Source: Candidatus Omnitrophota bacterium (lineage in GTDB: Bacteria > Omnitrophota > Gorgyraeia > Gygaellales > Profunditerraquicolaceae). Taken from it: DNA of 64,000 nt. Location: contig JAKPTF010000035.1 of assembly GCA_029571225.1 (NCBI GenBank), forward strand, positions 12,575 to 76,574, in the 5' to 3' direction. Each line of letters begins with the position of its first letter. Position 1 is the first letter of the stretch. The notes under the pieces are model-generated. The model saw only the letters and a list, made by a program, of their open reading frames with translations, was not told the origin of the DNA and did no database searches. This document shows positions 1 through 64,000 of this stretch, one piece after another. The translations under genes were made by a program, and so were the position numbers.

Positions 1-180
1 CTGCTTCAGCGCGGTCAAAGCGCCCGCATTCTCGAAGATCGTATTGGCGCCGATGACCAGCGCACCCTGGGTTTTTTGTTCGGCGCGCACCGCATTCACG
101 ACATTGCCGAAATACGTCGAAACCGCCTGGTACACGGCCTGATCCATCTCAAACAACGGCGCGGGCATATTCGTTGCAAC
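1..180 (-). repeat. Shared C-terminal domain, copy 1 (partial, continues beyond window), preceded by KDGG at 181-189
   Basis: ...GRVLKDGGVATNMPAPLFEMDQ...QGALVIGANTIFENAGALTALKQ matches GALVIGANTIFENAGSIAALTQ (PGI-like) and GAVILGANAIMENAGSIAALEK (FBA-PFK-GAPDH). The DNA at 25-65 is also close to 7795-7830. Confidence 0.8.
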
Positions 181-3100
181 ACCGCCGTCCTTAAGCACGC
201 GGCCGACCTGCCCAGCGGGCTTTTGGGTCGTATCGACCACAACCGGAGTTTGAACATTTTCGAACACGACGACTTTTCTGGACGACGACGGATCAGCTTT
301 GTTCGCAGTTTCCAGCTTAGCCTCTGCGATGCTCGCGGCGATCCCGCCGAACCTGAGCAGCTCCTCCTCGGTCGCAAGGCGGCGCCATTCGTCCCAGAAG
401 ATATCAACGCCTGCCCACGCGGCGCCGAGTTTGAGCGTGTCGTAGCTGATAAAGCTCAAGCCTGTGCCCAGGTCCTTGAAATATTCCAGATATTTGTCCA
501 GCTCGAGCGTGTTGGCAGGCGTGGCGATATCGACACCGACCTCAAGGCCGTCCTCGCCGGGTATGATCTTCAAGTCTTTGAGGATGTCACGCCAGGCGAT
601 CATGATCGCGCCTGCTTGCGTTCCCTTGACATGGGTGATCTGCAGACCGAAGTTCTTGCGGTCCGCAGGCGGCAATGAATCGCGCACGTTCTTGAACGCC
701 TTCAATGCCATGCGGTTGATCTGCCACATGTCGCCGATTGCCCGCGCAGCTCCGGCAATGCCGTAATCGGGATTCGGGTTGACCTGCTCCTCGAGGAATC
801 CTGCGCGCAGATCGCTGAACTGGACACAGTTGAGGCTATCTGTCTTGTGGATCACCAGCGCGCCGGGATGAGCCGCCAGGGCGCTGCGCATCGCTTCTTC
901 GAACTTTCCGGTGATGAACTGCTCGGCGGTCCGGCCGTTCAGAATCTTCGAGATGCCCGCGTTCAGGTCATCAAAGTACTGCCTGCGCAGGCCGCTGATC
1001 CAATCGTTGCCCAGCGACACCGCGCCTTTTTGCTTCGCGTCATCAAGGACATCAAGCATGAACTTTTTGATCACCGGCTCGCGCAGCGACTCGACTTTGG
1101 TTTCCAGCCTGGCAAGCAGCCATGCCCGCTTTTCGGCGCTGGTTTCCTGCATCACTTTTTCGACTTCATCAACGAGCTTGGCGACATAATCGTCAAACAT
1201 CTTGGCCTGCTCGGTCCAATCCTTCTTTTCGTATGCCAGGATAGCCCGGGGATGATACACCATGGCTGCGTACACGTCATTGGCGTTTTCGGCTACTGCC
1301 GCTTTGACCGGAACCTGCGGTTTCGTTTGCGGCACGGGAAGCCTGCGCAGCGGGGTTTTGATCTTGACGACATCGAGATTCCCTCTGTATATCTTCTTTG
1401 CGCCATAATCGACCGTCACGAACTTGCCTTCCAGAATGCCGCGCGAGGCGTTGATGCCTTTCGCTATTGCCTTGATACGCGTCGGAATGATTGATTTGTT
1501 CTTGTCGAAAACATCCCACCCGGTAAGGTCTGCGTCGGCGTCAACGATGATCGCCGGGACATACTGCAGATGCTGCCAGTCAATGCCTCTGCGTTTTAAT
1601 CCGGCAACGGAATTGTCCCAAGCCTTTTTCCACAGCTCAAGGATTTTCTTCCTGGCGTTCGGGTCCGTGATGCTGGCGTCAACCTGCTCCTTGAATTTCA
1701 TTTCGGGGACATCCAGGTTGGTCCAGACAAACAGGCCGTTATCCAGTTTCCGCATAAGCGGTTTCTGCCCCGGCGTGAGCGTCAGATATTCGAAAGCGCT
1801 TGCTCCGACTGCCGCGGATATCTCTTCCTTGGAAAAGGCGACCGGATTTCTGGTTATCACCGCGATCTTTTCGAAGAAGCGCGAAGTGGACCGGGCATCT
1901 TTCAGGCTTTGCAACTTGAGCGATTCCTTTTTGGCCAGAAGATCAGGGCCCTGCAGGCCTTTCAATGCGTCAGGAATCAGATCTTCGATGCCGTCCACGA
2001 AAACGATTTCGCCCTTGATAATGCCTTTTTTCTGCCGGACTTCACCCTGGCTCAGGTCGAACAGCGGATGTTTTTTTGCGTCATCAGGCAGGGATTTTAT
2101 TTCTTTCGTCGCAGCCATGACGTCGTACCGTGTCATGGACGCAGGCAGCCGGACTTTCATCATGCTGACGCCGAATGAATCCAGAAGCACCATGATCTTG
2201 CCCGCGGTTTCGTAATCGCCGCGGTTGACCAGGGCGGTGATCGCCTCGCCGCACAGACTTGTCGCAACCTCTTCATCTTCTGCGGATGCGACAACCGCTT
2301 CGATCAGCTGGAGCATAACGTCGGCGCCTTCATCGATGAGCGGAAGCCGCTTGGTCCCCTCGTCGTAAAAGTATCCGGCGCGTTTCATCTCGGGTATGGC
2401 CGCGATGGCTGCCGGATCCATGATCTTGAGTTTCATCTTCGGGTCCTCGCGGTCTCCCATGCCGGCAAGATGCGAATAGTCGTTGGTGCCGAACGAAAAG
2501 AACGTATGCTCAACGCCGTATTTCTTATATTTCCTGCCCATATCGGCCATTTTCTTTGCAAGCTGCGGCACATCCATGGCAGCGCTCGGAACCTCGATCA
2601 TGATGCCGATTTCTTTGGGCAATTTTCCTTTTTGCCTGGCCTTATACTCGATGATCGTATCCAGTGTTTCCAGCTCGCGGATCGAGCGTATGAAAACATA
2701 AAACCAGGCCTGGTTTTTGGTATTCTGATGCGCTTCGATGACCGAATCGAACAGAAAATCGAGCACAAGCTGGTTCCCGCCGAACTGTTCGTCAAACGCC
2801 TCGATCTCAAGCGAAGTTCCGCGCAGGCCGACAAGGGGATTGACCCCCGGCCATGAGAATATCTCGGAGCCGGGCATGCCGCGGATCTTATCCTGGGCAA
2901 AATCATACGCGCGGTTCTTGGCAACCTGGTCAGGCGCGATGGTAAATCCCATGAGGTTATAAAAATAGAGAAACTCCTTGCTCACGTACTCTTTGAAGTT
3001 TGCATACCCTTTTTCATTCAGTTTTTTATTAACCTCATCCAGTATCCAGGGATGATTCTGCAGGTCGGTCAGAATGTTGTAATTATAGTTGAACCTGCGC

Positions 3101-6100
3101 TGGAACTTGCCGTAGGCATATGAGAAAAACTCATAGTCGTCCTTGTTTAATCCTTCCACAAAATTAAGATCGGCTTTTTGCTGCGGAAACACCTGCGCCG
3201 CATCTATCTTGTTCAACCTAATATCAGACATCAGGTCAAAAACAGACAGAACGGACAGCATATCGTTTATCTCCGGCAGCCGGCCGTAGGTTTTTACGAA
3301 CGTAGCTGCGGCTGTCGGGTGTTTGCGCATATACTCAAACATTTCCCGGCTCATAGTATCGAGGAACTTTTCCGCGCCTGGCATGGACGTGCGTGCCCGG
3401 TCATTCGCGTATACCCGCTGCGGCATTGCAATTGTGCCGTCTGCGATCTGCTGAAGCAGGAAATGTCCGTAGCCCGCATACACATTGATGCCGATCTCCT
3501 CGCCCTTGAACTCGGCGCGCGTCAGGGCATTGCCTGCAGAGTCGGTCGCGAGCATGATGGGTGAATTCTGCTGGGCTGCGCTCGTGGCCGCGATAATCTG
3601 GCCAATTTTCGGATAGGGCATGTTATCCGGATCTCCAGGAATCAAAGGCGGCTCAACCGTAAACTCTACGTAATTGACCGGTATGCGCTTTTCCGGATCA
3701 GAATCCATTTCGTAGATATTGCCGTTATTTGCGTCAACAGTAAGCGCATCGCCGGTCTTGACAAGCTGACCTCCAAGCATGACCTTCCCGGCGCCCGTTA
3801 CCGCCGGAATACCCTGCTCGCGGCAGAAAATCGCAGCATGACACGTATCCCCGCCACGGATCGTGACGACGGAATTAACGAGGCGCATAATCGGATCGTG
3901 GTTCGGATCCGCTTCCAGAAGGTATAGGATGACAGGAAGCGGGTTATCAGGGCCGATATCGTTCAAGTCAAACCCGATCTCCTGTATGCGCCGGCGTTCC
4001 TCATCGGTGAAATCCCCTGATTTCAACCTGCGGATCTGGTCGGCATGCCAGGCGATATCCTTGTTCGGATCGAACACAAGCACGTATCCGTGCGTGGCGT
4101 TTTCTCCTTTCGTACCGCTGGCAATCGGTTTGGCATCCGAATGATCTTCGATCCATTTTTCATCGGCCTCTGTCCTGGCACGGACGACGTCCGTTTTAAG
4201 GTATTCCGCGGTATACGGCCGCGCCTGGACATTGTACAGCCGCATGGGCATTGCCTTGATGCGCGCCTTATCCTCCTCGCTTTTAACCTCAGCGCGCTCG
4301 CCCCTGGCATCCACCCCCCATATCCGGCCGTCTACGTCTATTTCGTAGATGCGCAGCGCCTTGTCTTCGGGCGCGGTCCGGTCGACTTCGATGGCGAATT
4401 CGATATCGCGTTTGTCACCGTAATATTCGACGATATTCCACCCCATGCGCGCGACATGCGCTGCCATTTCGTCGGCAAACGTAAAGGTGTTCTGATGGAC
4501 CTTGGTCGTCTTGAAATTCGACGTAAAGCTGTTATCGACGAGCGCCCGCATGAGATAGCTCAGATTTTCCATCTCCACGCCGGAAAGGCCGAGTTTATTG
4601 AGCACGGCAATCCGTTCGGGAAGTTCGAATTCCTTGTTCTCCCATGTCTCTTTGATCATGTAGATGAACGTATCGGCTTTCTTCATATCGCCGAGCTGCG
4701 CTGCCAGTTTATGCATACCGCGGGTTGTCTCTTTTTCCGCTTTGGTGACTTCCTCGAAGACGTTACGCACAACGCCCGATAATTCCGCTTCCTGAAAACC
4801 TTTTTCGCCCTTGCGATGAGCAATGAGAAATCGCTCCTTGATAAAATCCATGACCGCCGCTTCTGGTTCTTTGGCTTTGATCATGGCGGCAATGTCATTG
4901 GCAATACGCTGCACCTGAGCCTTTTTCTGTTTTTCGTCAATACCTTCTGCTCTCAAATATCTGGTACCGTATAATTTGGTAGCCAGGATACCGTTAATGC
5001 GCTTGCCAACCTCGTCATAGGCAATCGCTTCTTTGAGCGTGACGGCCAGCGTATTCAATTCTTTTTCGCTCATCTTGCCCGTGAAAGACTCGATCACATC
5101 CTCGACATTGCGCATCTGAATAAGTTTATTGCCCTTGTTCTTTTCGATCACGAACCAGTGTTCGCCGTCATACGTCGCCATGACATACTTGTCAGGGCTG
5201 ACCTTGCCGCCGACCACGTTTTCCCCGTATCCGAACGCGATCTCGAAGCTGGCTACGATCGCCTTGGTGCCGGTGATCAGTCCGGTCTTTTTATCCCTGA
5301 AAAGCAGAGAATCATCGTTCTTGAACCATGCGTTGTATAAGGACTGAGCTACGCCGGCCATTTTCGTTGCGGGATTGACGGTAAACAGGACGCCTGCAAG
5401 ATAACTCTTGACCATCTGCATGATGACGACGTCGATGCCGATCTGTTCAGGATGCGTCACCTCTTCGGATTTCTTTTTCAGCACCTTGAGTGCCTCAGCC
5501 AGCCACTCTTCCCGCTCGTGACTCAAAATTTCTTCCATCGCATTCATAAGATTTACGGACCCGGGATTCGGGCTCGATATTTGCGACATCTGGTCGGCAT
5601 ACGCGGCATATTCGGGCTTGTTGAGCTTCTTGGCATATTCCCGCAGTTTTGCCACAATGTCCCAATACACATCCTGCGAAAGCTTGCCTTGATAGTCGAT
5701 GGCTCCTGAAAACTGCAGGAATGTGGCGTCATCGCGGTAGCTGACTGCGCGGTCGGTAAAAAGGCTTGCGAAATCAGCGCGGGTCTTATCAAGGACCGCT
5801 TTGTCGCCTTTGACGTTCAAAAATGTATCCGATTGCCCTGCCTGCGAACCGGTGGATACCGGCAGCCAGGTCTTGACATGGATATCCTCTTTCGTGCCCG
5901 AGGAGCGCACGGCGACTGCCGCAGGAACGGCCTTGCCTGTGACCTGATACCTGATCATGCTCAACTGGTGGTACATCGAGATGATCTCATCCTTGATATC
6001 CGTCGGGATGGGAGCGTTCTTTATGGTTTCCCTTATCTCAGACGTAACCACATCCCGCTTCTGGTCGTCCATGGTGTCCAGCGTCTGAAGCTCATTGAAT

Positions 6101-7179
6101 ATCTTTTCCCAGACGTTCCTGTTGTTCCTGACAAACTCGAAATATGCCGTCGTTGTGACGTTCTGTCCGCGCGGCACATCAACGATACGGGACATGACCG
6201 ACAGGCTCAATCCCTTGCCGCCTGCAAGCGCAAGGCCTACCTGCTTGGCCTGTCTGCGGCCGACCTCTTTGGCGTCTTCAGAAACCGACACCTGTGTCGA
6301 AACATCAGTCGCGACACCGGTCACTGCGATAGCCCCTGCCCCTGCGCCGGCGGTTTCCGCCCCGCCGGTCGGGCCAAACATCGGCCCCGCACCCATCCCC
6401 ATATGGACCATGTCGCTGCCGACGAGCAGGGCAGCCATTTCCTTTGCCTTTTCCATCCCGACTTTCCTGGCCAGTTCATACACATAATCGCGCAATTCGC
6501 CGAACTCCACGACCATGCGCTCATTGACCGGGACCAGGCTTCTTTTTTCCAGCACCAGATAATCGTGGACGAGAATATCCACGACCGAAATCCCTTCCCG
6601 TTTCATTGCCGCGACATCCTCTTCGATGTTCTCGGCATCGCGCGCGAACACCGATAGCGGCAGATCCGGAATATCGCTGACGATCGCCTTGACCACGTGT
6701 TCCCCGGCAGCGTCCTCTTTCACCAAAGCAAGGGGAATGTCCGTATAGGTCAGGGTGTAAAATTTATCGCCCGGGTTGACCGCGCCGAAATAGTCCGCAA
6801 GATTCGCCTTTGCCCTGGGAGAACGAGCCAGGTCTATCTGCTGTTTTATAAATGTCCCGTAGGCGAGATTATCGATGGTCGCCGAAATCTTATAGTCGCC
6901 CAGAAATGCCTTGAAGGCATCCGCGCCTTTTGCCTCCTGGGAAGCGCCTGACCCGCCGTCCTTTGGAGCGAGAATCTCGGTTTTGGCAACTGACGCGGGC
7001 GCGACGTCAAGCGCCCGGCGTATCTCGGTAAGCCTGCCGCCGTCACGCGCAGGCGCGGGACGCAGGTTCGAATCACCAGCCAGCGCGCGCAGGGGCGCTG
7101 CACTCACGATAAACTGGACGGAAACAATGACGGCGATTATCTTTCTGGTAAACATAGATTTCGTCAACCTCTGGAACAT
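1..7179 (-). CDS. Giant PEP-utilising enzyme (pyruvate,phosphate dikinase / PEP synthase family) with signal-like N-terminus and shared C-terminal domain; >=2393 aa, 3' end runs off the window
   Basis: Absent from the ORF track because it has no in-window stop. Reading the minus strand from ATG 7177-7179 (GGAGGA 5 nt upstream) gives an unbroken frame to position 1 (7179 nt = 2393 codons). No listed minus-strand ORF lies in this frame. Motifs read: GGKGLSLSVM, VAVRSSGTKEDI, GYGENVVGG, DIEFAIE (ATP-grasp half); TIRGGDTCHAAIFCREQGIPAVTG (phospho-His swivel, His codon 3838-3840); NPLVGLRGTS, GIMIEVPSAAM, FFSFGTNDYSHL, LCGEA (PEP/pyruvate barrel). The N-terminus MFQRLTKSMFTRKIIAVIVSVQFIVSAAPLRALA is signal-peptide-like. 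Confidence 0.88.
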   Translation of the reverse strand, partial: MFQRLTKSMFTRKIIAVIVSVQFIVSAAPLRALAGDSNLRPAPARDGGRLTEIRRALDVAPASVAKTEILAPKDGGSGASQEAKGADAFKAFLGDYKISATIDNLAYGTFIKQQIDLARSPRAKANLADYFGAVNPGDKFYTLTYTDIPLALVKEDAAGEHVVKAIVSDIPDLPLSVFARDAENIEEDVAAMKREGISVVDILVHDYLVLEKRSLVPVNERMVVEFGELRDYVYELARKVGMEKAKEMAALLVGSDMVHMGMGAGPMFGPTGGAETAGAGAGAIAVTGVATDVSTQVSVSEDAKEVGRRQAKQVGLALAGGKGLSLSVMSRIVDVPRGQNVTTTAYFEFVRNNRNVWEKIFNELQTLDTMDDQKRDVVTSEIRETIKNAPIPTDIKDEIISMYHQLSMIRYQVTGKAVPAAVAVRSSGTKEDIHVKTWLPVSTGSQAGQSDTFLNVKGDKAVLDKTRADFASLFTDRAVSYRDDATFLQFSGAIDYQGKLSQDVYWDIVAKLREYAKKLNKPEYAAYADQMSQISSPNPGSVNLMNAMEEILSHEREEWLAEALKVLKKKSEEVTHPEQIGIDVVIMQMVKSYLAGVLFTVNPATKMAGVAQSLYNAWFKNDDSLLFRDKKTGLITGTKAIVASFEIAFGYGENVVGGKVSPDKYVMATYDGEHWFVIEKNKGNKLIQMRNVEDVIESFTGKMSEKELNTLAVTLKEAIAYDEVGKRINGILATKLYGTRYLRAEGIDEKQKKAQVQRIANDIAAMIKAKEPEAAVMDFIKERFLIAHRKGEKGFQEAELSGVVRNVFEEVTKAEKETTRGMHKLAAQLGDMKKADTFIYMIKETWENKEFELPERIAVLNKLGLSGVEMENLSYLMRALVDNSFTSNFKTTKVHQNTFTFADEMAAHVARMGWNIVEYYGDKRDIEFAIEVDRTAPEDKALRIYEIDVDGRIWGVDARGERAEVKSEEDKARIKAMPMRLYNVQARPYTAEYLKTDVVRARTEADEKWIEDHSDAKPIASGTKGENATHGYVLVFDPNKDIAWHADQIRRLKSGDFTDEERRRIQEIGFDLNDIGPDNPLPVILYLLEADPNHDPIMRLVNSVVTIRGGDTCHAAIFCREQGIPAVTGAGKVMLGGQLVKTGDALTVDANNGNIYEMDSDPEKRIPVNYVEFTVEPPLIPGDPDNMPYPKIGQIIAATSAAQQNSPIMLATDSAGNALTRAEFKGEEIGINVYAGYGHFLLQQIADGTIAMPQRVYANDRARTSMPGAEKFLDTMSREMFEYMRKHPTAAATFVKTYGRLPEINDMLSVLSVFDLMSDIRLNKIDAAQVFPQQKADLNFVEGLNKDDYEFFSYAYGKFQRRFNYNYNILTDLQNHPWILDEVNKKLNEKGYANFKEYVSKEFLYFYNLMGFTIAPDQVAKNRAYDFAQDKIRGMPGSEIFSWPGVNPLVGLRGTSLEIEAFDEQFGGNQLVLDFLFDSVIEAHQNTKNQAWFYVFIRSIRELETLDTIIEYKARQKGKLPKEIGIMIEVPSAAMDVPQLAKKMADMGRKYKKYGVEHTFFSFGTNDYSHLAGMGDREDPKMKLKIMDPAAIAAIPEMKRAGYFYDEGTKRLPLIDEGADVMLQLIEAVVASAEDEEVATSLCGEAITALVNRGDYETAGKIMVLLDSFGVSMMKVRLPASMTRYDVMAATKEIKSLPDDAKKHPLFDLSQGEVRQKKGIIKGEIVFVDGIEDLIPDALKGLQGPDLLAKKESLKLQSLKDARSTSRFFEKIAVITRNPVAFSKEEISAAVGASAFEYLTLTPGQKPLMRKLDNGLFVWTNLDVPEMKFKEQVDASITDPNARKKILELWKKAWDNSVAGLKRRGIDWQHLQYVPAIIVDADADLTGWDVFDKNKSIIPTRIKAIAKGINASRGILEGKFVTVDYGAKKIYRGNLDVVKIKTPLRRLPVPQTKPQVPVKAAVAENANDVYAAMVYHPRAILAYEKKDWTEQAKMFDDYVAKLVDEVEKVMQETSAEKRAWLLARLETKVESLREPVIKKFMLDVLDDAKQKGAVSLGNDWISGLRRQYFDDLNAGISKILNGRTAEQFITGKFEEAMRSALAAHPGALVIHKTDSLNCVQFSDLRAGFLEEQVNPNPDYGIAGAARAIGDMWQINRMALKAFKNVRDSLPPADRKNFGLQITHVKGTQAGAIMIAWRDILKDLKIIPGEDGLEVGVDIATPANTLELDKYLEYFKDLGTGLSFISYDTLKLGAAWAGVDIFWDEWRRLATEEELLRFGGIAASIAEAKLETANKADPSSSRKVVVFENVQTPVVVDTTQKPAGQVGRVLKDGGVATNMPAPLFEMDQAVYQAVSTYFGNVVNAVRAEQKTQGALVIGANTIFENAGALTALKQ
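2230..3620 (-). other. PEP/pyruvate-binding TIM-barrel domain (PEP-utilisers C)
   Basis: GNALTRAEF, NPLVGLRGTSLEIE, KEIGIMIEVPSAAM, HTFFSFGTNDYSHLAGMGDRED and SLCGEAITA occur in canonical order. Confidence 0.8.
3700..4140 (-). other. Phosphohistidine swivel (PEP-utilisers mobile) domain
   Basis: IASGTKGENATHGYVLVF ... TIRGGDTCHAAIFCREQGIPAVTGAG ... GDALTVDANNGNIYE. The catalytic His codon is at 3838-3840. Confidence 0.85.
4385..6260 (-). other. ATP-grasp / nucleotide-binding region of the PPDK/PEPS-like protein (with insertions)
   Basis: Runs from GGKGLSLSVM (about 6200-6235) through VAVRSSGTKEDI and GYGENVVGGKVSPDKY (about 5190-5240) to YGDKRDIEFAIEVD (about 4385-4425). The motif order is as in PPDK_N. 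Confidence 0.75.
6952..7179 (-). other. N-terminal leader: signal-like hydrophobic segment + NLRP motif + two DGG sites
   Basis: MFQRLTKSMFTRKIIAVIVSVQFIVSAAPLRALAGDSNLRPAPARDGG...ILAPKDGG. DGG codons are at 7036-7044 and 6952-6960, checked against the DNA. Confidence 0.6.
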
Positions 7180-7217
7180 TGTACTCCTCCCATGTTAGGA
7201 CGATTTTAAAATATCGG

Positions 7218-10073
7218 TTATATCTTGTTCAATGTATCTTCGAATATCACCTGGAGTCTGGCTATGTCATCGCTGACCGCAACCAGCGGAATATCCGATA
7301 TCTGAGCTGTTAATTCATTAAGGGACTTGGCATCCGCCTCGCTGATCATGCCCCTGTCCTTAAATGCCTGCACCATTTTGGCGAACTGCGCTCTCGTAGT
7401 GCCGACGTCGAATATAATGGCGATCGCCTTGGCGATTGCCAGCGGGACTGCGTTGATCTGTTTGACCGCCCCTGCCGTCCGCGCGGTCGAAACATGGACC
7501 ATCTGCAGCTCGCGATTATTGTTGAAGAATACGCTTGCATCGGGTACCTTGTACTCATCCTTGATATTATCGAGATCGAGATCCGAGTTGATGAGCACGA
7601 CTTTTCTGGGTGATATTTTGAGCTTCTCCATTGCCATGAGGGTTTCGCCCAGGCCCGTGTAGATTGTCGCTATTTTGTCAACGCCCAGCGCCTTTAACGC
7701 TGCGACGTCATCGTTATTCCTGGCCCATACGGCTATGGTGAGGACATTGGCCGCGTCGCGTGCCTGAGTGAGCGCTGCAATGCTGCCCGCGTTCTCGAAT
7801 ATGGTGTTGGCACCGATGACCAGCGCTCCTTCGATCCCTTCTATTTCGCGAACGCCCTTGATGATACCTTCATACATAAATGACGTTGCGCTGTACACGT
7901 TTCGGTCGGCGTCCTCGATGAACGCGGCAGCTTTACCAACAAGAGAATCGGCCGCATCCCGTACCCGTGCGAGGTCCAGATACGCCTTGACCTTGGAGAA
8001 AAAGTCCGCATACGCGCTTTCGACCTCAGGGGTCATCTGCTCGGCAACGAACAATACCGCTTTGCGCGGATCGAGCGAAGTGTACATCGCCTTGACCGTG
8101 CCGATGGTCTGGGCGAAAAGCAGGTTATCGTCGAATGGCACAGCCGGCTGGGGATTATTCAATGACGTAAAATATGTGGAAAAGAACATGTTCCTGCCGT
8201 CCTGGATGTTCTGCTGGTACGAATGGTTCTTATCCGGCCCTTCACCGAGTTTCGAAGGTATCCGGAGGCCGCGGGTAAATATGTCCCGGCGGGCGTCTTC
8301 AAGAATCCTCGTCATGGCAGGGCTCAGCTTGCCGTATGAAGACAACTCAGCGGCATTGAACTCGGTCTCGCCTGCTTTGGCCTTCTGTTCCAGAATCTGG
8401 GTGATTGCCGCATACACTGCAGCCGCGTTCTGCATATCCGCGCCCATTCTGCGCACCTGCGCGTCCAGAGCATCGGCAGTGATAATCCCTGACATGACAA
8501 GCGGCGCATAATACAGCGTGAATGCGTTTAAGTAATCGGCCGAAAACGGCGCCCATGCTGCCAGAACATCCTGTTTGGTTTGCCCGGAATCCTTCATGGC
8601 TTGAGCAATCGCCTTTGATTCTTTTTTGTATGCTTCGACGCCCGGTTGATTCACAAACCTGATATCCCATAAATAACCGATCGTCGCTACCATGCGCTGC
8701 AATCCGAGCATAACCCCGCCGATATCGGTAATATCCTTGATATTGATCTCCAGGGTCGGATACCCGTTTTCCTGCAGATACTTCCAGAATTCCCTGTTTG
8801 TCTCTGTTGCGCCGAGGTTAATCCTTAGGAAAACGCGGTCATTCTCATCAGCCGGCTTCAAAGACGCTTTCCACTGGTCATTGTCCGTTCCCAGGTCTTC
8901 TCCGTAAAAGACCGTGACGCCTTTTCCATCCTTGCCGAGCGATTCCTCGAATAGTTGTTCGGCCCACATAGGCAGAGCATTCAGTTTTTTCGGCACCAGC
9001 ATGGTCAGCTTGTCTTGTTTCAGATTTCTGGCGCGCACGAAGATCTCTGCCCCCATTTTCAGAAAATCGCCCTCACTGAGGCCCGAATTCATCCGCACGG
9101 CGCTCTTTAATATCGGCTCGATATCATCAGCCCCGGGCGTCAATGACCACGGAAGCATGAATATATTCGTGGTCGGCGCGGTAAACCGTCCCCCCACGTC
9201 CTTGAGATTATATACTTTGCCGGGGTTGACATCGTTCATCTGGATATATGCCCCCTGGCCTTTTTTGACATGGTCCCCATCCCACGGGCTGCCGGGATCG
9301 GTCACGTAAAACAAATGTTTTTCCGGGCCGGACACTGCGTATGCTTCGAATAATTTCCTGAAATATTTCTCGTGCTCAGTGGTTTCCTGGGTGGTCGCTG
9401 TCTTTGACATGAAAACCGCAACGGTTTTTTCCAAACCCGCCTTCATGTCATTACCCTCGGCACGCGCGATCTCATCGAGTATGGCTTTTATCGCGGCAGG
9501 ATCGGTGGTCCTCAGGCTATAGAACGGAGTACCTTCAGAATCGGGATCAAATGTTTGTTTGACCAGCTCCACGCTTAAGCCTGACCCGCCCATTCCACAG
9601 AACACCGCGTATTTAAAGCGGTTTACCAGCATTAAATTTTTAAGCCCTGTCGCCTGCCAGGGGACATATTCGTCAGCGCGCGCCAGATCGTCCAGAATAG
9701 CCTGGGCATTCCTCACGGTCCACCCAAGGCGAGAGGTAACGCCGTCTTCCTCATATCCCCACGCCGCGAAATCGCTGTCCGCCGACTCAAGCCGCTCGTT
9801 CATGCGCTCGGCCTTCAATCGTTGCATAAGCGTTTCGACTTCCCGTTTAACATTCACCGGCTTTCCGCCGTCTTTCAAAAGCGATAAGCGGCTGATGCCG
9901 AGATCCTGGCCAAGACTGTGTAAGCGCGAATTGCTCTGCTTTGCCGAAACCGGCCGGAGGTTATTGCCAGCAGCATAACCAGGAACAGCAATGCTATCGA
10001 CAAAAAAAGCCGCGCTCATGGCTACGGCTATTGCTTTACGAACGCGCCTTAAAGTTTCCGTCGAAGCAGGCAT
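7218..10073 (-). CDS. Glucose-6-phosphate isomerase (PGI/SIS family)-like protein with signal-like leader and shared C-terminal domain, 951 aa
   Basis: ORF track entry. GGGGGAGA sits upstream of the ATG. PGI motifs: FCGMGGSGLS, FMSKTATTQETTE, VGGRFTAPT, EESLGKDGKG, GPDKNHSYQQNIQDG. The N-terminus RKAIAVAMSAAFFVDSIAVPGYAAG is signal-like. Confidence 0.88.
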   Translation of the reverse strand: MPASTETLRRVRKAIAVAMSAAFFVDSIAVPGYAAGNNLRPVSAKQSNSRLHSLGQDLGISRLSLLKDGGKPVNVKREVETLMQRLKAERMNERLESADSDFAAWGYEEDGVTSRLGWTVRNAQAILDDLARADEYVPWQATGLKNLMLVNRFKYAVFCGMGGSGLSVELVKQTFDPDSEGTPFYSLRTTDPAAIKAILDEIARAEGNDMKAGLEKTVAVFMSKTATTQETTEHEKYFRKLFEAYAVSGPEKHLFYVTDPGSPWDGDHVKKGQGAYIQMNDVNPGKVYNLKDVGGRFTAPTTNIFMLPWSLTPGADDIEPILKSAVRMNSGLSEGDFLKMGAEIFVRARNLKQDKLTMLVPKKLNALPMWAEQLFEESLGKDGKGVTVFYGEDLGTDNDQWKASLKPADENDRVFLRINLGATETNREFWKYLQENGYPTLEINIKDITDIGGVMLGLQRMVATIGYLWDIRFVNQPGVEAYKKESKAIAQAMKDSGQTKQDVLAAWAPFSADYLNAFTLYYAPLVMSGIITADALDAQVRRMGADMQNAAAVYAAITQILEQKAKAGETEFNAAELSSYGKLSPAMTRILEDARRDIFTRGLRIPSKLGEGPDKNHSYQQNIQDGRNMFFSTYFTSLNNPQPAVPFDDNLLFAQTIGTVKAMYTSLDPRKAVLFVAEQMTPEVESAYADFFSKVKAYLDLARVRDAADSLVGKAAAFIEDADRNVYSATSFMYEGIIKGVREIEGIEGALVIGANTIFENAGSIAALTQARDAANVLTIAVWARNNDDVAALKALGVDKIATIYTGLGETLMAMEKLKISPRKVVLINSDLDLDNIKDEYKVPDASVFFNNNRELQMVHVSTARTAGAVKQINAVPLAIAKAIAIIFDVGTTRAQFAKMVQAFKDRGMISEADAKSLNELTAQISDIPLVAVSDDIARLQVIFEDTLNKI
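7221..7931 (-). repeat. Shared C-terminal domain, copy 2 (about 237 aa, ends VIFEDTLNKI)
   Basis: GALVIGANTIFENAGSIAAL...VWARNNDD...IATIYTGL...DLDNIKDEYKVPDASVFF...INAVPLAIAKAIAIIF...GMISEADAKSL...IPLVAVSDDIARLQVIFEDTLNKI. It is collinear with the 1726-aa protein tail. Confidence 0.85.
7974..9776 (-). other. PGI-like catalytic region
   Basis: Covers aa about 100-700 of the 951-aa protein. The PGI motifs listed for the CDS occur in canonical order. Confidence 0.75.
9864..10073 (-). other. N-terminal leader: signal-like segment + NLRP + KDGG
   Basis: MPASTETLRRVRKAIAVAMSAAFFVDSIAVPGYAAGNNLRPVSAK...SRLSLLKDGG. DGG codons at 9864-9872 were checked in the DNA. Confidence 0.6.
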
Positions 10074-10120
10074 TATCTCCCCCTTTTTATCGGCTTAGAT
10101 GGCATTACGATATATGCATG

Positions 10121-10153
10121 CCTGCGCGGCAGGCATCATGCCTGCCGCGCAGG
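10121..10153. repeat. GC-rich perfect inverted repeat (16+1+16 nt) in the intergenic gap between the FBA-PFK-GAPDH and PGI-like genes
   Basis: CCTGCGCGGCAGGCAT-C-ATGCCTGCCGCGCAGG. It lies 10 nt downstream of the TAA (10163-10165) on the transcribed strand. No U-tract follows it. Confidence 0.6.
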
Positions 10154-10162
10154 TAATTGATA

Positions 10163-13100
10163 TTAAATCTTGTTGAGCGTATCTTCGTACACGGTCTGCA
10201 TTGCTGCGACTTCGTCGCTGACAGACACCAGCGGCACATCGGCCAGCTGCGCGGCGAGCTGCGTGATGTTAAGCAGGTCTTCCGAGCTGATGAGGCCTTT
10301 GTTCATATACGCAGCGGCCATGTTCTGGAGCTGCTGTCTGACCGTATCCTCGGTATTGAAGATCATGGCGAGTGCCTTTGCCATGACAAGCGGCATCGCA
10401 TTGATGCGTTTCTGCGTGACGGCCGCGCGGGATCCGGTTACGCGCACGTTCTTCACCTTTGCCTTTTCGAAGAACAGCGACGCATCGGATACGGTAAACT
10501 CGGCTTCGATATTGTCCATATCGGCATCCGCGCTGATGAGCGCGATCCTGGCCTGCGGGATCTTTGCCGCGGTCACTGCCTCAAGTGCCGCCTTCAAACC
10601 AACATGGATCGTCGCGATCCGGCCGACCCCTAATGCCTCAAGGGTCAGCTTAGCCGCGTCGTCCTTTGCCCATACGCTGAAGTCCACAACGCCTGCCGCA
10701 TCTTTTGCTTTCTCGAGCGCCGCGATGCTGCCGGCGTTTTCCATGATGGCGTTGGCGCCGAGGATAACCGCGCCCCTGGCGTTCTGGACATCGCTGATTG
10801 ATTTGACGAGATCATCGAAGTTCAACGCGCCTGCATTGTACACGCTTGCATCGCTCTTAAGCACAGTCTCGATGAGATCGGCGATATCGACCATTTCGGG
10901 AAGCACCGTCTCTGTTTGCGCAAGCGCAACGGAGGCGCCTCCGTCCTTTGCATAGTCGCCATTGACGAGGGCGCGCATTCTCACGCCGTCCACCATCCAC
11001 GGTGACCATTTGGAGATCATCTGGTTGGGAGCGGCTGACTGGTTGTCATACAGGCCTTTGATGATCACGGTCTTCTTGTTTTCCAGCACCTGGATCAGCA
11101 CGCTGTCGATGATTGATATATTGTTCCAGCCGACGACCGCATTGACATCGAGCGGGCCAGGGTTGACCTCTGGATCGCCCTCATAGAATTTCACCACTCC
11201 GTCCGACTTGTTGAGCGCGAAATCCTTCAAAGCGGCACGGACCTCCTCCACGGTAGTTTCTCTTTTCAGGTTCAGGGTCACTTCCCACAGGGACGCAGAA
11301 ACCGTATCCGTGCGCACAGCGGTTATCTCGAACTTGCCTTTGAGCTGCGGTATCATCTTGAACAGGTTCTTCTTGGCCCCGGTGGAGGCGGGAATGATAT
11401 TGTCGCGGATCGAATCTCCGCGGGCAATATCAAGCGGGTCGCGCGCCCTCTTGCTCTTCATGGGGAAAGTCTCGTTCGAATCGGTCTCCGAATGGATGGT
11501 CAGGCCGGTCCCGTTGACGATACCGAACTCGTCCCACATGGCCTTGATGACCGAGATCATGGCGTTGGACGTGCAACTGAGCGTGTCAACGATCTTGACA
11601 TCCGGCCCGATCTGTTTGCGCATGGCAGAATACAGCGCTTCTTTGAACACGGCGCTGACGGATTTATCGACCGTGTCGGCGCTGACGCCTTCCTGAAGGA
11701 ACTTTTCCTTGAGCATATTCTTCACCGCGTCGGTGTTGACCGGGGAGGCGGCGACAACGGGGAATCCGGCTTCCATGAACTCCTTGAAAATGCGCGGCTG
11801 GACCTTTTCGTCAGTCGGGCCGTAATACGATACCACATCCGGCTTGACTCCGAGTGTCCTGACGGTATCGAGCACCTGCTGATTCGTCGTTTCTGGGCCG
11901 AAATACGGAATCTTTATATCGGGCCTTCCTATATTTTTGTCGCCCGGCACGAAGATGAAATTGACCTCGACGCCGTCAACGACCCTGCGCTCGTCCTTGA
12001 GCACGCGCATACCTTTCACCTGGTACGGCCCGAACGGGCCGTTGTACCTGCTGTTCATGCGCACGAATTCCTCTGCGCTGGCTTCTTTGCCGCCCTTCAT
12101 GGACTTGAGAGCCGCCAGATTGACGCCCGGCTCCCAGTTCTTATAGAAAAGCGCAAACGCTCCGGCGCGGAAAATAAGCGCGTTCGCCGCGATGACCACG
12201 ATGTTCTGGTCCTGCAATGCCAGATCAAGCTTCTTGGGCGTATTGCTTTTCGCAAAAACGCCCATTCCGGCAAGGATCTTGACCTGCGCAAGCTGCCGGT
12301 CATCGATACGGTGCAGGATCCTTCTGATCGACTGCATGACTTCCTGGTTATCGCCGCTTTCCTTCTTGATTGTATTCAATTTCCACAGAACAGCCTTCAT
12401 TTCATCAAGGCCAAGGGACAGTATCTCACCCGGCTTGAGCTGATACAAACGCTTGACCGCAGCCTGATACCGCAGTTGATTCATAGCTGCCTTACCAAGC
12501 TTGAGGTTTGTTTTTTCATTGACAAGCGCCATATTCGCCAGCAGGTATTCATCGCGGTGGGCGCCTTTGTAATCCAGCTGCCTGCCGCCGAGTTCCTGAT
12601 CGAACGGTATGGACTTGATCTGGCCCTTATAGGCGTAGAGCAGCTGATTGTTCTGAAGGTCGGCGATTTTCTCAACAGCCGCTTTGCCGAGCATGCCGGT
12701 CATTTCCTCGTCAAGTTTGGAAATATCAGCCGAGCGGAAAAGATAATCGGCCTTGCCTGCGAGGCTGATGTCGATTTTATCTTCCTTGAGCGCCGTCTTT
12801 ACCACGGCCGCGACGATTAAACCGGCGTTCTCGAGTTTGGGATGACCGAAATCGTCAACGCCGGCTTTCATTGATTTAATGAACGCCGCTTTGGCAACCG
12901 GATCGCTGTTGAACGCCGCCAGCAGCAGCTTGACATCGGCATTGCGGGGCTTGACGACTTCAAGGTCTCCGTTGTCGTTCAGCCTGAAGCCGTCGGTCGC
13001 GATGCTGGCTCCTTCAGCTACGACGACGACGCCGTATTTGTTCTGCTTGTAATACGCTCGCAGATCATCCACCAGCTTCTTCAGATCCACCATCTCTTCG

Positions 13101-15313
13101 GGGATCAGGGTACGGGTAGCACCGACATTGGCGCCGATGCGCGCCGCAACAAACCCTGCGCTTCTGCCGAACACTTCGCCGATGAGAATCCTTTTTGTCG
13201 ATATGGCGTCGATTTTTCCGGCTTCGAAGGCGTCCGTAGCGGCCCGGGTAAAGCTGTCAAAACCATAGGTCTGCGCATCCGGTTCTGGAAGCGCGATATC
13301 ATTGTCCATGGTCTTGGGCAGGCCGATAAAAAGGAATTCAGGATGCTCTTTCTGCAGCTTTGCCGTAACGCCATTGGTATCGTCGCCGCCCAGGGTAACA
13401 AGGCCGTCCAGATCGAGCTTTTTGATATTCTCCCAGACTTTCTGCGCGTCACCTTCCTTTTTATACGGATTGGTGCGGCTTGTCTTTATGAATGTGCCGC
13501 CTTTTTTCTCCCACTTTTCGGCTTCCGAAAGGCGTATCGCCCTGGCCTGCGCCACAAGATCGTCTTTGATGAGGCCGGCCCATCCTTCGGGGATAGCAAC
13601 GATCTCGATACCGTTCTTCAGACCTTCGCGCACCATCGCTGCAAGGACCTTGTTATGCCCTGACGCGGGTCCGCCGCCGGTTAACACTCCAATCCTCTTG
13701 GGTCCGACCAACTGTGAAAATTTGACCCCCTGGCGGTCGGTAACGACCTGCTCCTTATACCTGATACCGGTGATAAATTCCACGGCATCGGCAACGGTCG
13801 AGTTCTCTTTGCCGCCGATCTCGCCGACTTCGGCTTCCAACCCGGCGTCCTCGGGAATAAAACCGGCAAGAAATGCGCTCACAAGCACGTTCAAGCGCGT
13901 GGGCATGAACGACGCGTCAAGCGCAAAGACGGCATGATCTTCTGCAACCTGCTTCTTTACCTGAAGCATGGCCTTGTTGACTGCCTTCATCGCTTTGCCC
14001 ACGCCGGGCGCTGCGTTGAATGCTTCGTCCTTTAAGGCCGCATTGAACATGGCTTCTCTTTTCGCGATGTCTTTTTCAGCCAGTATCCTCTCGAACAGCT
14101 CCGCAACCGCATTCTGCGCCCCCGTGTCCTTCAGGAATGCTTCATCGACTTTGACGGTGACGTGGTCCGACTTGTTCATATAATCGCGGAAACCCTCTTT
14201 CATCGCGGCTGCTTTGGTGTTTGCCGCAAACCTGGCGACGTTATCGAGGCTGTATCCGCCCGGCCAGGTGTAATCGAGTTCGCTCATGGCTTGCTGGAAC
14301 ACGACCACACTGCCGGTCTTTTTTGCCGCGCGTATGATGCCGGGCAGGCTGAGCGGATGGCGTATATTGCAGCACATGATCGCCTTATCCGTTCCTTCGA
14401 GCGCCTTGAACACATGATAACCCTTGAGCGACGAAAAATCGGACGGGTATTCCAGGCCGTTGGCCTGATAATAATCCCTGACCATCTGCGCCGTGCCGTC
14501 AGAGCCAAAACCGATCATGTGCTCGGTCGCCGATTTCTCGGTCGCGGCGTCGATCTTTTCGATAAGGCGCGCGGGAAGCCCCAGAAGCTCCTGATGGAAA
14601 TCGCCGATGACCATTTTCAGCTCTTTGCCCAGAAGCTTGTCGAGGTCTTTGTCTTTTCCTGCGACATACACGCTGTTCTTGGCTTCATCGCTGCGGGGAG
14701 AAACCTTGTATTTCTTTTCCACGTCCGCGGTCTTGGCGATCGTCGCGTCGATCATGCGGTTGACGATTGATTTGGCCGTCGCGTCTCCGTTCTGCGCTTC
14801 GGCAACAAGCGTTTCCCAGATGATATTCTGCCAGTTCGTGCCGACGTGAGCGGCGCTGATGCCGACATTGCGCAAGGCCTGGAGGTTCTCAATGGGAGTA
14901 CCGGTAACGCCGTGCTGCACGATCTTGACGCCGTAGGGTTTGATCGCTTCGTAAATGGCGCCGGTCATCTTCAGGTTCATCTGCGTCTTGATGAGATTGC
15001 CTTCGGCATCGTAGTTGTTGCCGTGGGCGGTGCCGTTATTGATCGCAAGACGCTGGATCATGCGCGGCAGGTAATCAGCAAGCCCCTTGCCTTTGCTCAC
15101 CACGATGAATTTCCCGGTCGCCAGCGAACCGCCGTCCTTGCCGAGAAACTCGCTTTTCATGGCCAGAGGCTGATTGGTATGGTTGGCCGATCTGCCCCGG
15201 AGGTGGTCAAATGAGACGACGCCTGCCATCGAGGCGGTGTTGAACGTGAATATGCCGATAATAAGCAATGCCGTTATCCTGAATAACACCCGAGCGAACC
15301 GTGAACCGTTCAT
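10163..15313 (-). CDS. Triple-enzyme fusion: class II fructose-bisphosphate aldolase (permuted) + phosphofructokinase (PPi-type motifs) + GAPDH, with leader and shared C-terminal domain
   Basis: The ORF track gives 10163..15343 (1726 aa). I prefer the ATG at 15311-15313 (MNGSRFARVLF...) because AAGGAG lies about 8 nt upstream and it removes the overlap with the upstream stop (15330-15332). Domain motifs are listed in the sub-features. Confidence 0.88.
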   Translation of the reverse strand: MNGSRFARVLFRITALLIIGIFTFNTASMAGVVSFDHLRGRSANHTNQPLAMKSEFLGKDGGSLATGKFIVVSKGKGLADYLPRMIQRLAINNGTAHGNNYDAEGNLIKTQMNLKMTGAIYEAIKPYGVKIVQHGVTGTPIENLQALRNVGISAAHVGTNWQNIIWETLVAEAQNGDATAKSIVNRMIDATIAKTADVEKKYKVSPRSDEAKNSVYVAGKDKDLDKLLGKELKMVIGDFHQELLGLPARLIEKIDAATEKSATEHMIGFGSDGTAQMVRDYYQANGLEYPSDFSSLKGYHVFKALEGTDKAIMCCNIRHPLSLPGIIRAAKKTGSVVVFQQAMSELDYTWPGGYSLDNVARFAANTKAAAMKEGFRDYMNKSDHVTVKVDEAFLKDTGAQNAVAELFERILAEKDIAKREAMFNAALKDEAFNAAPGVGKAMKAVNKAMLQVKKQVAEDHAVFALDASFMPTRLNVLVSAFLAGFIPEDAGLEAEVGEIGGKENSTVADAVEFITGIRYKEQVVTDRQGVKFSQLVGPKRIGVLTGGGPASGHNKVLAAMVREGLKNGIEIVAIPEGWAGLIKDDLVAQARAIRLSEAEKWEKKGGTFIKTSRTNPYKKEGDAQKVWENIKKLDLDGLVTLGGDDTNGVTAKLQKEHPEFLFIGLPKTMDNDIALPEPDAQTYGFDSFTRAATDAFEAGKIDAISTKRILIGEVFGRSAGFVAARIGANVGATRTLIPEEMVDLKKLVDDLRAYYKQNKYGVVVVAEGASIATDGFRLNDNGDLEVVKPRNADVKLLLAAFNSDPVAKAAFIKSMKAGVDDFGHPKLENAGLIVAAVVKTALKEDKIDISLAGKADYLFRSADISKLDEEMTGMLGKAAVEKIADLQNNQLLYAYKGQIKSIPFDQELGGRQLDYKGAHRDEYLLANMALVNEKTNLKLGKAAMNQLRYQAAVKRLYQLKPGEILSLGLDEMKAVLWKLNTIKKESGDNQEVMQSIRRILHRIDDRQLAQVKILAGMGVFAKSNTPKKLDLALQDQNIVVIAANALIFRAGAFALFYKNWEPGVNLAALKSMKGGKEASAEEFVRMNSRYNGPFGPYQVKGMRVLKDERRVVDGVEVNFIFVPGDKNIGRPDIKIPYFGPETTNQQVLDTVRTLGVKPDVVSYYGPTDEKVQPRIFKEFMEAGFPVVAASPVNTDAVKNMLKEKFLQEGVSADTVDKSVSAVFKEALYSAMRKQIGPDVKIVDTLSCTSNAMISVIKAMWDEFGIVNGTGLTIHSETDSNETFPMKSKRARDPLDIARGDSIRDNIIPASTGAKKNLFKMIPQLKGKFEITAVRTDTVSASLWEVTLNLKRETTVEEVRAALKDFALNKSDGVVKFYEGDPEVNPGPLDVNAVVGWNNISIIDSVLIQVLENKKTVIIKGLYDNQSAAPNQMISKWSPWMVDGVRMRALVNGDYAKDGGASVALAQTETVLPEMVDIADLIETVLKSDASVYNAGALNFDDLVKSISDVQNARGAVILGANAIMENAGSIAALEKAKDAAGVVDFSVWAKDDAAKLTLEALGVGRIATIHVGLKAALEAVTAAKIPQARIALISADADMDNIEAEFTVSDASLFFEKAKVKNVRVTGSRAAVTQKRINAMPLVMAKALAMIFNTEDTVRQQLQNMAAAYMNKGLISSEDLLNITQLAAQLADVPLVSVSDEVAAMQTVYEDTLNKI
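10166..10906 (-). repeat. Shared C-terminal domain, copy 3 (about 247 aa, ends TVYEDTLNKI), preceded by KDGG at 10937-10945
   Basis: GAVILGANAIMENAGSIAAL...VWAKDDA...IATIHVGL...DMDNIEAEFTVSDASLFF...INAMPLVMAKALAMIF...GLISSEDLLNI...VPLVSVSDEVAAMQTVYEDTLNKI. Confidence 0.85.
10994..12286 (-). other. GAPDH-like domain (divergent NAD-binding half + catalytic half)
   Basis: VDTLSCTSNAMISVIKAMWDEFGIVNGTGLTIHSETDSNE (catalytic Cys and His context) and IIPASTGAKKNLFKMIPQLKGKFEITAVRTDTVSASLWEVTLNL. The N-terminal half is only weakly Rossmann-like (VKILAGMGVFAKS). Confidence 0.72.
12644..13702 (-). other. Phosphofructokinase domain (GGDD / PKTMDND motifs typical of PPi-dependent PFKs)
   Basis: KRIGVLTGGGPASGHNKV, TSRTNPYK, LVTLGGDDTNGV, IGLPKTMDNDI, GRSAGFVA. 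Confidence 0.8.
13754..14446 (-). other. Class II FBA, N-terminal two-thirds (placed second)
   Basis: KGYHVFKALEGTDKAIMCCNIRHPLSLPGIIRAAKKTGSVVVFQQ corresponds to the FbaA N-terminus (...FALPAVNCVGTDSINAVLETAAKVKAPVIVQFS). KSDH corresponds to HTDH. GLEAEVGEIGGKENS corresponds to TLEIELGCTGGEEDG. Confidence 0.7.
14744..15121 (-). other. Class II FBA, C-terminal third (placed first in the polypeptide)
   Basis: GTAHGNNY corresponds to E. coli FbaA GNVHGVYK. VQHGVTGTP corresponds to VFHGGSGST. AAHVGTNWQNIIWETL corresponds to KMNIDTDTQWATWEGVL. Confidence 0.7.
15128..15313 (-). other. N-terminal leader: signal-like segment + HLRG + KDGG
   Basis: MNGSRFARVLFRITALLIIGIFTFNTASMAGVVSFDHLRGRSANHTNQPLAMKSEFLGKDGG. 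DGG codons at 15128-15136 were checked in the DNA. Confidence 0.6.
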
Positions 15314-15329
15314 CGTTTCTTCTCCTTTT

Positions 15330-16859
15330 TTAATCTTCCGCAAGATATGTATCCTCGAGTTCTCCCTGTTCCCCCCGGAGAACGGAATAATAGATTGACG
15401 GGTCAGACCGCTGCGATATCGAAGGGGTAACCACGGCGTAGGAATAACCGTGCTCCTTGAACAACCTGCTCAAACCGGATGTGTGAAAACCGCCGGTAAT
15501 GACAGCGACATAGCTGCTGTCCGATGCGGTATTGATCTTCCGGGCGATATTGCGCATGAACGCCTGTTCGCGGTCGATCCCGACTTTATAAAAACTGTCG
15601 AGCGCATCGAAATTTTCATCGATGACCGTAGACGCGACGGGCCGTGACGGAAGGCCGTACCTTCTGCATGAATCGGATAGAAACACGATCCATCCGGCGG
15701 TCACATAGCGGGAGCGGTCGGCCTGCATGGCGTCGTATTCTGCGGGCGTCAGGTCGAGCCGCAGGAACTGATCGAGGGTATCGAGCGCCTCCGAAATGTC
15801 GCTCAGGCGGCGTTCGTCATTATTAACAAAAAGCTCCTGCCGCACACGCGCCTCCAGTTCGGAGATCTCCCTGATCAATTTCTCCGCATCGATATTCCTG
15901 CCCATAGCGACATACCGCATGTATGCGTCGAACTGCGGATAGGCTGCCGCCAGATCAAGGTGGTCCTGCGCGGCATTGCGCAAAAAGTCATAAAATTCCT
16001 GAGCGGATATCTTTTTGTCCTTGAAATCCGCCGTCTTATCTATCAACTCCTTAATCGAGGCGCCCTGCAATTTCTGGGCAAGGTCCTTGATGAATGCGCT
16101 CCGCTGGGACTCCGCCTGTTTGAAATCGATCGTCTTTTCAAGTTCGAGGCTTTCCCTGAACAAATTGACCTGCTGGCATTCGGACAGAGAGATACTCTTC
16201 TTTTGCGCCGATTCGGCAAGATATGTAACGTATTTGACCAGCGGTAACGCTTTATGCTTGAATGCTCGTTTCTGCGCATCGAGCTCAATCAGCTCGGGAT
16301 TGAACATATGCGGCTTGAGCGCCTCGACAATAGCGGCCAGCCCGTTGATATCGTTCAATCCCTGCTCCTTGTATGCCTCTATATTAAGGAAGGAATCCAG
16401 GTTGCTGTCGTATAATGCGGGGTCTTCAATGCCGAAAAGCTCAAGGTTATGGTCGGAAACGATGTCGAGGTATTCTTCCCCGGATATCTTGCCGTCGCGG
16501 AGGTATTTTTCAGCGACTTCCTCGCGCGCCTTTTTATCCGCAAAGTCCCTTAAGAACGAAAGGCTCACGTCGCCGCTGCCCCCTTCGACCATGATGAGCC
16601 TCAATTTCTTTTCGCGGGCAAGATAATCAAGGATCTGCGCAAGGTTCTTTTGTGCTTCGTAGTTACAATGGGCGTCCTGGATCTGTATTATTGCAGGGCC
16701 GGGCCGTCCTGCCTGTGGCGCTTCGAAGACTTCCTTGATTGTGCCGAACTGGGAAGGTATCTGAAGATTTTTTAAAGGGGTGCTTGGAAAAACGGGATTG
16801 ACATAAATTAAGGAAAGCAATAAGAAGAATGGAATAGTTTTTTTAAGTTTTTTATTCAT
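15330..16859 (-). CDS. Secreted/anchored hypothetical protein (about 509 aa), family not recognised
   Basis: The ORF track gives 15330..16991. I prefer the ATG at 16857-16859 (MNKKLKKTIPFFLLLSLIYVNPVFPSTP, a clean signal peptide). The 44-codon upstream extension is encoded by a hairpin and T-tract and looks non-protein. Conserved-looking strings: IQIQDAHCNYEAQKN, IMVEGGSGD, AVITGGFHTSG. Confidence 0.7.
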   Translation of the reverse strand: MNKKLKKTIPFFLLLSLIYVNPVFPSTPLKNLQIPSQFGTIKEVFEAPQAGRPGPAIIQIQDAHCNYEAQKNLAQILDYLAREKKLRLIMVEGGSGDVSLSFLRDFADKKAREEVAEKYLRDGKISGEEYLDIVSDHNLELFGIEDPALYDSNLDSFLNIEAYKEQGLNDINGLAAIVEALKPHMFNPELIELDAQKRAFKHKALPLVKYVTYLAESAQKKSISLSECQQVNLFRESLELEKTIDFKQAESQRSAFIKDLAQKLQGASIKELIDKTADFKDKKISAQEFYDFLRNAAQDHLDLAAAYPQFDAYMRYVAMGRNIDAEKLIREISELEARVRQELFVNNDERRLSDISEALDTLDQFLRLDLTPAEYDAMQADRSRYVTAGWIVFLSDSCRRYGLPSRPVASTVIDENFDALDSFYKVGIDREQAFMRNIARKINTASDSSYVAVITGGFHTSGLSRLFKEHGYSYAVVTPSISQRSDPSIYYSVLRGEQGELEDTYLAED

Positions 16860-16863
16860 GGGC

Positions 16864-16924
16864 AAATAAAAAAGCCACGACTCACTGAATCCTCTTTTCC
16901 GGAGGCATTCAGTCATCCGTGGCC
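16864..16924 (-). terminator. Imperfect long hairpin followed by TTTTTTATTT (candidate intrinsic terminator of the giant gene, or a leader attenuator)
   Basis: Minus strand: GGCCACGGATGACTGAATGCCTCC-ggaaaa-GAGGATTCAGTGAGTCGTGGC-TTTTTTATTT. The stem has about 17 pairs with a few mismatches and one bulge. It ends 4 nt before the ATG at 16859. Confidence 0.45.
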
Positions 16925-16945
16925 ATTCCATACTGTATGTGCTTC

Positions 16946-16965
16946 TTTTGAAAGCGCTTTCAAAA
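16946..16965. promoter_or_regulatory. Perfect 20-nt palindrome TTTTGAAAGCGCTTTCAAAA
   Basis: Read directly from the sequence. It lies between the promoter-like element and the hairpin. It could be an operator or a small stem-loop. Confidence 0.35.
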
Positions 16966-16981
16966 CGCCTTACTATTAAAA

Positions 16982-17010
16982 AAGATACCATAGAACACCA
17001 TTTCTGTCAA
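16982..17010 (-). promoter_or_regulatory. Sigma70-like promoter candidate (TTGACA - 17 nt - TATCTT)
   Basis: The minus strand has TTGACA at 17005-17010, a 17-nt spacer and TATCTT at 16982-16987. It sits in the AT-rich 217-nt gap after the giant gene. Confidence 0.3.
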
Positions 17011-17076
17011 GAAATACTTTTATAAAAGATTGATAATCTATTTACCTTGTTTCCCATGCACAAATTAATATAGCGA

Positions 17077-20000
17077 TTAAATATTTGTCGAGAAACAGCC
17101 GTCTATCCATACAACAAACTCGATCGCTGTTTTTTCAAGGACATTGTTGTTAAACGCTCCCGCAAGAAAGGCTTTGATGCCGCCGTCTTTGTTCTCAGGC
17201 GCATTGTCGTTCTTATTGTCTTTCCCACCCTTATCATATTTCACATAAAATCCTGAAGCAGTTCTCTGAGTCTTCTGCGCATCCGTGCACGCAGCCCGCA
17301 TAGTATCAATAGCCGCGTCTATATTGCCTGCTCCCTGAACCAACGACCGCACGTGATCGGTCTCATACCCGCACCGGCACCAAAGATGCGCAAGCTGTGA
17401 TTTTTGTTCGCAGGTCGCTTTAAGGCCCAGAAGATAACAAATATCCTCTTCGCTGAACACGTAGCTGCCGGTATACTCTGATCGCCGACAGCACAGCTCG
17501 ATCAAAAAACTTGTTGTTTCGGCATCGAGGACAATAAGGCTTGCTTTGCTCATGTTCCTGATCTGAGTCTTATTGAACAACGGTTTATTGCCTCTATAGA
17601 TAAGCGAAAGCAGGAATGCGTTTCGCTCCCGCCGAAGCCAGTACGCGATGCTCTTCAGAGGCCCGGCATTCATTCCTTTGCGAGATTCCATGAATTCGCC
17701 AAGCCTCACATACGGGCTTATATTATCGGGCACCAGGCCTGCTTCCACCAGCGCCGTAACAAGCTTGCCCATGCGCGTATTGCAAAGTTCAGCCAGCCGT
17801 CTGCTGTCCATCCGCAGGTCCTTAAGGAAAAGGAACTCGGGGTCCCCATACTCTCCTGCCGGATTGTTTATCCGGCAACACAAATTGAACCCCTGCTTTC
17901 TCCAGAAACCGGTCAAGCCTGCCAGATTATTCTGCGAAACGAGCACGGACGCAAAATCGCTCCCCATGGCCCTGCATACCGGTTCCATGAATTGTTTATA
18001 CAAAAATGTGCCAATGCCTTTCCCACGCAGGGCCGGGTCGAGCATAAGCTCGATCTGTGCGCGCCGCTGGGTATCTATTTTGGTAAAGTGCATCATTGCC
18101 AGCGGCATCTCCGTTGGTTGCGCGGTTCGGTCTCGCAGGAATACGGAATACGCAAAACCATCCCGTGATGTCACGACTGCCCGGAGCGAAGCGATCCCGG
18201 TCAGCTTTCGCAGCTGTCGTATCGGCAGTTCCGATTCGATGAAGGTCTTGACGGGAATTGCGCCTCCGTCCGAACGGCGCACCGCGTATCCAGCCCCGGA
18301 CCGCCGGATATTGACAGCAGGGTCACGCCGCGGATTGAACACGTAATAATATTCGCTCCTGTCCTCGCAGGGCAGGGACAATTCCCGGCTACGATAATCG
18401 TCGCTGTCAAGCGCCTCCTTTGCGTCTGCGGTAAAGCAGGCCCCTCCTGCAGTGAATACGTACGTACGGCTATCCATTCTGACTTTCTTCGACTCGCTCA
18501 AGGCGCTTTTTCTTACCAGATACTTGAGATAAATCCGCCTCTCCAGAAGCTGTTCGTACAGACACTGTTCCCCGTGCAGAGTCGCATCGGGATAACTTCT
18601 GCAAAAAGCCAATGCCTCCGCATAGATACGGCAGCTGGTGCTCAGGGTAAAACCTGCCTCAGGCGAATAATCGAACAGTATCTGTAATGCGCTGCACGGC
18701 CACCTGAAGAGGTATCGGTCAAGCGGGATCTCGTCGCAGGCCCTGCGCCCTGACGGACAGAACGCAAGGGCAATGTCTTTCCTGCCATGCGCATGTGTAG
18801 CTCCGAATTTGCGCTGCAACAATGTATTGATTTCAGGGAATCCGCGCTCTGACCGGGCAAAGCAGCACGCCCCGTCTGCGCATCTGATCCTGCCTGCCGT
18901 TTCCCGGGAAAAACGAAGTTCTATACCGTGATTTCCGCCGTCTCTGCCTCTTTTCCCCCCACCAGGATCGTCCGGAAGAACCTCAGATTCGGCCTTTGAA
19001 CGGGTATAATGCACCACGACGGCTGCACAGAATGCCGCTGTCAATATCGCGCTCAAAATGAAAACCGTATTGGACGGCAGCGCAATCAATCCCATGTCCT
19101 CAATGCCCGAAAGGAACAAATAAACCAGGAGGCCGGCGGTAATCAGTTTGCTTACCCATCTCAGGCATGTTGAGATCATCGGATTGTGCTGCAGCGTAAG
19201 CTGGCAAAGGGATTTTGATACGCATACGTCCAGCACAATGACCAGTAAGACCACATTGATTATGAAAGCCGCAAAGGTAATCCCCGTGCCGAACCGGCTG
19301 AGCAGCAGCGGCGTTATTCCGAGCAATCCGGGGCCCGCGATCAAAGGAAAAGAAACCGGGATTACGCAGAACCATTTATAGGGAACGGCCTCGAAATATC
19401 TGCACACATGGAGGCGGGGCATGAAGAAATCAAGACAGAATATTCCCAGGACGATGACGCAGGCGATCTTCAATATCCCCAATTGGAACAGGGACAGGGA
19501 AAGCCCGAGCGCCATGAAGGCAATCACAAAAACGATTGATATCGGCATCGACAGCAACAACAACCTCCTGATGCTGCCGCGCGTCAAATTAAGATGCTGG
19601 GCAATCGCACGGAAAACGATCGCGGTTCCGATGATATTGATCGCCATGCCGACTACAAATACCGCCATGGCCAACTGGTAAAGCAGGCCCATCATGCCTC
19701 CGTCCTGCTGCGCCTCAAGTCGCCGGAGCATATCGATCGACCGAGCCTGCGCATAAAGGCCTTTGCCTCTGAGTACCTCCCGGTAAAAAACCAGTATTTC
19801 AATCCACGTCCGGCCGGAAAAGTAAAGTTTCTGGTTGCCGAACCTGACCGGATGGCCGTTATCTATCAGGAAAAGCCCTGTTGATTCTTCAACGACCTTA
19901 ATGACTTCTTCCGGCGAGACCGATAGAGAGACCTCCTTGATGAGCCGGCGGTAGAATAACATCCGTTCCTGCTGGGATACGAGCCGCTTCGACCATGGAG

Positions 20001-23000
20001 CGCGCCTCTTGCGCGTCTCGATACGCGCGAGTATGTTATCGTACTGGCGGATCAGTATTCCGAACAGGACCTGATGAAGAAACGCATGGACGCTTTGATC
20101 CGTACAGGCGAGCTCGCTGTAGAGAGCGCCCGGGGAGGACAGTTTTCTTTCGAAACGCAAGCTTGCGCGCTCGAACCTGCGTTGAGCACGCTCGATCGCA
20201 CGGCTGCTGTTCGCCGGATATACGGACACGATATCAAAACCGACGTGGTTATTCTCGAATACGACGAGCGCGCCGATATCCGGGTTGATGGCCACAAAAC
20301 GGCCGTCATTGATGAAGTAATTCGTATCATGGCTCAAGACCACCTCATACGGCATTGCCTCATACATGCGTAGCAGCTCAAGGACCGGTTTATTGCGGTC
20401 GTACAGCGGGCTGCGGCTCGGCCATTCGTATAAATGGCGGGAAAAATGCCAGCACAGATTTTCAACGCCGGACCATGCGATCCTGCGAGCGCCTCCGTCG
20501 AGATGGTTATTGCCGTTCTTGATGAATTCAATATACGTGGGAAGCGCTTCGACCACATCGTTGTCCCCTTTGACGAGGATCGCGTACATGCCGAGGCTGC
20601 GGGCCGGATGGATATCACTGTCAAGATTATCCCCCACCATAATGGCCTGCGAGCTGTCGATATTAAAATCCCGCAACACAATCCTGAACGCTTCCGGGTG
20701 CGGCTTTTCTTTCTGAGACGGGAAATCGTCCTGCGTGATGATACGGGAAAAATATTTCTTGATCTTAAGGTATTCGAGCGTCTTATATGCCATCGCTTCG
20801 CAGTTGTTCGTCAGAAGCACCAGGGGATAATCCTCTGACAGCCTATGAAGCACACCCTGCAGCTCGGGATTCGGCTGAAGGTACCGGGAAAGATCAATAC
20901 TGGCAGTCAAGTATTCATGATAATCGTGGGCGCTCAATCCGAACATGCGGCATATCCTGCTATGGCTCTTTTCGCTGCCGACGCGCTGTTCGATCTCCGC
21001 GGCGGATAAAAACGGCCTTCGGCACCTGATGAACTCGAGCAGCGCCTGGTCATATTTTTGTGCGAGCTCATCGCTGTCGTAGAGCGTGTTATCGAGATCA
21101 AAGATGATAACCGCGACGCTTCCCGAAACCCGCTGCTGGACAGCCGGCAAAAACGTAGAAAAGAAATAGTACACCAGACCCGAGAGCTGCTTGGGCCCCG
21201 GATGCTGCTGCTGGTAGTAGATCTTGCGCAGCCGCGCAAGATATCGTTTTTCAATGGGGATCCCCGCGTTATCGACAACTACGATGAATTCAGCCAGCTC
21301 CAGAGGATGCGCCTTGAAATATTCATAACTGATGCGGCGGCCGCCCCGTTCCCCTTGATGGGCAAGATGCGCCAGCTCGTGACGGAGGATATCTTCCTGG
21401 ACGACCCGGGGCAGGGTCAGAAAATACGGATGGAAGCAGATGGTATTGGTCTCCCGGACGCTGTGGGCGACCTTGGACCAGCGCAAAGACTCTTGCGCCG
21501 AGATAAGGACGTTGAATTCCGGCGGGCCGCGGATGATGCCGCGTGCCGTATGGACCAGATTGGCGAATTCCTGGAAGCTCCAGAAATAATCATACACGAT
21601 GGCTCCCGGCTTGATGGCATATCTGCCTTTGGAGATTGAAAAGGATAGGCTCGTCGGTATCCTTTTTGCGTATTTCTTTTGGCCTTCCTTTCGGGCGTGC
21701 GCCGGTATGACAAGCGGGTAAAAATGACGCCGATGGCCGTTATTATACATTCTAAAAATCTTCCCGATCAGGATCAGAGAATTCACCGCAAGCCAGACTG
21801 AAATACCGATGCTGATGGCCAGGTCGAAGAACGGCATGCCGGTGACGAAGATGGCGATCCCCGCTGCTATTGCGGCGATAGATGCCGCAAGGTCCCCGAG
21901 AACATGGATGTATGCCCCTTCCATGTTGATATCGGTGCCCGAATGGCCGCAGAGGAACCGGTACCCGACCAGATTCACGATCATGCCGAAGAAAGCGATG
22001 ATGAGAACCTCAGCCCCCCCCACCGGTAGCGGCTTGAAAAACCGGACTAATGCGGATATGATGATATACCCCGATGTTATCCCGAGGATCAGCGCGTTAA
22101 TGCCCGCTGCTGCCAGCTGGAGGAAAGAGTTGCCTTCGTATTTCGGTGCAAGCCCGAACCGGTGCGTGGCCCAATGCGCGACCAATGCGCAGCTCAGCCC
22201 TGAAATATCCGTTATCATATGGCCGGCATCGGCGACAAGCGCCAGGGAATGGAACCAGAGGCCGCCGATGACCTCGATAAGCGCATATCCGGCGGTAATC
22301 GCCAGGACGATCATGAGCACACGTGTCCCGGCGTGATGATGTTCGTGGCCGCCATCCCTGAAACCATTACGATGGTTGACGTTGCCGTTGAACGTCTCGA
22401 CCATCTCCGGGTATTCGGCATAGGCAGCATAGCCCTCGCCGATCACCTTTCTTGTCGCCGCGAATATGACCGCGGAAAATACCAGGGTCTGCGTCATGCC
22501 AATAGCAAACATGAAACCGAATACCAGATAAGCGCCGATAGACATCACAAAACTGCGCAGGAAATCGCGGCGCGCCGTGCTGCGGCGGTAGCCCCGCAGG
22601 ATACGCTGGGCATAATTGAGCGGCCCGCCGACCATGCTCACAAGAATGATATCAAGAATTATATTGACCGCCATGTTCCCGCCAAGCATCAATGCAAGCG
22701 GGTCTGAAAGATACATTTTAGCCGCGACAATGGGTATGCATGACAGGCCGCTCGCGAACAAATCATTGGCGAGCTTCTTACGGCGCACATAACCGTACGC
22801 GCTTATAAGCTTTCGCACGCGCGTGGAAATATCAGCGATCCGGGGACATACAAGCTGATCGCCTACATATCCGCACGCTTTCATATCGACAAGGGCATTG
22901 CGCACGATCACAAGGCTGATCCAGACGCAGGAAAGCACAATACTGATCTGCCCGATGCCCTGTCCGAGCGACATGCCGATAACGGTTGCAAGTATCCCCG

Positions 23001-26000
23001 CAATAACCTTGGCATAGGTCAACGACCTGAACCTATTGTCCTCGAACGGCAGCTTGTTCTCCATGATCGCGTCGCTGATGTCCTGGAACCGCCGGCTGCC
23101 CCCGTCTGCGATGCTGTTGTCAAGCACCAGGTCATACTCGTCATCCGGCACAAAAACCAGGCACCGCGATACGGCGCCCCATCCTCTGCACCGGGAATAG
23201 TGGCGGCGGTCCTCTTCCCGGGCAACAATCTTGACCTTGATATCGAACATGCCCCGGTCAAGGCTGCTGAGCGAGTGGATACCCTCGACGACAACCACCC
23301 TGGCCGGACATTTTGTCGCGCATTCAACGATGTCTGCGGTCAAGGAAGCCCAGTTATGGTGCCCGCAGGTATAATCAAACGATTCTATATACGCATCAGC
23401 TGCAAACACCTTCACCCAAAACCTGTTTGCAAACACAAGACCCGTAAAATACGTTTTGCCTACTCCGCTCGACCCGTCGATGAGAACAAACGCCCTGCCT
23501 TTCTTGCGGCACACGCCATCGATCATAGCAGGAAGCAGCGCCTGCCCTTCCTTGAGCGTGGCGCGGAGCGCTCCTCCGTCATTCCGGGGATACCGGGGGG
23601 AAGAGGCGGGATCTTCCGCCACGGTAGATTCATCCGCCTCTTTTGGCCCCCCAATATGATCCCTGGAATCATAACTCACGAAATGTATTGCTTTGCGTAT
23701 TGCTGCGGCGTAGAGCTTCCAGACATTGCCCGAATGGTTCTTATGATACAGGTATGATAACAGCACGATCCACGGCACTGATGCGCATTGCGTGATCATA
23801 TAAGAATACTGCGGGAACACCAGAAATGCGAAGAATACGACCGGAAGCCAGTACGGCAGGTTGGTCATGAATATGAGCCTGGGATATTTCAAATACCGGT
23901 GCACGCCCTGTGCCGTACCGTCATAATACACGTCGCGCAGGCTCTGGCGCAGCGGATGCCTTTCGACCCAGAACCTGCCCAGGAAGTATCCTGCGCCCAG
24001 GCCGAACCAGGTGCCCGGACCTTGATCAAGAAATGCTTTTATGACAGGGATCGGAAGGCCGGATGCCGGGATGCCGAGCGCTCCGGCGGTATATGCCGTC
24101 GCCAGCGGCAGGACTATCCCATACCACCCTATGCCGAACCAGGCAGCGCTGAACGTAAAACCCAGTATCCCTGCCCTGATGACCCTGCCCGTATCGAGAT
24201 GGCAGTGTTCTTCATCTATGCGGATCTCATAACACTGCGCGAAATAATTTGAGATCGCCGCGCTGATGCACCCGACGATCGCACAGCGTACATAATCAGC
24301 CAGAATATAGCTGCTCACATAGGCATCCACGGAAAGGCCTGTCGGAATCGGAAAGATCAGCATGATCGCTGCTGCAAACACGGTGAAAATGACTGACGTA
24401 AGCGCCAGCTGTATGATAAACTGCCTGACCTGGCCGTTTTCAGCGCCGCCGTCTTTGTTCAGATCACCAAACAGATGCCGCGCGACGCCGAACCATTCGC
24501 GCTCATAGGTGAGGCGCGAACGTTCGATGCCCCGGGCAAGCGCCATCGCCTTCTTTTGTTTCACGCCGAGAAATACCAGTTCTTTCCATGCGCCCTCTCG
24601 CACGCTCGCAACGAACAAATCAGCGCCCTTTTCGTCAATAACCCCTTTGCCGATCTTTTCGAACACGCCGGAACCCAATATCTGATGCTGAATAAAATCT
24701 TCGTTCAGGTACGCATACATATACGCGGCCATGGCCGCGCCGGCTTCCCTGCCGATCTTGCGTATCAATTTACGGGCAGCACCATTGCCCCGCACAGCTT
24801 CTTCAGTCAGCGAACGCAGTGTGAATCCCTGTTTCTTGAGTTTCCTGGTCAGGTTTGGCCCGGAAAACAGGTCTTCAAAATCGCCCCGCAGGTCATTCCC
24901 CGACTCGTCCTTCGGGTGATCCCCGCGCGTTTTGGAACCCAGGAAAATGAACCTGCCGCGGTATCCCTCCGGAATATCGGTAAGCGGCACCACGCTGCGC
25001 AAGACCACATTATGGCCGAGTTCCCGTATTTCGCCATGCTCGCCGGCATATACTTTATTGTCACGAGCTGCAGCGGCATTACTGCCCGTTCCGGATATCC
25101 AGACTGTCCCATGTCCCCAGGGGAACAGGGCACCTTTCGGCGTTAGTTCTCCGTCAACAGCCGCATTGCAGTCATTATCGATATACACGGGCATACTGCG
25201 GCCGAATGCCTTTTCCATCCGCTGCCCGAGCGCCTCCCGGAGCGGATAGTGGTCAAACGGCATGTTCTTTGCGGCAAAAGGCGTTCCGACAACCCCCTTT
25301 TCCTGGTCCAGAGGGCCGGCAAAAGCTATCCCCAAACCAGCGATCCTATCAACGGCAATCCGGTTGTCGCGGACCACCCGTTCGATTTCGCTTACCATGG
25401 CATCAACGCACTCCTCAGGGCTCGCCTGCATAAGGCCCTGTCTGAAATAATCGTTCCACAACAATTCGTCCCCGCGGGCAGCGACCTCATACTGTTTGGT
25501 GATCGCGCCGACAGCAAGCTTGCTTCCGCCCACGCTCGCCGCCATCACGAGCGGCCCGGATTCATCGTGCCGGGCTTTTTCGACAATATATCGTACGGGC
25601 TCAAGGGATTCGTTATACTGGATGACGTTACGGGCAATACCAGCGGGATTGCTGAAGCTTATATAGACGTCGAAATCCTGCGCCGTAGGGATACGATTAA
25701 AATCATCGAACGTCCGTTCCAGATAATTCCAGACCCTCCTTTTTGACAGGGACTGTTTGGTTTCCAGAATATAGCTGTCGATCATTTCATCGTCCGTCAG
25801 GAGCAGCCTGAAATCTGTGATCGCAAGCCTGACCGTATAGCCGTCGCCGTTCGAAACAACCCGTGACCTGTTGCCGGGGCGCCCCTCCAGGCGCCTGACG
25901 ACGCGGTCAACTACTGCAGCCACCGCATCGTCGTTTTCCGCGAAATAGACGATGTTCTTGACACGCTCGAGTCGGCGGTCGTCTTCAAGAGAAAATATGC

Positions 26001-29000
26001 GGTCGTCGGCATGGGCGTCAAGGATCATGCTGAAAACCGAAATATGCTTGCCGAAACCGGCAATCTGTTCATACAGGTCCTTGAAATGCGCGTTGAACTT
26101 GAATTCCATGATGCCGTTGACCGTCGTAGCATCGACTTCCTTTGAACCCTTGGCGGAGATGAACACCCTCTCAAAATCATCGATGTCCCCCAGGTTCGCG
26201 AGGAACGCGATGATGTCCTCGAACTCGAAGCTGAACTTATGAATGCCCGAGGTCTCGCCGAGCATGCCTTTCACCCGGCCATAGCATTTTGTATCATGCC
26301 TGCAGCCGACGTCATGGGTCCCCAGACGGCTGAACCTGGCGAGCGTCGAGCGCACAACATTAACGAGCATGCCCTTGTGGGGGAAACGCGAATACATGAC
26401 ATTACGGTTGCCTTCCTGCATCAGGTCGTCGAGTTTGCTGACAAAAACCCCCATGTCCGCCTTGCGCACGAAACGGTTCCAGTCCGGTATGATCTCGATG
26501 CCGCGGAACAGCTCCTGCATCTGGCAGGACAGGCGCGCATCGGCAGCGCCGGCTTTATTGGCGTAAATCAGGCCGAGCAGAAGGCCGGCGATCCTGCCGT
26601 CTTCGATCCTGATCCGCTTATCGGTAAAGGCCGCGCGCATTTTCCTGAACTGATCATCGAGAGCGGACGCAGCGGGACAGAACGAACGTATGTCTTGGCC
26701 ATAGAGCAGCTTGAATATGCGTTCCATGGCGTCCGTGTTTCCCGTGGCAGGAACCGTAAGATCATTAAGCGCCTTATCAGCTGACGCAAGGGCCTCAGAG
26801 GCCGGATACGAGTATCTGACAATATTGGCAAGTATGGCCTGCCGCTCGTGTCCGGGCAGGCGCAGGAAAAAGTTCAGGTCGCCGTTAATTACCTCCTCGT
26901 TGCAGGAATCTTTTATCAAACATCGGTCGCAATGCAGTTTATGGCGGAGGATGAAGGTAAAGGTTGGTATATCGTGCAGGGCTGATGCGGGCAGATCGAT
27001 GACTCCGGTGACGGCGCAGGTCGTGAATATGCCTTTGTCGCTCGGGGAGGAAACAAGCTGGTAATCAGGAGGGCTCCTGATCGAATACACGTATCCCCAT
27101 ACCTTGTATTTCTTGAGCGTGTCAAGGGCGGCATTGAGGATACGCACGATATCGTCCTTGGTAAAACCCTCGCACTGGCAATTCTCAATGATCACCTGTT
27201 TGCCGATGATCCTGCCGTAGATGCCCGGCGCTGTCGCTGACGGCGCAATCGGGGCTTCGCCGCCGTCTTTGCGGCTGTTCATCCTGTCAAGCACCGACAG
27301 GAGCCTCTTTTGCTCCCGGCTTCTGGCGATCTGCAGGTCTTTTTCATGCAACCCTGCCCAGAAGTCATGATGCAGATGCCCCGCATTCTCGATAATGATC
27401 TGATCGATGCGCCCGCCGATTCCGCCGCGGGCCATTACCTCCAGGACGAATTCGAGGCGGAAGGACTTGCGCAGCGGCAGATTGATATTGTCGATCAGGT
27501 ACGGCACGCAGCCGCGCTCGCCGAATGTTTGGATAAATTCTTTGTAGGGCCACCGGCTGTCTTTGGCCATAACCGCCACGCTTGCGAGCACCCGCTGCGC
27601 AAGCAGGCCGGTAAGGATATCGCGGTAACTCCATCCGAACATCTCCGGATTTGCGGCTTTATGGATCGATTCGATGTATTCGATAAACCTGCTGCCGAAA
27701 CCGTCGGTGTCTTTTGCAAGCTCCTCGATGACCCGGGAATTGAATTGCAGGTTGAACACGCCCATCAGGAACTCAAGATAGAGGTCGAATAACGGCATCT
27801 TTTTTTCCGATGTCAGGAATATGATGCAGCCTGCCAGCCGGTCAACGATGATATGGCGGGCGGCATATTTCTGCCGGGCGTCTGATGGCAGGAGGCGGCG
27901 GTCAAGCACCCACACCTGCATTTCTTCCCTTTGAATCTGACCGCTGTTCAAATGCCTCTTCCACCATTTCGGCTTGACCGATTTTCTGTCAGTGAAAACC
28001 GAGGCGAACGCGAGCATCATGCGGAATGGTTCGCGTTTTTTCTCCAGAATACGGTTATAGATACCGGGGTATCTCTCGAACAGCGCAGCGACCTCTTTCG
28101 GTTTGTGCTGTTCGATGAGATCGCGCATGGCCGGCTCGGAGATGGCAAAGACTGTGCGCGGGATGCCTGATTTTTCCATCTGGCCGAGAAAGATGTCGCG
28201 CGCCTTGGAAACGCCGGAGGCAGTCGTCGTATCGAGGTCTGCCTTCAGGAAATTCCTTCTGATCTCGGCGAGCATCTGATTCAGTTCTTCCGGGTTATAG
28301 AGGTCCTTGCGGTACCGGTTCAGATGCATGGCGCGGATATTGCCCATCGCGTATCCCAGGTCGATCTCGAGGTCGCTCGTGATCCTTGTCGCGCTCACCA
28401 CCGAACCCGTACTCCTGAATTTCTTGCGGTTAAATGGTATAAGAAAGTGGATGTTTTCCGCGACCTTGCGGCGCAGGACCAGCTTCGGAAACAGGTAATC
28501 GATAAAACCGCTGACCACCTGGCTGAAAAGTTTCCTGCTGATCTGGTATGCGCCGGTTTGGCCGAGGATATTGCTGCCGCCGAGCAGGGTACAGCCGATC
28601 GTCGCAATGGTAAAACCGACGTCCTTATACGCTTCCGTGTATTGGGCATCGACGCCGAATCCTTCTTTTTTGCGCGTGTACATGGAATACAGGACTCCGG
28701 CGACGATATTGACAGGCAGCTGGATCAGGACGATGGCGAGTATCTCACCGTATCCGAGGATATTAACGGCAGTCCAGAGCGACGCGATGTTGAGGACGGA
28801 AAAGATGATGAGGCCGTAAAGCCCGTACTGGAGGAATTGCGCGAATTTCTGCCAGTCGATATCGGCCCAGTCCCATTTCTTGACCTTTCCGCCGTACCAG
28901 TGTATCTCATCCGTTATCACCGAGCGCAGGAATACGCTGACATGCCACAATATCCAGGAAATAACGGCCCACTCGTATCCGATAGGGATGCCGATGGTGA

Positions 29001-32000
29001 TGAGGAACACCGCAAGGACACCGACAAGCGACAGGGCGATCCAGCCGATATATTCCCAGCGGATCTTCTTCCTTTCATAAATATTCTTGATGACCGGGTC
29101 CGCAGCGACTTCCTTGCCTTCTCCGCCGTCCTGAACGGCCCCGGCTCCCCATCGGGAATAAATCCTGCGGTACGCATTCTGCGTGGCTTGGTCCCTGCTG
29201 AGCCTGAACTGGTCAACGGTGGCATCGAGGATATATCCGGAATCCTTGCCCGGAGGCGTTATAATGACGAAACTATGGCCGTCGAGTGCATGATACCTGT
29301 TCTCTTTAGCATATACCTGATCGACCCGGTACCCGAGCAGGGAGAATGCCTCGGCAAGCAGATACGACGCTAATCCGCAGCAACGCGGATATGCGGGAAG
29401 CGTTTTGATATACAGGTGCAAAATCCTGACCACGGCATCCGCCTGCGCTTCTACCGTGTCCATTTCATTCACCCGCAGCACCCGCATGCCCTTGAGCATC
29501 TTACTGCGCAGGACGCGCGCCTGCAGATACGGCCGCCTGCTTCCGGGGATAATGGAAATAAATCCGATGTGGTTGGCCAGATAATCAGGCGCAGGCTGCG
29601 AGGAAGCAAGATAGAAGTTATAGACAAGCGACCGCTTATCGAGTTTGTCCATTGGGAACAGAACATAATCGCGTCCCTTCTGCCCGGAAATTGAGCGTAA
29701 ACGCGTATATTCGCGCATGCGCCGTACCCTGACTTTTCTTCCTCCGTCCTGCGTGACGCTTCTTGCATTGCGTCTTTTTTCAATGGCCATAATGGCTTCC
29801 CGAACCGCACGGCGCACCTCAAGGTTCCTGTCGTCGCGGAATCTGGCCAATACTTCGATGTCGTTTTCATCCCCTATTTTACCCAATGCCGCAGCGGCAT
29901 TGGAACGGCTGCGGAAATACACGGACGGTTCGAGATATCGCGCCAGCATATGTTTTGCCCGACAATCACCGGTTTTTGCGCTGATTGTTCCGATTGCTTC
30001 AATGAAATCGGGGGTAACGTTTTCATTGTCGCTTTTGCGCTCCAGGGCAAGCATCAAAAACGGTATGGCGCCGGGATTCGCCATTTGCCCCAGATGACCT
30101 GCTCCTGTCCTGTTCCAGCAGTTATGATAATTGAATATCATGTTGATCTGCTGCCAGATGGGGGCCTTGCCCTCTTTTGTCTCGATCCTGCCTCTGACCT
30201 TTCCGGCTGCCTTAAACGCCTCAAAAACAGACGCATCGATATAAAATAAGCGGATAACGCTCTCTGAACGCGCATGCCGGAATGTTTTCTCGCACGCCGC
30301 GAGCCCATCCTGTTCCATATCGTGCTTTATGCGCCTGAATATCTCAACCGGAACTTCATAAACCGTTCCGCGTACCCGGCTACCCGGTTCCCTGACCGCG
30401 ATCGCCGAACTATATACTTTGCCGTTGTATTCGAATGCATATTTATAGATGCCAATACACCCGATATCGAGCTCGGCGTTCGTTTCGCGGAACATCCTCA
30501 ATATATCAAGGTCAAACCCAAGTTTCCACGGCCCATAGACAAACAGGGAAACATTCTCTTCTCCGCCGTCGCGCCTCGTATGATTATTCGTTGTGCGCAC
30601 GCGCTCCAGCAGGGCTGCCAGCTCGCCGCGCCGGTAGCGTTCTAAAAGTATCGCGCGCTCGCGAGCCACAGATGTATTGCTTATTCTCCTGCCAAGTTTC
30701 ACAGACACTTCCCATGCGGTAATTCTTTGCTCTCCGGCAAGAAGGTTATCGATAGCGGCACGGTCATCCAATGTTATGCCATTTCGTTCCATGGTATCAG
30801 ACAGAACTTCAACGACCCCGTCCCGGATCGTCCTGGGATAGCGGCCCATGTTATTGTCAAACTCTTGAATGTCCGGATATATGGCCTTCATGATCTTCCG
30901 GTCCACGCTTTCTATCTGGAATCCCTCTTTATTGACAAACCTGATCGTGATTGCTCCGAGGAATGCAAGAACGCGCAGATCCAGATTCGGGTTTAATGCA
31001 CCCGTAATGCCTTTTGATAAAAGAGCCACAGCCATGGCCCATTTCGTCAACGGACCTGACCCGTAATCATGCGTATAGATGAGGTACAGCCTGCGGCGCT
31101 GCAGGGGGATCGGGTTCAGAAGTATTCGTTCGACGCGCTGAACCGTATTGCGGCTCACGTTCTGGCTTTTTTCCAATGACTTAATCCGGGCAATGCGCGT
31201 ATCTTTGGAGAACAGCGTTTTCATGGTACGCATGAACATTATCACATGCCTAACAGACGTGACCTCCGAAAGGCCGGCCTTTCCTTTGAGATGCTCGAGC
31301 AAAGAATCCAGTTTGACTGCATCGGGATCTTTTCCTCCGTCACGGAAAGGCTCACAAAACATCCTGGTCCGCTGAATGGCGCGTTCCTGTTCTTCCGCGA
31401 TCCGGTAAAACTCTTTATCGGTAAAATAAACGCTGCCACCGTATTCCACTTCCAGAGCATCCACAATAAGCTGGAACAAAAACATCTCAAACTGAACCTT
31501 GTCCAGCGGAAAGCTGATGCCGGAATCGATATAATGGGACAAAGGCGATTCGACCCTCTCGCCGTAATAATACTGCGGCAAAGCTGCCAGGATGTCCTGC
31601 TCCCTGCTCAAGATCCCCCGCTGATGCATGATCCTGATAATGAACAATTGCAAAACCATTGCGAGATCGTGGAACTCGGCGTCCGGGCTATTATCGGGCA
31701 TCGTGATTGTGATCTGCGAAAGTCTGCCCTGTGGATCATAGCCGACATCTAAGGTGCCGTAATCGTCCGTCCTGTTTTCACCAAGGGGATATATTACGGT
31801 CTCGATATTCACCTCCAGGTTTGTTGCCAGGCAGCGGATGAACGCCCTGAAACCGGGGAGCATCATCTTTTTTGCCTGCCGCGAGCACGCGGACGCGTGC
31901 ATCATGCGCATTGCGCTTTGTACCCTGAAGAAATATTCCTTCAGCCTTCGCGCCAGGGAAATATGGCTGTAATAGAACCGTGTTTGCGCATACACCGCTG

Positions 32001-35000
32001 CATCATCCTTGCCGGTAAGCACTGCAGCACAAGGGTCCACGGTATAAGACCTGAAGAAACCGATCGCGATCTTCTTCACATCCTTCCTGTCCATCCCCTC
32101 ATCGATCTCTTGCTTATAGATACGGTACAGGCCGCGCACCTCAGCCGCGCAGGCGCGCTCCGCAGGTGCGCCGAGACCGCCGTCTTTGGCAGCCGGGGAT
32201 CGCAATAATTGCCGGACGCGTTCGTGCAGCGCTTCTATGGAGCCGTTGTTGTCGATGATACGTGTCCTCGGATCACCACGGAGAGCGTCAAGCGCCGGTT
32301 TCTGACGCGCTTCGATATCGCCTATCTGCTCCCTGCTCAAACCGCGCGCAGCGAGACGGCTGTGCCTCACAGATTGGTCGGCGTCAATAAGCCAGATCTC
32401 ATCGCACAGGTCATCCAGCTCCTTCATCTCATTGAGCACTGCGGCTTCGATGACAATCATGGCCTTTCCCGACCGTTTTGCTTGAGCTATCCCGGCAAGC
32501 GCCCGCTCTTTCATGGGCTCGAACATGATCGCGTTCAGGGCGCGGCGCTGCGATTCATCGCCGAATACGATCGCGCCGAGTTTCTTCCGGTCAACCGCTC
32601 CGTCAGGCGCCAGGACGCCTGCGCCGAATCTTTGTACGATCTTTTGAATCATACCCGGATCAGCCCTGACTTCATGGCCTATGGCGTCCATGTGAATGAT
32701 CCTGACGCTCTCCATGACCTCTCTCTCGATCAGTGTGCATACCGTTGTCTTGGCGCTTCCGATATACCCGGCTACGCCGATTATTCTGGGCGTGCGGAAT
32801 GCCCTGTCTGCGGCACCCGGAAGCAGCGATTTGGCCATGACAACAGTTCCGTCATATTCAAGCGGCCCGCGGAATCCGAGAGACCTCAGGAAGCCGACAA
32901 CGTCCCTGCACGGTTTCCCGGTCTTCTTATTGGGCCTGACATGCACGATCAATTCCGTTATGGCCGGATCCCTGCTGAACTCGTTTTCAAGCAATGCGCA
33001 GAATATGCGTCCGCGCCTCAGTTTAAGGTCCTGCGGATACGTGCGCCAGAAGCTGACCACTGCCGCGTTCCCCCGCGTCCGGACCCTGGCAAGCCCGACC
33101 CAAGAAGACCGCTCACCGCCTGTTGCCAGATAGACAGTGTCCGGTTTCCGCTCGCTGAACTCAAGCCGATATTCCGGAATTCCTGTCTTGCCGCCGTCCT
33201 GCTGCGCAGCCGCCTGCAGTGGCGGCACCGGCGCATTGAGATCAACGGCATGATTGAGAATATGCCATTGGCTGTCATTGACGTTATGCGCCCTGGCATA
33301 CTCCTGTAATGCATCTGCCCGCTCGGCAACGGCATATTCTTTCCACTGCTGCGTCCCCTGCATCACGTAGAGATCAGCGACAAGGCCCGAAAGCCGGTCA
33401 TGCACCGGTTTGTGGGTCAGGTCAGGCCGCAGGACCGTGCGCAGGTATGCATGGGTCCAGATGCCTGCAGGGCCTTTGTTTATAAGATCGGCTTCGGCGC
33501 ACAATTCAGCGAGCTTCTGCTCTTTCTCATCAATACTGCCGGCCTTTTTTTCGCTCAACCATTTCCAGTACCTGCTTTCCACAGCTCCAAGCAAGTACAA
33601 CCAATCAACTGCCTGCAGGTTGCATTTGAACTCTTCGAAGCTACGGACATTGCGCGCAGCTTCAGGAACCCCGTCCCTGAAAGCATCACCGGCGTATATA
33701 CCGAGGCTGGCCAGGCGCAGGTTCATCTCTGCCATAAGCCCCAGCGCCTTGCGCAGATCTTCGAGCGAAAGATTGCCCACCATGCCTATGAACTCGTCTC
33801 TGACGATGGTTTCGAAGAACGGCCGCAGCCGTATGAATGAGTGGACTATCGGGCCTGCAAGAAAGCCTGCATTGGGAGCGCGTTTCTCCCTTCTTTCAAC
33901 CAGATAATCCTGCGGGAAAGCCGTGCGCATATCATAAAGCAACGCTATTTTCTCCCTGGCATCCGTATCCGAAACTCCTGCAGAGCGCATTTTCTCGCGC
34001 AGAAACGCATCGGAACGGAGATCTAACCGGAATTCCGCCCTGTGATATTTATTCCACACCGGCACGTCAAGAAGCTTTGCCGCAAGTTCTGCCCTATCGT
34101 CGCGCAGCAGACGGGTAAATGCATATACACGGTGCTTCTTCGCAAGGCGCGATACTGCGCGCGCTGCGCGCTTCAGGTAAAAATCAGGCATTTCTTTGCG
34201 TTCCGGATCCATAAGCATCTTGACGGCGTGGTAATCAAACGGGAACATAACCGCATTGCGGAGAAAGGGCGCCAGCAGGCCTGCAGATCCGAACAACGAG
34301 ACGAGTGCCACGAATAAAGCGTACGGTAATCCGGCAATTGAGGCTCCGGCAAAAGCATATAGGCCTGTAACGACTGTGAACAATGCGCAGGCGCCACAAT
34401 AAAACGAAGAGAACCATTCAGACGATCTTTCTTTTTTATTCAAATAGACAATACGGCGAAACAATGGCGCTGGTGAAAAATCGAACGGTTCCATGGGTTG
34501 ATTCTCGTATTGCGGCACATGGTGCGGCCAGGTGGCAAACGTGGCATGCATCTTGTCAGGGAAATCCTTATACTCTTTGCCGCCTGTATATGTCAGCCAG
34601 GGAATCAATATAACAAAGATGAACACGCCTGCCGCAAACGCAAGGACCGGGATAAGCAGCCCGCCGTCCCTGACCTGCTGGCCGCCTGCTGTCTCCGGAT
34701 CGACTGCATGGTTGAGCAGGATCCAATCATTCTCGGTCAGCTCGTTCTCACGTGCCAGATCCCTGAGATACTGTGTTCGCTCATCTGCAGAGCGGTTCTG
34801 CCAATCGGACGTTGTTTCCTCTATATAAAGCTTGGATACGGCTTTTTTGATGTTCTCTGGCGCAGGGGCAAGCACAGTCCGGAAATAGACGAATGTCCAG
34901 CATCCGGCAGGCGCATCTTTATGCAAACCATGTTTATCGAACATCCGGAGCAAAAGCTCATCCTGTTCGATAATGCTGTAAAGAGCGAGCTCCCATTTGA

Positions 35001-38000
35001 TATGCTGGAAATCCTCGATGATATGGTTCTGGATGATCGAAACTGCAAGAGCATCAAGATACTGTTGGAACGCAGGCAGGCTGGTAACGCTTCGGCATGC
35101 TGCCGGGATCCATGTGGACACGGTCTTATCATCGACCATGTTCATCGAGGTCAGACGGGCCTGGAATTCCTGGGCATACTGCAGCGCCTGACGGAAGTCG
35201 TCGAGGGTGAGATTTCTCGCAAGATCGTACAGGGAAGCGGACCTGCCGTCCTGGAACCAGATCTTCTGGAGGTCAGGCAGGCCTTTCCAGTATATCGTTT
35301 CCTGGAATGCCTGCGCGTAGGCGCGGCCATGGGCCCTTTCGCGGGCGTTTTCCAGGATGCCTTGCTGGACCTCAAGCCGCAATGCAACGCGCCTGGAGGC
35401 ATATTCCCTGAGATCATCCGGTATTGCCGGATGGGCCAGTATTTGCCTCGCCTTATCAGCTTCGAACCGTTCGATCCAGTTATTAAGTATCGACACGAGC
35501 GATCCCCGCTCGATTCGTGCGAAAATCGGCGCTGCATTATCAACATCTCTATCGGTCAGATAATCTACGGAAACACGATCGAAGCGCCGGACAATCGCCT
35601 GATCATTGGCAAGGCGAAGGATATGCAAACAACATGTGCCTGCACGGCGGCCGAATACATCCAGCATCATCAAACACCATACTGCCAAAGCCTTTGAACG
35701 GGGTAATTTACTGATCAAATAGACGGCAAATGAATACCCGACGCATCCCAGAACAATCGACATATATATATTTCGCGTATTCCACCATACGAACATGGGA
35801 TATATGGCCGGAATGACCCATGCGATAATAAATGTAAGGATGATCGGCACGGCATTGCTCTGCATCCTCGGATTCGCTGCTGCGGGATACGCCGGCTGAT
35901 CCGGCCACAGGCGCAGGTTCTTGATGAAACCGAACGGCCGGAGCAGGGACTGTCCGCCAATACCTCCATCGAAATTCTCGAGAATATATCCGTGCTTTTC
36001 CATATGATCCGTGCTGACAAACGCGAACGTCGGGCTAACGCCGGCCTCGCGGTTGGGTACTTTTATTATGCGGTAAAGGCCTAAGAGCCAAATGGAGTGC
36101 ATACCGAGGTACAGAGTCTCATCAGTTGCATTAAAAAAGACATGTTGTATCAGGCGGGAATGAAATATATCGGATTCACCACAGGCATAGTCCCGCAAGC
36201 CGAACTGGAGGCCTAAACGGGATGACGTGCTGATGCGCGTCGTATTTGAACGGCCGTCTTCGATGATCAGCGTATCCCACGTTTCGTGAAAATCGCCGGT
36301 GCGATCGCCATGGCACAAAAGCGATGACAGGTATATGGAAAAAGACAATTCTTTCCGGTCATATACCAGTGTAAACCGCCTGTTATCCGGCTGCCATATG
36401 ACGGTATCCCGTGTTTTTTCCCTTCGCAGGGCGTCTACTTTATCCAGATGTTTCGCAAGAAGATCAAACCTGGCCTGCGCCAGGCGCATGTGATGATACC
36501 GTTCATCATCGATCTCATCGAGCTTATCGAACGGGATGAAGCTGCTTCCGATCGGCAGGCTTGCGAGCAATTCCTGTTCATTCCTGAATGACTCGATTTT
36601 TTTACCGGCTATCGCGGAGACCGCCAAAGAACTGGTTTGTGCGCGCACAACTATCAACGCTTCAGACGGTTTCCCGAAGGCTGAATTTGAAAGTTTGCGG
36701 AATATGATATCACCGGCTTGTATCTTTTCCAATCCGGATATTTGGGGGGCAAAAGACTGTAACTCTGACATGTGGTTGGAAAGCTTGTGTTCTTCAGACA
36801 AAGTGTCCTTGTTAAATTCGCTCAGATACAGACGCATCCAGTCGCGGAGGCTGCGGCAAGGACTTGTCTTTTCCTGGCGCAGAAGATCAAACGCCGGCGG
36901 ACCGCGTAAGTCTTCGACAACATTGCGGTCAAACCACGATAAATCAACCGATGCCGCCTGGCTGATCGACTGCGCAACACCATGAAGGTCATCGTCGCTA
37001 ACGGATCTCATGGATCCGAAGCGGATCGTATTGTTTATCTCCGGGCAAATCCCTGGTACGCGGCTTGCCAGGGCATGCGCGGAGGACTGAAAAAGCAGCG
37101 CTTCATCCCTGGTAAGACTTCGGTACGCTTCAACCCGTGCAAGGAACGCGGATACTTCGGCATTGATACCGGGCTGTTCGCCTTTGCTGCGAATATAGAG
37201 CAAGTGCGCAGGCCTCATAAGCGCCATGAACATGAATATTTTCCTCTGCGGGATAGTCAATTCTTCCATGGCCTGCTTCAGCGCATTATTCATAACCAGA
37301 CAATACGTTGTACTGCCCTGTGCCTCATCCATGATGTTCACATCCCAGGGGCTCTCAGTGCGATCCGCCCAGAAAAACCCCGTTGAGCCTTTTGTAAGAG
37401 CGCAATAATAACACGGGTATACGATCTTCATCATGGCCAGGCCATGCTCATAAACCCTGGTATCCATGGGAAGCGCGACAAAATCCGCAGAGTGCTTTTC
37501 GATGAACGAAGACTCAAGCGCAAGCTCCCCGGCAATAAAACTGATGTTTCCTTTCCTGTCCGCGCCTCCGTCTTTGGGCTTCTGCGCATAAAGATTGACC
37601 TCATACAATTCAGACCGTTCCCAGTACGGGAACGCTGCTTTGGCAAGCAGCGCCCGTTCGTATTCGTTCAATTTCATATCAGAAGCAATCCCGTCAATTA
37701 TTGCCTGTTTATCCTTGGCCGGCAGCGCGTTCCAGTCATGCCTGCCCTGCTCCACAAAAAGCCTGCTGGCTGCGGCAGACGCCTGATTTTTGATTAATCG
37801 AATTTTACCGCCGTGGGGAAGGGTTTCAGAAACAAAAGATTCATCTTCCAGTACCGTGTTTATATATAGTCTCGTCCAGCCGCCCGAAGCCACCTGCTCC
37901 TGAAACGCCAGCTCCCTGCAGATATCGATCAGCTTTTGGTCTCTGCTGAACCACCGATTGTACCTGGTATAAGCTCTGTAACGGGATGTGATCTCAGTAA

Positions 38001-41000
38001 TGATCGCCATGGCCTTGATAGCATCCAGATTTCGCTTGAATTCGGCAAGGTCAACTGCCAGACAGGCGGCGGGGATACCGTCATTAAATAATGGTTTGAT
38101 ATCGACTTTACCGTTCAGATACACATAAAACCCCTTGATATGTTTCAGTGCCTGTTCGAAATCCCGTGCAGGAATAGTTTTCAACAGGCGCAGGAAGTCC
38201 GTGTTTGAGAACAAATCCCTGAAGAGCCGGTCAGCATCTGCGTTTCTTTCATTCTCCAGCAATCTGAAAACGGAACGCTGATCTAACGGATACGCCTTGA
38301 TCTGGTTCAGCATATCGTAAATCAACTTCGCCTTTTCCCTGCCGTCCGGCTCCGATGCCGCAGCCGTGACGATCTTATAGTAAAATTCGGTTTCTTTCTT
38401 TGCCCGCGGCAATAATATCCAATCGCGCCTTTCTTTCAATTCACGCGTCATTTTCCACCACGGATGGTCGACGATTTTGATTGTTTTCATTTCCTGGCCA
38501 TTGATAAGCCACTGGGTCAATACGCGCATCAATACATCATTATCCAGCCGCCCGTACAACGCTACTGCCCGGGCATACTCCTTATCTGCAATAGACGCGG
38601 GATCCTGTTCATCGAAATCCCTCATTTCCTTCAGGTCATTCCCGAATGAGCTCACTCTCTGTATAAACAATTGGACCCGCTGCGCCCGTGCAATAAGCAG
38701 GCACAATCCGGTGGTGAGACCCAGAACGATTAATAGTGCCGTTTGATTATCTACTAAAATAAAACAGGCAACGATGGTGACAACCAGGAAAACGCCGAAA
38801 GCGAGTATATTAAAGAATTCCTCTTTCATGAGAGAAAGATCGCCTTCTTTTACCTGTGCCATCTGCAGGCGGATACCCGGCTCTAACAGAATCTCGCTGA
38901 TTCCGGTGCCGGATCCCTGCTGCCTGCCGCCGTCTTTTAAAGGCGGGAGCGCATCTTCGGAAATGCCAGGATCCAGGGATTTATTCAGATGGTACCATTC
39001 CTTAAGAGAAGATAACTGATTGTCCTGAAACAGGGTTCTCATGAATCCGGCTTTCTGCTCGGGCGTATACGCCTTCCACTCAGGTTTTGATTGCTCGTTG
39101 AAGATCCTGAATACTGCTCTTTTGAGATTATCCGGGCCATGTGCCAGGATAGTTTTCAGGTATACGTGCGTCCAGGAACCAGTCTGGCATCTCGTCCAGA
39201 GTTCCAGATCATCGGCGAGTTCCTTCAAATACGCGACCTGCGCGAGCGTATCATTGGCGCGGTATTGTGCCTGCTGCCATTTGATAAACCTGGCAACGAT
39301 GCCTTCGATGATCACCATGCTCTCGACGCCCTTAAGGTTCTCCCTGAAAGACTCGATGCTTGCCACACCACGGCATGCGGCCAGCAACCCTTCATTGACC
39401 AGCTCACCTGTGCCGAGGCCTGAACGCGCCAGGAATGCATACAGGCCGCTAATCAGTTTCAGGCATTCCCGGAAATCCTCGACAGACAGGTTACGCACCA
39501 GATCCTTGAATTCCTCGCGCGTGCGCATTTCGACAAAATCCTTTTCGATTTGCTGCGCGCGAACATCCCCCAGGGATGCGCTGTTCATATCCCTCAGCAT
39601 ACTGCATAATGACTTAACTTTTGCCTTGGCGTCACCGAAAGACGGCACCGCATCCTGCATTGCGTCAAGGAGAAGTGCCTCATTCTGTATCAGAGATTCA
39701 TATACCTTGCGTCCTCTGCTCATCGGCCGATGCGCCATAATAAGCGCTATCTTGTCGGACTCTCCCCTGAACAGCAGGTCCTTTAAAAGCAGAACGGTCA
39801 TGTAATGCGTGGTCCAATAGATGGCCCTGCTGGCGTTTTTGATCTGCCGTTCTGAAAGGGCCTTTGTTTGAACTGCATAAAATGTATTCAGGGCTTCAAA
39901 TGTCCAGGAAATACGCCACATTTTCCCGAAAAGACCGTACATATAACGGGTAAATTTAAATATACAGGCAAAGAACATCCAGATAAACGGCCAGATTGCT
40001 GCTAAAACTACCGCCGCAAAAATGCCCGTGTTCTGCGATATGATTACGCCGCCTACGAGATGCGGGCCGAAGATACCAAAGGCCACAAGCCCAGAAATCA
40101 AAAGAATACCACTGATAGAGTGCCATGGCAAGAAGCCTTTCGTAATGATCTCAAGAGCACGTTTAGCCTCCTGCCAGAAAATGTTGGTCAAGTACTCTAT
40201 CAGCCGCTGCCTGGCAAGTTCCAACGACAGCCTTCGATATTCCTCGTACGTATAGGGGAATCCTTCTGCCTTATGCCGCGTGCTTCTGCCGCCGTCCTTC
40301 TGGCCATTGCCGTTGACGTCACGGCGGCCTGCGGCGTAGAACCCGCGCTCCTGCAGGATCTCGTCGCGGATGATCGAAGCAATGGCAAGCGGCACGTTCT
40401 CGATGTCGCCCTCAACAACCCAGTGCGAATACACCTGCTGGACATAGGTAATACCTTCACCGATGCCTAAACCGATGACCTTGATGCCTTCAGCTTCGGC
40501 TTTCTCAATTTCCTCCTGCATGACCGCGGTATTATTGAAGTGGCCGTTGCCCTCTCCGTCTGTGATGATGATAATAACACGGCTATCTACTGTTTCTTCG
40601 CGCATCTTTTCTACTGCCAGCCGCAGCGCATCGACGTCGCATGTAGCGCCGCCACCCATGAAGTTTATGATCTCGCTGATCAGCTCTTCTTTTTTGGCCA
40701 GGTCAAGCTTCTCGTCAAATTCTTTGTGCACCCATGCCCCTGAATGAAACCCGATGACGTTGAATTCAATGTTCAGGTACTGGAGCGTCTCCATGAGCAG
40801 GACCAAACCATGGATCTCGTCTTCCACGCGGCCCATCGCGGGAATACTGCCGCTTTCGTCCAGCAGCAGCGAGAACCTGTGGCTGCGCGATTCCGGCCGC
40901 GTCTTGCGCAGCCAAACCTTATCGTCGCTAATGCCCTTGACCTCATATGCGATATCCGCCTGCATTAGCCTGCGAAGGTCTATCTTCTTGCCGGTGCGGT

Positions 41001-44000
41001 AGAAACCCTTGAAGCGCGGCTTTGTATCCTTGTGCAGGATGTTGTCGAGATAACCGATGAGCGTATTGATGATGACGCTGACCGGGGCGTAGTATTTGTC
41101 ATAATCAGTAGAGTGCTTTTTGCGCTGGATCTCGAATTTACGCTTGAGGTCGATCAGATCGCCCAACGACCTGCCTTTGAACTGCGCATCGCGGGCCGCT
41201 TTCTTCTGGTCAAGCCGCTTGTCGCTATCCTTATTGCTTTTCCTGTCCGTTTCGTCTTTCTTTGGTTTTTCGCCGGCTTCCTGCGCTGCCTTTGCTTCTT
41301 CTTTTTCGCGCTCTTCCTGCTCCTGGCGCAGGCTTTCCTCCGCCGCTTCGATCTCATTCTCCTTCTGGGCTTTCTCTTCCGCGTTCTTTTCTGCGTGCGT
41401 ATATACCTTTGCGCCGAATTTATCAGCCATTTCCTTCGATTTCTCATCGACGATCTGGCGCGCACGTTGCACGATCTCTTCTTCGCTTAATTCATGGTCC
41501 CAGTCCTCTTCGTCGTTCTGGTCGCTGCTTCCACCTTTCTGATCCTTATTTTGAGGTTCCTGGCCGCCCCCGCCGCCACCCTGCTGGTCTTTTTGATCCT
41601 TATTGTCCTGCTGGCCTTGCTGCCCCTGCTGGTCGCCCGACCCGCTACCGCTCCGGTTGCATTGCTTGCAGCCTTGTTGATTCCGTTTCCTGACCTGGTC
41701 CTTCACGAGATTTTCCGATTCCTGCACTAACGGCTCGTACACAGGCATGATCTTGTCGCGCAAGACACGCATCACGTTCTTGGACGCCTTGAGCTTCTCG
41801 GTCGCGGTCGGGTTGAGGTCCATAAGGACTTTTGTCTTCTCGTTGATATCCGGGGCTGATATCTTGCGTTCATGTCTGCGGTTATCTTTGATAACAAGAT
41901 CTTTTTCCCCGTCCCTGCGCACGGATAATCCCAGGTCTGGAGCATCGACTGCCTCATCGCCTTCAGGATACATGACTGTCTGGCGCCTGCCGTCCGCCGT
42001 TGTAATAGTCAACTTATCTTTGTCCGTGCGTTCAACGTCTATCGTGCCGGCAAGGGTGTTGAAGATGCCGGTATAATCCTTTCTGGTTTTCTCCAGAGCT
42101 TCCAGGACATTCTTGTTTTTGATGCGCGGATGCGGTTTGCCGTACGCCCAATCGTGTATGGCGCCAAAACCGTACTGCAGATGCGGCAGGACCTGCTGGT
42201 CATTGAATGGCTCGTTCGAGTCAGCGCCGAGCAGCTTGGGATCCTCATAAAGCGCGTCAATATACTTATCAGCTCCTTCGAATTTCTTTTTTGTCCAGTT
42301 ATTGACGCGCGGGTCTTCGAGGGCGTTCCAGACGAATTGCCTCGTCGGTTTCTGCTTGACGTACGGATCAGGGAAGGTGATGTCGCGATGGGCGCCTTCA
42401 TGAAGGCACGCGCCAAGCACGAATTCTTCCTTCTTATCAAGCAGGTCCGATTCCGGGCAGTGCATCACCGGCGGCTTGGCTTCAAGGTCAACGCCCCACA
42501 TGGGGCCCGGGCCGGGCTGGATCTTCATGTCATGGCCGAACGACCGGGCCATGGATTCGACGCGGCGCACCTTATCCTGAATCTTGCGTTCCTTTAATTT
42601 CCGGGCGAGCCAGTTCTCCTGGTCCTGCCTGGCATCGTCCGCAGCCGGCTGCTGCTCATTCTCATCCCCCCCGTCTTTCCTGCGCAAGACCGCGTCAGGA
42701 TGAACAAGCTTTGATGCAGCAATCTTCTCGGCAATGGCTTCTTTTGTTACGATGAGGGGTTTTACGACTGCGGGGCCCATTGCAAGCAGTTCTTCCCGGG
42801 TGATTTCGCGTGTCAGATTATCCAGGCTATCGAAACGTTCGATGATCGTCTTAAGCTGCGCATCGCTGATGGCGGCGACTTCTGATGCGCTTGCGATCGC
42901 GACCGGGCTGAATTCTTTCATGACACAAACCGTTTTATCCAGCGCTTTGTCAATCAGAGGCAATAACGCGCAGCACACGACCCGGTGCGCCAGCGGCAGA
43001 GGCGGGCCCGTGGTCAAGACAGGCGATGCCTTTCTCTGCGCGCGAATGATATCTTTTTCATTCGGGTTTATTCCGCTTAATGCCTCGGCAATGCAGCAGC
43101 GCGGCCACTGCGCATACAGAATATCTTCCAGCTCATCACTGAGTCTTTCCATTGCATCCAGGACAGCATCAGTACGCAGAGCCCGAGGTTCCATTGCTGC
43201 AAATTCCGCATAGTGCTGCTGCACATATGCCTCATCCAGGCTTAAGGCTTCAGCGATAAACCGTATATTCGCATCCTCTTTTTCTCCACCGTCCGCTTCC
43301 TGCTCTTTGGAGTACGCCGGGATATCTTTATTCGGGTCAAGCGCTTTGTTCAGCTTATACCATGCATGGCCGTTAAGCCGAAAATCCCTGGCCAATGCCC
43401 GCAGGAATGCATCTTGTGCGGATGGAGAACGGCCTTTCCAATCAGGCATTGCCTGTTCTGCGAACAATTTTTTTACCGCTTCTTTCAACGGTCCCTCATC
43501 TTTCTCAAGGATCGCAGCATAATAGACCTGTGTCCAGGCGCCAGCTGGGCCTCTTGATTCCAGTTCCATCTCCTTGCTCAATCGGAGAAGCTCTTGTTCC
43601 TGCAGGAAAATGTTCTCCTGGCGGTATTGCTTGGTTTTCCACTCGTTGAATTTAACGATAATACCTTTAACTATCTGCTGGCCCTCAATACCTTGTATGC
43701 TGGACCTGAATTCCTCAAGGTTTGAAACTGCGCGCGCCGCAGCGGGAACTCCCTCGGAAAGCGCCTCATTGGGATCAATATCCTTGCTGCTTAGAAACAT
43801 ATACATATCTTTGATGAAATCGAGGCTTTTACGGAAATCATGTGTCGGCAGGCGGCGGATCAGATCAAGGAAATCAGGATTCCTGCGCATTGTCCCGAAT
43901 GCCGCTTCAAAATCGACCGCCTTGCCCCAGACGTTTTCGAGCATTGCGTCTTTAAGGGCGACCAGTGCATTGACATTATCGCGCGCTTCTTCCGGCGACC

Positions 44001-47000
44001 AGGACATGATCCATACCTGGTCAAAGAAAGAAGCTTCCTCGCGGATATCCTCTTCAATCGATTTCTTCTCTTCGTCGGTCCATACGGACTCAAGCTCAAG
44101 GATCCTCTGTATCCTGTCCTCTTTTCCGTTGAGCAGCATCCGGCGGAGCACCATGGCGCGGTATTTTGCAGACATCTGTTTCAGGAATTTTCCCGCGAGT
44201 GCAATATCTTCCTGTGATATGTCTTTCACAGGCCTATCATAAACCTTTGAAAATCCGCGGAACCTCTTGTCAAAACGGACCGACCGCACGGCGAACCGCA
44301 ACGCATTAACCCCTGTGTAGAGCGCCAGCGTAAAAGCAAAAAAGATAAACAACGGCACGAAACATACGGGCTGCAGTAACAGTCCGTACCAGATCCAGTC
44401 AATGATAGTGTAAAGATATAAGTGAACACCCAGGAACACATCAAGCAGATATGCCGCGATGGCCGGCATCCACACAAAACCAGCCATCAAATAAACAAAA
44501 AGATACTTGCAAAATATGTCCTCCAGGACTGCATTCAGTTTCGCGCGCGTACCTAACCGCTCCGATTCTTTGCCCCTGATAAATTCGTGTTTCATATCAT
44601 CAACAGGGAACACAGGCGCATCGCTGCCGCCATCTTTAACCGGATTGGCGCATTCAGGCGCGCTGATACCTTTGGTCAAACAGGAATTAACGATCTGTTC
44701 CATTTCCTCCGGCCTGAACTCGCCGTCGATCCAGAATTCCTGGAACTTATTCCTCATGGCCAGCGAAAGCCGGTTGCGGCCTGCATACCTGCTCGGGTTC
44801 ATGGCGGCGAAGAGGCGGAAATCAGGATGCGGCCGCACCATTTCGCCCTCATGTTCGGTGATGACCAGGTATCCGTCGTCGTCAAGCAGGGAATTGATGC
44901 GCTCGAGTATCTGCGGTTCTGCGAGATTGATCTCATCGAGCAATATCCAGTATCCCTTTTTCATCGCCTCAACAAGCACGCCGTCGCGCCAGCCATATCT
45001 GCGCTTACCCTCTCCTTCCAGAGGCAGATATTCGCCGATAAGTTCCGACGTATCGGTCTGGCCGTCAAGCGACACGCGCACGAAATTGGCATTGGCCAGG
45101 CGCGCCATATAACGGATAAGCGACGTCTTGCTGGATGCGGTCGGCCCGACAAGAAGGACATACTCGCCCATTTTTATGGACGGCGCGATCCTCACCAGGT
45201 ACGACAGCGTTGTCTGGATGTGAACAAGCGCCGCATCAGGTCCTGGTATGTACGGCCCGCCATGCCGGAGCTTTTCAACCCTGACACCGCTGAAATCGAC
45301 CCCGTCAGGATCATCGGTAATGCCGTACGTGCGTGACGCCTGCGCGGGAACATGGCAATGCTTTGCAACAATCCGGTCGAACACCGCCTTGTCCTTTGCG
45401 GTGCGCAAACAGCTGCCGTACACCTCTTTCATCTGGCAGCACAAAAGGTCATGCAAGTCACCCTGGCCGTTGTTGAGCAGGTTTATCCTGTTCGACACGC
45501 GCAGGAGGTTGCGGAGGGTAAAATAATAGAACTCCCCCTCCTCTGAACCGAACAGTCCTTCGACGCCAGCGGTGCGGATTTCGTAGTGAAGGTCGCGGAT
45601 GATCCGGAGGCTGTTGCCGTCCACCTGCGTGAACTTGCGCTCGAGAAGGTCAAGGAGCTCCGATTCCGGCATCTCGTCGATCCATTTGACCCTGAACCGG
45701 TTCATGAAGGCAGGCGATAGCGCCTTGCGGCCCGCATATTCCACCGGGTTCATGGTCGCAAAAAGCCTGAAGTCCGGGTGGGGCACGATCTTTTCGCCTT
45801 CGTGTTCGCGCAGGATTATGTTGCGGTCGTCATCGAGCAGCGAGTTAATGCGCTCGATGATCTGCGGCTCAGCAAGGTTGATCTCATCCAGGAGCAGCCA
45901 TTGGCCTTTTTTCATCGCGTCGATAAGGATGCCGTCGACCCAGGCGAATGAACCGTTGATCTGCGGCCGCGATCCGCCGATGAACTCCAGCTTGTCGGTC
46001 TGGCCGTTCAAGTTGAACCTGCGGAAATCGTTATTTGTCATGGCAGCCAGGTAGCGGATGAGGGATGTCTTTCCGACGCCGGTCTCGCCGACGAGAAGCA
46101 CCTGCTCGTTCATGGCCACCGCATACGCAAGTGACTGGAGGTTATGCACGGTGCTGGGCGTATGGATCAGCTGCGCCGTTGCCTTATTGGGCACGTATGC
46201 CCCGGCTTTTTGGTTGACCGGAAGGACGGTCAGGCCCACGGTCACCTCGTCATCCGTAACCTTTATGGCATCCTGCGGCGTTGGAACAAATACCGCAGTA
46301 TCGGCGCCGCTCGCCGCTGCTCCGAGGTCCTGCAGAAGAACCGCAAACTGCCGCATGTCTTTCTGTGTTTCCATGCGGTCCTGATATACGTACATGGCGC
46401 CTTCCAATACCGCTTTCTCGGTCCCGATGGACTGATACATGTTCACGAAACGAGCCCACGATTTCAAGTCCCTGATGCTGAACACATACCCCTGCAGGCC
46501 GCTGCCGGAGAGCGCGCCGGTATTGACGAGCGAAAGCAGCCTCATATGCAGCCTGACCATTGCCCCGGCAATCGCGTCCTTATCCGGTACCTGCAAATAC
46601 CTGCCCACGATCGTGATCAGCTCATCCTTTTGGAAATTGCCGTCAATCCAGATCTCATGGAACTTGTTGCGCATTGCTGGCGAAAGCTTGTTCCTGCCGG
46701 AGTACCTGCTCGGGTTCATGGCGGCGAACAGCCTGAAGTTCGCATGCGGCCTGACCTGCTCCGCCTCATGCTCGGTAACGATGATTGAGCCATCGTCGTC
46801 AAGGAGCGGATTGATGCGCTCGAGGATCTGCGGCTCGGCGAGATTCACCTCGTCCAACAGCACCCAGTATCCCTTTTTCATCGCATCAATAAGGACACCG
46901 TCGCGCCATACATATTTCCTGCCAAAACCGTTGCCTTCAGGCGCGTATTCGCCGATGATCTCTGCGGTATCGGTCTGGCCGTCAAGGGACACACGGACAA

Positions 47001-50000
47001 AATTATTTCTGGTCAGATATGCCAAATACCGCACGAGGGACGTCTTGCTTGCTGCGGTCGGGCCGACAAGAAGTACGCGCTCGTTCAGCCGGATCGCCGG
47101 AATTATATGGCGAAGGTAGCGCATGGTTGTCGGGATATGCACAAGGCTTGATTCCTTTCCCGGGACATACGGGCCGTCCACGTTGTTTATCTCCGACGTA
47201 TCCAGCGCCATATTGTTCGGATCATGCGCTCCGTTGGGGCTCAGACCGCTGAACGTCGTATCAAGCAGGTCTGCGAATATCTGCTGGTCCGTCTCGGAAC
47301 GGAGTGCGCTCGCATAGACCTCCTTGGCCTCTTCGTTGAACAGCCGCTTCAGCGCGAATTCATTAACCTGTTCGCCGTCCTCCCTCATCCGCTTTTCGCG
47401 CAGTTTAACGCGCTCGCACAGGCGGATCAGGTGCCTGAGGGTAAAACAAAACGGCTCTCTTTCGTCCCTTCCGAGGATCCTTTCCTTACTGTCGCGCACG
47501 AGCGATTGATGCAACTGGTCAATGCGGCCGAGAAGCAGGGTATCGAACCCGAATTTCTCATTCAGCAGGCTGATCCGTTCGCTCGGCAGCATCTCATCGA
47601 TCCATTTGACCCTGAAGCGGTTCATAAGCGCGGGCGAAAGGACGTTCCTTCCTATATAATCGGTCGGGTTCATGGTGGCGAACAGGCGAAAATCCGGATG
47701 CGGCACGATCTTTTCGCCGTCGTGCTCCCGCAGGACGATGTTATGGTCGTCGTCCAAAAGCGAATTGATGCGCTCGATAATCTGCGGTTCTGCAAGGTTG
47801 ATCTCATCCAGAAGGAGCCACTGGCCCTTTTTCATCGCCTCGATAAGGATGCCGTCAACCCAGGCGAATTTCCCGTTTGCCTGGGGCCTGCGGCCTCCGA
47901 TGAATTCCAGCTTATCGGTCTGGCCGTTCAGATTGAACCTGCGGAAATCATTGTTGGTCATGTATGCGAGATAGCGCACGAGCGACGTCTTGCCCACGCC
48001 GGTTTCACCGACCAGAAGCACCGGATCGTTCAATGTCACTGCCTGCGCGACCGCTTCAAGGTTAGAGACCGTGCTTTGCGTATGGACGAGCTGCGAGGAC
48101 TCTTTCTTCGGAACGAATGCGCCTGCCTGTTTCTTCACGGGAAGGATAACCGAATCAACCCGCACCGTATTGTCTTTTATTTCGATAGTGCCTTCCTTAT
48201 ACGGCAATACGACAGGCCCCTCTTCCTCTTTCTTTTGCTGCTGGTCCGCTGCCGGTTTTTCTTTCGGGCCTTCGACGGCCTTGCGGAACCTGATGAATTT
48301 CTCCGCAACGTCTGCGGACAACGGGCCGACCGCGATATGCGCTGCGTCAACGCTGTCGGATTCGTTCTCCAGCTTCTGCAGGGCAACGGTAACAGCCGCG
48401 CTCAATGCAGGGTTCAACCCCATGAGAAGCTCATTGCGCAGCTTTTCCGAAAATGCGCGCAGGCGCAAGTCGCCGATAACCTCGATGGCCGCCTTTTTGA
48501 TCTGGGTGACCTTGCTGGCAAGCGGAACATCGAGCAGCACCGTCGCAATCTCGCGCGGAAGCAGGACGAATATCCGTATGCCTTCCGCGATCTTCGCGTC
48601 CTCGCGGCTTGCAAGCATCTGGGCGATCTGTTTGAGGTACGGCTGCAGGTCCTGCGGAAAGTTCTCCGTTGCCCTGCGGAACTGGTCCGCGAGGCTAAGC
48701 GACGTAAAATCCTCCTCCTGGACGAAGTCAGCCATGGACATGATGTCGTATGTCTCATAGGTCTGCTCTTCCCACACTACGTCGATGTCGAAATCCCTCG
48801 ACTTGCTGCCCGTTGACGCGAATTTAGATTCCTTGACGATCTCCTTGAGCTGCTCCTTATCCTGCGGGGATTCCAGGCGGTCCTTGAACACGTACATGGC
48901 GCCCTTGAGGAACGTAGTGCGCATGTCGGCGTTGAAATTCTCGTTGAACGTCTTGATGAAATACGCCCATTGTTTCACGTCGCGCAGGGAGAAACTGTAT
49001 CCGTCATTGCCCATCTTGCGCCTGCCGATCTGCCCTTCCTGGATGCGCTTCTGGACATGCTTGTAGATCTTGATCATTTCCGCAATGACGTCGTCTGCGG
49101 CAAAACTGCCGAGGTAATGACGGATGATCGAGGTCAGCTCCTCATCGGTAAACTCACCGTCCATCCATATCTCGTGAAACTTGTTGCGCAAAGCCGGGGA
49201 GATCTTGTTGCGGCCCGAATACCGGGTCGGGTTCATGGCGGCGAAGAGCCTGAAGTTCGCATGCGGCCTGACCATCTCGCCTTCATGCTCGGTGACGACG
49301 ATAAAGCCATCGTCGTCTATGAGCGAGTTGATGCGTTCGAGGATCTGCGGTTCGGCAAGGTTCATTTCGTCAAGGAGGATCCAGTAGCCTTTTTTCATCG
49401 CCTCAATAAGGACGCCGTCGCGCCACAGATAGGAACGCTCCGCCGCATTCTCACCCGGGATATATTCCCCGATCAGCTCGCAGGTATCGGTCTGGCCGTC
49501 GAGGGAGACGCGCACGAAATTGTTCCCGGTCAGATGCGCAAGGTAACGGATGACCGATGTCTTGCTCGAGGCAGTCGGCCCGACGAGCAGGATGCGCTCA
49601 TTCTGGCGGACAGCCTTGATGATCTTGCGGGCATAGCACAAGGTGGACTTGACGTGCACGAGCTTTGCTTCTTCCCCGGGCACATACGGCCCCTGCACGT
49701 GTTCGATGCCGGACGTATCCAGCTCCTCGTCGGATACCGGGCAGGAATAGCAGTCGACGCCCGGAAAGACCTGCTGCATCTGTTCTTTGAAGACCTGCTG
49801 GTCTTCTTTTGACCGCAGCATGCTGCCGTAAATATCGCATGCCTCCTGCGCGAACAGCTTCATCACCAGCGGCCCGAACTCGAAATTATTGTTCGTGCGT
49901 GCTTTGACGCGCTTGGCAATGCGCAGAAGATGCCTGACGGTGAAATAATACGGTTCCGGCTCGTTCTTGCCCAGGGTCGGAGCAATGCTGCGCAGGTTCT

Positions 50001-53000
50001 GGTGAAGCATGATAACGCGGGCGATCACGTCCTCATCGAAGCCGAATTTGCGGCGCACAAGATTCAACAACTCGCGCTCGCTCAGTTCCTCGATCCATTT
50101 CACGCGGAAACGGTTCATCAAAGCGGGAGACAAGGCCTGGCGGCCGGCATACTCAACCGGGTTCATGGTAGCGAACAGGCGGAAGTTGGGATGCGGAACG
50201 ATCTTCTCACCGTCATGCTCGCGCAGGATGATATTGCGGTCGTCGTCGAGCAGCGAGTTGATGCGCTCGATGATCTGCGGTTCTGCCAGGTTGATCTCAT
50301 CCAGGAGCAGCCAGTATCCGTTCTTCATGGATTCTATCAGTATGCCGTCAACCCATTTCAACGTGCCGTCGGCCTGCGGCCTGCGGCCGCCGATGAACTC
50401 CAGCTTATCGGTCTGGCCGTTCAAGTTGAACCTGCGGAAGTTATTATTGCTCAAATAGGCCAGATAGCGCACAAGCGACGTCTTGCCAACGCCCGTTTCG
50501 CCGATGAGCAGGATAGGATCGTTAAGCGTCACTGCCTGGCCGATCGCCTCGAGATTGCTCACGGTCGAGGCTGTATGCACGAGATGAGCGACGTCTGCGG
50601 AAGGGACATACGGCCCGCCCTGTTCATTGATCATTACCTTCGCGCAGCCGACCTGCACATAACCTTCCTTGGGCGGCAGGATGCGATTGTTCGCGTCGCG
50701 TTCGTTGAAGTGCTTGCGCGACCGCACGGACTCAAAACATTGCTTCATTTGCGGATGATATTTGGCAAAAACAGCTGCCACTTCATCTGATTTCTTCTGC
50801 AGGTCTTCCGGCAGGACCGGCGCATTGAGATCGACTTCTGCAGCCACATCTTTTAATAATCTGCCGTCCACTTTCTTATAGCCGAGCGTAATGAGCGCCC
50901 GCGCTGCCGATGCTGCCACAAACCTGTCTTTGCGGTCCAGGAGCGTCATCAAGTATGTTGCGTATTTCTTGAACCGGAATTGATTGACCAGGTCGATGAT
51001 CGCCCGTTTGATCGGCCCATCCTCATAGGTAATGGTATGGTCGATCAGCTGTTGCGCTATTTCAGGCGGCAGGCCTTTCCAGGCATAAATTGCGGCAACG
51101 GTCGTCATATCGACTTTATCGCTGAGCATTCCGGAACTTTCCCTGATCGCTCCGGCCAGATCTTCAGTTTGGCCGCGGACAAAATACCTGAACAGGACAT
51201 CCAGGTTGTTTGAGAACAAAATGTCCCGCTCGTCAAATCCTTTGAATTCCACGATCTGGTCAAACTCATCGCTTGCCGCGACATCGATAAAGCTGCCCAG
51301 ATTCAGCTCCGACATAGTTTTCATGAATTCTTTGCGGTCCTCGGGCTTTTCCATGCGGTCGCGGTATACGTACATCGCGCCCTTGACGAATGACCGGGCA
51401 AGGCCCAGTCGAGGGCTGAACTCGCGCACGTAATTCGACCACGCGCGCAGGTCTCTCAGGCTGAACTCATACGGCTCTTTGCGGCCGGCGCCGATCATGT
51501 TCTTTTTAACCTTTTCCCTCAGCTTGGAATGCAGACAGACCATCTCCTTAACCACCTCATCCTTCTGCGTGAGGTTCTCAAGGGGTTTTATCGCGTCTGC
51601 GACCAGGTCTTGTTTACCGCCGTCCTTCATCGGCGCAAGTGTCGCCTCGGTCACCGCAGGATCGAGCGCCTTGTTGAGCTGATACCATTCTTTCTGGTTT
51701 AACCCGTAGTTCGCAGCCAGGGAATGCAGGAAATCCACCTTTTGCTGCTGCGAATACGCTTGCCATTCGGGCTGGGCCTGCTTGTCATAGAGTTTAAGTG
51801 CGGCGTCATGGAAATCCGGCCGGATATCCTTGAGGATAGTCTTGAGGTAAACATGCGTCCATCCGCCCGGAGGACCGCGCGCAGCAAGCTCCATGTGCTC
51901 ATAGAGCCTGATCAACTGTTGTTCCTGTCCGATAACGTCCTTACGCCTGAATTGCCGTCCAAGCCACGATTCGTATTTGGCGACCACGCCCTGGACCAGC
52001 TGGTAACTTTCGATGCCTTTGAGATTGCTGATAAAGTCGTCTGCGCTCCTCGCTCCCCTCGCTGCTGCAGGCACGCCTTCGGAGATAGCCTCATCAGCCG
52101 CGATCTCCTTGGAACGGAGGAACTCGGCCAGCGCCTCGATACTGCGACAGCACTGCCTGAGCTGTTCCGGAGCCAGGCTAAAGACGAGTTTTTTGAAATC
52201 TTCGTGCCTGCTCATGGTCTTGAACGTTTCAAGGCTGACACCGGCCTTTTTGTCAAGCCGCACCTGTGCCGCACTAAGCACCAGTATTTTTAACCTGGCT
52301 TCTTCAAAAGACTGTGAGTGATCCGCAATCTCATCCTGAAATGCACCTTCTTCCTGCAATTCACGGAGCAAAATTTCCGTGTTGCGCTTGTCAGAGAGTG
52401 TATTAATGATCCTGCGGGCAACATCCGAGCGGGAATTAAGCAGGAATAATTTAAGCAGCCCTGCTATGTCCTTATTCGACCACTGGCCGATGATGCTGTT
52501 CATCTTTAAGATCAGCTCATCAGGGCACGGATCACAATCAGGGATCAGCATTTTTTCGATCACCGCTCTCTCTTTGTTACTTATGGAACAAGATACCCGC
52601 AACTGCCTGAATGCGAACACGGCATATATGCCAAGATGAATAAGCGACGCTACCAGCATCACAGGCACGAAAAGGCAGCAAACGCTTCCGAAGAGCCAAT
52701 AATACCAGGGGATTACAAAAGTTATGCCATAAAACCATTCTATTCCGACTAAGGCTATGGCGAATATTATTCCACCGAGGATTTCGCCGACGGGTACTAT
52801 ATGAAGCGCTATAAAGGCCCCGAGAAACTTCGAGTCCCATAAACCTTGGATCCTCTGATCACATTTGGCCGAGAGCTGTTCCAATGCAGCGTCTTTATTC
52901 GCCAGGGGCAGCGCCGCATACTCGGCAAACAGTTCCTCCTCGTCCGGATTGCCGCCGTCCATCAGCGGCGCCAGGGTCGCCTCGGTCACCGCAGGATCGA

Positions 53001-56000
53001 GCGCATAGACAAATTTCTGCTGTAGTGATAACGTCTCCCAATCAGGCCGCAAGCGCCGGTGATACAGCTGGGTAATAGCCTCTTTCAACCGGCCGGGACC
53101 GCATGCTTCCCTGGCGATAACAAGAAATTCCAGATTCTCCTGGCGGCCGCCGTCGAATGCCCCGGACATGCGATAGTGCTGATCTATTGCGGCATACTCT
53201 TCTTTTACCCTGGCCATCCATTGATCATGAGCTTCCCTGCCGTTTTGCCCGGAGAATTCCGGTATTGTTTTCTGCGCTGTCGTTGATATCAGGTCAAACA
53301 GTTCCGTGTCGGATCCGGTCCCGGTGCCGAATGTATGCTGCAGGTCGCGTATAAGACATATCCCCATGCCGATGCGCTCGAGAACCGTCTGATCGTACAG
53401 ATTCTGATATGACAGAGAAGAAATATTCCTGGCCAGATGAGCCGGCGACAGGAAAAGCCATTCTAACATAAGCGATTTGATAATGGTCGCCGGAACGGAT
53501 AATGAGATCCCACCCAGCACCAGAGACACGGCAACGGCGGAGAGCCAGGTAATAGGCGAGACGATCACCACCCATATCAGGATGTAGCCGATGTTAAGGG
53601 ATGCCTTTGCGCACCATGAAAGCACGGTATCAATGGTGTTTATCGTCTTGCGGTGCCTGCCAAGGGCGAGCGGCCATCCTGCCGCATCTTTACTGCGTGT
53701 TTTCCATCCGATCAGATGAGCTGTCATACGGCAGGAATCAGTTTCCAGGGACGGATATAAACCGTTGAACACCGCCGCTGCCAGATTGACATGCGTGAAT
53801 ATTATCAGCGCAAGCCAGGGAGACGCGATGTTCGGGATCAATACCGAAAAGGGCGCGATCCCCAGGGAATACAGGACGATAAGGCCGATCACTGCCAGGA
53901 TGAGGTTGGATAAAGGCCCTGCCGCTGCTACGTAGAAGCCGGACCGGCTGGAGCTAGTGATCGCCGTTGCGGGATCCTCCTCGACATATGATGAGACAGC
54001 GGACAGCCTGATGCGTCTTATGGGCCTCTTGAATCGGATCATGACGAGCGCATGCGCGGCCTCATGGATGGCTGATATGGAATATACTCCGAGAGTCAAG
54101 GCGCCCAGCACCGGGTTCAAGACCCACAGGACGATTATTGCAGGAACAAGAAGAACCAGATTAAAGTGCAGTTCGATCGGGATCGATGTGGGCAGGTGAT
54201 AGACGCTTGAGAACCCTCTTCCGGTCCAGCCGGATTTTCGCCGCTCCGTTTCAGATTCTCCGCCGTCGCGCAGGATGACGTGCGGCAGGGTCTGATAATC
54301 GGGCACGACGGTGCGGATGTTCACCGCGCGCTTGAGCTTCTCCCAATCGACCTTATTGAGCTGATGCTCTGCGGCGATATTCTTCAACCAACCCAGCTTC
54401 TCCTCCAAGGATAAGCCGTTCCATTCAGGCCCGCTTGTCTTCTCAAACACCTTGACCGCCGCTCTGCGCAAAGGCGCATGGGGTCCGTAGTTTTCCTGTA
54501 TCTGTGTCCTGAAATACAAATAGGTCCAATCTGCGGAATCACGAGGTATCGTCAGCCCGATTTCTGATATAAGATCCTTCAGTTTAGTCTCCTGAACGTC
54601 AAGTTCATAATTATGCCCGAGCGGACCGTTAATAAAATAACCCAATTCCCACTGTTTATATGCCCGCACCACAGCTTCTTTCAGGGCCCAGAACTTAATG
54701 GCATGCAGATTCCGAGCAATCTCCTCTTTGGTGGCGGCGCGGGTCGCCGCGGGCACAGAATCGCATAATATCCCGTCGACTGCGATCCCCCGGCTGCGAA
54801 GGCCGCTGCACATCGAGACGATCATATCAAGGCTTTGCTGAAAATCATCCTGCGCGAGATTGCGGATCATTTCCAGAAATTCAGTCTGCGTGGTAAGATG
54901 AAGAAACACCTCGTGGGCATGCCGCATACCTTCCGACCCCTCTCCCAGGTACGGCACAAGCTGACGCTCAAATCCATACAGGGCGCGCAACCTATCCCTG
55001 GCGGTTTCGGCACTATCTGCCAGGCGGAATACTTCGCTCTGGAACTTTAACTCTGCCTGTAGCGATTCCGTAAGCCTTGCTCTTCTTCTATCGTTCCAGA
55101 CAGACAACGCGCAAAACCGCACGGCCTTGTCGCCCTGCAGCCGGGAGAGCCAATCCTGGATCAGAAACGTCAAATACCTGTCCGGAAGCTGGCTGAAGGC
55201 TTTTGCCGATCTCTCCAGACTATTATCAGATACATCGGAGCTGTCAGATACTATGATCTTCTTCATCCGGGGATGATCAACGCAATGGTGCACGGCCAAC
55301 GCAATATCATACACATGACCCGTGAGGAATAAAGCGCCCATAACAGGCATGATATAAAGAATATTCAGGGAAAGCGTGAAACCCACGCCAGCAGCTATAA
55401 AGTTTAAAATTACAGTCATGAAGAAAACTATCCATCCAAGATCAGCTTCTGGTGACGTATGATATGTCCGCGCCTCCAGTGTTTTCCAGAAAGGGACCTG
55501 CGGCAGAGCCTTGCATAAGCGATTAGAGATTTCTTCATCTGCCACAAGCAGCATATTGACTACGAAGTTTAAAATAGATATCATGAATATTGTCGCGCAC
55601 AAAATGAGGCCCAGAGCGGACAACATAAAAATTCCATCGATAGTCACGGCCTGCGTATAGAACTGCCATGCCAGACCTGTATCGCCTCCTGACAACGCAG
55701 CCCAGGCCTGCGCAAAATATGAAAGAGATATCTGATCCTGGGGGGTTAAGAAACCGGCGGCGAAAACGCTGCATGCAGTCCACAGCGACCCGCCATCCGA
55801 ACGCAGGCTCGCCAGTCCGTCCTGGTCTGTTAATTTCTCCCGAATAAGACCGTTGTTGAACTGCGGGTTGACCCAGACGATCCTTCCATCAGGCGTAATG
55901 TCGCAGAGCGCGGGGCACACAATATCGATGCCGAAGGTCCTGTGCCACTCATCCTGTATATCGCGCGGCAATATCAAACGGTATATGTCGGCCACCGCAC

Positions 56001-59000
56001 GACCCTGCTCGACGTGGGTATATGCGGCCCTGTCCGGCCAATTCGCCGGGTCAAGAACCGTTTGCCAATCCGCCTCTGTAATCTCTCCCTTCTGCAGGCC
56101 CAACACCACCCTTAAACTGCTCAAGAGTTTTTGTCTTTCCTTCGAAAGGTCGCCGCCGTCATGCTCTGCCGCTAAACTAGTCTCCTTGGCACTGATTATT
56201 TCAAGCGCATCCCCGGCCATTTGAAGCGTTGCTTTCATACCCCGTATCTGCTCATCGGAAAAATCGCCGCTGGCGCGCACACTTTCAGCGATCTCATCGC
56301 GCATCTCTGCGGCGCGCGCGCGGCGGTCCGCAGGCTTTTCCTCCGCAACCAGATGGTGAATACCCTCGGCGATCATAACCAGGTTCCGGTCGTTCATGAA
56401 GTCTGCCGGGCGCAACTGGCCGGCAATATCCTTGAGCTGCTGTACCGACGTTATGGCATAATCGTGGTTAACCAGGCCAAAGGCTGAAAACATCAAAACG
56501 AATACACCTATAATTCCCAGGCTGAAGGGCACATAAAACGGAAGAATGCCGATTACGGACAATACCGCCAGGGCAATGCAACTGACCGCGACAATCCGGC
56601 TGTAGACTACGGTCACCCTGTTCGCATAAACGACATTTGTTTTCATCGCAAGCAATGACCTGATCACGCGGCCCGAATCAAGCGGGTACATCGGCATGAA
56701 AAGATTGAATATGCCCAGAATCCAATTGATCAGGCCAAGCGACACCAGCCAGGCGAGCGGGCTTGCCATATCTATGACCGGCCAGGCGAACAGGTTGAAC
56801 GAAGCACCCAGGAGCGCTGCGGGAACGAACAGCGACGCTGCTATGCCGAAACTTGCAAGGGGGCCGGCAATGGAAACCAGAAATTCCTGTTTCGGATCCC
56901 TGAACTTCATGTCCCGGATCGCCGTAGTGCCTCCCAGGATATGAAGCGTAATATGATCCGTTTCAAAGCCGTATCGCCGGGCAGCGCGGATATGCGAAAA
57001 TTCATGCGCCAGCACTGACAGAAGAACGGCAATATAGAACAACAGAAGTTCCCATCCGGTTAACGCAAACAGGGCAATCGGAATAACCAGCGTGATGTGC
57101 AGCCGCAGCGGGATCCTGGTCGGTATCTGTAACGATGGAAATATCCCGTCGCCGACCAATTCCCAGGATTTGCTCTGCGCTGCGCCGCCGTCCCGGCTCG
57201 CATCGATCCGTGTCGACGGACAAACCACCCTGGCTCTGAACCATAGAGGAACATGCCGGATCATATCCTGCCTGATCGAAACAGCTTTTATAAAGCTGTC
57301 CTGCGCCATGTCTTCAAAGCCAAGGGCAAGCGACATTGCCCCCAGGTTTACATGTGATATATGGCACGCCGGATTGAGCTCGATTGCCTTCTGCATCTCT
57401 ATAATGGCTTGCTGAAAATAACCCTGCCGGTAATAGAGTAGCATGCTGCGGTTATAGAGAACCGACGCGTAATCGGGATTCTGCTCAAGCGCCTTCCGAT
57501 ATGCCGAAAGTGCGGCGTCATAGTGGCCGAACTCCGCATATACCGCTCCCAGGTTATTATAAATACAACAGCTCACGCCCGGCTTATCCATTATCTGGAA
57601 CCCGAAGTAAAACAGATTCAATAATTCTTTCTTTGTGATGCGGTCGACATCCAGCACGCCTGCCTGATATTGCTGCTCGAGTTCGATAACACGCTCGCCG
57701 GATATTTTATAGTTTGGCTTGAGTACCCAATATACGCCTGCTTTGCGGTAATATTTCCTAACATTGACGACCCGCAACGTGTTTAATATGAAATCGATCA
57801 CCAGCAATCTTTTCTTGTCAAGCATGAGCCCGACAAAACAATGTCCGATACGGCTGCAACCCCGGACGTTGAATCCCAACATTGCCAGGATGATATACGT
57901 CAATTGCGCGGTTACAATACATCGCGCGAGGCATGCTTTCATAGCAGCGCTTTCGCTGCCGGAACGGGAATCGGCATCAATGACATCGAATATATTTTCG
58001 TGGTTCAGGCTGTTGACTAACAGCATGCTTATCTGCGGCGGATCAACCTCTTCAAAAATCCGGTTCCTGTCGAACAGGTCCCACACCACAAGCATTAATT
58101 GGCCGAGATGCTTTCTGCCTTCGGGGGCATTACGCAGGCACTGATGCCATTGCGCTGATTGTTCTGTAAGGGTTTGCCATGTATCTTCAGGAAGGACCTG
58201 TTTGATCTGAGCGTTCAACGCCGGAACGGCATTTTCAGGATACCCGATGCTCACGAGAATACCGGATAATTTTTCATCATACGCTCCGCCGTCCAGGCTG
58301 AGATACAACTCCAGAGCCTTGTTCCTGACCAGCGCAGTCATTTCCGCTTTCATATCGGCATCGTCAGGGTGCGCCATGCAGCGGCGGAAGGCGCTATCAA
58401 AAACCCGGGCCGTGAATTCAAATCCTGCGTTATAGTAAAATTTTATGTAGCCGAACATCCCTGCCGGATCGCGGTCGATCACCGGCGACGGATCATGCGC
58501 AAATCCCCTGACCGCGCCCTCATGAAGGGAATATATTGCACGGAGCCGTTCGATGAATATCTCGCGCGTCCAACCCTGATGCCGGTATTCCGGGAACAGG
58601 AAGAACCCGGTATTAAAGAACCACTTGGAATGCCAGCCAAATCCGACAATCCCATCCCTGTTGGCCAGGATCTCGAGCCTTTCATGGCGGCCGCCGATCG
58701 TGACGTTGAACCCGCGGGGTCTTTCCGAACAGGACCAGTGTATCCCGCGGCCGAGGATCGTCGTGTAGAACGGATCGTTCTCGAACATCATGATACCTTC
58801 TGTCTCAAGACAGAAATACGTCCTGCCGTAACGGGCGCTGTGCTGACTTATTTTTGCATCAAGCATTGCTACCTGGTCAGAGCTATCGGCCCAATCGGAA
58901 TCGAAAAGCTCGATCGGCTCTTTGATCCTGCTGACGATTTCTTCGCGTCCTGTCCCGCCGTCGCGCAGCGCTCTCTCGATCATCTTGATGTCGCTTGAAA

Positions 59001-62000
59001 GCCTGTCCATGGCAAAATCGGTATACCTGCAGGCGATCATGCGTTTATTGACCGGCAGTTCTCCCCGCGCCACGCGCGTCCGGATGCCCTTCATGGTAGA
59101 GGTAAACCCGCTGATGAAGCTATCCCTTGCCGCAGGCCGGATATCCCGGGCCGCGATATTCGACAGGAGGGATTGCAGCATTCCGGCCTGGGTGCTCAGA
59201 TCGTCTTTGTCCAGAGTGAACGCGCTGACAAAATCTATATTGTACATTTCAATAACCGTATCGAGGTCAAGATCAACCCGGATATTGCTCGGGTTCCTGT
59301 CACCGAGGCCGATCAAATAAGCGGCAAATGCGGTCTTGCCCAGCAAATATGCCAGTTGCGGGACAAAACGACGGTTCGCGAGCAACGCGTCATTGAAAAG
59401 GTAGATATCCTCAAGGCTCGAATTGCCCACGTTGGTATAAACATAGTAATGGCTCCGGTAATCGACGAGCATCTGCGTCGGCAGGGTAAACGCCTCCAGG
59501 ACTATCGAGGCATACGGCTCATAGCTGTACGAAAAGGCCTCTTTCAGGATGAGCGTTATATGCTTCGAACCGAACCGGACTTCCGCGCGGTACGTCCGGA
59601 GGTCATCAAACGAGGTCTGGATTACGCCTTTTATTAATTTCACGGATCCGATGCCGTCGCAGCCGAGGCGGCAGAGAAGCTGCCTGATAAACTGTTCTTC
59701 CTGGCCGCCGTCGCACGATTGTTTTGCGGAAGCCGCATCCTCTTTCCCATCGGCAGCAAGATACTTTTCTATGACGTGGCCGGGGATCAGCCTGTTCAAT
59801 CGTTTGACAGCAGATTCCTTTTCGTCAGGGCCAAGCACATTGATCACGTGCAGATTTCCCGGCGACAGGACAATCGCCTTCATGAAATTTTCCATCGCCT
59901 CCTGTTTATTTTCCGAATACAGATTAACGAGCCCTAAGCCAAGATAACTGCTGTAGTCTGCGGGATTGAGTTCCCGGGCAAAAGAAAACTCTTCCTCGGC
60001 ATTCTGGTAATCCCCTCTCTCAAGGTAATTGAATGCGGCGCCGATGTGCGCAACGACATAGTCCGGTTTAAGTTTAAGGGCCTTAAGATAATGCGCCAGC
60101 GCCGCATCCTTATCGTTCAGCCGGTCATACGTCATCGCCGCTTTCTTGTACATGACCGCCATAAGGCCTGATGCGTCGGTAATATATATATTCGAGTAAT
60201 ATAACGGGAACATCTGGGCATCTTTGAGCGTGTACGCAGGCTGATTTTTCCTGTCGGACCTTTCTTTCAGCCGGAGCAATGCCGCAGGCTCAAGCGGCCA
60301 GTTCCATGACAGATATTTTCCCTCGGCGTGGTAGGTATCCTGCAGCGGCACTGCCTTAATAATGCCGGTGAACAGGTCGACAAAAATGTGCTCGCCTGCC
60401 CAGGGGACAACCGCGAACACGGGGCCGGAGCCGACGGCAATCCTTGTCTCATAACCAAGCATCGATAACAGCAGATACATAAAAGCAGTCTTGTTGGCGC
60501 ACGTAAAAAACGAGTCATAGATCCTGTTTTTCTCTTCTTGCGCGAGGGGCGAGGCAAAAAGGGCGTCGAAAATATGCTGTATCGGCAGCGAGTGCACCAG
60601 ATATTCGTGGATTAACCAGACAGACCTGATATAAACCTTGTCATGCGCAAACCCGACTTCAGGGAGTTCGTCGTGCGTTGTTTCAAATACGATCTCTCGC
60701 GTCTTTCCGTCCCGGACGCTCTCGTCAAATATTTCCCTGAAGGTCTTTTCCATGATGAGAAGCGTGTCCCGGCTGAATTGCGCGCGGAGCTCTTCGATGA
60801 AAGCGGGCATGATCTCCTTTTCGCAGGACAACCGGCGCAGGATTTCAATCAGGTCCCCGTCATCGGCTATATGCCCGCGGTTGGGAAGCAGGAGCGCCTG
60901 CTCCGCCTTGAGCATGGCCTCTTTTTCAGCTCGCGATTTCCTTTCTATCTCAAGGTACATGGAAAGATACGGGATATCAAGGAACGTCGGGCAGACCACG
61001 ACATCGACCGCATCCGTATTTGCAAAGCCTTTCTTGAGGCCGCGGTAATAATTCATGATGCAATCGCCTTTTTCGAACATCTTCAGATTAAAGATGACGA
61101 ACGGTTTCTTGGCCTTCTTTTCCGCAAACGCCGCTGCCTGCAAGACAATACCCGCAGCGCTTTCAACCGGCATGGCGAATCGGGCGACAAATACGCCGTC
61201 GATGTCTGGTTGCCCTAAATAATCCGCGGCATTGTCCGCATTGACGTACCTGCCGTACATAAGATAGATCTTTCGCGCAATGCGCGGCCCGTACCGTTTG
61301 TTCCGGGCGAGCCACGTCCGCAGTGTCCGGCAGACCGCCTGGGCCTCGGCAGGATCTATTGCCTTCTGCTGCGACTCCTGCTGCTGCTTTACCCACAGCG
61401 GCAGATAAATGACAATGACCTTCTGGGCCTGTTTCCTGCCGATGCCCTGCAGGGCGGTGCTTAACTGGTTGATCAAAACCTCATTCGTGACCCCGCGTTT
61501 TCGTTCATCGAGCGTATCAGACACGAAAATGGCCGGTATCAGGCCGTGCGCCAGCGCAGCCTTGACCTTCTTATTGACGAGTTCATACGATTCCACGATC
61601 TCGACAACGCCGTGCGTCCGTTCCGGATGCCCGACCATGACAAAGGCGACCTGCTCGCGTAAAAGCATGGAGGGCGAAACCTCTCCCGTATACGGCCCCG
61701 CGTCCTTGTAGAACATGTTCTGGGCGCCCATGAATATACCGCCGTCGCGGTCGGTATCGGGGGCGCATTTTTCACGGTCGGACAGCTCGGTCATATACCC
61801 CTGCGCCGCCAGGAATTCGGCTTCTTCGAACCATGTCAACTTCGCATTGCGCATTTGTTCCATGACAATGCGGCGGTACAGCGATCCGGGATCGAGTACG
61901 ATGGTCACCAGATAACTCCACGGAAGCCGCTCGATGCGCGTTCCGTTCCTGATGGTCCTGCCGGAAAGCGGCACCGGCAGTTCCTTGCACATGATGCCGG

Positions 62001-64000: not shown

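What the first reader, a model, noticed from the sequence alone, without database searches (positions are those of the whole stretch)
17077..64000. D-G-G tripeptide punctuates the giant ORF at module boundaries: candidate double-glycine polyprotein processing sites
**Count.** By hand I count 37 D-G-G in the 15,639 residues. The 9-nt sites start at 63403, 63001, 61738, 59704, 58954, 58285, 57184, 56152, 55789, 54259, 53146, 52951, 51616, 44626, 43285, 42667, 40288, 38926, 37564, 35962, 34660, 33190, 32176, 31333, 30562, 29740, 29122, 27259, 24445, 23572, 23098, 22348, 20491, 19696, 18934, 18262 and 17179. If D and G are each roughly 5-8% of residues, chance predicts only a handful.

**Sequence context.** The residue before D is K or R in 21 of the 37 sites and Q in 5.

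**Position.** The sites fall where recognisable families begin or end:
- TIM starts at DGG+1.
- Both M50 modules start at DGG+1 with paralogous sequence.
- CDF starts HEHHH at DGG+1.
- The MarC-like module starts MMGLL at DGG+1.
- All seven helical paralogues end ...LNxAxDP...DGG.

**Protein-level constraint.** Codons vary synonymously between sites (GAC/GAT, GGC/GGA, GGC/GGG/GGT/GGA), so the constraint acts on the protein and this is not a DNA repeat.

**Precedent and alternatives.** Cleavage next to GG is the logic of ubiquitin-like processing, bacteriocin double-glycine leaders (C39 peptidases) and coronavirus PLpro sites. Several sites are followed directly by a TM helix, as in GlyGly-type sorting signals. 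Alternatively DGG could be only a flexible linker or a metal-binding turn.

**Caveat.** Some DGG-bounded units still hold several domains (TIM + papain-like + TPR; CDF + HExxH + HAD). DGG therefore does not mark every domain junction.
Basis: partly seen in the sequence, partly recalled or inferred. Interest (0 to 1): 0.95.

Follow-up and report, generated by a model that had tools for sequence, protein, structure and literature searches.

The report
DGG junction motif in giant gene
A giant Omnitrophota gene of more than 15,640 codons is split into about 38 protein-sized units by a strictly conserved Asp-Gly-Gly tripeptide that also ends the leader peptides of neighbouring enzymes; these are the first concrete candidate cutting sites for turning such giant proteins into many normal ones, though no cutting has been shown.

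Summary
The minus-strand ORF (17077-63999, open at the window edge) has exactly 37 in-frame DGG at the listed coordinates. About 4.2 are expected (shuffles 4.1±2.0, maximum 12), and DGG is by far the most enriched tripeptide.

The sites behave as module boundaries:
- None lies inside a Pfam-detected domain.
- Complete enzyme profiles start or end within a few residues of a site.
- Seven paralogous modules (22-34% identical) all end in DGG.
- Spacing is protein-like (median 352 aa).

New evidence:
- Two diverged relatives show the same punctuation (13 vs 2.4 expected; 23 vs 1 by strand). DGG is kept at orthologous boundaries while flanks and module order change.
- Four downstream glycolytic fusion proteins carry a signal peptide, then NLRP (three of the four), then (K/R)DGG within their first 75 residues.
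- Codon choice matches ordinary Asp-Gly usage, so the constraint is on the protein.
- Other Omnitrophota large ORFs lack the motif.

Most likely this is a recognition site for a Gly-Gly-specific endopeptidase processing a cellular polyprotein. Cleavage itself is untested. No C39 or S8 domain was found in the window, and the ORF's N-terminus lies outside it. An uncleaved hinge or docking motif remains a serious rival. I found no prior report.

The parts
17077..63999 (-). Giant ORF, 15,640 codons in the window. The N-terminus lies beyond 64000 and the stop is at 17077-17079. It is a multi-enzyme, multi-transmembrane Omnitrophota giant gene.
   Evidence: open frame. (Pfam: DUF1152, TIM, TPR, 2x M50, 6x AAA_5 midasin-like, VWA, CoaE, HEAT, ROK, Cation_efflux, HAD, GNAT). 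(100% identical fragment named Candidatus Omnitrophota bacterium).
63403..63411 (-). DGG site, residue 197 (Q-DGG-A)
63001..63009 (-). DGG site, residue 331 (H-DGG-H). Start of the DUF1152 unit. Conserved in orthologue L009, where the homology block begins exactly here.
61738..61746 (-). DGG site, residue 752 (R-DGG-IFMGAQNM). Start of the circularly permuted TIM. Conserved in L009 and L007.
59704..59712 (-). DGG site, residue 1430 (C-DGG-Q). End of the cpTIM + Cys-domain + TPR unit.
58954..58962 (-). DGG site, residue 1680 (R-DGG-T)
58285..58293 (-). DGG site, residue 1903 (L-DGG-A)
57184..57192 (-). DGG site, residue 2270 (R-DGG-A). End of the Cys/His/Asp domain + TPR unit and start of the first M50 unit. 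The tail is coil with low pLDDT in the AlphaFold model.
56152..56160 (-). DGG site, residue 2614 (H-DGG-D). End of the first M50 unit.
55789..55797 (-). DGG site, residue 2735 (S-DGG-S). Start of helical paralogue 1.
54259..54267 (-). DGG site, residue 3245 (R-DGG-E). End of helical paralogue 1 and start of the second M50 unit.
53146..53154 (-). DGG site, residue 3616 (F-DGG-R). End of the second M50 unit.
52951..52959 (-). DGG site, residue 3681 (M-DGG-N). End of a 65-aa truncated copy of the helical-paralogue tail.
51616..51624 (-). DGG site, residue 4126 (K-DGG-K). End of helical paralogue 2, 11 aa before the AAA ring unit. In the AlphaFold model it closes a 16-residue coil tail.
44626..44634 (-). 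DGG site, residue 6456 (K-DGG-S). End of the 2330-aa six-AAA unit, which has no internal DGG.
43285..43293 (-). DGG site, residue 6903 (A-DGG-E). End of helical paralogue 3.
42667..42675 (-). DGG site, residue 7109 (K-DGG-D)
40288..40296 (-). DGG site, residue 7902 (K-DGG-R). End of the HExxH + VWA unit.
38926..38934 (-). DGG site, residue 8356 (K-DGG-R). End of helical paralogue 4.
37564..37572 (-). DGG site, residue 8810 (K-DGG-A). End of helical paralogue 5.
35962..35970 (-). DGG site, residue 9344 (F-DGG-I)
34660..34668 (-). DGG site, residue 9778 (R-DGG-L). End of helical paralogue 6. A TM helix follows directly.
33190..33198 (-). DGG site, residue 10268 (Q-DGG-K). End of helical paralogue 7.
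32176..32184 (-). DGG site, residue 10606 (K-DGG-L), 17 aa after the end of the complete CoaE profile.
31333..31341 (-). DGG site, residue 10887 (R-DGG-K)
30562..30570 (-). DGG site, residue 11144 (R-DGG-E)
29740..29748 (-). DGG site, residue 11418 (Q-DGG-R), 14 aa after the HEAT_2 match.
29122..29130 (-). DGG site, residue 11624 (Q-DGG-E). Start of the 621-aa membrane unit whose L007 homologue also follows a DGG.
27259..27267 (-). DGG site, residue 12245 (K-DGG-E)
24445..24453 (-). DGG site, residue 13183 (K-DGG-A). End of the ROK-containing unit.
23572..23580 (-). DGG site, residue 13474 (N-DGG-A)
23098..23106 (-). DGG site, residue 13632 (A-DGG-S)
22348..22356 (-). DGG site, residue 13882 (R-DGG-HEHHH), 10 aa before position 1 of the Cation_efflux profile.
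20491..20499 (-). DGG site, residue 14501 (L-DGG-A), 24 aa after the end of the complete HAD_2 profile.
19696..19704 (-). DGG site, residue 14766 (Q-DGG-MMGLL). Start of the six-TM MarC-like unit (the Pfam MarC match is weak, E 0.047).
18934..18942 (-). DGG site, residue 15020 (R-DGG-N)
18262..18270 (-). DGG site, residue 15244 (S-DGG-A). Start of the GNAT-containing unit.
17179..17187 (-). DGG site, residue 15605 (K-DGG-I). Last site, only 33 residues before the stop codon.
15128..15136 (-). Leader-end K-DGG at residue 70 of the downstream FBA-PFK-GAPDH fusion ORF (10163-15343). It comes after an N-terminal hydrophobic signal-like segment.
10937..10945 (-). Internal K-DGG at residue 1467 of the same ORF. 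It sits directly before a ~240-aa C-terminal domain shared with the PPDK and PGI-like proteins.
9864..9872 (-). Leader-end K-DGG at residue 68 of the PGI-like ORF (7218-10073): signal peptide ...YAA|GNNLRP... then KDGG.
7036..7044 (-). Leader R-DGG at residue 46 of the PPDK ORF (starts at 7179 and runs off the window at 1).
6952..6960 (-). Second leader K-DGG at residue 74 of the PPDK ORF.
181..189 (-). Internal K-DGG at residue 2331 of the PPDK ORF, directly before the shared ~240-aa C-terminal domain.
57184..58284 (-). Unit m06: a domain with conserved Cys...His...Asp spacing followed by TPR repeats. A paralogous copy lies in 59704-60720. It is a candidate cis protease, unconfirmed.
   Evidence: paralogy, conserved C/H/D pattern. 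(only the TPR half matches C39_PA2778_fam). (no confident model, no PDB relative).
53146..57183 (-). Region holding the two Peptidase_M50 (site-2-protease type) units, m07 at 56152-57183 and m10 at 53146-54258. Each starts at DGG+1.
   Evidence: The L009 orthologue also has an M50 unit, whose Pfam match starts about 50 aa after a DGG.

Best explanation
(K/R/Q)-D-G-G is a short linear recognition signal that closes each unit of a cellular polyprotein. The giant ORF encodes at least 38 protein-sized units: enzymes, transporters, proteases, a six-AAA ring, and seven copies of an orphan membrane-plus-helical module. Each unit ends in a flexible tail that terminates in DGG.

I infer that a Gly-Gly-directed endopeptidase cuts at these sites, most likely after the second Gly, as C39 peptidases, viral papain-like proteases and deubiquitinases do. 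The protease could be encoded in the unseen N-terminal part of the ORF, by the Cys/His/Asp+TPR unit, or elsewhere in the genome. Cutting would release the units as separate proteins.

The same signal would remove a propeptide from the neighbouring glycolytic fusion proteins. These have the layout signal peptide, then NLRP (three of the four), then (K/R)DGG, then enzyme.

Shown:
- the motif, its excess, and that the constraint is on the protein;
- its position at boundaries;
- its conservation in paralogues and orthologues;
- its presence at leader ends.

Inferred:
- that it is cleaved, on which side, and by what.
For: 1. **Excess.** 37 against 4.2 expected, the top tripeptide, in frame only.
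2. **Boundary position.** No site falls inside any of 13 Pfam-matched stretches covering 26% of the ORF (about 1e-5 by chance). Complete profiles end or start 10-25 aa from a site: CoaE, HAD_2, Cation_efflux, the AAA ring.
3. **Spacing.** Median 352 aa, minimum 65. A minimum gap that large has probability 0.0024 under random placement.
4. **Paralogues.** Seven paralogues at 22-34% identity all end in DGG, which supplies 3 of only 11 invariant columns. The spacer before it varies in length.
5. **Codons.** Six different 9-mers encode DGG in those seven copies. Codon use equals that of other Asp-Gly pairs.
6. **Orthologue L009/L010** (59% identical block).
   - DGG is again the top tripeptide, 13 against 2.4 expected.
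   - Both DGGs flanking the DUF1152 unit are conserved, and homology starts exactly at one of them.
   - In L009, DGG brackets complete GDPD and GNAT profiles, and the NDK profile ends 2 aa before a site.
7. **Relative L007** (25-44% identical). 23 motif codon strings on the coding strand against 1 on the other. R-DGG-IFLGAQNM is kept, and the TIM unit is followed by DGG plus a homologue of a unit that lies 10,000 residues away in our ORF.
8. **Leader ends.** Four neighbouring proteins carry (K/R)DGG at residues 46-74, after a signal-like segment. No folded domain precedes the motif there, so a simple hinge is hard to argue.
9. **Last site.** It lies 33 aa from the C-terminus.
10. **Local structure.** The 15 residues upstream are enriched in disorder-promoting residues; the downstream ones are not. 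AlphaFold puts DGG at the end of a coil tail with low pLDDT in two units.
11. **Literature.** Cleavage of Omnitrophota giant proteins by their C39/S8 domains has been proposed, with the cleavage points explicitly unknown (bioRxiv 10.1101/2023.11.21.568195).
Against: - No cleavage data of any kind were available.
- Pfam and NCBIfam detect no C39, S8 or other Gly-Gly-specific peptidase in the 47 kb of ORF in the window, or in 20.6 kb of the L009 orthologue.
- The candidate Cys/His/Asp domain has no detectable relative and no confident model.
- The upstream context lacks the hydrophobic periodicity of classical double-glycine leaders. Every upstream position other than -1 carries less than 0.7 bit.
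- The preference for K/R before D is not shared by L009 (2 of 13).
- Some junctions lack DGG. Examples are the domains inside multi-domain units, and the shared C-terminal domain in the 951-aa protein.
- Sites would lie on both sides of the membrane if units with odd numbers of TM helices exist. I could not resolve this.
- Other Omnitrophota large ORFs with the same AAA module have no DGG.
Confidence: 0.5

Rival explanations
1. DGG is an uncleaved inter-module element: a conserved hinge, turn, or docking or recognition patch. It would let neighbouring units of one megadalton, membrane-embedded protein fold and move independently. No proteolysis is involved.
For: - Gly-Gly is flexible, and the motif sits in coil tails.
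- No protease could be linked to it.
- West-Roberts et al. leave open whether the giant proteins work as one chain.
- Some domain junctions do without it.
Against: - Flexibility alone does not explain an invariant Asp or the total absence of EGG and NGG.
- Ordinary linkers are not motif-exact across paralogues at 22% identity.
- The motif also occurs where there is no domain on one side. It appears 25-35 aa after signal peptides in four stand-alone proteins (twice in one leader), and 33 aa from the C-terminus of the giant ORF.
Confidence: 0.25
2. DGG is read by non-proteolytic machinery. Possibilities are a co-translational pause or checkpoint for folding, membrane insertion or export of each unit, or a site of post-translational modification or transpeptidation (sortase-like or rhombosortase-like).
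For: - Transmembrane helices, when present, cluster at the start of units. Four units begin a helix within 10 aa of DGG and seven within 26 aa.
- The neighbouring proteins combine the motif with a secretion-type leader.
Against: - Most sites (30 of 37) are not followed by a nearby TM helix.
- The sites are internal, not C-terminal tripartite signals.
- No sortase-type enzyme was seen.
- I know of no stalling motif of this form (own knowledge).
- The second codon is the SD-like GGA in only 9 of 37 sites, so an mRNA pause signal is unlikely.
Confidence: 0.1
3. DGG is a DNA-level or historical by-product. It could be a scar of the gene-fusion events, or the core of a recombination site by which modules are inserted and shuffled, with no present function in the protein.
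For: - Module order differs between relatives, and homology blocks begin exactly at DGG.
- GAC GGC GGC is the commonest spelling.
Against: - Wobble positions vary freely, and in proportion to ordinary Asp-Gly and Gly-Gly codon use.
- Flanking nucleotides are not conserved.
- All copies are frame-locked: 37 in frame 0 against 1 in the other frames and 3 on the other strand.
- Paralogues that have drifted to 22-34% identity would have lost a neutral scar.
- The motif also occurs in N-terminal leaders that are not fusion junctions.
Confidence: 0.05

Closest known systems
Double-glycine leader processing by C39 peptidases (bacteriocin/PCAT type)
   Same: - Gly-Gly would sit directly before the presumed cut.
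- In the neighbouring proteins the motif closes an N-terminal leader.
- C39 domains are reported near the N-termini of Omnitrophota giant proteins (10.1101/2023.11.21.568195; 10.64898/2026.06.07.730766).
   Different: - Here the motif is internal and repeated at least 37 times in one chain.
- The preceding residues are D and K/R/Q rather than the LSxxELxxIxGG pattern.
- The stand-alone leaders contain a Sec-type hydrophobic core, which classical GG leaders lack.
- No C39 domain was found in the sequence available.
Viral polyproteins cut by papain-like proteases at xxGG sites (coronavirus PLpro LXGG, alphavirus nsP2 RAGG/RAGA; own knowledge)
   Same: - One long ORF encodes many unrelated functional units.
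- The units are separated by a short, conserved Gly-Gly-containing junction.
- A basic residue is often found three to four positions before the cut.
   Different: - This is a cellular bacterial gene more than ten times longer.
- Its units are metabolic enzymes and membrane proteins.
- The protease is unidentified and cleavage is unproven.
Polyubiquitin and ubiquitin-ribosomal fusion precursors cleaved after C-terminal Gly-Gly
   Same: Units are fused head to tail, and each ends in Gly-Gly.
   Different: The units before DGG are not beta-grasp domains. They are helical, TIM, HAD and other folds. No conjugation machinery is evident.
Omnitrophota giant proteins ('Archaeovorins'; 'multi-enzyme metabolic cluster' class)
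   Same: - Same phylum and an ORF of more than 15 kaa.
- Many TM helices.
- Shared content: TIM, ROK, HAD, GNAT, AAA_5, TPR/HEAT.
- Published suspicion of processing.
   Different: - No junction motif or cleavage point has been described. 'DGG', 'polyprotein' and 'linker' are absent from the 2026 preprint, and 'DGG' and 'polyprotein' from the 2023 one.
- The motif is restricted to one sub-lineage. L003 and L033 lack it.
GlyGly-CTERM / rhombosortase sorting signal
   Same: A few sites show Gly-Gly followed directly by a TM helix (for example residue 9778).
   Different: - That signal is a single C-terminal tripartite tag.
- Here the sites are internal, and 30 of 37 have no TM helix within 26 residues.

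Membership tests
Omnitrophota giant multi-enzyme proteins | Single ORF of more than 10,000 codons in an Omnitrophota genome | tested here: met
   - 15,640 codons, open to the window edge.
- Fragment P0029 is 100% identical and named Candidatus Omnitrophota bacterium.
- The closest genomic relative of the AAA unit is an Omnitrophota MAG.
Omnitrophota giant multi-enzyme proteins | Many distinct enzyme families and many TM helices tiled along one polypeptide | tested here: met
   At least 12 unrelated Pfam families. A hydropathy scan gives 58 hydrophobic segments.
Double-glycine (C39-processed) leader peptides | Gly-Gly (or GA/GS) directly at the processing site | tested here: met
   GG is invariant in all 37 + 7 sites. 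That this is a processing site is assumed, not shown.
Double-glycine (C39-processed) leader peptides | Conserved leader pattern LSxxELxxIxGG with hydrophobic residues at -4, -7, -12, -15 | tested here: not met
   - Position -4 from the putative cut is K/R/Q.
- All other upstream columns carry less than 0.7 bit.
- The leaders of the neighbouring proteins have a Sec-type hydrophobic core and, in three of the four, an NLRP motif.
Double-glycine (C39-processed) leader peptides | Cognate C39 peptidase domain in cis or in the locus | tested here: inconclusive
   - No PF03412/PF13529 match in any unit or neighbouring ORF.
- C39_PA2778_fam matches only through its TPR half.
- The N-terminal part of the ORF, where such domains are reported, is outside the window.
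Protease-processed polyprotein (viral type) | Conserved short junction motif between functional units | tested here: met
Protease-processed polyprotein (viral type) | Protease encoded in the polyprotein with matching specificity | tested here: inconclusive
   There are two M50 units and two Cys-domain+TPR units. Their specificity is unknown, and the fold of the Cys domain is not confirmed.
Protease-processed polyprotein (viral type) | Separate mature products demonstrated | not testable with these tools
   This needs proteomics or expression experiments.
GlyGly-CTERM / rhombosortase substrates | GG motif, TM helix and basic cluster at the extreme C-terminus | tested here: not met
   The sites are internal. 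Only 4 of 37 have a TM helix starting within 10 residues.
Autoproteolytic junctions (SEA, GPS, Ntn, intein, pyruvoyl types) | Ser/Thr/Cys nucleophile at the residue after the scissile bond | tested here: not met
   The residue after DGG is variable (A 8, E 5, R 4, I 3, S 3, K 3 and others). G follows D, so no nucleophile is available at either candidate bond.
Ubiquitin-like precursors | Beta-grasp domain ending in Gly-Gly | tested here: not met
   The units preceding DGG are all-helical, or HAD, CoaE, AAA and similar folds.

The most novel reading that the evidence does not exclude
One lineage of Omnitrophota expresses a sizeable share of its enzymes, transporters and machines as a virus-like polyprotein. 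A dedicated Gly-Gly-specific protease cuts it at (K/R)DGG into at least 38 proteins, and the same signal matures the exported or anchored glycolytic fusion enzymes encoded next door. DGG-bounded units would then be the cassettes that are shuffled between genomes.
Probability: 0.4. Interest if true: 0.9.

Novelty: new variant of a known kind. Interest (0 to 1): 0.82.

Why it matters
Whether the giant proteins of Omnitrophota (up to 85,000-147,000 aa in published work) act as single chains or are cut into pieces is an open question. The authors who described them state that the lack of known cleavage points blocked further analysis.

A three-residue junction motif that partitions such an ORF into protein-sized, domain-complete units gives exact, testable predictions:
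- which peptides to look for in metaproteomes;
- where to cut the sequence for structure prediction and annotation;
- which residues to mutate.

If cleavage is confirmed, it would be a cellular, bacterial counterpart of viral polyprotein expression, applied to housekeeping-type enzymes. It would also change how gene counts and operon logic are read in these genomes.

If the sites are not cleaved, the motif still defines the modular grammar of these proteins and the units in which they evolve.

Tried and rejected
**Searches and models that gave nothing**
- Word-indexed protein searches with helical paralogue m12 and with residues 300-800 found nothing.
- The search with the AAA unit returned mostly eukaryotic midasins. 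The Omnitrophota hits, all below 4,100 aa, showed no DGG excess.
- The full HMMER search with the 7-paralogue profile found only 28 proteins in 1.84 billion. The best seven are fragments of this same ORF.
- The viral-contig scan found nothing.
- The fold search of the helical-module model found no PDB relative.
- The AlphaFold model of the Cys-domain+TPR unit was too poor in the Cys domain to search with. A PDB profile search with that domain was empty.

**Ideas rejected**
- *Internal translation starts, with DGG read as a Shine-Dalgarno GGAGG.* Only 9 of 37 sites spell GGA GGN, and only one unit starts with Met.
- *An RNA or DNA motif.* The sites are frame-locked, the wobble positions are free, and codon use is as in other Asp-Gly pairs.
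- *An artefact of the repeated paralogues.* 29 sites against 3.7 expected remain without them.
- *Self-cleavage chemistry that needs a Ser/Thr/Cys.* The following residue is variable.
- *A universal Omnitrophota feature.* L003, L033 and L034 lack it.

**Left undecided**
- A test of membrane-side parity for all sites was not attempted beyond a crude hydropathy scan. Overlapping predictions make helix counts unreliable.

Full report
**1.

The minus strand carries one open frame of 15,640 codons. It runs from the window edge (63999) to a stop at 17077-17079, so the N-terminus is outside the window.
- With D at 6.0% and G at 6.65%, 4.16 are expected. A dipeptide-based estimate gives 8.2.
- 1000 global shuffles and 1000 shuffles within 200-aa blocks both give 4.1±2.0, with a maximum of 12.
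- DGG is the most over-represented of all tripeptides, at Poisson p about 1e-22 against about 1e-6 for the runner-up.
- Among X-G-G only D is enriched. EGG and NGG are absent, and 37 of the 84 GG dipeptides follow D.
- Removing the eight units of the repeated helical family leaves 29 against 3.7 expected.

The constraint acts on the protein.
- GAYGGNGGN occurs 37 times in frame 0, once in the other two frames, and 3 times on the opposite strand.
- The wobble positions vary.
- The apparent preference for GAC (32/37) is the same as in all other Asp-Gly dipeptides of the ORF (54/65), so it is a generic codon-pair effect.

- K or R precedes D in 19 sites, not 21.
- LNxAxDP is exact in only 3 of the 7 helical paralogues.

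**2. The sites are module boundaries.**

- None of the 37 sites lies within any of 13 Pfam-matched stretches, which together cover 26% of the ORF. The chance of that is roughly 1e-5.
- Complete family profiles abut the sites:
  - CoaE ends 17 aa before a site.
  - HAD_2 ends 24 aa before a site.
  - Cation_efflux starts 10 aa after a site.
  - The six-AAA midasin-like ring fills a 2330-aa unit. It has no internal DGG, and sits 11 aa after one site and 25 aa before the next.
- Unit lengths look like protein lengths: median 352 aa, minimum 65. A minimum gap that large has probability 0.0024 under random placement.
- Seven paralogous units, each with N-terminal TM helices and a roughly 300-aa helical domain, are 22-34% identical to one another. 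All end in DGG, which provides 3 of the 11 invariant alignment columns. The spacer between the last conserved helix and DGG varies in length.
- In an AlphaFold model built with these seven sequences, the helical domain is confident up to residue 429 (pLDDT above 85 from about residue 200). The last 16 residues, ending in DGG, are coil with low confidence. The tail of unit m06 behaves the same way.
- The 15 residues upstream of DGG are enriched in disorder-promoting residues (0.71-0.76 against 0.61 overall). The downstream residues return to background at once.
- Transmembrane segments, where present, lie at the beginning of units.

**3. Relatives.**

*The lineage is thinly sampled.*
- A profile of the seven paralogues finds only 28 proteins among 1.84 billion representatives. 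The best seven are fragments of this same ORF.
- A 100% identical fragment is named Candidatus Omnitrophota bacterium.

*Two diverged relatives were recovered.*
- **L009/L010** come from a 702-kb contig and a 165-kb contig.
  - The locus is one open frame across all 20.6 kb fetched.
  - DGG is again the top tripeptide there, 13 against 2.4 expected, with a shuffle maximum of 8.
  - The only long homology block to our ORF is 59% identical. It starts exactly at a DGG (ours at residue 331), runs through the DUF1152 unit, and keeps the next DGG (ours at 752) in front of IF(M/L)GAQNM.
  - The sequences before each DGG are unrelated.
  - DGG in L009 brackets complete GDPD (6 aa after one site, 10 aa before the next) and GNAT profiles.
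  - The NDK profile ends 2 aa before a site and the ADK profile 32 aa before one.
- **L007** is 25-44% identical and riddled with frameshifts.
  - It has 23 motif strings on the coding strand against 1 on the other.
  - It keeps R-DGG-IFLGAQNM.
  - Its permuted TIM is followed directly by DGG and a homologue of our unit m27, which in our ORF lies more than 10,000 residues away.
  - So units are shuffled between genomes while every junction keeps DGG.

*The motif is restricted to a sub-lineage.*
- Ordinary TIM genes picked up by the same scan have xxG, not DGG, at this position.
- Other large Omnitrophota ORFs that share the AAA unit (L003, L033, and proteins P0030-P0038) show no DGG excess.

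**4. The motif also ends N-terminal leaders.**

The genes downstream on the same strand encode fused glycolytic enzymes:
- FBA-PFK-GAPDH (1726 aa);
- a PGI-like protein (951 aa);
- PPDK (2573 aa);
- just beyond the window, TIM-M54-PGK-enolase.

Each begins with a basic stretch, a hydrophobic core and an AxA-like site. Three of the four then carry a conserved G(D/N)xNLRP string; the FBA-PFK-GAPDH leader has only a loose equivalent (DHLRG). (K/R)DGG follows at residues 46-74, and PPDK has two such sites 28 aa apart.

Five of the seven DGG in these proteins lie in the first 75 residues. The other two directly precede a roughly 240-aa C-terminal domain shared by three of the proteins. The third copy, in the 951-aa protein, has no DGG before it. 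The 553-aa ORF next to the giant gene has a signal-like start but no DGG.

A motif that closes a leader, with no folded domain upstream, looks like a processing signal rather than a hinge.

**5. Mechanism.**

The best reading is a recognition site for a site-specific endopeptidase, with the giant ORF acting as a polyprotein.
- By analogy with C39 peptidases, viral papain-like proteases and deubiquitinases, the cut would follow the second Gly (established knowledge of those families).
- Self-cleavage chemistries that need Ser/Thr/Cys after the scissile bond are excluded, because the following residue is variable.

The protease is not identified.
- Pfam and NCBIfam find no C39 or S8 domain in the window, in the neighbours, or in L009.
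- Two units (m03 and m06) share a domain with a conserved Cys at a predicted helix start, then His and Asp on predicted strands, followed by TPR repeats. This architecture recalls the PA2778-type C39 peptidases.
- However, only the TPR half matches that family. The model is of low confidence, and no solved relative is detectable.
- M50 site-2-type proteases are present in both lineages. They normally cut within membranes (own knowledge), so they may clear membrane stubs rather than read DGG.
- Published work reports C39 and S8 domains near the N-termini of Omnitrophota giant proteins, proposes processing, and states that cleavage points are unknown. That N-terminal region is not in this window.

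**6. Rivals.**
- An uncleaved hinge or docking element is the main rival. It is weakened by the invariant Asp, the absence of EGG and NGG, and the leader-end and near-C-terminal sites.
- A pause, insertion or modification signal cannot be excluded, but it has no precedent that I know of.
- A neutral fusion or recombination scar is contradicted by the frame-locking, the free wobble positions, and conservation across 22%-identical paralogues.

**7. Novelty.**

I found no paper pairing Omnitrophota with 'polyprotein', and no bacterial Asp-Gly-Gly cleavage site. The two preprints on these proteins contain neither 'DGG' nor 'polyprotein'. The kind of signal, a Gly-Gly junction or leader motif, is known. 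Its use as a repeated internal punctuation of a cellular multi-enzyme giant protein is new.

**8. Verdict.**
- Observation: confirmed.
- Boundary-signal interpretation: strongly supported and extended.
- Proteolysis: plausible (about 0.5) but untested.

Noticed in passing
window 60949-61746 (-), giant residues 751-1016: The TIM unit is circularly permuted. Residues 751-952 match TIM positions 55-247, and residues 964-1016 match positions 2-54. The catalytic Glu of the YEPxWAIGTG loop is replaced (IYLPLWVKQQ), so it may not be an active triosephosphate isomerase. The permutation is shared by L007 (beta-1/beta-2 follow beta-8); L009 likewise starts its TIM at beta-3 after DGG.
   Followed up: partly
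window 1-15343 (-) and L001:1-16813: Downstream of the giant gene lies a run of fused glycolytic enzymes: FBA-PFK-GAPDH, a PGI-like protein, PPDK, and TIM-Peptidase_M54-PGK-enolase. Each has a Sec-type signal-like N-terminus, and three of the four a conserved G(D/N)xNLRP string. That is an odd location signal for ATP- and NAD-dependent enzymes.
   Followed up: partly
window 10163-10936 (-), 7218-7907 (-); L001:13851-14570: A roughly 230-240-aa C-terminal domain ending ...EDTLNKI is shared by the 1726-aa, 951-aa and PPDK proteins (44-66% identity). It has no Pfam match and may be a common docking or assembly domain. KDGG precedes it in two of the three.
   Followed up: partly
window 33190-55788 (-), seven units (m09, m12, m14, m17, m18, m20, m21): This is an orphan family: 2-4 TM helices plus a roughly 300-aa all-helical domain, present seven times in the ORF. 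Only 28 hits were found in 1.84 billion representative proteins, and the confident AlphaFold model has no PDB fold match.
   Followed up: yes
window 40288-51615 (-): A six-AAA_5 ring unit has eukaryotic midasins among its best database matches (about 28% identity). Two units later comes an HExxH + VWA/MIDAS-like unit with a Gln/Gly-rich low-complexity stretch. The layout is midasin-like but split across DGG-bounded units.
   Followed up: no
L007:1-18773: This relative's giant-gene region switches reading frame many times. The coding signal and the DGG sites are spread over all three plus-strand frames, and the called genes are short. Sequencing or assembly indels seem likely, but real fragmentation into separate genes was not excluded.
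   Followed up: no
window 14717-15058 (-), residues 96-209 of the 1726-aa ORF: The class-II fructose-bisphosphate aldolase match covers only profile positions 166-266 and starts soon after the leader DGG. This may be another truncated or permuted barrel.
   Followed up: no

Follow-up and report, generated by a model that had tools for sequence, protein, structure and literature searches.

Asp-Gly-Gly-ended cassettes in an Omnitrophota giant gene with embedded variants of housekeeping enzymes

Multi-enzyme giant genes with TIM, HAD, ROK, GNAT, AAA_5, HEAT and TPR domains have already been described in the Omnitrophota, as have housekeeping and glycolytic domains inside the giant proteins (West-Roberts 2023, 10.1101/2023.11.21.568195; Nielsen & Lui 2026, 10.64898/2026.06.07.730766). 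West-Roberts et al. suspected that the giants are cleaved into several products, the cleavage points being stated as unknown, and in full-length giant genes they found C39 (double-glycine) peptidase domains close to the N-terminal end (10.1101/2023.11.21.568195). Delimiter motifs and cleavage points are given in neither study, and the words cleav-, polyprotein, motif and DGG do not occur in Nielsen & Lui 2026 (10.64898/2026.06.07.730766). We analysed a 64,000-nucleotide stretch of DNA (the window) that holds the 3'-proximal part of such a gene. Like the "Archaeovorins" (West-Roberts 2023) and the "multi-enzyme metabolic cluster" class (Nielsen & Lui 2026), it comes from the same phylum, has an ORF of tens of kb with many TM segments, and shares with them HEAT, TPR, HAD_2, AAA_5, ROK, GNAT, TIM and peptidase domains, with glycolytic and PPDK domains nearby.

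The original prediction had spoken of a gene of >47 kb. Indeed, a single minus-strand frame with one terminal stop is free of stops for 46.9 kb and runs past the window edge (Table 1). The orthologous giant gene in a 96%-identical strain (L003) is called at 23,525 aa, and 47 kb is therefore a lower bound for the window gene, whose N-terminal ~7,900 codons lie beyond the window. Its domain repertoire matches that of the published Omnitrophota giants, and orthologues of the neighbouring FBA-PFK-GAPDH protein carry the names Candidatus Omnitrophica/Omnitrophota. The region thus belongs to a giant gene of the Omnitrophota "multi-enzyme" type.

The cassettes of this gene are protein-sized (median 341 aa), each ending in Asp-Gly-Gly (DGG). 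DGG is the most over-represented tripeptide of the giant ORF, with 37 copies observed against 4.16 expected (Poisson P=1e-22) and a maximum of 13 in 2000 shuffles. These 37 copies lie in the ORF frame, compared to one in the other two frames of the same strand and three on the plus strand, and the sites show synonymous codon variants. The dipeptide GG occurs 84 times against 69 expected; 37 of the 84 are within DGG, and GG outside DGG is not enriched. The residue directly before DGG (position -1) is mostly K/R/Q. The Asp codon is GAC at 86% of DGG sites and at 46% elsewhere (P=4e-7), and some constraint may therefore act on the DNA or RNA. DGG is enriched in all relatives, with 8-11 copies per 2,750 aa, and P0150, a 5,225-aa multi-cassette protein, has 18 against 1.2 expected.

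Table 1 Features of the window. Each listed DGG site spans 9 nt downward from the first base of its Asp codon.
Feature	Position	Strand	Description
Giant ORF	17077..64000	-	at least 15,639 codons; 5' end past the window; 38 DGG-delimited cassettes, M01-M38
M04	59704..61737	-	TIM-like domain and TPR repeats
M23	32176..33189	-	338 aa; N-terminal 135 aa without assigned function, then CoaE-like domain (32236-32784)
M26	29740..30561	-	274 aa; HEAT repeats (HEAT_2, 9.8e-09)
M27	29122..29739	-	206 aa; orphan; Cys...His...Asp pattern (RCCGLASYLL / GHSFVII / ILDAT)
M29	24445..27258	-	938 aa; 540-aa unit without assigned function fused to ROK-like kinase domain (Pfam 24709-25533)
M33	20491..22347	-	619 aa; two fused cassettes: CDF TM domain (21769-22317); HExxH (21367-21381) and HAD phosphatase (20572-21108)
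M35	18934..19695	-	254 aa; six hydrophobic segments; weakly MarC-like
Twelve in-frame DGG delimiters in or beside the studied stretch	20491..33198	-	homologous boundaries in L001, L004, L013, P0040, P0150
DGG Asp codon, first base (highest coordinate)	33198, 32184, 31341, 30570, 29748, 29130	-
DGG Asp codon, first base, continued	27267, 24453, 23580, 23106, 22356, 20499	-
Decayed delimiter Asn-Asn-Gly (AAT AAC GGC)	21736..21744	-	aligns with L013 Asp-Gly-Gly (GAC GGC GGC)
Conserved ORF	15330..16991	-	509-553 aa across contigs; hydrophobic N-terminal segment; directly downstream of giant gene
FBA-PFK-GAPDH fusion	10163..15343	-	1726 aa; class II aldolase (partial), PFK, GAPDH C-terminal domain
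PGI-like protein	7218..10073	-	951 aa; weak PGI match
PPDK-containing ORF	1..7194	-	at least 2398 aa; extends past the window

The cassettes evolve as units, being retained, gained, lost or moved as entire blocks whose edges are precisely the DGG sites. In L001, a contig that had not been split into cassettes beforehand, nine module ends coincide with DGG, as do five in L013, and the homologous cassettes of L004, P0040 and P0150 begin and finish at DGG. The motif is invariant where the flanking linkers diverge. Cassette content and order vary among related genomes, such that L004 is shuffled relative to the window and M23 comes directly after M04 in L001. M35, present in L013 at 46% identity, is missing from the 96%-identical strain and is therefore dispensable; across 25 kb aligned at 96% identity, its 762 nt make up the sole gap. 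This cassette had been predicted to be MarC-like, which is plausible but sub-threshold (E=0.047, 13.5 bits with a cut-off of 23.9, for an alignment to profile positions 8-170 of 203). For every cassette compared with the 96%-identical strain, dN/dS was 0.11-0.42, indicating purifying selection.

The remaining predicted modules, CoaE, ROK, CDF and HAD, all score above Pfam gathering thresholds at coordinates that agree with the original prediction. That they keep their signature motifs proved true of HAD and CDF and only partly so of CoaE and ROK, which have variant active sites. The CoaE-like domain of M23 (PF01121, E=1.7e-25) shows significant homology to stand-alone CoaE proteins (e.g., PDB 2grj), sharing 28-41% identity with those compared, and most catalytic and binding residues are kept, including the P-loop Lys and a conserved Asp (32686-32688). 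It is however embedded, and its P-loop, GYIGSAKT (32746-32769), has Ala in place of Gly before the Lys. Similarly, the ROK-like domain of M29 (PF00480, E=9.5e-12) is significantly homologous to stand-alone ROK sugar kinases (2hoe) and retains the ND and ExGH motifs, but it is embedded, has Ser (25534-25536) at the expected phosphate-1 Asp position and lacks the CxCGxxGC zinc motif; the embedded ROK lineage carries an S-x-GG-[ST]-K variant. Both cassettes share 64-66% identity with those of relatives and their active-site variants are conserved within lineages, so that, as judged from the sequences, they are conserved variant lineages. M04 aligns to TIM residues 60-237 only, with the N-terminal Lys strand absent and the catalytic Glu replaced by Leu, and at least one of the "housekeeping" modules is thus no functional enzyme of that kind.

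The CDF, HExxH and HAD parts had been described as one DGG-bounded unit and as an odd membrane-plus-soluble fusion. The shared unit, M33, is confirmed, and its oddity is accounted for as two merged cassettes: the three parts stand in a single unit because the DGG between the two cassettes decayed to NNG. The aligned Asp-Gly-Gly of L013 opens an HExxH-HAD cassette (window MYN-NG-HRRHFYPLV, L013 SK-DGG-RQRLFYPLV), and in L004, where CDF forms a cassette on its own, that cassette ends ...GNGRDGG, with the window Asn-Asn-Gly lying just beyond that point. The CDF domain (Cation_efflux PF01545, E=2.2e-20) is significantly homologous to CDF/ZnT transporters (8zb0) and has HxxxD on TM2 and on TM5; it differs in being embedded and in lacking the cytoplasmic C-terminal domain. 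The HAD domain (HAD_2 PF13419, E=3.5e-23), also embedded, is significantly homologous to stand-alone HAD phosphatases (2hoq), with most catalytic residues kept and motifs I-IV intact (DLDNT, T, K, GDNLDSD). The HExxH segment matches YgjP-like proteins at E=0.049 only.

The surroundings of the gene are conserved. Giant genes of 23,525, 26,119 and 30,339 aa are followed by a ~510-aa ORF, FBA-PFK-GAPDH, PPDK and TIM-PGK-enolase, the last of these fusions coming next in relatives. The 509-553-aa ORF adjoins the giant gene in the window as well as in each of the three distinct related contigs that were examined; its 553-aa form gave no family or structure match. In the FBA-PFK-GAPDH protein, KDGG stands at aa 69-72, after an N-terminus that resembles a signal peptide. 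In 12 orthologues K-D70-G71-G72 is invariant and the leader before it variable, and the layout of leader then DGG recurs in three further large neighbours. The PGI-like protein and the PPDK ORF each have a signal-peptide-like N-terminus and then an NLRP motif, followed by KDGG at aa 67-70 in the former and by RDGG and KDGG in the latter. Because the downstream genes encode fused glycolytic enzymes, the ROK cassette could serve as the kinase at the entry to glycolysis.

The reading that we favour, as a probable one, is that the giant gene encodes a polyprotein of DGG-ended cassettes that would be cleaved after DGG, with the embedded enzymes being specialised paralogues. Since internal stops are absent and only one cassette starts with Met, translation would yield a single chain. 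A putative protease would cut this chain after each DGG, which would free the individual soluble enzymes along with small membrane proteins, and decay of a DGG would turn two cassettes into one, as in CDF+HExxH+HAD. The presumed processing of the original prediction is consistent with the DGG evidence. The CoaE-, ROK-, CDF- and HAD-like cassettes may be long-resident specialised paralogues of housekeeping families, some with apparently intact active sites (HAD, CDF) and some with fixed variants (CoaE, ROK), and would be produced at a fixed ratio to the glycolytic fusions whose genes lie just downstream. They would then be more than ordinary housekeeping genes displaced into a large ORF. If so, DGG punctuation is a testable pointer to the possible cutting sites of these giant proteins. 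A search for a DGG-specific protease in M27, the HExxH segment and the 553-aa ORF identified none. M27 as a candidate cysteine peptidase was unsupported, giving neither a family nor a structure match, and the two structure predictions made were of low confidence (pLDDT 46-47).

Could the long ORF be an artefact, the result of a faulty assembly, of pseudogenes lying in series or of distinct genes that a wrong genetic code has run together? Frame changes do split the region into many short ORFs in the related contigs L001 and L002, but those of L001 sit within cassettes and never at borders, the pattern expected for indel errors, and the homologous stretch is uninterrupted in L013. Moreover, where an independent assembly (Logan SRR31357138) covers the window (158-26070), the two are collinear and 96% identical; the alignment contains no gap across 26070-19722, the frame is not interrupted, and dN/dS lies well under 1. 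None of the bacterial codes does away with all three stops, and together with the 46.9 kb of stop-free frame these data make an artefact exceedingly improbable. A different reading is that the product is one uncleaved, membrane-threaded mega-enzyme in which DGG is merely a favoured flexible hinge between domains. The negative protease search fits this reading, as do the ~60 hydrophobic segments distributed along the ORF and the treatment of giants in published analyses as single polypeptides with many TM helices. A hinge would not need an exact tripeptide, however, yet DGG is invariant amid differing linkers, GG is not enriched outside it, and it also follows signal-peptide-like leaders in separate proteins. 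In addition, between the soluble ATP-dependent kinases lie TM segments in odd numbers, and an uncleaved chain would then have an implausible topology, a problem of giants likewise raised by West-Roberts et al. (10.1101/2023.11.21.568195). We therefore regard an uncleaved chain as rather unlikely.

What the cassettes do may be considered separately from how they are released. In line with one alternative of the original prediction, embedded CoaE, ROK, CDF and HAD might be the only copies in the genome, in which case essential metabolism would depend on expression of the giant gene. This would agree with the purifying selection on the cassettes, with the conserved embedded lineages of CoaE and ROK and with the encoding of the remaining glycolysis downstream as fusions. 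GAPDH, PGK, enolase and PFK are reported in 176 of 176 complete genomes and hexokinase in only 25 of 176, ROK is reported in 44 giant proteins, and the NCBI name of P0150 is "dephospho-CoA kinase". Against it stand the dispensability of M35 between near-identical strains, the absence of the ROK or CDF part from some related giant genes (within the partly covered stretches that are readable), a catalytically defective TIM-like cassette, and the non-canonical active-site residues of CoaE and ROK. Based on comparison of the window with fragments of relatives, we find sole copies doubtful. A similarly tentative standing is given to the cargo or effector alternative of the original prediction and to the published predation hypothesis, by which the cassettes would be exported and have their site of action on the prey cell, inside it or at the surface of the predator. 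Sec-type signal-peptide-like N-termini on the neighbouring fusion enzymes point this way, as does the strain-variable cassette content typical of interaction loci, and the literature ties giants to prey attachment, prey digestion and nearby secretion genes. An extracellular role is, however, not obvious for ATP-dependent kinases (CoaE, ROK) or a HAD phosphatase, and P0150 lacks a signal peptide and opens with a receiver domain.

Compared with the searchable literature, in which we found none of these, the new elements are the DGG-bounded cassettes in giant proteins, the cassette indels between strains, delimiter decay and the leader-KDGG arrangement on neighbouring fusion enzymes. Viral polyproteins are known to be cut at Gly-Gly, ASFV pp220/pp62 by pS273R at GG-X and coronavirus polyproteins by PLpro at LXGG. 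As in those systems, one ORF here holds many functional proteins set apart by a short motif ending in Gly-Gly. By contrast, the window gene is bacterial and chromosomal and 10-50 times longer, its cassettes include membrane proteins and metabolic enzymes, and its cleavage is putative. Double-glycine leader peptides are processed by C39 peptidase domains in bacteriocin/PCAT systems, and the neighbouring fusion enzymes similarly have Gly-Gly at the end of an N-terminal leader. No C39 domain was found by Pfam in the window-covered part of the giant gene, and the residues preceding DGG are unlike the classical double-glycine leader consensus. Furthermore, the leaders found here run to 50-80 aa and include a hydrophobic signal-like stretch, most of the sites are internal, and these sites always have Asp at -3 and mostly K/R/Q at -4.

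All long ORFs of the window lie on the minus strand, and the giant ORF remains open for 15,639 codons before its sole, terminal stop, being truncated by the window edge at the other end. Its Omnitrophota origin, its length of more than 10,000 aa and its many distinct enzyme Pfam families and transmembrane (TM) segments place it among the multi-enzyme giant genes already published for Omnitrophota. Thus, the headline of the original prediction, that enzyme domains are embedded in this ORF, is not new, as such domains are already known from Omnitrophota giant genes. After the giant gene come a 553-aa ORF and, in the same orientation, a cluster of glycolytic enzyme fusions, FBA-PFK-GAPDH, PGI-like and PPDK, with TIM-PGK-enolase additionally present in relatives. 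The order giant gene, ~510-aa ORF, FBA-PFK-GAPDH, (PGI-like), PPDK and TIM-PGK-enolase is conserved around FBA-PFK-GAPDH orthologues, and the giant genes at the syntenic loci of relatives are called at 23,525, 30,339 and 26,119 aa. Orthologues of the FBA-PFK-GAPDH protein share 67–70% identity with it (two come with an organism name, in both cases a Candidatus Omnitrophica MAG), a 97%-identical copy is found in the Logan assembly SRR31357138, and a GTDB scan using the FBA-PFK-GAPDH alignment as query gave four relatives, all on short MAG contigs, three labelled Candidatus Omnitrophota and one uncultured Planctomycetales bacterium. Neither a GTDB scan with cassette M28 nor a search for exact matches to the 553-aa protein gave any hit. 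Rfam families and tandem repeats are both absent from the window, and RNA-level explanations were rejected on these grounds. Between the 1726-aa and 951-aa ORFs there is a perfect GC-rich inverted repeat, CCTGCGCGGCAGGCATGATGCCTGCCGCGCAGG, which is terminator-like.

Coordinates of features in the window and in related contigs
Feature	Sequence	Coordinates	Strand	Remarks
Fused glycolytic enzyme cluster	window	1-15343	minus	
Fused glycolytic enzyme cluster	L004/L007	10001-25000		
Fused glycolytic enzyme cluster	L013	7151-13528		
PPDK-containing ORF, >2398 aa	window		minus	extends past window edge
951-aa protein	window		minus	weak PGI match
Common C-terminal region, 951-aa protein	window	7218-7990	minus	
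Inverted repeat	window	~10121-10153		
FBA-PFK-GAPDH protein, 1726 aa	window		minus	class II aldolase (partial), PFK, GAPDH C-terminal domain
Common C-terminal region, 1726-aa protein	window	10163-10940	minus	
553-aa ORF	window	15330-16991	minus	directly downstream of giant gene; no family
Counterpart of 553-aa ORF	L003	8398-9984		
Counterpart of 553-aa ORF	L004	8452-9987		
Counterpart of 553-aa ORF	L007	8439-9968		
Giant ORF	window	17077 to beyond 64000	minus	
DGG sites	window	17187-63411	minus	37 sites
M35, MarC-like call	window	18934-19695	minus	762 nt
Position lacking M35	L003	6352-6371		
HAD module	window	20548-21117	minus	in M33
Asn-Asn-Gly	window	21736-21744	minus	in M33
CDF module	window	21733-22347	minus	in M33
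ROK module	window	24484-25557	minus	in M29
CoaE module	window	32200-32790	minus	in M23
Seven ~450-aa paralogous cassettes	window	33190-55788	minus	M10, M13, M15, M18, M19, M21, M22
VWA cassette	window	40288-42666	minus	
Midasin-like cassette	window	44626-51615	minus	2330 aa; six AAA_5 domains
M04, TIM-like	window	59704-61737	minus	
PHP-like cassette	L013	2308-2943		

The most over-represented tripeptide of the giant ORF is DGG, with 37 occurrences where 4.16 would be expected (P=1e-22) and no more than 13 in any of 2000 shuffles. At the DNA level, 37 copies fall in the ORF frame, a single one in the two remaining frames and three on the plus strand. The residue preceding it is usually K, R or Q, and it splits the ORF into 38 pieces, M01-M38, with a median length of 341 aa. 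Synonymous codon variants are used at these sites and the constraint therefore acts on the protein. Superimposed on this protein-level motif is a nucleotide-level codon preference, as Asp is encoded by GAC at 32 of the 37 sites (86%) versus 46% elsewhere (P=4e-7), and the first Gly by GGC at 68% versus 49% elsewhere in the giant ORF. The possibility that DGG reflects an in-frame GGAGG (Shine-Dalgarno) was rejected because the majority of sites read GACGGCGGC and Met starts just one cassette. Inspection by eye also revealed seven paralogous cassettes that flank the midasin-like and VWA cassettes, each with N-terminal TM helices and a C-terminal GVPAAAR ... GxWTHVYLKTIL ... LNKALDP ... DGG.

Comparison with relatives revealed that DGG sits precisely where one independently evolving unit meets the next, as would be expected of a proteolytically processed polyprotein. 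In L001, a related contig (JGI 3300018490) with modules 24–70% identical to those of the window, M02, M04, M23, M24, M28, M30, M32, the C-terminal part of M33 and M36 are collinear with the window and the remaining cassettes are missing from that stretch. M23, 18 cassettes distant from M04 in the window, comes immediately after it there; even with the subject sequence left unsplit, nine cassette ends fall on DGG. The contig L013 harbors M29, M30, the HExxH-HAD unit, M35 and M36, all of which end at a DGG, and L004 contains DGG-bounded homologues of M03, M05, the CDF domain and the N-terminal part of M29, arranged in another order than in the window. The sole gap in the 25 kb alignment with L003, the contig of a 96%-identical strain, is M35, a whole unit between two DGGs. 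M35 is thus a presence/absence polymorphism and is dispensable between these strains; the linker right before DGG at the indel differs between them (RRLEAQQ versus RQTESQER). L013 also carries a PHP-like cassette, identified by eye (FHIHSNMSDG ... LTDHNT) and flanked by the cassette that bears ROK and the homologue of M30; the window has no counterpart of this PHP-like cassette. In L001 and a second sample, L002 (JGI 3300018489), the homologous region is divided into ~10 short ORFs, with frame changes at largely identical places. Their interpretation as separate genes was rejected as the frame changes fall within cassettes; they stem from indel errors of a systematic nature or else from decay of this copy.

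A similar build is found in P0150 (NCBI MCX5708745.1), a 5,225-aa Candidatus Omnitrophota protein, in which DGG occurs 18 times versus 1.2 expected and delimits 19 cassettes, including receiver domain, TIM-like, CoaE-like, GNAT-like and M27-like units. Its automated NCBI name, "dephospho-CoA kinase", conceals this multi-cassette build and may distort metabolic reconstructions.

These comparisons also bear on M33, in which CDF, HExxH and HAD parts do share one DGG-bounded unit, as had been noted, and they account for this odd membrane-plus-soluble fusion. The CDF TM domain of L004 is its own cassette (43% identity) ending in ...GNGRDGG, and the HExxH-HAD unit of L013 begins right after DGG (SK-DGG-RQRLFYPLV), where the window reads MYN-NG-HRRHFYPLV. 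M33 therefore consists of two cassettes joined by decay of their delimiter. M29 is likewise fused, from a 540-aa unit that is DGG-terminated in L004 and the ROK domain. A structure prediction for the HExxH-HAD unit, made from a two-sequence alignment, reached a pLDDT of 46 and was unusable.

The CoaE, ROK, CDF and HAD modules all gave Pfam matches above the gathering scores, at the positions given in the original prediction, with E-values of 1.7e-25, 9.5e-12, 2.2e-20 (Cation_efflux) and 3.5e-23 (HAD_2), respectively. By contrast, the MarC-like call for M35 is sub-threshold, scoring 13.5 bits where the PF01914 cut-off is 23.9 (E=0.047), with no NCBIfam match, and its six hydrophobic segments are the sole agreement with the MarC family. 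The original prediction also stated that the modules keep their signature motifs. This is the case for HAD (PF13419), whose motifs I (DxDxT), II (T/S), III (K) and IV (GDxxxD) are all intact; FDLDNT, LLTNN, KPHP and VGDNLDSD align to PH1655 (PDB 2hoq) and are kept in the homologous protein P0001. It is also the case for the metal site of CDF (PF01545; 73.7 bits), a domain of six TM segments in which TM2 and TM5 each carry HxxxD (metal site A), where ADAGHMITD and YIHVLGD align to the ZnT1 site residues and are both kept in the L004 cassette. However, the C-terminal cytoplasmic dimerisation domain (ZT_dimer, PF16916), which each of the stand-alone relatives P0002-P0009 possesses, gave no match, and the L004 cassette likewise stops after the TM domain.

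The CoaE and ROK sites are variant. The CoaE match (PF01121; 90.2 bits versus a cut-off of 27) spans profile positions 2–178 of 180, and PDB dephospho-CoA kinases align to it with a best E of 3.6e-19. Lys16 of the P-loop and Asp37 are invariant in the alignment, but Ala replaces the Gly before the Lys (GSAKT), whereas G[ST]GKS, ASGKS or ACGKS is found in the stand-alone CoaEs used for comparison; the GSAKT variant is common to the embedded CoaE cassettes of P0040 and P0150. Canonical ROK proteins are defined by a phosphate-1 DxGxT motif and the zinc-binding cysteines CxCGxxGC. The ROK match (PF00480; 45.5 bits versus a cut-off of 22.9) spans profile positions 6–233 of 294, and the catalytic ND (DNDCNAA) and ExGH (GEIRELGH) motifs are kept in the window and in the 66%-identical L013 orthologue, but the phosphate-1 motif is absent from both, with Ser at the Asp position (S-V-G-G-S-K and S-M-G-G-T-K, respectively), as is the zinc-binding Cys motif after ExGH. 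The cassette is a ROK-fold relative for which canonical glucokinase activity is not assured. M04, a cassette outside the original prediction, has a TIM-like domain that matches PDB TIMs at E=2e-34. The catalytic residues of TIM (PF00121) are a Lys on strand 1, a His and a Glu. M04 aligns solely to TIM residues 60–237, the first 59 residues being missing, and IYLPLW replaces AYEPIW, placing Leu at the catalytic Glu, so that His alone of the catalytic residues is kept. This YLP variant recurs in P0150, and the domain is likely a pseudo-enzyme or a repurposed barrel. Overall, the observation that had been made from the sequence was borne out in part and its interpretation partly supported.

That interpretation hinged on whether these modules are only copies, on which essential metabolism would depend, or extra copies. 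Several data point to accessory, specialised paralogues: the M35 indel and the differing cassette content of relatives, the defective TIM-like cassette, the non-canonical CoaE and ROK sites, and the embedded CoaE sharing only 28–41% identity with the stand-alone CoaEs compared. However, purifying selection on the cassettes is strong, with dN/dS values of 0.11–0.42 for every cassette compared with the 96%-identical strain, indicating that the cassettes are maintained by selection, but not in every case as the canonical enzyme; conservation extends to the embedded lineages of CoaE and ROK; and a complete set of fused glycolytic enzymes adjoins the giant gene. The literature reports hexokinase in 25 of 176 complete Omnitrophota genomes and ROK domains in 44 giant proteins. 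Given this rarity, the ROK domains in giants and the adjoining fusions, the ROK cassette may be the entry kinase of the fused glycolytic pathway.

DGG also recurs on the neighboring enzymes. The three fusion proteins of the window (FBA-PFK-GAPDH, PGI-like and PPDK) have one layout in common with the ORF that comes first after the giant gene in L013: a basic, then hydrophobic N-terminus resembling a Sec-like signal peptide with an AxA-like end, followed in three of the four by an x-L-R-P motif, where the FBA-PFK-GAPDH protein has HLRG, and, 10–40 residues farther on in all four, by K/R-DGG. Signal peptides are unexpected on ATP-dependent glycolytic enzymes. In 12 FBA-PFK-GAPDH orthologues D70-G71-G72 is invariant while the leader varies, a pattern in which this DGG behaves as a putative recognition site and not a mere linker. 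The 1726-aa and 951-aa proteins also have a common C-terminal region ending in ...PLV(S/A)VSD(E/D)(V/I)A..Q..(Y/F)EDTLNKI, which in the former comes after a second DGG (~aa 1467) found in 9 of 11 orthologues.

The giant ORF is, then, a series of cassettes in a single frame, delimited by DGG and evolving as blocks. We propose that it would be translated as a single chain and cut after DGG by endoproteolysis, which would release soluble enzymes and small membrane proteins as individual products, and that the same putative protease would trim the leaders of the neighboring fusion enzymes. Cleavage would remove the implausible topologies created by odd numbers of TM segments interspersed with kinases, a topology problem of such giants noted by West-Roberts et al. 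(10.1101/2023.11.21.568195). These authors also describe peptidase domains of the C39 (double-glycine) type close to the N-terminal end of giant genes known in full length (10.1101/2023.11.21.568195), a part of this gene that lies outside the window.

Protease candidates within the window lacked support. A papain/C39-like role for cassette M27, suggested by a Cys-His-Asp pattern, was unsupported, with no Pfam or NCBIfam match even at E<=10, just two weak relatives among 1.8 billion representatives, an AlphaFold model of pLDDT 47 and only chance matches in a PDB profile search. The triad residues are kept in P0150, and M27 remains a lead as a candidate protease. The HExxH segment (YgjP-like at E=0.049) and two M50 cassettes were unsubstantiated, and for the conserved 509-553 aa ORF, which always lies between the giant and FBA-PFK-GAPDH genes, neither the Pfam and NCBIfam scans nor a profile search of the PDB gave a family match that would support a protease role. 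The invariant blocks of this ORF are IIQIQDAHCNYEAQKNLA, MVEGGSGD and ITGGFHT, and its motifs are reminiscent of the TraB/Tiki/ChaN superfamily.

Omnitrophota giant genes are the longest known in bacteria, and both giant-gene papers leave undecided whether the product acts whole or cut, and where (10.1101/2023.11.21.568195; 10.64898/2026.06.07.730766). A delimiter motif or cleavage points are reported in neither paper nor elsewhere in the searchable literature, which likewise contains nothing relevant on DGG in the context of giant genes. The use of DGG to delimit cassettes, and putatively as a cleavage code, is thus apparently an undescribed feature, and a directly testable one, as a fixed tripeptide at cassette borders in five relatives provides concrete predicted cut sites that can be checked in existing proteomes. 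It also permits computational division of the giants into tractable units for structure prediction, a splitting that West-Roberts et al. considered impossible without known cleavage points (10.1101/2023.11.21.568195). It further changes the way in which metabolism in these reduced genomes ought to be annotated, examples being the 5,225-aa "dephospho-CoA kinase" and the hexokinase reported missing in most genomes. More soberly, at least one embedded domain (TIM-like) appears catalytically defective and the MarC-like cassette is dispensable between strains.

On the polyprotein reading, dozens of ordinary-sized proteins (enzymes, transporters, proteases and AAA+ machines) would leave one chain at DGG, and the genes would evolve via in-frame cassette gain, loss and shuffling at a 9-nt delimiter. 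The joint proposal, that DGG is a bacterial polyprotein cleavage code, that the giants are stop-less operons with trimmed neighbor leaders and cassettes shuffled at this delimiter, and that part of central metabolism (a sugar entry kinase, a CoA kinase) is perhaps supplied only in this manner, is put forward tentatively, as we judge its chances to be somewhat short of even. In working principle its closest analogues would be viral polyproteins cut at Gly-Gly and double-glycine leader processing, a likeness that is one of resemblance.

Follow-up and report, generated by a model that had tools for sequence, protein, structure and literature searches.

Divergent Cys-His-Asp modules, possibly transglutaminase-like, in a DGG-punctuated giant open reading frame of an Omnitrophota bacterium

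A giant reading frame punctuated by Asp-Gly-Gly

Much of the minus strand of the window (the 64,000-nucleotide stretch of an Omnitrophota contig analysed here) is taken up by one giant, polyprotein-like ORF (Table 1). Pfam domains are spread over its entire length, and the frame is therefore coding; Rfam and tRNA scans of the whole window returned no match. The cargo includes a permuted triosephosphate isomerase (TIM), two M50 peptidases and a midasin-like hexa-AAA unit, and further VWA, CoaE, ROK, CDF, HAD and GNAT modules. A matching set of glycolytic and further enzyme domains shares a single ORF in the Omnitrophota “Archaeovorins” (West-Roberts et al., 2023), and the phylum agrees too, L001 and L002 both being MAGs of Omnitrophota.

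The modules are separated by a short signature: 37 copies of the tripeptide Asp-Gly-Gly (DGG), where 4.2 would be expected, split the giant ORF into 38 segments. DGG is also enriched in both relatives, L001, of which 6,938 aa are readable, and P0001, a complete polyprotein ORF of 5,225 aa, carrying at least 18 copies of DGG, at a syntenic locus of the Omnitrophota MAG GCA_026387435.1. It never falls inside a Pfam domain, and where L001 and P0001 have homologous modules it is kept at their starts even though the adjoining modules differ; DGG as a true conserved module boundary, a functional junction, is strongly supported. The giant ORF has one trait of a processed polyprotein, a conserved junction motif between modules that appear to fold independently, and may be pictured as an Omnitrophota “Archaeovorin-type” product of about 38 protein-sized modules, each closed by Asp-Gly-Gly.

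The conserved motif sits at the protein level, not at the nucleotide level. An internal Shine-Dalgarno sequence (GGAGG) or an RNA site was considered and rejected: GGAGG is present in only 9 of the 37 sites, the Gly codons differ in their third positions, and GAC is favoured to the same degree at Asp-Gly dipeptides in general (Fisher p 0.78). Upstream of DGG there is no conserved motif apart from a weak preference directly before the Asp, for Lys/Arg in the window ORF and for Ala in P0001. Most DGG sites in the giant ORF are flanked by soluble, hydrophilic sequence; several, together with the N-terminal leaders of downstream ORFs, adjoin hydrophobic, membrane-like segments. A downstream ORF for aldolase, PFK and GAPDH has K-DGG leaders.

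Table 1. Features of the giant ORF and of the modules discussed in the text (window coordinates; residues numbered in the giant ORF as read in the window)
Feature	Position	Strand	Residues	Remarks
Giant polyprotein-like ORF	17077..64000	(-)	at least 15,640 aa	N-terminus beyond window; single open frame, Pfam domains throughout
m1 domain	60163..60606	(-)	aa 1131-1278	
m1 Cys1166	60499-60501	(-)		
m1 Pro1192		(-)		occupies position of m2's His
m1 His1203	60388-60390	(-)		four residues before Asp1207
m1 Asp1207	60376-60378	(-)		
TPR repeats after m1	59797..60162	(-)	aa 1279-1400	Pfam
m2 domain	57571..58026	(-)	aa 1991-2142	
m2 candidate Cys2026	57919-57921	(-)		candidate triad
m2 candidate His2052	57841-57843	(-)		candidate triad
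m2 candidate Asp2068	57793-57795	(-)		candidate triad
TPR repeats after m2	57247..57570	(-)	aa 2143-2250	Pfam TPR_2, TPR_8, TPR_1
Peptidase M50 module 1	56152..57183	(-)	aa 2272-2615	counterpart after DGG in relative L001
Peptidase M50 module 2	53146..54258	(-)	aa 3247-3617	
m3 module	29122..29739	(-)	aa 11420-11625, 206 aa	DGG upstream 29740-29748; C-terminal DGG 29122-29130
m3 core motif	29197..29409	(-)	aa 11530-11600	
m3 candidate nucleophile Cys11540	29377..29379	(-)		second Cys of RCCG; conserved in P0001 (YPRLCGL)
m3 candidate His11574	29275..29277	(-)		GHSFV; conserved in P0001 (FHTFP)
m3 candidate Asp11591	29224..29226	(-)		YILDAT; Glu in P0001 (YILELT)

Three motifs in two kinds of module

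An earlier note on this DNA had drawn attention to three Cys-His-Asp motifs in the giant ORF. All of them are present where it placed them in the minus-strand translation: 29197-29409 translates as IKTLPAYPRCCGLASYLLAEAFSLLGYRVDQVYAKENRYHALDGHSFVIITPPGKDSGYILDATVDQFRLS (m3), 60352-60519 contains ...FFTCANKTAFMYLLLSMLGYETRIAVGSGPVFAVVPWAGEHIFVDL... (m1), and 57772-57954 contains ...ARCIVTAQLTYIILAMLGFNVRGCSRIGHCFVGLMLDKKRLLVIDF... (m2). A regular expression of the form “Cys, 10-18 residues, LG[YF], His, hydrophobic, Asp” matches these three places only (mean in shuffled sequences, 0.024), an enrichment that is only indicative because the pattern was fitted to the data after the fact.

Are these three copies of one module, as had been implied? 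Two of them are: m1 and m2 align over about 150 aa (BLASTP E 6e-10; phmmer finds the relation too) and are paralogues. By contrast, m3 has no detectable relation to either by phmmer or hhalign (not significant, with two-sequence profiles), so “three copies” was an overstatement. The m2 domain and its TPRs lie in one DGG-bounded segment (aa 1905-2271), and m1 with its TPRs shares a segment (aa 754-1431) with the permuted triosephosphate isomerase. When the two domains are aligned, Cys and Asp pair up and the m2 His falls opposite a Pro in m1 (two sequences only); the Cys-to-His and His-to-Asp spacings are 26 and 16 residues in m2, and in m1 the former is 37, counted to a non-canonical His. One may picture paralogous copies of a single “transglutaminase-like domain + TPR” protein, of which m2 would keep the full candidate triad and m1 would have lost the canonical His.

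In architecture, m1 and m2 resemble E. coli YchA/SirB1 (a “transglutaminase-like/TPR repeat-containing protein”) and the PA2778-family C39-like peptidase with TPRs (NF033920), in which a papain-fold-like domain precedes the repeats. TPRs are confirmed after both domains, and NF033920 (C39_PA2778_fam in NCBIfam) matches the m1/m2 segments via its TPR tail only (profile positions 157-254). The N-terminal domain of m1/m2 has no HMM match of the SirB1/YchA type (Transglut_core2), hhalign of alignment A2 with E. coli YchA gives no significant score (two-sequence profile), and YchA itself is without the Cys and the His. A word-indexed homology search with m2 gave no match, and neither m1 nor m2 was found in P0001 or in the readable part of L001, though both relatives keep DGG junctions.

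The m3 module is an independent unit of 206 aa with a complete candidate triad, in which 34 residues separate Cys from His and 17 separate His from Asp. An exhaustive HMMER search of 1.84 billion proteins produced a single true match, aa 1692-1873 of P0001 (E 1.4e-6); the second match, P0002, was rejected as repeat-driven. The homology extends over the full length at 31% identity, and the P0001 homologue is likewise bounded by DGG on both sides. In both proteins the core lies near the C-terminal DGG, which in m3 is 51 residues downstream of the His. Cys and His are identical in the m3 homologue, and Asp is replaced by Glu there (two sequences only). Such an exchange is tolerated, for the third position of a papain-like triad can be Asn, Gln, Asp or Glu (PMC10318531). 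Further searches for relatives of m3 returned no match, whether word-indexed (with m3 and with the m3+P0001 alignment), in metagenomes (with the m3 alignment and a degenerate DNA pattern for YPRxCGLxxYLxxExF) or in viral contigs (with both alignments). A true Transglut_core domain (Pfam) is found elsewhere in P0001, in a module other than the m3 homologue; C39 and M50 are absent from its recorded Pfam families.

Transglutaminase-like or C39-like?

If the motifs mark papain folds, which branch do they resemble? The transglutaminase/C39 pattern had been proposed for all three, with m3 singled out as C39-like. C39 domains have about 73-79 residues between Cys and His (CvaB C32/H105, ComA C17/H96) and a Gln shortly before the Cys (ComA Q11). 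In m2 and m3 the interval is less than half as long, and a Gln is missing from the 10 residues before the Cys in m1, m2 and m3 alike. No C39-domain HMM of Pfam (E up to 10; PF03412/PF13529) or NCBIfam matches any of the modules, no C39 structure is among the fold matches listed for the m3 model, and the modules differ from C39 peptidases also in lacking an ABC-transporter context. The C39 half of the proposal is not supported: m1, m2 and m3 are not C39 double-glycine peptidases.

The other half fares better, at least for m2 and m3. Their spacings (26/16 and 34/17) are in keeping with cores of the transglutaminase, PNGase and LapG types rather than with C39, and those of m3 also match NAT-type cores; ranges of 26-34 and 16-17 agree with Transglut_core (PF01841). 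In the best AF2 model of m3 (single-sequence run, pLDDT 48.3), helix 121-134 has Cys120/121 at its N-terminus, His155 opens strand 156-161 and Asp172 lies within strand 169-173. Transglut_core proteins such as the Streptococcus suis TGase (PDB 4XZ7) begin their core helix with the Cys and carry the His and the Asp on the two strands that follow, a layout that m3 would share if this low-confidence model is right. A second model, from a two-sequence alignment, is worse (pLDDT 46.4) and has lost the beta-sheet. When the m3 model was searched by two methods against approximately 48,000 and 350,000 chains, 4XZ7 came out best or second-best with sub-threshold scores. The BFVD viral fold library contained no match to the model.

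Sequence comparison counts against this reading. None of the three cores has a match in Pfam (E up to 10), NCBIfam or PDB sequences; the PDB sequences, queried with m3, both alignments (A1 and A2) and the P0001 Transglut_core domain, yielded nothing relevant; and hhalign of the m3 and m1/m2 alignments against that same true Transglut_core domain is not significant (two-sequence profiles). The modules thus differ from PF01841 proteins in having no HMM match, in structural scores below significance and in their place within a DGG-punctuated ORF. From the weak structural match and the residue spacing we infer a transglutaminase-like fold, and a layout of Cys-helix, His-strand and Asp-strand in m2 and m3 that belongs to the transglutaminase-like branch of papain folds is weakly supported. 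We give even credence to the reading that m1, m2 and m3 are highly divergent transglutaminase-like papain-fold domains, carried as ordinary modules and more probably cargo than processing enzyme. Speculatively, m2 and m3 might have thiol-enzyme activity, be it that of a protease, an amidase or a transglutaminase. If only cargo, the modules add two more orphan, highly divergent members to a very large superfamily.

Candidate proteases for the DGG junctions

Do the giant proteins of Omnitrophota work as single chains or as cut pieces? This is the standing question on which the window bears: no cleavage points are known for them according to West-Roberts et al. (bioRxiv 10.1101/2023.11.21.568195), and neither that study nor a 2026 survey mentions DGG junctions or transglutaminase-like modules. 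The window supplies (i) a sharply defined, conserved junction motif; and (ii) a short list of candidate proteases inside the ORF, namely m3, m2 and the two M50 modules, to be set against the earlier C39 proposal. Seven paralogous modules of 440-510 aa were considered as proteases too and rejected, being without a conserved Cys, His or Ser.

At least as good a candidate for DGG cleavage as m3 would be a C39 domain lying beyond the window. C39 peptidases (PF03412) combine a papain-fold Cys-His-Asp triad with Gly-Gly specificity. They remove double-glycine leaders (PMC10318531). West-Roberts et al. report such domains close to the N-terminal ends of Omnitrophota giant genes of full length and propose that they cleave the giant proteins, a form of self-processing (bioRxiv 10.1101/2023.11.21.568195). 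In the 2026 survey, no architecture cluster of long Omnitrophota proteins is larger than a PF03412 group, and the N-terminus of our giant ORF falls outside the window. Yet C39 is absent from the 15,640 aa of the window ORF, from the 6,938 aa of L001 and from the recorded Pfam families of P0001, and the residues upstream of DGG are not conserved beyond the weak pre-Asp preference. That a C39-type or other protease encoded outside the window, in the unseen N-terminus or elsewhere, cuts DGG while the three modules have nothing to do with it is therefore somewhat unlikely in our estimate, if a serious contender.

Might the modules have no papain fold at all? Were the motifs coincidental, m1 and m2 would contain an unrelated helical or beta domain ahead of the TPRs, and m3 would be an orphan of some other fold. 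The failure of every profile and sequence search to reach a clan CA family would then be expected, as would the low confidence of the m3 models, one of which has no sheet, and fold-search scores that all stay sub-threshold. Against coincidence, two search methods independently rank 4XZ7 first or close to first, Cys and His are invariant in a homologue with 31% identity, and residue spacing and secondary-structure context agree with a transglutaminase-like fold; we consider coincidence rather unlikely and prefer divergent transglutaminase-like domains.

Would such a domain then be the enzyme that cuts its own polyprotein? Viruses offer a model: potyvirus HC-Pro, the leader proteases of arteriviruses and hypoviruses and coronavirus PLpro are papain-fold enzymes encoded in cis that cut polyproteins at Gly-Gly, and the cut often falls where the viral protease itself ends, some tens of residues past the His. 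Nothing here matches them in sequence or structure, and they differ also in that the present host is bacterial and the cargo consists of housekeeping enzymes. By analogy, m3 would free itself at its own C-terminal DGG as those leader proteases do and then, possibly together with m2, act in trans as a cis-encoded endopeptidase that cuts after Asp-Gly-Gly. Cleavage of the junctions by these modules, chiefly by m3, is possible and speculative. The DGG sites are real, conserved junctions, m3 ends on one close to its core here and in P0001, and P0001, a complete protein with no recorded C39 or M50, nevertheless has the m3 homologue and a true Transglut_core. For a transglutaminase-like enzyme that would cut at Gly-Gly, the nearest precedent in function is BTLCP/LapG (MEROPS C93, PF06035), a transglutaminase-fold cysteine protease that cuts giant adhesins at two small residues, the di-alanine of PAAG or AAAG (PMC6890996). 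Unlike the modules in the ORF, LapG is a stand-alone enzyme of the periplasm that depends on calcium and cuts one site; the PF06035 HMM does not match the modules, and no LapD-type context exists within the window.

Several observations argue against processing in cis: m1 is without the canonical His, DGG sites persist in L001 and P0001, where neither m1 nor m2 was found, no m3 turns up in the 6,938 aa readable of L001, the fold evidence is weak, and a trans-acting protease encoded elsewhere may do the cutting instead. A cis-encoded endopeptidase of this kind is accordingly improbable, and even less probable is the fuller version in which the m3 type is an unrecognised transglutaminase-fold, Gly-Gly-specific polyprotein protease that cuts a housekeeping-protein product from inside the same ORF. 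What would follow if it were true? With a cis-encoded transglutaminase-fold processor, cells would for the first time show a counterpart to the papain-like polyprotein processing of viruses, and the transglutaminase-like clan would gain a specificity; with a protease of the m3 type, dozens of housekeeping proteins (glycolytic enzymes, kinases, transporters, an AAA machine) would arise from one translation product, a virus-like polyprotein strategy serving the core proteome of a cell.

Processing of DGG by the M50 modules (site-2 protease family) is highly improbable, since M50 enzymes cut within or beside membrane helices, most DGG flanks are soluble and hydrophilic, and P0001 has no recorded M50, even though the window has two such modules and L001 one, several DGG sites and downstream-ORF leaders do adjoin membrane-like segments, and the homologous copies, window aa 2272-2615 and that of L001, each come after a conserved DGG.

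A giant ORF punctuated by DGG

The three Cys-His-Asp motifs flagged in the earlier note (m1, m2 and m3) are all present in the minus-strand translation of one giant ORF. The plus-strand frame of 29197-29409 contains a stop codon, and the minus-strand frame around m3 is open from 17077 through the window end; the ORF is thus at least 15,640 codons long and its N-terminus is missing. Ordinary enzyme domains are spread along it (see table). It belongs to the giant-gene class of West-Roberts et al. (bioRxiv 10.1101/2023.11.21.568195), who proposed that giant proteins cleave themselves via N-terminal C39 or S8 domains and state that no cleavage points are known; neither DGG nor transglutaminase-like modules are mentioned there or in a 2026 survey. 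Among GTDB species representatives, one relative was found, in an Omnitrophota MAG (L001; 6,938 aa of its giant protein readable); a second, P0001 (5,225 aa), comes from a different MAG, where the downstream genes are syntenic with those of the window.

The premise that the tripeptide Asp-Gly-Gly (DGG) marks module junctions is strongly supported: (i) DGG counts exceed those in shuffles, with 37 vs 4.2 (shuffle maximum 13) in the window ORF, 13 vs 2.4 in L001 and 18 vs 1.2 in P0001; (ii) every one of the 37 sites lies outside the Pfam domains; and (iii) homologous modules in L001 and P0001 begin directly after DGG, even where the preceding module differs (window site 330 corresponds to L001 2892; 751 to L001 3332 and P0001 294; 2269 to L001 4488; 10605 to P0001 1371; 11417 and 11623 to P0001 1689 and 1874). 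The signal resides in the protein, not the nucleotides; third codon positions of Gly in DGG vary, and the GAC bias at DGG is no different from the bias at Asp-Gly dipeptides in general (Fisher p 0.78). Segments between sites span 65-938 aa, besides a 2,330-aa AAA block. One segment holds both a CDF (cation-efflux) transporter and a HAD hydrolase, so DGG does not part every enzyme-domain pair.

Coordinates of motifs, modules and neighboring genes
Feature	Window position	Strand	ORF residues	Basis
m1 motif	60352-60519	minus	1160-1215	translation
m2 motif	57772-57954	minus	2015-2075	translation
m3 motif	29197-29409	minus		translates to IKTLPAYPRCCGLASYLLAEAFSLLGYRVDQVYAKENRYHALDGHSFVIITPPGKDSGYILDATVDQFRLS
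Triosephosphate isomerase	60952-61740	minus	753-1015	Pfam
Peptidase_M50 (site-2 protease family), first module	56152-57183	minus		Pfam
Peptidase_M50, second module	53146-54258	minus		Pfam
Six midasin/dynein-type AAA_5 + midasin-lid domains	44626-51615	minus	4128-6457	Pfam
VWA (MIDAS-type) module, after AAA block	40288-42666	minus	7111-7903	Pfam
CDF + HAD segment	20491-22347	minus	13884-14502	
Seven paralogous modules	54259-55788, 51616-52950, 43285-44625, 38926-40287, 37564-38925, 34660-35961, 33190-34659	minus		
DUF1152, TPRs, VWA, dephospho-CoA kinase, HEAT, ROK kinase, cation-efflux transporter, HAD, GNAT	giant ORF	minus		Pfam
FBP aldolase + PFK + GAPDH (GAPDH_C) fusion, 1,726 aa	10163-15343	minus		
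PGI-like gene, 951 aa	7218-10073	minus		
ORF of at least 2,393 aa, off low window end	1-7179	minus		

The AAA block contains no DGG and resembles midasin or dynein in uniting six AAA domains in a single chain. On either side of this midasin-like block and the VWA module lie seven paralogous DGG-bounded modules (434-510 aa), which have no Pfam match and no conserved Cys, His or Ser; each combines a hydrophobic N-terminal part with a conserved C-terminal domain of ~330 aa (VPAA.R, WT..Y) that closes with W..LN.A.DP, followed by 10-15 residues and then DGG. The triosephosphate isomerase (TIM) looks circularly permuted: Pfam profile positions 54-242 lie at aa 753-951, directly after DGG, and positions 1-51 come second (aa 965-1015), where FNLKM resembles the catalytic GNWKMN. 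L001 and P0001 share this order.

Identity of the Cys-His-Asp modules

The earlier note read the motifs as a transglutaminase/C39-type papain-fold pattern, with m3 resembling the C39 layout, and as candidate proteases if DGG sites are cleaved. The C39 label is wrong: Cys and His are 34 residues apart in m3 vs ~73-79 in C39, and the m3 spacings of 34 and 17 suit PNGase, LapG, NAT and transglutaminase-type cores. Most likely, the motifs mark two orphan families of putative transglutaminase-like papain-fold domains, m1/m2 and m3, between which sequence comparison and hhalign detect no relationship. A candidate triad is present in m2 and m3; m1 has Pro in place of the canonical His.

m3 is a 206-aa module (aa 11420-11625) with DGG at both ends. 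When 1.84 billion representatives were searched exhaustively with HMMER, the single true homologue was residues 1692-1873 of P0001 (E 1.4e-6, 31% identity), likewise DGG-bounded. Conservation of the triad, as far as this one homologue goes, extends to C11540 (second Cys of RCCG) and H11574 but not to Asp11591, which is replaced by Glu, a residue acceptable in the third position of papain-like triads (PMC10318531). AlphaFold2 without an alignment gave a poor model (pLDDT 48.3, pTM 0.51), which worsened once the homologue was added; at this low confidence, the local layout of the alignment-free model fits, in that helix 121-134 begins at the Cys pair, the His just precedes strand 156-161, and the Asp lies within strand 169-173. 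Elsewhere in P0001, a true Pfam Transglut_core (E 1.3e-8) shares a DGG-bounded segment (aa 955-1371) with dephospho-CoA kinase; the homologous window CoaE segment (aa 10270-10607) carries an unrelated 135-aa N-terminal part instead.

m1 and m2 are paralogous across 152 aa (BLASTP E 6e-10), and each is followed by Pfam TPR repeats. Their Cys (C1166/C2026), MLG[YF] helix end and Asp (D1207/D2068) align; the m2 His (GHCFV) faces Pro in m1 (GPVFAV), which leaves a canonical triad in m2, with spacings 26 and 16. The His originally assigned to m1 lies 4 residues upstream of its Asp, so m1 would be either inactive or reliant on a migrated His, as in Atg4B and UfSP1 (PMC10318531). The m1 and m2 cores match nothing in Pfam, NCBIfam or PDB sequences, and neither a word-indexed homology search with m2 nor a viral-contig scan found homologues. 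In architecture they resemble a “transglutaminase-like/TPR repeat-containing protein”, E. coli YchA, although the hhalign comparison is not significant, and the PA2778 C39-like + TPR family, with sequence match limited to the TPR part.

Candidate DGG proteases

If DGG sites are cleaved, which enzyme cuts them? The most valuable outcome is the context of these modules, a conserved DGG-punctuated bacterial polyprotein with several candidate processing enzymes: m1, m2 and m3, the M50 modules, and a possible C39 domain off the window. That m3 is the protease is a reasonable, testable hypothesis. It is itself DGG-bounded, and its His lies 51 residues upstream of its own C-terminal Gly-Gly, a placement similar to that of the core in viral leader proteases. 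P0001, a complete ORF (in-frame stop upstream) with at least 18 DGG sites, has an m3 homologue and Transglut_core, and neither C39 nor M50 among its recorded domains. LapG sets a precedent, as a transglutaminase-fold protease that acts specifically at two adjoining small residues within a giant protein (PMC6890996). However, fold support for m3 is weak, m3 was not found in the readable part of L001, and beyond a weak preference just before the Asp, for Lys or Arg in the window ORF and Ala in P0001, no conserved motif precedes DGG in either protein. Rivals also exist: the ORF N-terminus, where the literature places C39, lies beyond the window, and of the two M50 modules the first comes after a DGG that L001 shares, both in its position and in the sequence beyond it.

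By comparison, m2 is a weak candidate and m1 an unlikely one. No m1/m2-like domain was found in P0001 or the readable part of L001, though the TIM module and its DGG are retained in both; there the segment with TIM is either shorter or has a P-loop domain in their place. This argues that m1 and m2 are lineage-specific additions and, since the relatives retain DGG, unlikely to supply a general DGG protease.

DGG leaders in downstream genes

Each of the three large downstream genes encodes a hydrophobic N-terminal leader, after which K/R-DGG comes at residues ~46-74; in two of them a further DGG lies near the C-terminus. The aldolase-fusion orthologue on the P0001 contig (L002; GCA_026387435.1, JAPLLS010000096.1) keeps the leader site, with DGG at residues 64 and 1596. 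Within positions 1-260 of L002, between an in-frame stop and the annotated P0001 start, the frame reads ...ENGLCGKADGGEAIAKENE..., so the true start of P0001 may be earlier, with a short leader ending in DGG.

Follow-up and report, generated by a model that had tools for sequence, protein, structure and literature searches.

Seven paralogues of an undescribed protein family in a DGG-delimited giant gene of a Candidatus Omnitrophota bacterium

The 64,000-nt stretch of Candidatus Omnitrophota DNA analyzed here (the window) contains a giant open reading frame in which seven similar segments, M1 to M7, end alike in Asp-Gly-Gly (DGG), and it raises the question of what these modules are and what they do in a chain of this size. 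According to the ORF list and its translation, the giant ORF occupies 17077..64000 on the minus strand, as do all features given below, which corresponds to a frame of 46.9 kb and at least 15,640 aa; since the frame has not closed by base 64000, the N-terminus lies outside the window. The ORF can be read as 38 or more units in a row, each of which closes with an in-frame DGG; the median length of the DGG-bounded units is 352 aa, and a crude Kyte-Doolittle scan detected hydropathy peaks in 18 of 38 units. Pfam domains along the ORF comprise TIM, TPR, six copies of AAA_5, CoaE, ROK, HEAT_2, HAD_2, GNAT and Cation_efflux, and the downstream ORFs carry PFK, GAPDH, FBA-II (aldolase) and PGI-like domains as well as PPDK.

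Giant genes of Omnitrophota have been described as ‘Archaeovorins’ (West-Roberts et al., 2023, bioRxiv 10.1101/2023.11.21.568195), and a ‘multi-enzyme metabolic cluster’ class has been distinguished among them (Nielsen and Lui, 2026, bioRxiv 10.64898/2026.06.07.730766). The ORF analyzed here resembles these genes in its Omnitrophota genome, in being a single frame beyond 10,000 aa (here even beyond 15,000 aa) with numerous hydrophobic, transmembrane-type spans, and in its characteristic odd mix of TIM, ROK, HAD_2, GNAT, HEAT, TPR and AAA_5 domains with PGI-, aldolase- and PPDK-like ORFs adjoining. The taxonomic label is shared by the public fragment P0005, which matches part of M1 together with the unit following it at 100% identity and is named ‘MAG TPA: hypothetical protein, partial [Candidatus Omnitrophota bacterium]’ at NCBI. 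Of the SecA_DEAD domain and the C39 or S8 peptidase domain near the N-terminus that also mark this class, none was among the Pfam hits within the window, beyond whose last base (64000) the N-terminal part of the ORF lies. Neither the module family nor any delimiter is mentioned in the two studies, in which the string ‘DGG’ occurs 0 times.

The modules are spread over seven intervals, each of which is exactly one DGG-to-DGG segment of the ORF. M1 (54259..55788; aa 2738-3247, 510 aa) has hydrophobic blocks at ~55291-55650, one copy of a short repeat unit (‘GxPAAA’) at 54700-54864 and its DGG at 54259-54267. M2 (51616..52950; aa 3684-4128, 445 aa) shows the same parts at ~52609-52833, 52021-52179 and 51616-51624, and M3 (43285..44625; aa 6459-6905, 447 aa), the copy chosen for modelling, has its block at ~44299-44517 and its repeat unit at 43693-43851. 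M4 (38926..40287; aa 7905-8358, 454 aa; block ~39952-40125, repeat unit 39334-39495, DGG 38926-38934) abuts M5 (37564..38925; aa 8359-8812, 454 aa; block ~38683-38823, repeat unit 38020-38160, DGG 37564-37572), the most divergent of the seven copies. Similarly, M6 (34660..35961; aa 9347-9780, 434 aa; blocks ~35647-35865, repeat unit 35047-35220, DGG 34660-34668) abuts M7 (33190..34659; aa 9781-10270, 490 aa; blocks ~34261-34659, repeat unit 33607-33771, DGG 33190-33198), in which the first hydrophobic block begins directly behind the DGG of the preceding unit. The similarity among the copies begins 0-47 residues from one DGG and finishes at the next.

Self-BLASTP of each copy against the ORF retrieved the other six with E-values of 1e-13 to 1e-55 and, beyond them, just a 65-aa remnant (52951..53145; aa 3619-3683). 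This DGG-bounded remnant represents the module C-terminal tail only; it matches M2 (E = 6e-8) and M4 (E = 2e-5) in BLASTP, and its final ~60 nt are ~92% identical to the M2 tail in the nucleotide alignment. A hidden Markov model built from the seven copies and run against all minus-strand ORFs of the window found exactly seven domains (459-589 bits). Together, the BLASTP matches and the exactly seven HMM domains rule out a merely compositional similarity, which the earlier note had named as what would refute its claim of seven paralogous copies. The ordered motifs listed there reappear in the alignment as DF..L, GVPAA(A/C)R, G.WT.VY, W...S....K and LN...W..LN.A.DP...DGG, with full conservation in the columns L, A, L, W, T, Y, W, L, D, G and G. 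Its estimate of the modules' share, about a fifth of the ORF, also proved accurate (3,234 of 15,640 aa, 20.7%), and the family, which it did not recognize, returned nothing specific in four HMM libraries, the PDB sequences and two fold searches. Judged by sequence, the seven stretches are true paralogues of one undescribed protein family. That the similarity is an artefact, or the ORF not a real gene, can be dismissed as already refuted: no supporting evidence was found, the ordered motifs come with E-values down to 1e-55, Pfam domains run throughout the 46.9-kb open frame, identical or near-identical fragments (P0001-P0006 and P0025) exist in independent public assemblies, and homologues occur in other organisms (P0007, P0010, P0013, P0017). 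The matches longer than the single repeat unit are all fragments of this ORF or similar fragments, and several carry an Omnitrophota label. P0018, P0026 and P0027, which are related fragments, are likewise Omnitrophota MAG proteins.

Each module can be divided into three parts: a hydrophobic block of low conservation, a compact all-alpha domain (~320 aa) and a disordered tail, 10-20 residues long, that closes with DGG. In M3, the all-alpha core spans 43285-44250, the C-terminal subdomain ~43336-43674 and the disordered tail with the DGG 43285-43317. The AlphaFold models were built on just 7-8 sequences; the M3 core alone reached a pLDDT of 88.3 and a pTM of 0.80 with 16 helices, its final 11 residues falling below 50, and the full module a pLDDT of 77. 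The alpha domain contains no conserved catalytic-type residues, the alignment showing no invariant Cys, His, Ser, Asp or Glu in the domain. It carries one ~50-aa helical-hairpin unit per module (‘GIDP...LxxGxPAAA...EF..NL’), which in unrelated bacterial proteins occurs as long tandem arrays, i.e., as a solenoid-forming repeat. Membership of the HEAT, ARM or TPR repeat families was considered and rejected, as no Pfam model of these families matches; unlike HEAT/ARM-type alpha-solenoid scaffolds, the module domain is predicted to be compact and globular instead of an open solenoid and is fused to a putative transmembrane hairpin. The final ~120 aa of the alpha domain form the C-terminal subdomain, which is joined to other kinds of units in other Omnitrophota fragments.

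The N-terminal transmembrane-like helices noted earlier were recovered as hydrophobic blocks in each copy, with block and topology calls made by Kyte-Doolittle scan alone. Every copy has an uncharged block of 40-75 residues near its N-terminus, M1, M6 and M7 having a second or third one; K/R clusters lie on both sides of the blocks, and the loop within the block is short and uncharged. This region is the least conserved part of the module (pairwise identity of 17%, vs 30% in the C-terminal 200 aa); no polar residue is conserved in it, and both its length and its span count differ among the copies. The block is probably a transmembrane hairpin; M1, M6 and M7 possibly have three spans, in which case their ends would sit on opposite sides of the membrane. 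The weaker conservation of the hydrophobic region relative to the C-terminal 200 aa, the K/R flanks and the short uncharged loop count in favor of an anchor over a channel.

The DGG itself occurs 37 times in the giant ORF, as compared to 4.2 on average and at most 12 when the residues were shuffled 200 times. The corresponding nucleotide pattern GAYGGNGGN has 37 in-frame occurrences, whereas the other coding-strand frames contain it once and the opposite strand three times; the third codon positions vary. All 37 unit junctions read D-G-G, with D always at position -3, and position -4 (P4) is K, R or Q in 24 of them. By our own calculation, ~7.7 sites would be expected in the ~3,250 aa that the 11 Pfam domain stretches cover together, and none of these stretches is interrupted (P ~5e-4); a circularly permuted TIM-like unit starts exactly after a DGG. 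Hydrophobic residues are depleted in the 15 positions upstream (26% vs 37%), and the tail ahead of the DGG is disordered in the model and would thus be exposed. As far as can be read from this distribution, DGG acts at the peptide level as a unit delimiter of the form (K/R/Q)-D-G-G. The earlier reading of DGG as the ending of the module therefore has to be widened: it closes 37 ORF segments and is ORF-wide, not family-specific, 30 of the 37 sites having no module domain upstream. In fragments from other assemblies (P0013, P0017 and P0026) the homologous part likewise begins directly after a DGG, and P0026, a compositionally different Omnitrophota fragment, contains 19 DGG vs 1.8 expected.

In their setting the DGG sites look like cutting sites. 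They share with the double-glycine leaders cut by C39 peptidases during bacteriocin and microcin export the Gly-Gly at P2-P1, just before the putative cut; here, however, the motif is internal, separates protein-sized units at least 37 times and stands not once behind a short leader. The classical double-glycine leader consensus is LSxxELxxIxGG with hydrophobic residues at -4, -7, -12 and -15. It is not matched by the DGG sites, in which P3 is Asp, P4 is mostly K/R/Q and no hydrophobic periodicity is seen. Viral polyproteins cut by papain-like or 3C-like proteases are similar in having many protein-sized units in one ORF, a short motif per junction and an exposed, disordered stretch ahead of it. 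In contrast to these, the gene is a cellular bacterial one, its units are membrane proteins and metabolic-enzyme-like domains, and no processing protease in cis was identified within the window. The search of the window for other cysteine or serine peptidase domains found none; the peptidases present are two paralogous Peptidase_M50 units (aa 2273-2616 and 3248-3618) on either side of M1, which, as intramembrane proteases, would hardly be suited to cutting a soluble DGG site. In the known giant genes, C39 domains have been reported near the N-termini and cleavage is suspected, the cleavage points being stated as unknown (West-Roberts et al., 2023, 10.1101/2023.11.21.568195).

The explanation that we favor, although we would give it somewhat less than an even chance, is that the modules have no catalytic role and act as docking subunits at the membrane, encoded by a polyprotein-like gene with DGG as the processing site. 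The hairpin would insert with both ends in the cytoplasm and tether the alpha domain to the membrane on its inner side, where the domain would serve as a non-enzymatic platform for protein binding. The seven diverged copies would thereby offer distinct docking sites for soluble units of the same ORF. The modules flank a midasin-like unit with six AAA_5 (AAA+) domains, a VWA unit and the two M50 peptidase units, and these neighbors, together with the kinases, would be the candidate clients. DGG would be a double-glycine-type processing site, a C39-family peptidase being the likely protease, and cleavage would free each module as a membrane protein of ~50 kDa. Some side observations bear on these steps: a non-enzymatic platform is favored by the confident core model, by the single solenoid-forming repeat in each module and by invariant residues that comprise only L, A, L, W, T, Y, W, L and the DGG; docking is disfavored by the adjacency of M4 to M5 and of M6 to M7 with no client unit between; and DGG processing is disfavored by the missing C39 in the window, by pre-DGG residues unlike the classical leader and by related fragments without DGG.

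It is rather unlikely that the chain instead stays intact, with the modules as periodic membrane staples and rigid spacers that fasten one enormous polypeptide to the inner membrane and keep its enzyme-like parts apart, a view close to that of the earlier note. The hairpin-like blocks in all copies, the window without a protease of the right kind and other Omnitrophota fragments that hold the N-terminal half of the module with zero DGG would fit, as would the transmembrane helices or signal peptides in 94% of catalogued Omnitrophota long proteins. However, a conserved domain of 320 aa with a confidently predicted fold is more than a spacer requires, and a strict, frame-specific DGG at each unit boundary, preceded by an exposed tail, is unexplained if it is not recognized. 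Moreover, the modules do not regularly separate the enzyme-like units as had been proposed: all seven are clustered within aa 2738-10270, two pairs being adjacent and not interleaved, and the majority of the enzyme-like units, among them TIM, ROK, HAD and GNAT, lack a module beside them. From the earlier suggestion of a structural, spacer or membrane-organizing unit, a structural or membrane-organizing role is retained as the most plausible function class, while the linker or spacer part is rejected in view of the predicted globular domain and of each copy being a complete DGG-bounded unit.

A role in processing itself, in which the C-terminal subdomain and tail present the delimiter, recruit a protease or self-cleave in cis at their own C-terminus, appears improbable. 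It would account for the subdomain (profile positions 313-425) always stopping 10-20 residues ahead of the delimiter, and also for P0027, in which the subdomain follows a kinase-like domain and precedes by ~15 residues an ‘SSPI’ that recurs seven times vs 0.08 expected, and for P0015, which has the subdomain twice with TPR and kinase-like units. Against this stand the catalytic-type residues missing from the invariant columns, the many DGG sites without the domain and the fold searches, which detected no similarity of the module to any protease. Still more doubtful is that the modules are substrates of M50 (site-2) proteases in regulated intramembrane proteolysis, a cut in the hairpin freeing the alpha domain into the cytoplasm in the manner of anti-sigma factors. 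The modules do look like membrane-anchored cytoplasmic helical domains, but the adjacency of the M50 units to M1 is the sole support; seven modules face two M50 units, five of the seven lie far off, and Pfam and NCBIfam gave no match to anti-sigma, sigma, DNA-binding or effector domains in the modules. Very improbable, finally, is a channel, transporter or membrane-shaping protein whose hairpins form a pore or wedge the bilayer in reticulon style: long uncharged blocks in multiple paralogues would suit wedge hairpins, yet conservation sits in the soluble domain and not in the variable spans, and neither sequence nor fold comparison matched the module to a channel.

Returning to the docking-subunit explanation, the ORF as a whole may be an operon translated as a single chain, i.e., a cellular polyprotein with a lineage-specific delimiter and the modules as its docking-subunit family, which we likewise propose only tentatively. 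If so, DGG would be the delimiter in this lineage and in P0026, with a different motif, e.g., SSP[V/I], in P0027, and cutting would yield ~40 proteins of ordinary size at a fixed 1:1 stoichiometry. The modules would then constitute a previously unseen docking family that brings the released soluble units together at the inner membrane, among them enzyme-like proteins and a split midasin-like AAA+/VWA machine.

The giant ORF that holds the modules runs on the minus strand from 17077 to beyond 64000 (at least 15,640 aa, with the frame still open at the window edge), and nearly all of the window is coding on this one strand. Pfam matches along the giant ORF comprised DUF1152, TIM, TPR, two Peptidase_M50, six AAA_5 with midasin-type lids and VWA, as well as CoaE, HEAT_2, ROK, Cation_efflux, HAD_2 and GNAT. 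Downstream of it lie four further minus-strand ORFs: one of 553 aa (15330-16991), for which no Pfam match, no in-frame Asp-Gly-Gly (DGG) and no entry in the exact-match gene index were found; next to it a 1,726-aa ORF (10163-15343) with class-II aldolase, PFK and GAPDH domains identified by Pfam; a 951-aa ORF (7218-10073) with a weak PGI match; and a pyruvate-phosphate-dikinase (PPDK) ORF with large insertions (1-7194, at least 2,398 aa), which leaves the window at its left end. A public protein of 474 aa (P0005), labeled 'Candidatus Omnitrophota bacterium', is 100% identical to part of the giant ORF. The gene is of the type described as giant Omnitrophota genes, for which the name 'Archaeovorins' was given (West-Roberts et al., 2023; bioRxiv 10.1101/2023.11.21.568195); 'multi-enzyme metabolic cluster' is a class in more recent work (Nielsen & Lui, 2026; bioRxiv 10.64898/2026.06.07.730766). 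Products of such genes reach 147,155 aa and are a recognized puzzle. The gene type is already known; the accessible literature describes neither the module family nor the delimiter treated here.

The claim of the earlier note that the giant ORF contains seven paralogous modules was borne out, since BLASTP with any one of them retrieves all the others (E values from 1e-13 to 1e-55). The modules, all on the minus strand, correspond in translation to aa 2738-3247 (M1), 3684-4128 (M2), 6459-6905 (M3), 7905-8358 (M4), 8359-8812 (M5), 9347-9780 (M6) and 9781-10270 (M7). They sum to 20.7% of the visible ORF, in agreement with the fifth estimated before, and an HMM built from the seven copies found exactly these seven among the minus-strand ORFs of the window. 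The ordered motifs of the earlier note are visible in the MAFFT alignment, in which the residues L, A, L, W, T, Y, W, L, D, G and G occupy invariant columns. Additionally, a DGG-bounded piece of 65 aa (aa 3619-3683; 52951-53145, minus strand) holds the tail of a module only, and its last ~60 nt match the M2 tail at ~92% identity, the remainder having diverged. Because of this tail-only content and the identity to M2, the sequence suggests a remnant of recent gene conversion or partial duplication.

Near its N-terminus, each module carries an uncharged hydrophobic block of 40-75 residues, as seen in a hydropathy scan performed without a trained predictor. In M2-M5 the scan detected one block with a short internal break and K/R clusters on both flanks, as would be expected of a hairpin whose two ends are cytoplasmic, and additional hydrophobic blocks were observed in M1, M6 and M7. 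Pairwise identity is lowest in this region, at the level of 17% vs. ~30% in the last 200 residues. The block is followed by an all-alpha core of ~320 aa. AlphaFold modeled the whole of M3 from the seven-sequence alignment with pLDDT 77 (80-94 in the core), and the M3 core alone from eight sequences with pLDDT 88.3, pTM 0.80 and 16 helices. The core holds exactly one helical-hairpin repeat unit of ~50 aa per module, with the consensus 'FRAALDLAARLAEKGIDPAATLEYGLPAAAKALSTPEEFRANLEAL', and the same unit is repeated in tandem many times over in unrelated proteins, e.g., P0008, P0009, P0011 and P0019 (Blastocatellia MAG). A tandem repeat of ~42-50 aa reading 'GIDP...LEYGLPAAA...EF..NL' was noticed in P0008, P0009, P0011, P0019 and P0024, which come from other bacteria, with up to at least 11 units, and none of the five array proteins compared with Pfam (P0008, P0009, P0011, P0012, P0014) matched a repeat family. 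The C-terminal subdomain of ~120 residues (profile positions 313-425) holds G.WT.VY and a conserved W. The last 10-20 residues before DGG form a P/A-rich tail that is modeled as disordered (pLDDT <50).

The family had not been recognized from the sequence, and the database comparisons gave the same result. Scans of all seven copies against Pfam, NCBIfam, PHROGs and PADLOC yielded a best E value of 0.026, for a single member only; a profile search of PDB sequences returned nothing below E = 0.099; and Foldseek against PDB gave no match at E ≤0.001. As no specific solved relative was found in the PDB searches, the fold is regarded as a generic helical-hairpin bundle. When 1.84 billion representative proteins were searched with a profile, only 28 matches were obtained. 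Seven of these are fragments of the giant ORF itself (six strong ones and P0025), and P0007, P0010, P0013 and P0017 are the four true homologues. Another six are longer fragments in which just the N-terminal half or the C-terminal subdomain is shared (the three that were checked are labeled Omnitrophota), and the remaining ones cover a single repeat unit only. From 5.8 billion proteins, the word-indexed search retrieved nothing but a fragment of the giant ORF or the query itself, and no relatives were confirmed when GTDB species genomes and JGI metagenome contigs were scanned by pattern. The earlier note had suggested searching metagenomes for stand-alone homologues, and no stand-alone gene for the module family was found in these searches. 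The best non-self match, P0007, is a neighbor of P0013 on a 20-kb contig of another organism (L001; JGI 3300045909, Ga0496406_003196; 53.7% GC), which carries a related multi-unit region. Its units are arranged in another order and include TIM, HEAT, NHL and at least three module pieces, along with many DGG. This contig is ridden with frameshifts that leave many short ORFs across all three frames; assembly indels or genuine decay could account for the breaks.

The DGG with which the modules end recurs as a delimiter throughout the giant ORF, each of M1-M7 spanning exactly one DGG-to-DGG unit. In total, 37 DGG were observed, whereas 200 shuffles gave 4.2 on average and never more than 12. Matches to GAYGGNGGN number 37 in frame, as compared to one in the two remaining frames of the coding strand and three on the opposite strand. 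Different codons are used for glycine (GGC/GGA/GGT/GGG), and the aspartate codon also varies at synonymous positions; therefore, the signal lies in the peptide and not in the DNA. A DNA-level motif or a Shine-Dalgarno-like GGAGG was ruled out by the varying glycine codons and the near-absence out of frame. The 37 sites divide the ORF into 38 pieces, the internal ones being 65-2,330 aa long with a median of 352 aa, which is an ordinary bacterial protein size. DGG is absent from all 11 Pfam-matched stretches (~3,250 aa in total), where random placement of the sites would predict ~7.7, and we thus calculated P ~5e-4. K, R or Q precedes the aspartate at 24 of the 37 sites, and hydrophobic residues are scarcer in the 15 residues upstream (26% vs. 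37%).

Three public homologues (P0013, P0017, P0026) likewise begin directly after a DGG, and P0026 (MCG2708144.1; 6,788 aa), a compositionally very different Omnitrophota fragment, contains 19 DGG vs. 1.8 expected. DGG was also found ~50-110 residues from the start of the downstream ORFs 1-7194, 7218-10073 and 10163-15343 (minus strand). These three ORFs look as if they opened with a short propeptide ending in DGG. The Omnitrophota MAG protein P0027 (MFA5350818.1) lacks DGG and contains SSP[V/I] seven times (aa 416, 629, 1012, 1448, 2141, 2146 and 2525, by pattern count) vs. 0.08 expected; to judge from this enrichment, SSP[V/I] may be a lineage-specific alternative delimiter. DGG is not mentioned in the two papers on giant Omnitrophota genes (West-Roberts et al., 2023; Nielsen & Lui, 2026), and a literature text search found no description of such delimiter sites.

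The units between the modules are of several kinds. M2 and M3 flank a midasin-like unit of 2,330 aa with six AAA_5 domains and midasin-type lids (44626-51615, minus strand, Pfam), and M3 and M4 flank a 206-aa unit together with a 793-aa unit comprising an acidic stretch and VWA (40288-42666, minus strand, Pfam). The AAA_5 and VWA units resemble a split midasin (MDN1/Rea1-like), with M3 and the 206-aa unit inserted between the halves. In the TIM-like unit (59704-61737, minus strand; aa 755-1432), the Pfam match begins at profile position 54 (beta3), exactly after a DGG, and beta1 'FNLKMF' and beta2 'VVVCPTF' were found past the C-terminal end (~aa 975-1005). Because of this placement the unit is interpreted as circularly permuted, with its new N-terminus at the delimiter. 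At the position of the catalytic Glu ('YEPVWAIG' in E. coli TpiA), it reads 'YLPLWVKQ', and judging by this replacement it may be a pseudo-enzyme.

We propose that the hydrophobic block would form a membrane hairpin, with the alpha domain in the cytoplasm, the compartment in which the ORF's enzyme-like and AAA+ units must function too. The alpha domain would serve as a binding platform, and the seven copies would have diverged to dock different partners. DGG would be a double-glycine-type processing site, probably cut by a C39 protease, i.e., a member of the peptidase family cutting at double glycine. Taken as a whole, this reading is tentative, and we consider it somewhat more apt to fail than to hold. 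C39 domains have been reported at the N-termini of giant Omnitrophota genes, and no C39-type protease is visible within the window; moreover, classical double-glycine leaders have a consensus upstream of GG, from which the residues upstream of DGG differ. Published work on giant genes itself raises the question of whether the products function as a single chain or undergo cleavage, and reports the cleavage points as not known. That the modules are membrane staples of an uncleaved chain is an unlikely reading, albeit one to be taken seriously. A role of the C-terminal subdomain in presenting the delimiter or in self-processing appears quite improbable. The subdomain is also present in other contexts: two copies lie in P0015 beside TPR and kinase-like regions, and a single copy in P0027 follows a P-loop kinase-like region and lies ~15 residues before SSPI. 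The alignment of the seven copies contains no conserved catalytic-type residue, and self-cleaving proteases were ruled out on this ground. M1 lies between two paralogous Peptidase_M50 units (56152-57183 and 53146-54258, minus strand; mutual BLASTP E 1e-6), and we give little weight to the idea that the modules are substrates of these site-2 proteases. Still less probable are channel or membrane-shaping hairpins, and a channel made of the hydrophobic blocks was rejected because they are the least conserved part of the module. An artefact can be practically dismissed, given the mutual BLASTP retrieval of all seven copies.

By itself, the module represents a new family of moderate interest whose fold is generic. 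It makes up a fifth of the protein, is devoid of a Pfam match and is confidently predicted as all-alpha and membrane-anchored, which makes it a candidate organizer of the assembly. Even if the proposed docking and processing functions prove wrong, it would remain a domain family that is new and that these searches located only in giant-gene-like fragments. Moreover, the endings of the modules led to a motif that was found to bound every unit of the ORF. Splitting giant proteins at DGG provides rational units for structure prediction, and the DGG sites offer concrete, directly testable candidate cleavage points for proteins whose processing is debated.

Follow-up and report, generated by a model that had tools for sequence, protein, structure and literature searches.

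The locus described here raises two questions: whether a bacterium can encode a midasin-like machine, and what is signified by the Asp-Gly-Gly (DGG) tripeptides that separate its parts. A first-pass annotation of the window (the whole 64,000-nucleotide stretch of Omnitrophota DNA analyzed here) had recognized an order of AAA hexad, acidic linker and MIDAS domain as in eukaryotic midasin (Rea1/MDN1), interrupted by DGG sites and a transmembrane (TM) module. This unit is encoded entirely on the minus strand, by a single giant open reading frame (ORF) that is open from position 17080 to the right window end. Pfam assigned DUF1152, TIM, TPR, two Peptidase_M50, six AAA_5 and VWA domains to it, as well as CoaE, HEAT, ROK, Cation_efflux, HAD and GNAT. 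The ORF is a member of the multi-enzyme giant protein class of Omnitrophota, its product is probably a bacterial polyprotein, and the midasin-like unit is a real feature located within it. Its features are the following (residue numbers refer to the giant protein).

17077–63999, minus strand: giant ORF, at least 15,640 aa; stop at 17077–17079; continues past the right window end
51616–52950, minus strand: TM-anchored helical module before the ATPase, aa 3683–4127; ends K-DGG (51616–51624)
44626–51615, minus strand: hexa-AAA_5 segment, single chain, aa 4128–6457 (2,330 aa); ends K-DGG (44626–44634)
51364–51582, minus strand: N-terminal B-type lid, aa 4139–4211; Pfam AAA_lid_5, E 3.5e-7
49975–50592, minus strand: AAA module D1, A type, GETGVGKTS
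49054–49671, minus strand: AAA module D2, B type, GPTASSKTS
47482–48099, minus strand: AAA module D3, A type
46537–47154, minus strand: AAA module D4, B type, GPTAASKTS
45562–46179, minus strand: AAA module D5, A type
44635–45237, minus strand: AAA module D6, B type; cut off by DGG after the large subdomain, no lid
43285–44625, minus strand: TM-anchored helical module between ring and tail, aa 6458–6904; ends A-DGG (43285–43293)
42667–43284, minus strand: 206-aa module, aa 6905–7110; ends K-DGG (42667–42675)
40288–42666, minus strand: tail segment (HExxH module, low-complexity tether, MIDAS-type VWA), aa 7111–7903 (793 aa); ends K-DGG (40288–40296)
41662–42549, minus strand: HExxH module, aa 7150–7445; helical core, then beta subdomain
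41167–41679, minus strand: Q/G/K/D/E-rich low-complexity tether, aa 7440–7610
40342–41079, minus strand: pre-MIDAS motif and VWA/MIDAS domain, aa 7640–7885; DESGS at 40846–40860
38926–40287, minus strand: TM-anchored helical module after the tail, aa 7904–8357; ends K-DGG

The ATPase segment runs from the N-terminal lid through a HEAT-like region into an A-B-A-B-A-B array. Its six modules, which the annotation had correctly described as three pairs, have their P-loops at aa 4499, 4806, 5330, 5645, 5970 and 6284; GETGVGKTS alternates with GPTA[SA]SKTS, and a Walker B motif (hhhhDE) is present in all six. Pfam detects AAA_5 at E 1e-127 together with the midasin lids AAA_lid_7, AAA_lid_5 and MDN1_4th. 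The B-type P-loops (GPTAxSKTS) carry a serine where glycine is conserved, so these three sites may be impaired. Sequence comparison showed that the N-terminal lid resembles the lids behind D2 and D4, and equivalents are present in two homologues (P0002 and P0009); on ring closure, it would probably complete the lid-less D6.

Among solved structures, the best match of the ATPase segment is Rea1/Mdn1 (E 4e-176), and eukaryotic midasins align at 26–31% identity (E about 1e-155 to 1e-190), compared with 2e-12 for NorQ and 1e-12 to 1e-10 for NorQ, CobS and CbbQ together. Per-domain bit scores were 188–233 against tandem A-B ATPases, 129–152 against midasin D3 and 91–98 against single-domain ATPase partners of the same tail family. 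The A modules score highest against tandem D1 and the B modules against tandem D2, whereas the best midasin counterpart of all six is D3, so that there is no D1–D6 correspondence. The annotation had also asked whether the modules group with ordinary single-domain MoxR proteins as a recent lineage-specific triplication. This origin was rejected, since midasin and tandem scores are higher; moreover, the copies have reached saturation at synonymous sites, which shows that the triplication is not recent.

Over its whole length, the tail aligns with the complete C-terminal tails of the single-chain hexa-AAA proteins P0003 (E 2e-104), P0005, P0004 and P0008 from other Omnitrophota, and HExxH, NxxEDPRxN, DxSxS and TD are invariant in its family. 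The HExxH region noted previously contains HEGAH at 42388–42402 and NALEDPRVN at 42301–42327, and all 14 sequences compared conserve H, E, H, N, E, D and R of these motifs without exception. Its AF2 model (pLDDT 88.9) weakly matches minigluzincins and Ste24, and the module is rare, with only 99 representative proteins of 1.84 billion. The tether lies where the annotation had placed it and has the expected composition, but the label "acidic" fits only mildly: with 25% D+E, 19% K+R and a net charge of -11 over 171 aa, it is a mildly acidic polyampholyte of mixed charge, predicted to be disordered or to form single helices. Tail homologues carry a low-complexity region of varying length at the equivalent place. 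The VWA domain is supported by a Pfam match above the curated cut-off (E 2e-8), and its best Foldseek match is the NorD VWA (3.5e-10), followed by the Rea1 MIDAS domain (2.5e-9). The sequence alignment with Rea1 MIDAS (E 5e-5) takes in the pre-MIDAS region (YRTGKK...DKVWLRK), and the likeness exceeds the generic VWA fold.

We found the tail at 52 genome loci, and its linkage to the ATPase, which the annotation had proposed to look for in relatives, recurs among them as fusion or as adjacent genes. At seven loci, a single long ORF encodes the tail together with about six AAA modules, and at six a tandem A-B ATPase gene lies immediately upstream of the tail; for two of the latter, L015 and L021, Pfam confirmed the ATPase as well as a VWA tail in an ORF of its own. 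Ring and tail form one protein in related Omnitrophota and are encoded by adjacent genes in several other phyla. Relatives that combine the same tail with tandem A-B or single AAA proteins come from metagenome-assembled genomes (MAGs) labelled UBP9, Bacillota, Vulcanimicrobiota, Patescibacteria (CPR) and Planctomycetota, and the tail also occurs in two DPANN archaeal MAGs.

In the window, two extra modules are inserted between ring and tail, both as previously described. The first is a TM-anchored helical module whose hydrophobicity peaks at aa 6499 and 6539; searches of Pfam, NCBIfam and PADLOC gave no match. It is paralogous to the module that precedes the ATPase (33% identity, E 1e-58). The giant protein carries seven such copies, which are 22–34% identical, and the module is not specific to the midasin-like unit. 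The second, the 206-aa module, has no match in the same three resources and no counterpart in homologues.

DGG occurs at every junction between modules of the unit: the three sites between ATPase and VWA parts were found where the annotation had put them (44626, 43285 and 42667), and two further sites bracket the whole unit. The giant protein contains 37 DGG, whereas 1000 shuffles gave 4.07 on average and never more than 12; the other two frames contain 0 and 1, and the plus strand 3. DGG alone among xGG tripeptides is enriched, its codons vary synonymously, and K, R or Q precedes it in 24 of 37 cases. No Pfam domain in the giant ORF spans a DGG site, DGG is invariant at the end of all seven TM-module paralogues despite their divergence, and the segments it bounds have a median length of 341 aa. 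In the tail model, the DGG-flanking residues are disordered. The C-terminus of P0005 and the stop of the partial P0122 fall about 20 aa short of the place that corresponds to DGG 7901. None of the homologues from other organisms is enriched in DGG.

From this distribution, cleavage of the giant protein at DGG is plausible, as is the release of ring and tail. We consider it fairly likely that the region encodes, in two halves, a prokaryotic midasin-like AAA+/MIDAS remodelling machine that is processed at DGG within the giant ORF. A possible but less probable alternative is that the protein stays uncleaved and DGG has a structural or recognition role where modules end (as a hinge, cap or modification site); the chain would be membrane-anchored through its repeated TM modules, with ring and MIDAS acting in cis and about 650 extra residues as tether. 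Ring and tail share one chain in the closest relatives, midasin likewise tethers its MIDAS domain to its own ring, and a 2026 Omnitrophota preprint views such giants as membrane-anchored with cytoplasmic domains. Neither C39 nor another GG-specific protease was found in the window, beyond which the ORF N-terminus lies. However, a hinge needs no invariant tripeptide, and both EGG and NGG are absent (4.4 and 2.5 expected). Furthermore, the segments are sized like ordinary proteins, and in three nearby ordinary-sized ORFs, DGG follows signal-peptide-like N-termini, resembling propeptide removal.

C39 peptidases cut after double glycine, and C39 double-glycine leaders, viral papain-like proteases and MARTX toxins provide examples of cutting after Gly-Gly or between modules. 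The window shares with such systems a short GG-ending motif between independently folding units of ordinary protein size, but it lacks the leader consensus of C39 substrates, its P3 residue is always Asp, and its cargo consists of housekeeping-type enzymes. The Omnitrophota giants (Archaeovorins, West-Roberts et al, 2023; the multi-enzyme class, 2026 preprint) resemble this ORF in phylum, scale, many TM segments and TPR, HEAT, TIM, PGI, aldolase, PPDK, HAD_2, GNAT, ROK and AAA_5 content, and carry N-terminal C39 or S8 and SecA-like parts. It has been proposed that these giants are cleaved post-translationally; neither paper gives cleavage sites, and a text search of both found no mention of midasin or DGG and, in one of them, a single bare figure-legend entry for AAA_5.

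The annotation's echo of bacterial MoxR-VWA pairs also holds. NorQ/NorD, CbbQ/CbbO, CobS/CobT and RavA/ViaA have the same AAA_5-type core (MoxR class), NorD likewise has an N-terminal domain, then a linker, then a MIDAS-bearing VWA, and the family described here includes two-gene versions. Unlike these homohexamers, the window ring is one six-module chain (in relatives, a trimer of tandem pairs), its modules are much nearer midasin than NorQ/CbbQ, and the tail has the HExxH module as its N-terminal domain. Since conflict systems frequently contain MoxR-vWA pairs (PMC7159879) and Pfam gives weak bpMoxR matches, the unit might be a defense system of the type of Kaur et al (2020) carried in a giant gene. 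We regard this as improbable: PADLOC yielded P-loop-level matches only and none for the tail, no effector or third component of ternary systems was seen, and the neighbors are housekeeping-type enzymes.

The midasin comparison stood in its ring and MIDAS matches but not as orthology. Both proteins have six AAA_5 modules of two alternating classes (odd and even in midasin) in one chain, the same three lid families, a charged low-complexity tether and a C-terminal MIDAS domain with DxSxS...TD and the pre-MIDAS motif. In contrast to midasin, the window unit has its B-type lid shifted to the N-terminus, an added HExxH module and two DGG-bounded modules between ring and tail, and it lacks the helical linker domain of ~1,700 aa. 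Without positional correspondence of the six domains, the unit is best described as midasin-like, of the MoxR/midasin AAA-VWA kind, and not as a midasin orthologue. That the strongest characterized matches are eukaryotic midasins could suggest a horizontally transferred, then degraded midasin gene. This is very improbable given the shared preference for midasin D3, the missing linker domain, the HExxH module, for which no midasin match was seen, and the spread of same-tail relatives across bacterial phyla and DPANN archaea. Finally, an assembly artefact or pseudogene, a check always due for giant ORFs from metagenomes, has nothing specific in its favor and is almost certainly wrong, as a 47-kb open frame is beyond chance, its domains are intact and conserved, and two public MAG contigs from independent assemblies, which encode an identical (P0001, 100%, labelled Candidatus Omnitrophota) and a near-identical protein (P0121), pass DGG 4125, 6902 and 7108 without a stop.

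Taken together, we favor a DGG-processed, two-part machine. The 2,330-aa (A-B)x3 chain would fold as one ring, its N-terminal lid completing the sixth module, and the second half would be the tail with its minigluzincin-like HExxH...NxxEDPRxN module, tether and MIDAS-type VWA. If DGG is a proteolytic processing signal in this lineage, ring and tail would be freed from their membrane-anchored neighbors and could act as a two-component MoxR/VWA pair, in the manner of NorQ/NorD or of Rea1's ring and MIDAS domain; the covalent joining of both halves in the closest relatives indicates that a cis-tethered mode also works in this family. Being a bacterium, the host has no pre-60S substrates for it. 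The VWA would dock onto the ring, the MIDAS metal would bind an acidic residue of the client, ATP hydrolysis would pull or twist the client, and the HExxH module may hold the client at a second point or may cut it.

A single giant frame on the minus strand of the window extends uninterrupted from nt 17080 to the right window end (stop codon at 17077–17079) and encodes at least 15,640 aa; amino acid numbers below refer to this ORF. The first-pass annotation had proposed a midasin-like organisation interrupted by DGG sites, and all of its parts were found on the minus strand, at the coordinates it had given, as follows:

aa 4128–6457 (−), ring segment with six AAA_5 modules, D1 to D6
43285–44625 (−), TM-anchored helical module (TM module)
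42667–43284 (−), 206-aa module
aa 7111–7903 (−), tail segment, including the HExxH module
41167–41679 (−), low-complexity linker of the tail
40357–40881 (−), VWA domain of the tail

The expected six AAA domains, with GETGVGKTS alternating with GPTA[SA]SKTS, are borne out by six modules that each combine a P-loop and a Walker B DE motif. Their P-loops lie at aa 4499, 4806, 5330, 5645, 5970, and 6284, and the modules span aa 4499–6350 of one polypeptide. Pfam matched AAA_5 on the ring at E 1e-127 and also AAA_3, and lids of the midasin type scored over the Pfam cut-offs (AAA_lid_7 in four stretches, AAA_lid_5, and MDN1_4th). Identity is 72–75% among the odd modules (A type) and 62–67% among the even modules (B type), compared with ~50% between odd and even. 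Third-codon identity between module copies is ~0.56, which is saturated and equals the A-versus-B value, and the longest identical DNA run between copies is 32 nt. The idea that the AAA pairs triplicated recently or underwent gene conversion was therefore rejected; the triplication is old, with copy similarity upheld at the protein level. The ring segment starts with a B-type lid (aa 4139–4211) and D6 stops straight after its large subdomain, at DGG 6455, which gives the layout lid(B)-A-B-A-B-A-B(large only). An equivalent N-terminal lid is present in the homologues P0002 and P0009, and we infer that it completes D6 upon ring closure. All three B-type Walker A motifs (49581, 47064, and 45147, minus strand) read GPTA[SA]SKTS, with serine in place of the conserved glycine before the lysine; the homologues P0002, P0003, and P0005 retain this glycine. 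The B sites may bind or hydrolyse ATP differently here. Unlike a MoxR-class ring of six identical single-domain subunits, this ring is built from a single chain in which modules of two types alternate, three of each.

Comparison with solved structures linked the ring segment (2,330 aa) to Rea1/Mdn1 at E 4e-176, and to NorQ, CobS, and CbbQ only at E 2e-12 to 9e-10. Eukaryotic midasins are 26–31% identical to the ring (E ~1e-155 to 1e-190), and a small set of prokaryotic proteins is closer than the midasins (32–41%). Midasin features recovered here include six AAA_5-type modules in a single polypeptide, lid domains of the midasin type, and a C-terminal MIDAS domain (DxSxS...T...D) of the midasin type. 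In eukaryotes, midasin removes UBL-domain assembly factors from pre-60S ribosomes; the present unit is bacterial. A module-by-module AAA1 to AAA6 correspondence is lacking: all six window modules match midasin D3 best (129–152 bits), with D5 next, so no orthology is seen between the six positions. In a neighbor-joining tree of AAA modules, which was used for shallow groupings only, deep nodes were unsupported. The long helical linker domain that lies between ring and acidic region in midasin is absent here; D6 is directly followed by DGG, and in homologues it leads to the HExxH module within ~170 aa. The HExxH module of the tail has no match in midasin. Given the missing positional orthology, the tree unresolved at depth, the absent linker domain, and an HExxH module without midasin match, the sequence comparisons indicate that the unit is midasin-like in architecture and parts and is not a midasin orthologue. 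Midasin modules themselves (P0018 and P0105) fall into odd (D1, D3, D5) and even (D2, D4, D6) classes of similar sequences, with 134–146 bits for D3–D5 and 72–118 for D2–D4, which suggests that they, too, represent a triplicated pair. The alternation recalls the prokaryotic (A-B)x3 layout, although both prokaryotic types, A and B, are similar to the midasin odd class. No description of prokaryotic midasin-like proteins was found in the literature searched.

Hexa-AAA proteins of other organisms have C-terminal tails to which the tail segment aligns over nearly its full length, represented by the following homologues:

P0003 tail, E 2e-104
P0004 tail, Omnitrophota MAG, E 1e-64, partial (HExxH module)
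P0008 tail, Omnitrophota MAG, three aligned pieces, best E 7e-36
P0005 tail, Thermoproteota MAG, E 1e-36, alignment reaching its C-terminus

In the first tail alignment (A1), H-E-x-x-H, N-x-x-E-D-P-R-x-N, D-x-S-x-S, and T-D are invariant. The predicted HExxH region contains HEGAH at aa 7199, and an alignment of 14 sequences showed an invariant HExxH core and most of an NxxEDxR motif (H60, E61, H64, N85, E88, D89, and R91). The module thus shares HExxH and a downstream acidic third ligand, both invariant, with zincin/gluzincin metallopeptidases. It is rare: an exhaustive search of 1.84 billion proteins found it in 99 representative proteins, of 116 to 7,557 aa. The linker, described earlier as acidic and of low complexity, is indeed a low-complexity stretch rich in Q, E, K, G, and D, but only mildly acidic (D+E 25% versus K+R 19%, net −11 over 171 aa). 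The VWA domain with its DxSGS motif was recovered above the Pfam cut-off, with the motif reading DESGS; DESGS and TDG are conserved in the tail VWA. The tail matches the MIDAS domain of Rea1 (6qt8) at E 5e-5, and this match includes the stretch before the MIDAS motif (FYRTGKKIDLRR...DKVWLRKTRP in the tail versus FRTGKRLNIKK...DKIWMRRAIP in 6qt8). The best Foldseek matches of an AF2 model of the tail VWA were the NorD VWA (E 3.5e-10) and the Rea1/MDN1 MIDAS domain (E 2.5e-9). A word-indexed protein search with the tail returned just two matches, probably because low-complexity words filled the candidate list.

Scanning the tail alignment against one genome per species yielded 52 loci, in MAGs labelled as Omnitrophota, Planctomycetia, UBP9, Elusimicrobia, Bacillota, Patescibacteria, DPANN archaea, and others. 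Seven of these encode about six AAA modules and the tail in a single ORF of 3,200–6,600 aa, in six a ~750-aa ORF encoding two AAA modules immediately precedes the tail, and others have a single-AAA neighbour. The AAA–VWA linkage is thus conserved in relatives, either by fusion or in adjacent genes. For two of the tandem proteins (loci L015 and L021), Pfam identified two AAA_5 with two AAA_lid_7 and an AAA_lid_5 at the C-terminus; the VWA tail is encoded by a separate ORF that comes next. The A modules of the window score best against the first tandem module (223–229 bits) and the B modules against the second (226–233 bits); D6 is the exception, with lower scores against both (188 and 192 bits). 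After the tandem modules follow midasin D3, at 129–152 bits, and the single-domain partners, at 91–98 bits; the window modules are thus not ordinary single-domain MoxR domains. The two outcomes that the first-pass annotation had held against its proposal, clustering with ordinary MoxR and a lack of conserved AAA–VWA linkage, were therefore both absent. As in other MoxR-class AAA+ proteins with a VWA partner, a MoxR-clade (AAA_5/AAA_3) ATPase core is linked, genomically or covalently, to a MIDAS-bearing VWA protein. Pfam searches on the flanks of the tandem-AAA loci revealed no third gene that is conserved. A peptide chain release factor (PCRF plus RF-1) is encoded immediately upstream at L015 (6263–7354, Bacillota MAG) and L021 (5894–7000, Vulcanimicrobiota MAG), and is not present at the UBP9 loci checked.

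The DGG sites described between the ATPase and VWA parts (44626–44634, 43285–43293, and 42667–42675) were confirmed, and two further sites (51616–51624 and 40288–40296) bracket the ring–tail unit. The giant ORF contains 37 DGG in frame, whereas 1000 shuffles gave 4.07 on average and never more than 12; the two alternative frames hold 0 and 1, and the plus strand holds 3. DGG is alone among the xGG tripeptides in being enriched (EGG, 0 versus 4.4 expected), the residue preceding DGG is K, R, or Q in 24 cases, and no Pfam domain in the giant ORF straddles a DGG site. A Shine–Dalgarno or other DNA-level signal was rejected, because the motif is confined to the reading frame, its codons differ synonymously, and no start codon follows. 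The TM module between ring and tail is one of seven paralogues along the ORF:

aa 2737–3246, 3683–4127, 6458–6904, 7904–8357, 8358–8811, 9346–9779, and 9780–10269 (−), seven paralogous TM modules

The other copies are 22–34% identical to the ring–tail copy, and every copy runs to a terminal DGG, with D, G, and G among the few invariant columns. Copies also flank the unit, one before the ring and one after the tail. The 206-aa module and the segment of aa 8812–9345 (35962–37563, minus strand) both follow a TM module and start with a similar motif (ANIRFIAEALSLDEAYVQQHY against GNISFIAGELALESSFIEKHS), with no BLAST link between them. Metagenome scans with the D6/TM-module/206-aa junction and with the TM module, and a word-indexed protein search with the TM module, found no relatives, the seven TM copies being too diverged to serve as an aligned query, and PADLOC and NCBIfam gave nothing useful for these modules or other unannotated segments. 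Among homologues, P0005 ends ~20 aa short of where DGG 7901 would fall, which is also where the partial P0122 stops; no homologue from another organism is enriched in DGG. DGG occurs at all module ends; the leader consensus of double-glycine (C39-type) processing sites is absent. Neither Peptidase_C39 nor another GG-specific protease was found in the window, to which this search was confined. We read DGG as a putative lineage-specific processing signal, a reading consistent with reports of C39 peptidases close to the N-termini of Omnitrophota giant proteins.

Along the giant ORF, Pfam identified DUF1152, triosephosphate isomerase (TIM), TPR, two Peptidase_M50, six AAA_5, VWA, CoaE, HEAT, ROK, cation-efflux, HAD, and GNAT domains, which by these assignments are of a housekeeping type, and 53 hydrophobic peaks were counted. 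The ORF shares its length (>10,000 aa), many TM segments, and mixed enzymes with Omnitrophota giant proteins (Archaeovorin/multi-enzyme class), and its domain list agrees with the published one (West-Roberts et al, 2023; “multi-enzyme metabolic cluster” class, 2026 preprint). In text searches, midasin and DGG were found in neither source, and the sole occurrence of AAA_5 was in a figure legend of West-Roberts et al (2023), who state that the cleavage points of these proteins are unknown. No N-terminal C39 or S8 peptidase and no SecA DEAD-like domain occur in the 15,640 aa present, the N-terminus of the ORF lying beyond the window. Further features of the ORF and its downstream neighbours are:

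56152–57183 and 53146–54258 (−), Peptidase_M50 (site-2 protease-like) membrane metalloproteases, DGG-bounded, with HExxH as HEFSH and HEAAH
20491–22347 (−), aa 13884–14502, cation-efflux (CDF) membrane domain and HAD hydrolase in one DGG-bounded segment
15330–16991 (−), 553-aa ORF separating the giant gene from the glycolytic fusion ORF, with a hydrophobic stretch in its N-terminal region
10163–15343 (−), aldolase-PFK-GAPDH fusion ORF
7218–10073 (−), PGI-like ORF
1–7194 (−), PPDK ORF

The two Peptidase_M50 segments are paralogous to one another, and the CDF domain opens with a His-rich HEHHH immediately after DGG. The TIM domain (59704–61737, minus strand, aa 754–1431) appears circularly permuted: it begins at Pfam profile position 54–56, directly after DGG 751, and a beta-1-like stretch KKPFVIFNLKMFE (compare GNWK) follows its C-terminal part. 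An interruption of the TIM barrel by DGG 751 was rejected, since the permuted domain starts there. All three downstream enzyme ORFs have a signal-peptide-like N-terminus and then DGG at aa 51–79. They have in common a C-terminal domain of ~230 aa ending in ...EDTLNKI (44% identity between two), which is preceded by DGG in two of them. The 553-aa ORF lacks DGG and was matched by neither Pfam nor NCBIfam.

In the mechanism that we propose, ring and tail would be released at DGG and, by analogy with the tandem-AAA loci and NorQ/NorD, would act as a two-component pair. The single-chain ring would bind the tail VWA; a VWA loop inserts into the pore of both NorQD and Rea1 (PMC13036017). The MIDAS metal would bind an acidic residue of a client, ATP hydrolysis would pull or twist the client, and the HExxH module would provide a second grip on it or cut it. 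More broadly, it is possible rather than probable that many proteins of this bacterium are made as membrane-anchored polyproteins cut by a dedicated protease at [K/R/Q]-D-G-G, with the giant ORF alone giving 38 products of ordinary size, among them the (A-B)x3 hexa-AAA ring as a free protein and, separately, the zincin–MIDAS tail, which together would form a prokaryotic counterpart of midasin, and that the prokaryotic series shows how a six-module ring is built. An uncleaved arrangement, in which ring and tail stay tethered in cis, is a less likely yet possible alternative to release at DGG. Transfer from eukaryotes is unlikely, as the common best match of the window modules to a single midasin module argues against it. 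A defence system is also unlikely, as PADLOC, like NCBIfam, returned nothing useful for the tail. An assembly artefact is unlikely as well; the public fragment P0001, named Candidatus Omnitrophota, is 100% identical to the giant ORF.

According to a passage in PMC3495828 (citing Iyer et al, 2004), the accepted account dates proteins with six tandem MoxR-derived AAA modules to early eukaryotic evolution. The single-chain six-module rings found in prokaryotes, with lids and a MIDAS tail of the midasin type, show that eukaryotes are not alone in having this architecture. Within one tail family, single AAA, tandem A-B, and (A-B)x3 fused to the tail form a concrete series for testing ring assembly, which may show how a six-module ring of the midasin/dynein type can be built. 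The rare HExxH module represents an uncharacterised partner of AAA–VWA machines. DGG, finally, provides a precise and testable candidate processing site for one lineage of Omnitrophota giant proteins, and proof of cleavage there would make the ORF a bacterial polyprotein composed of housekeeping-type enzymes.
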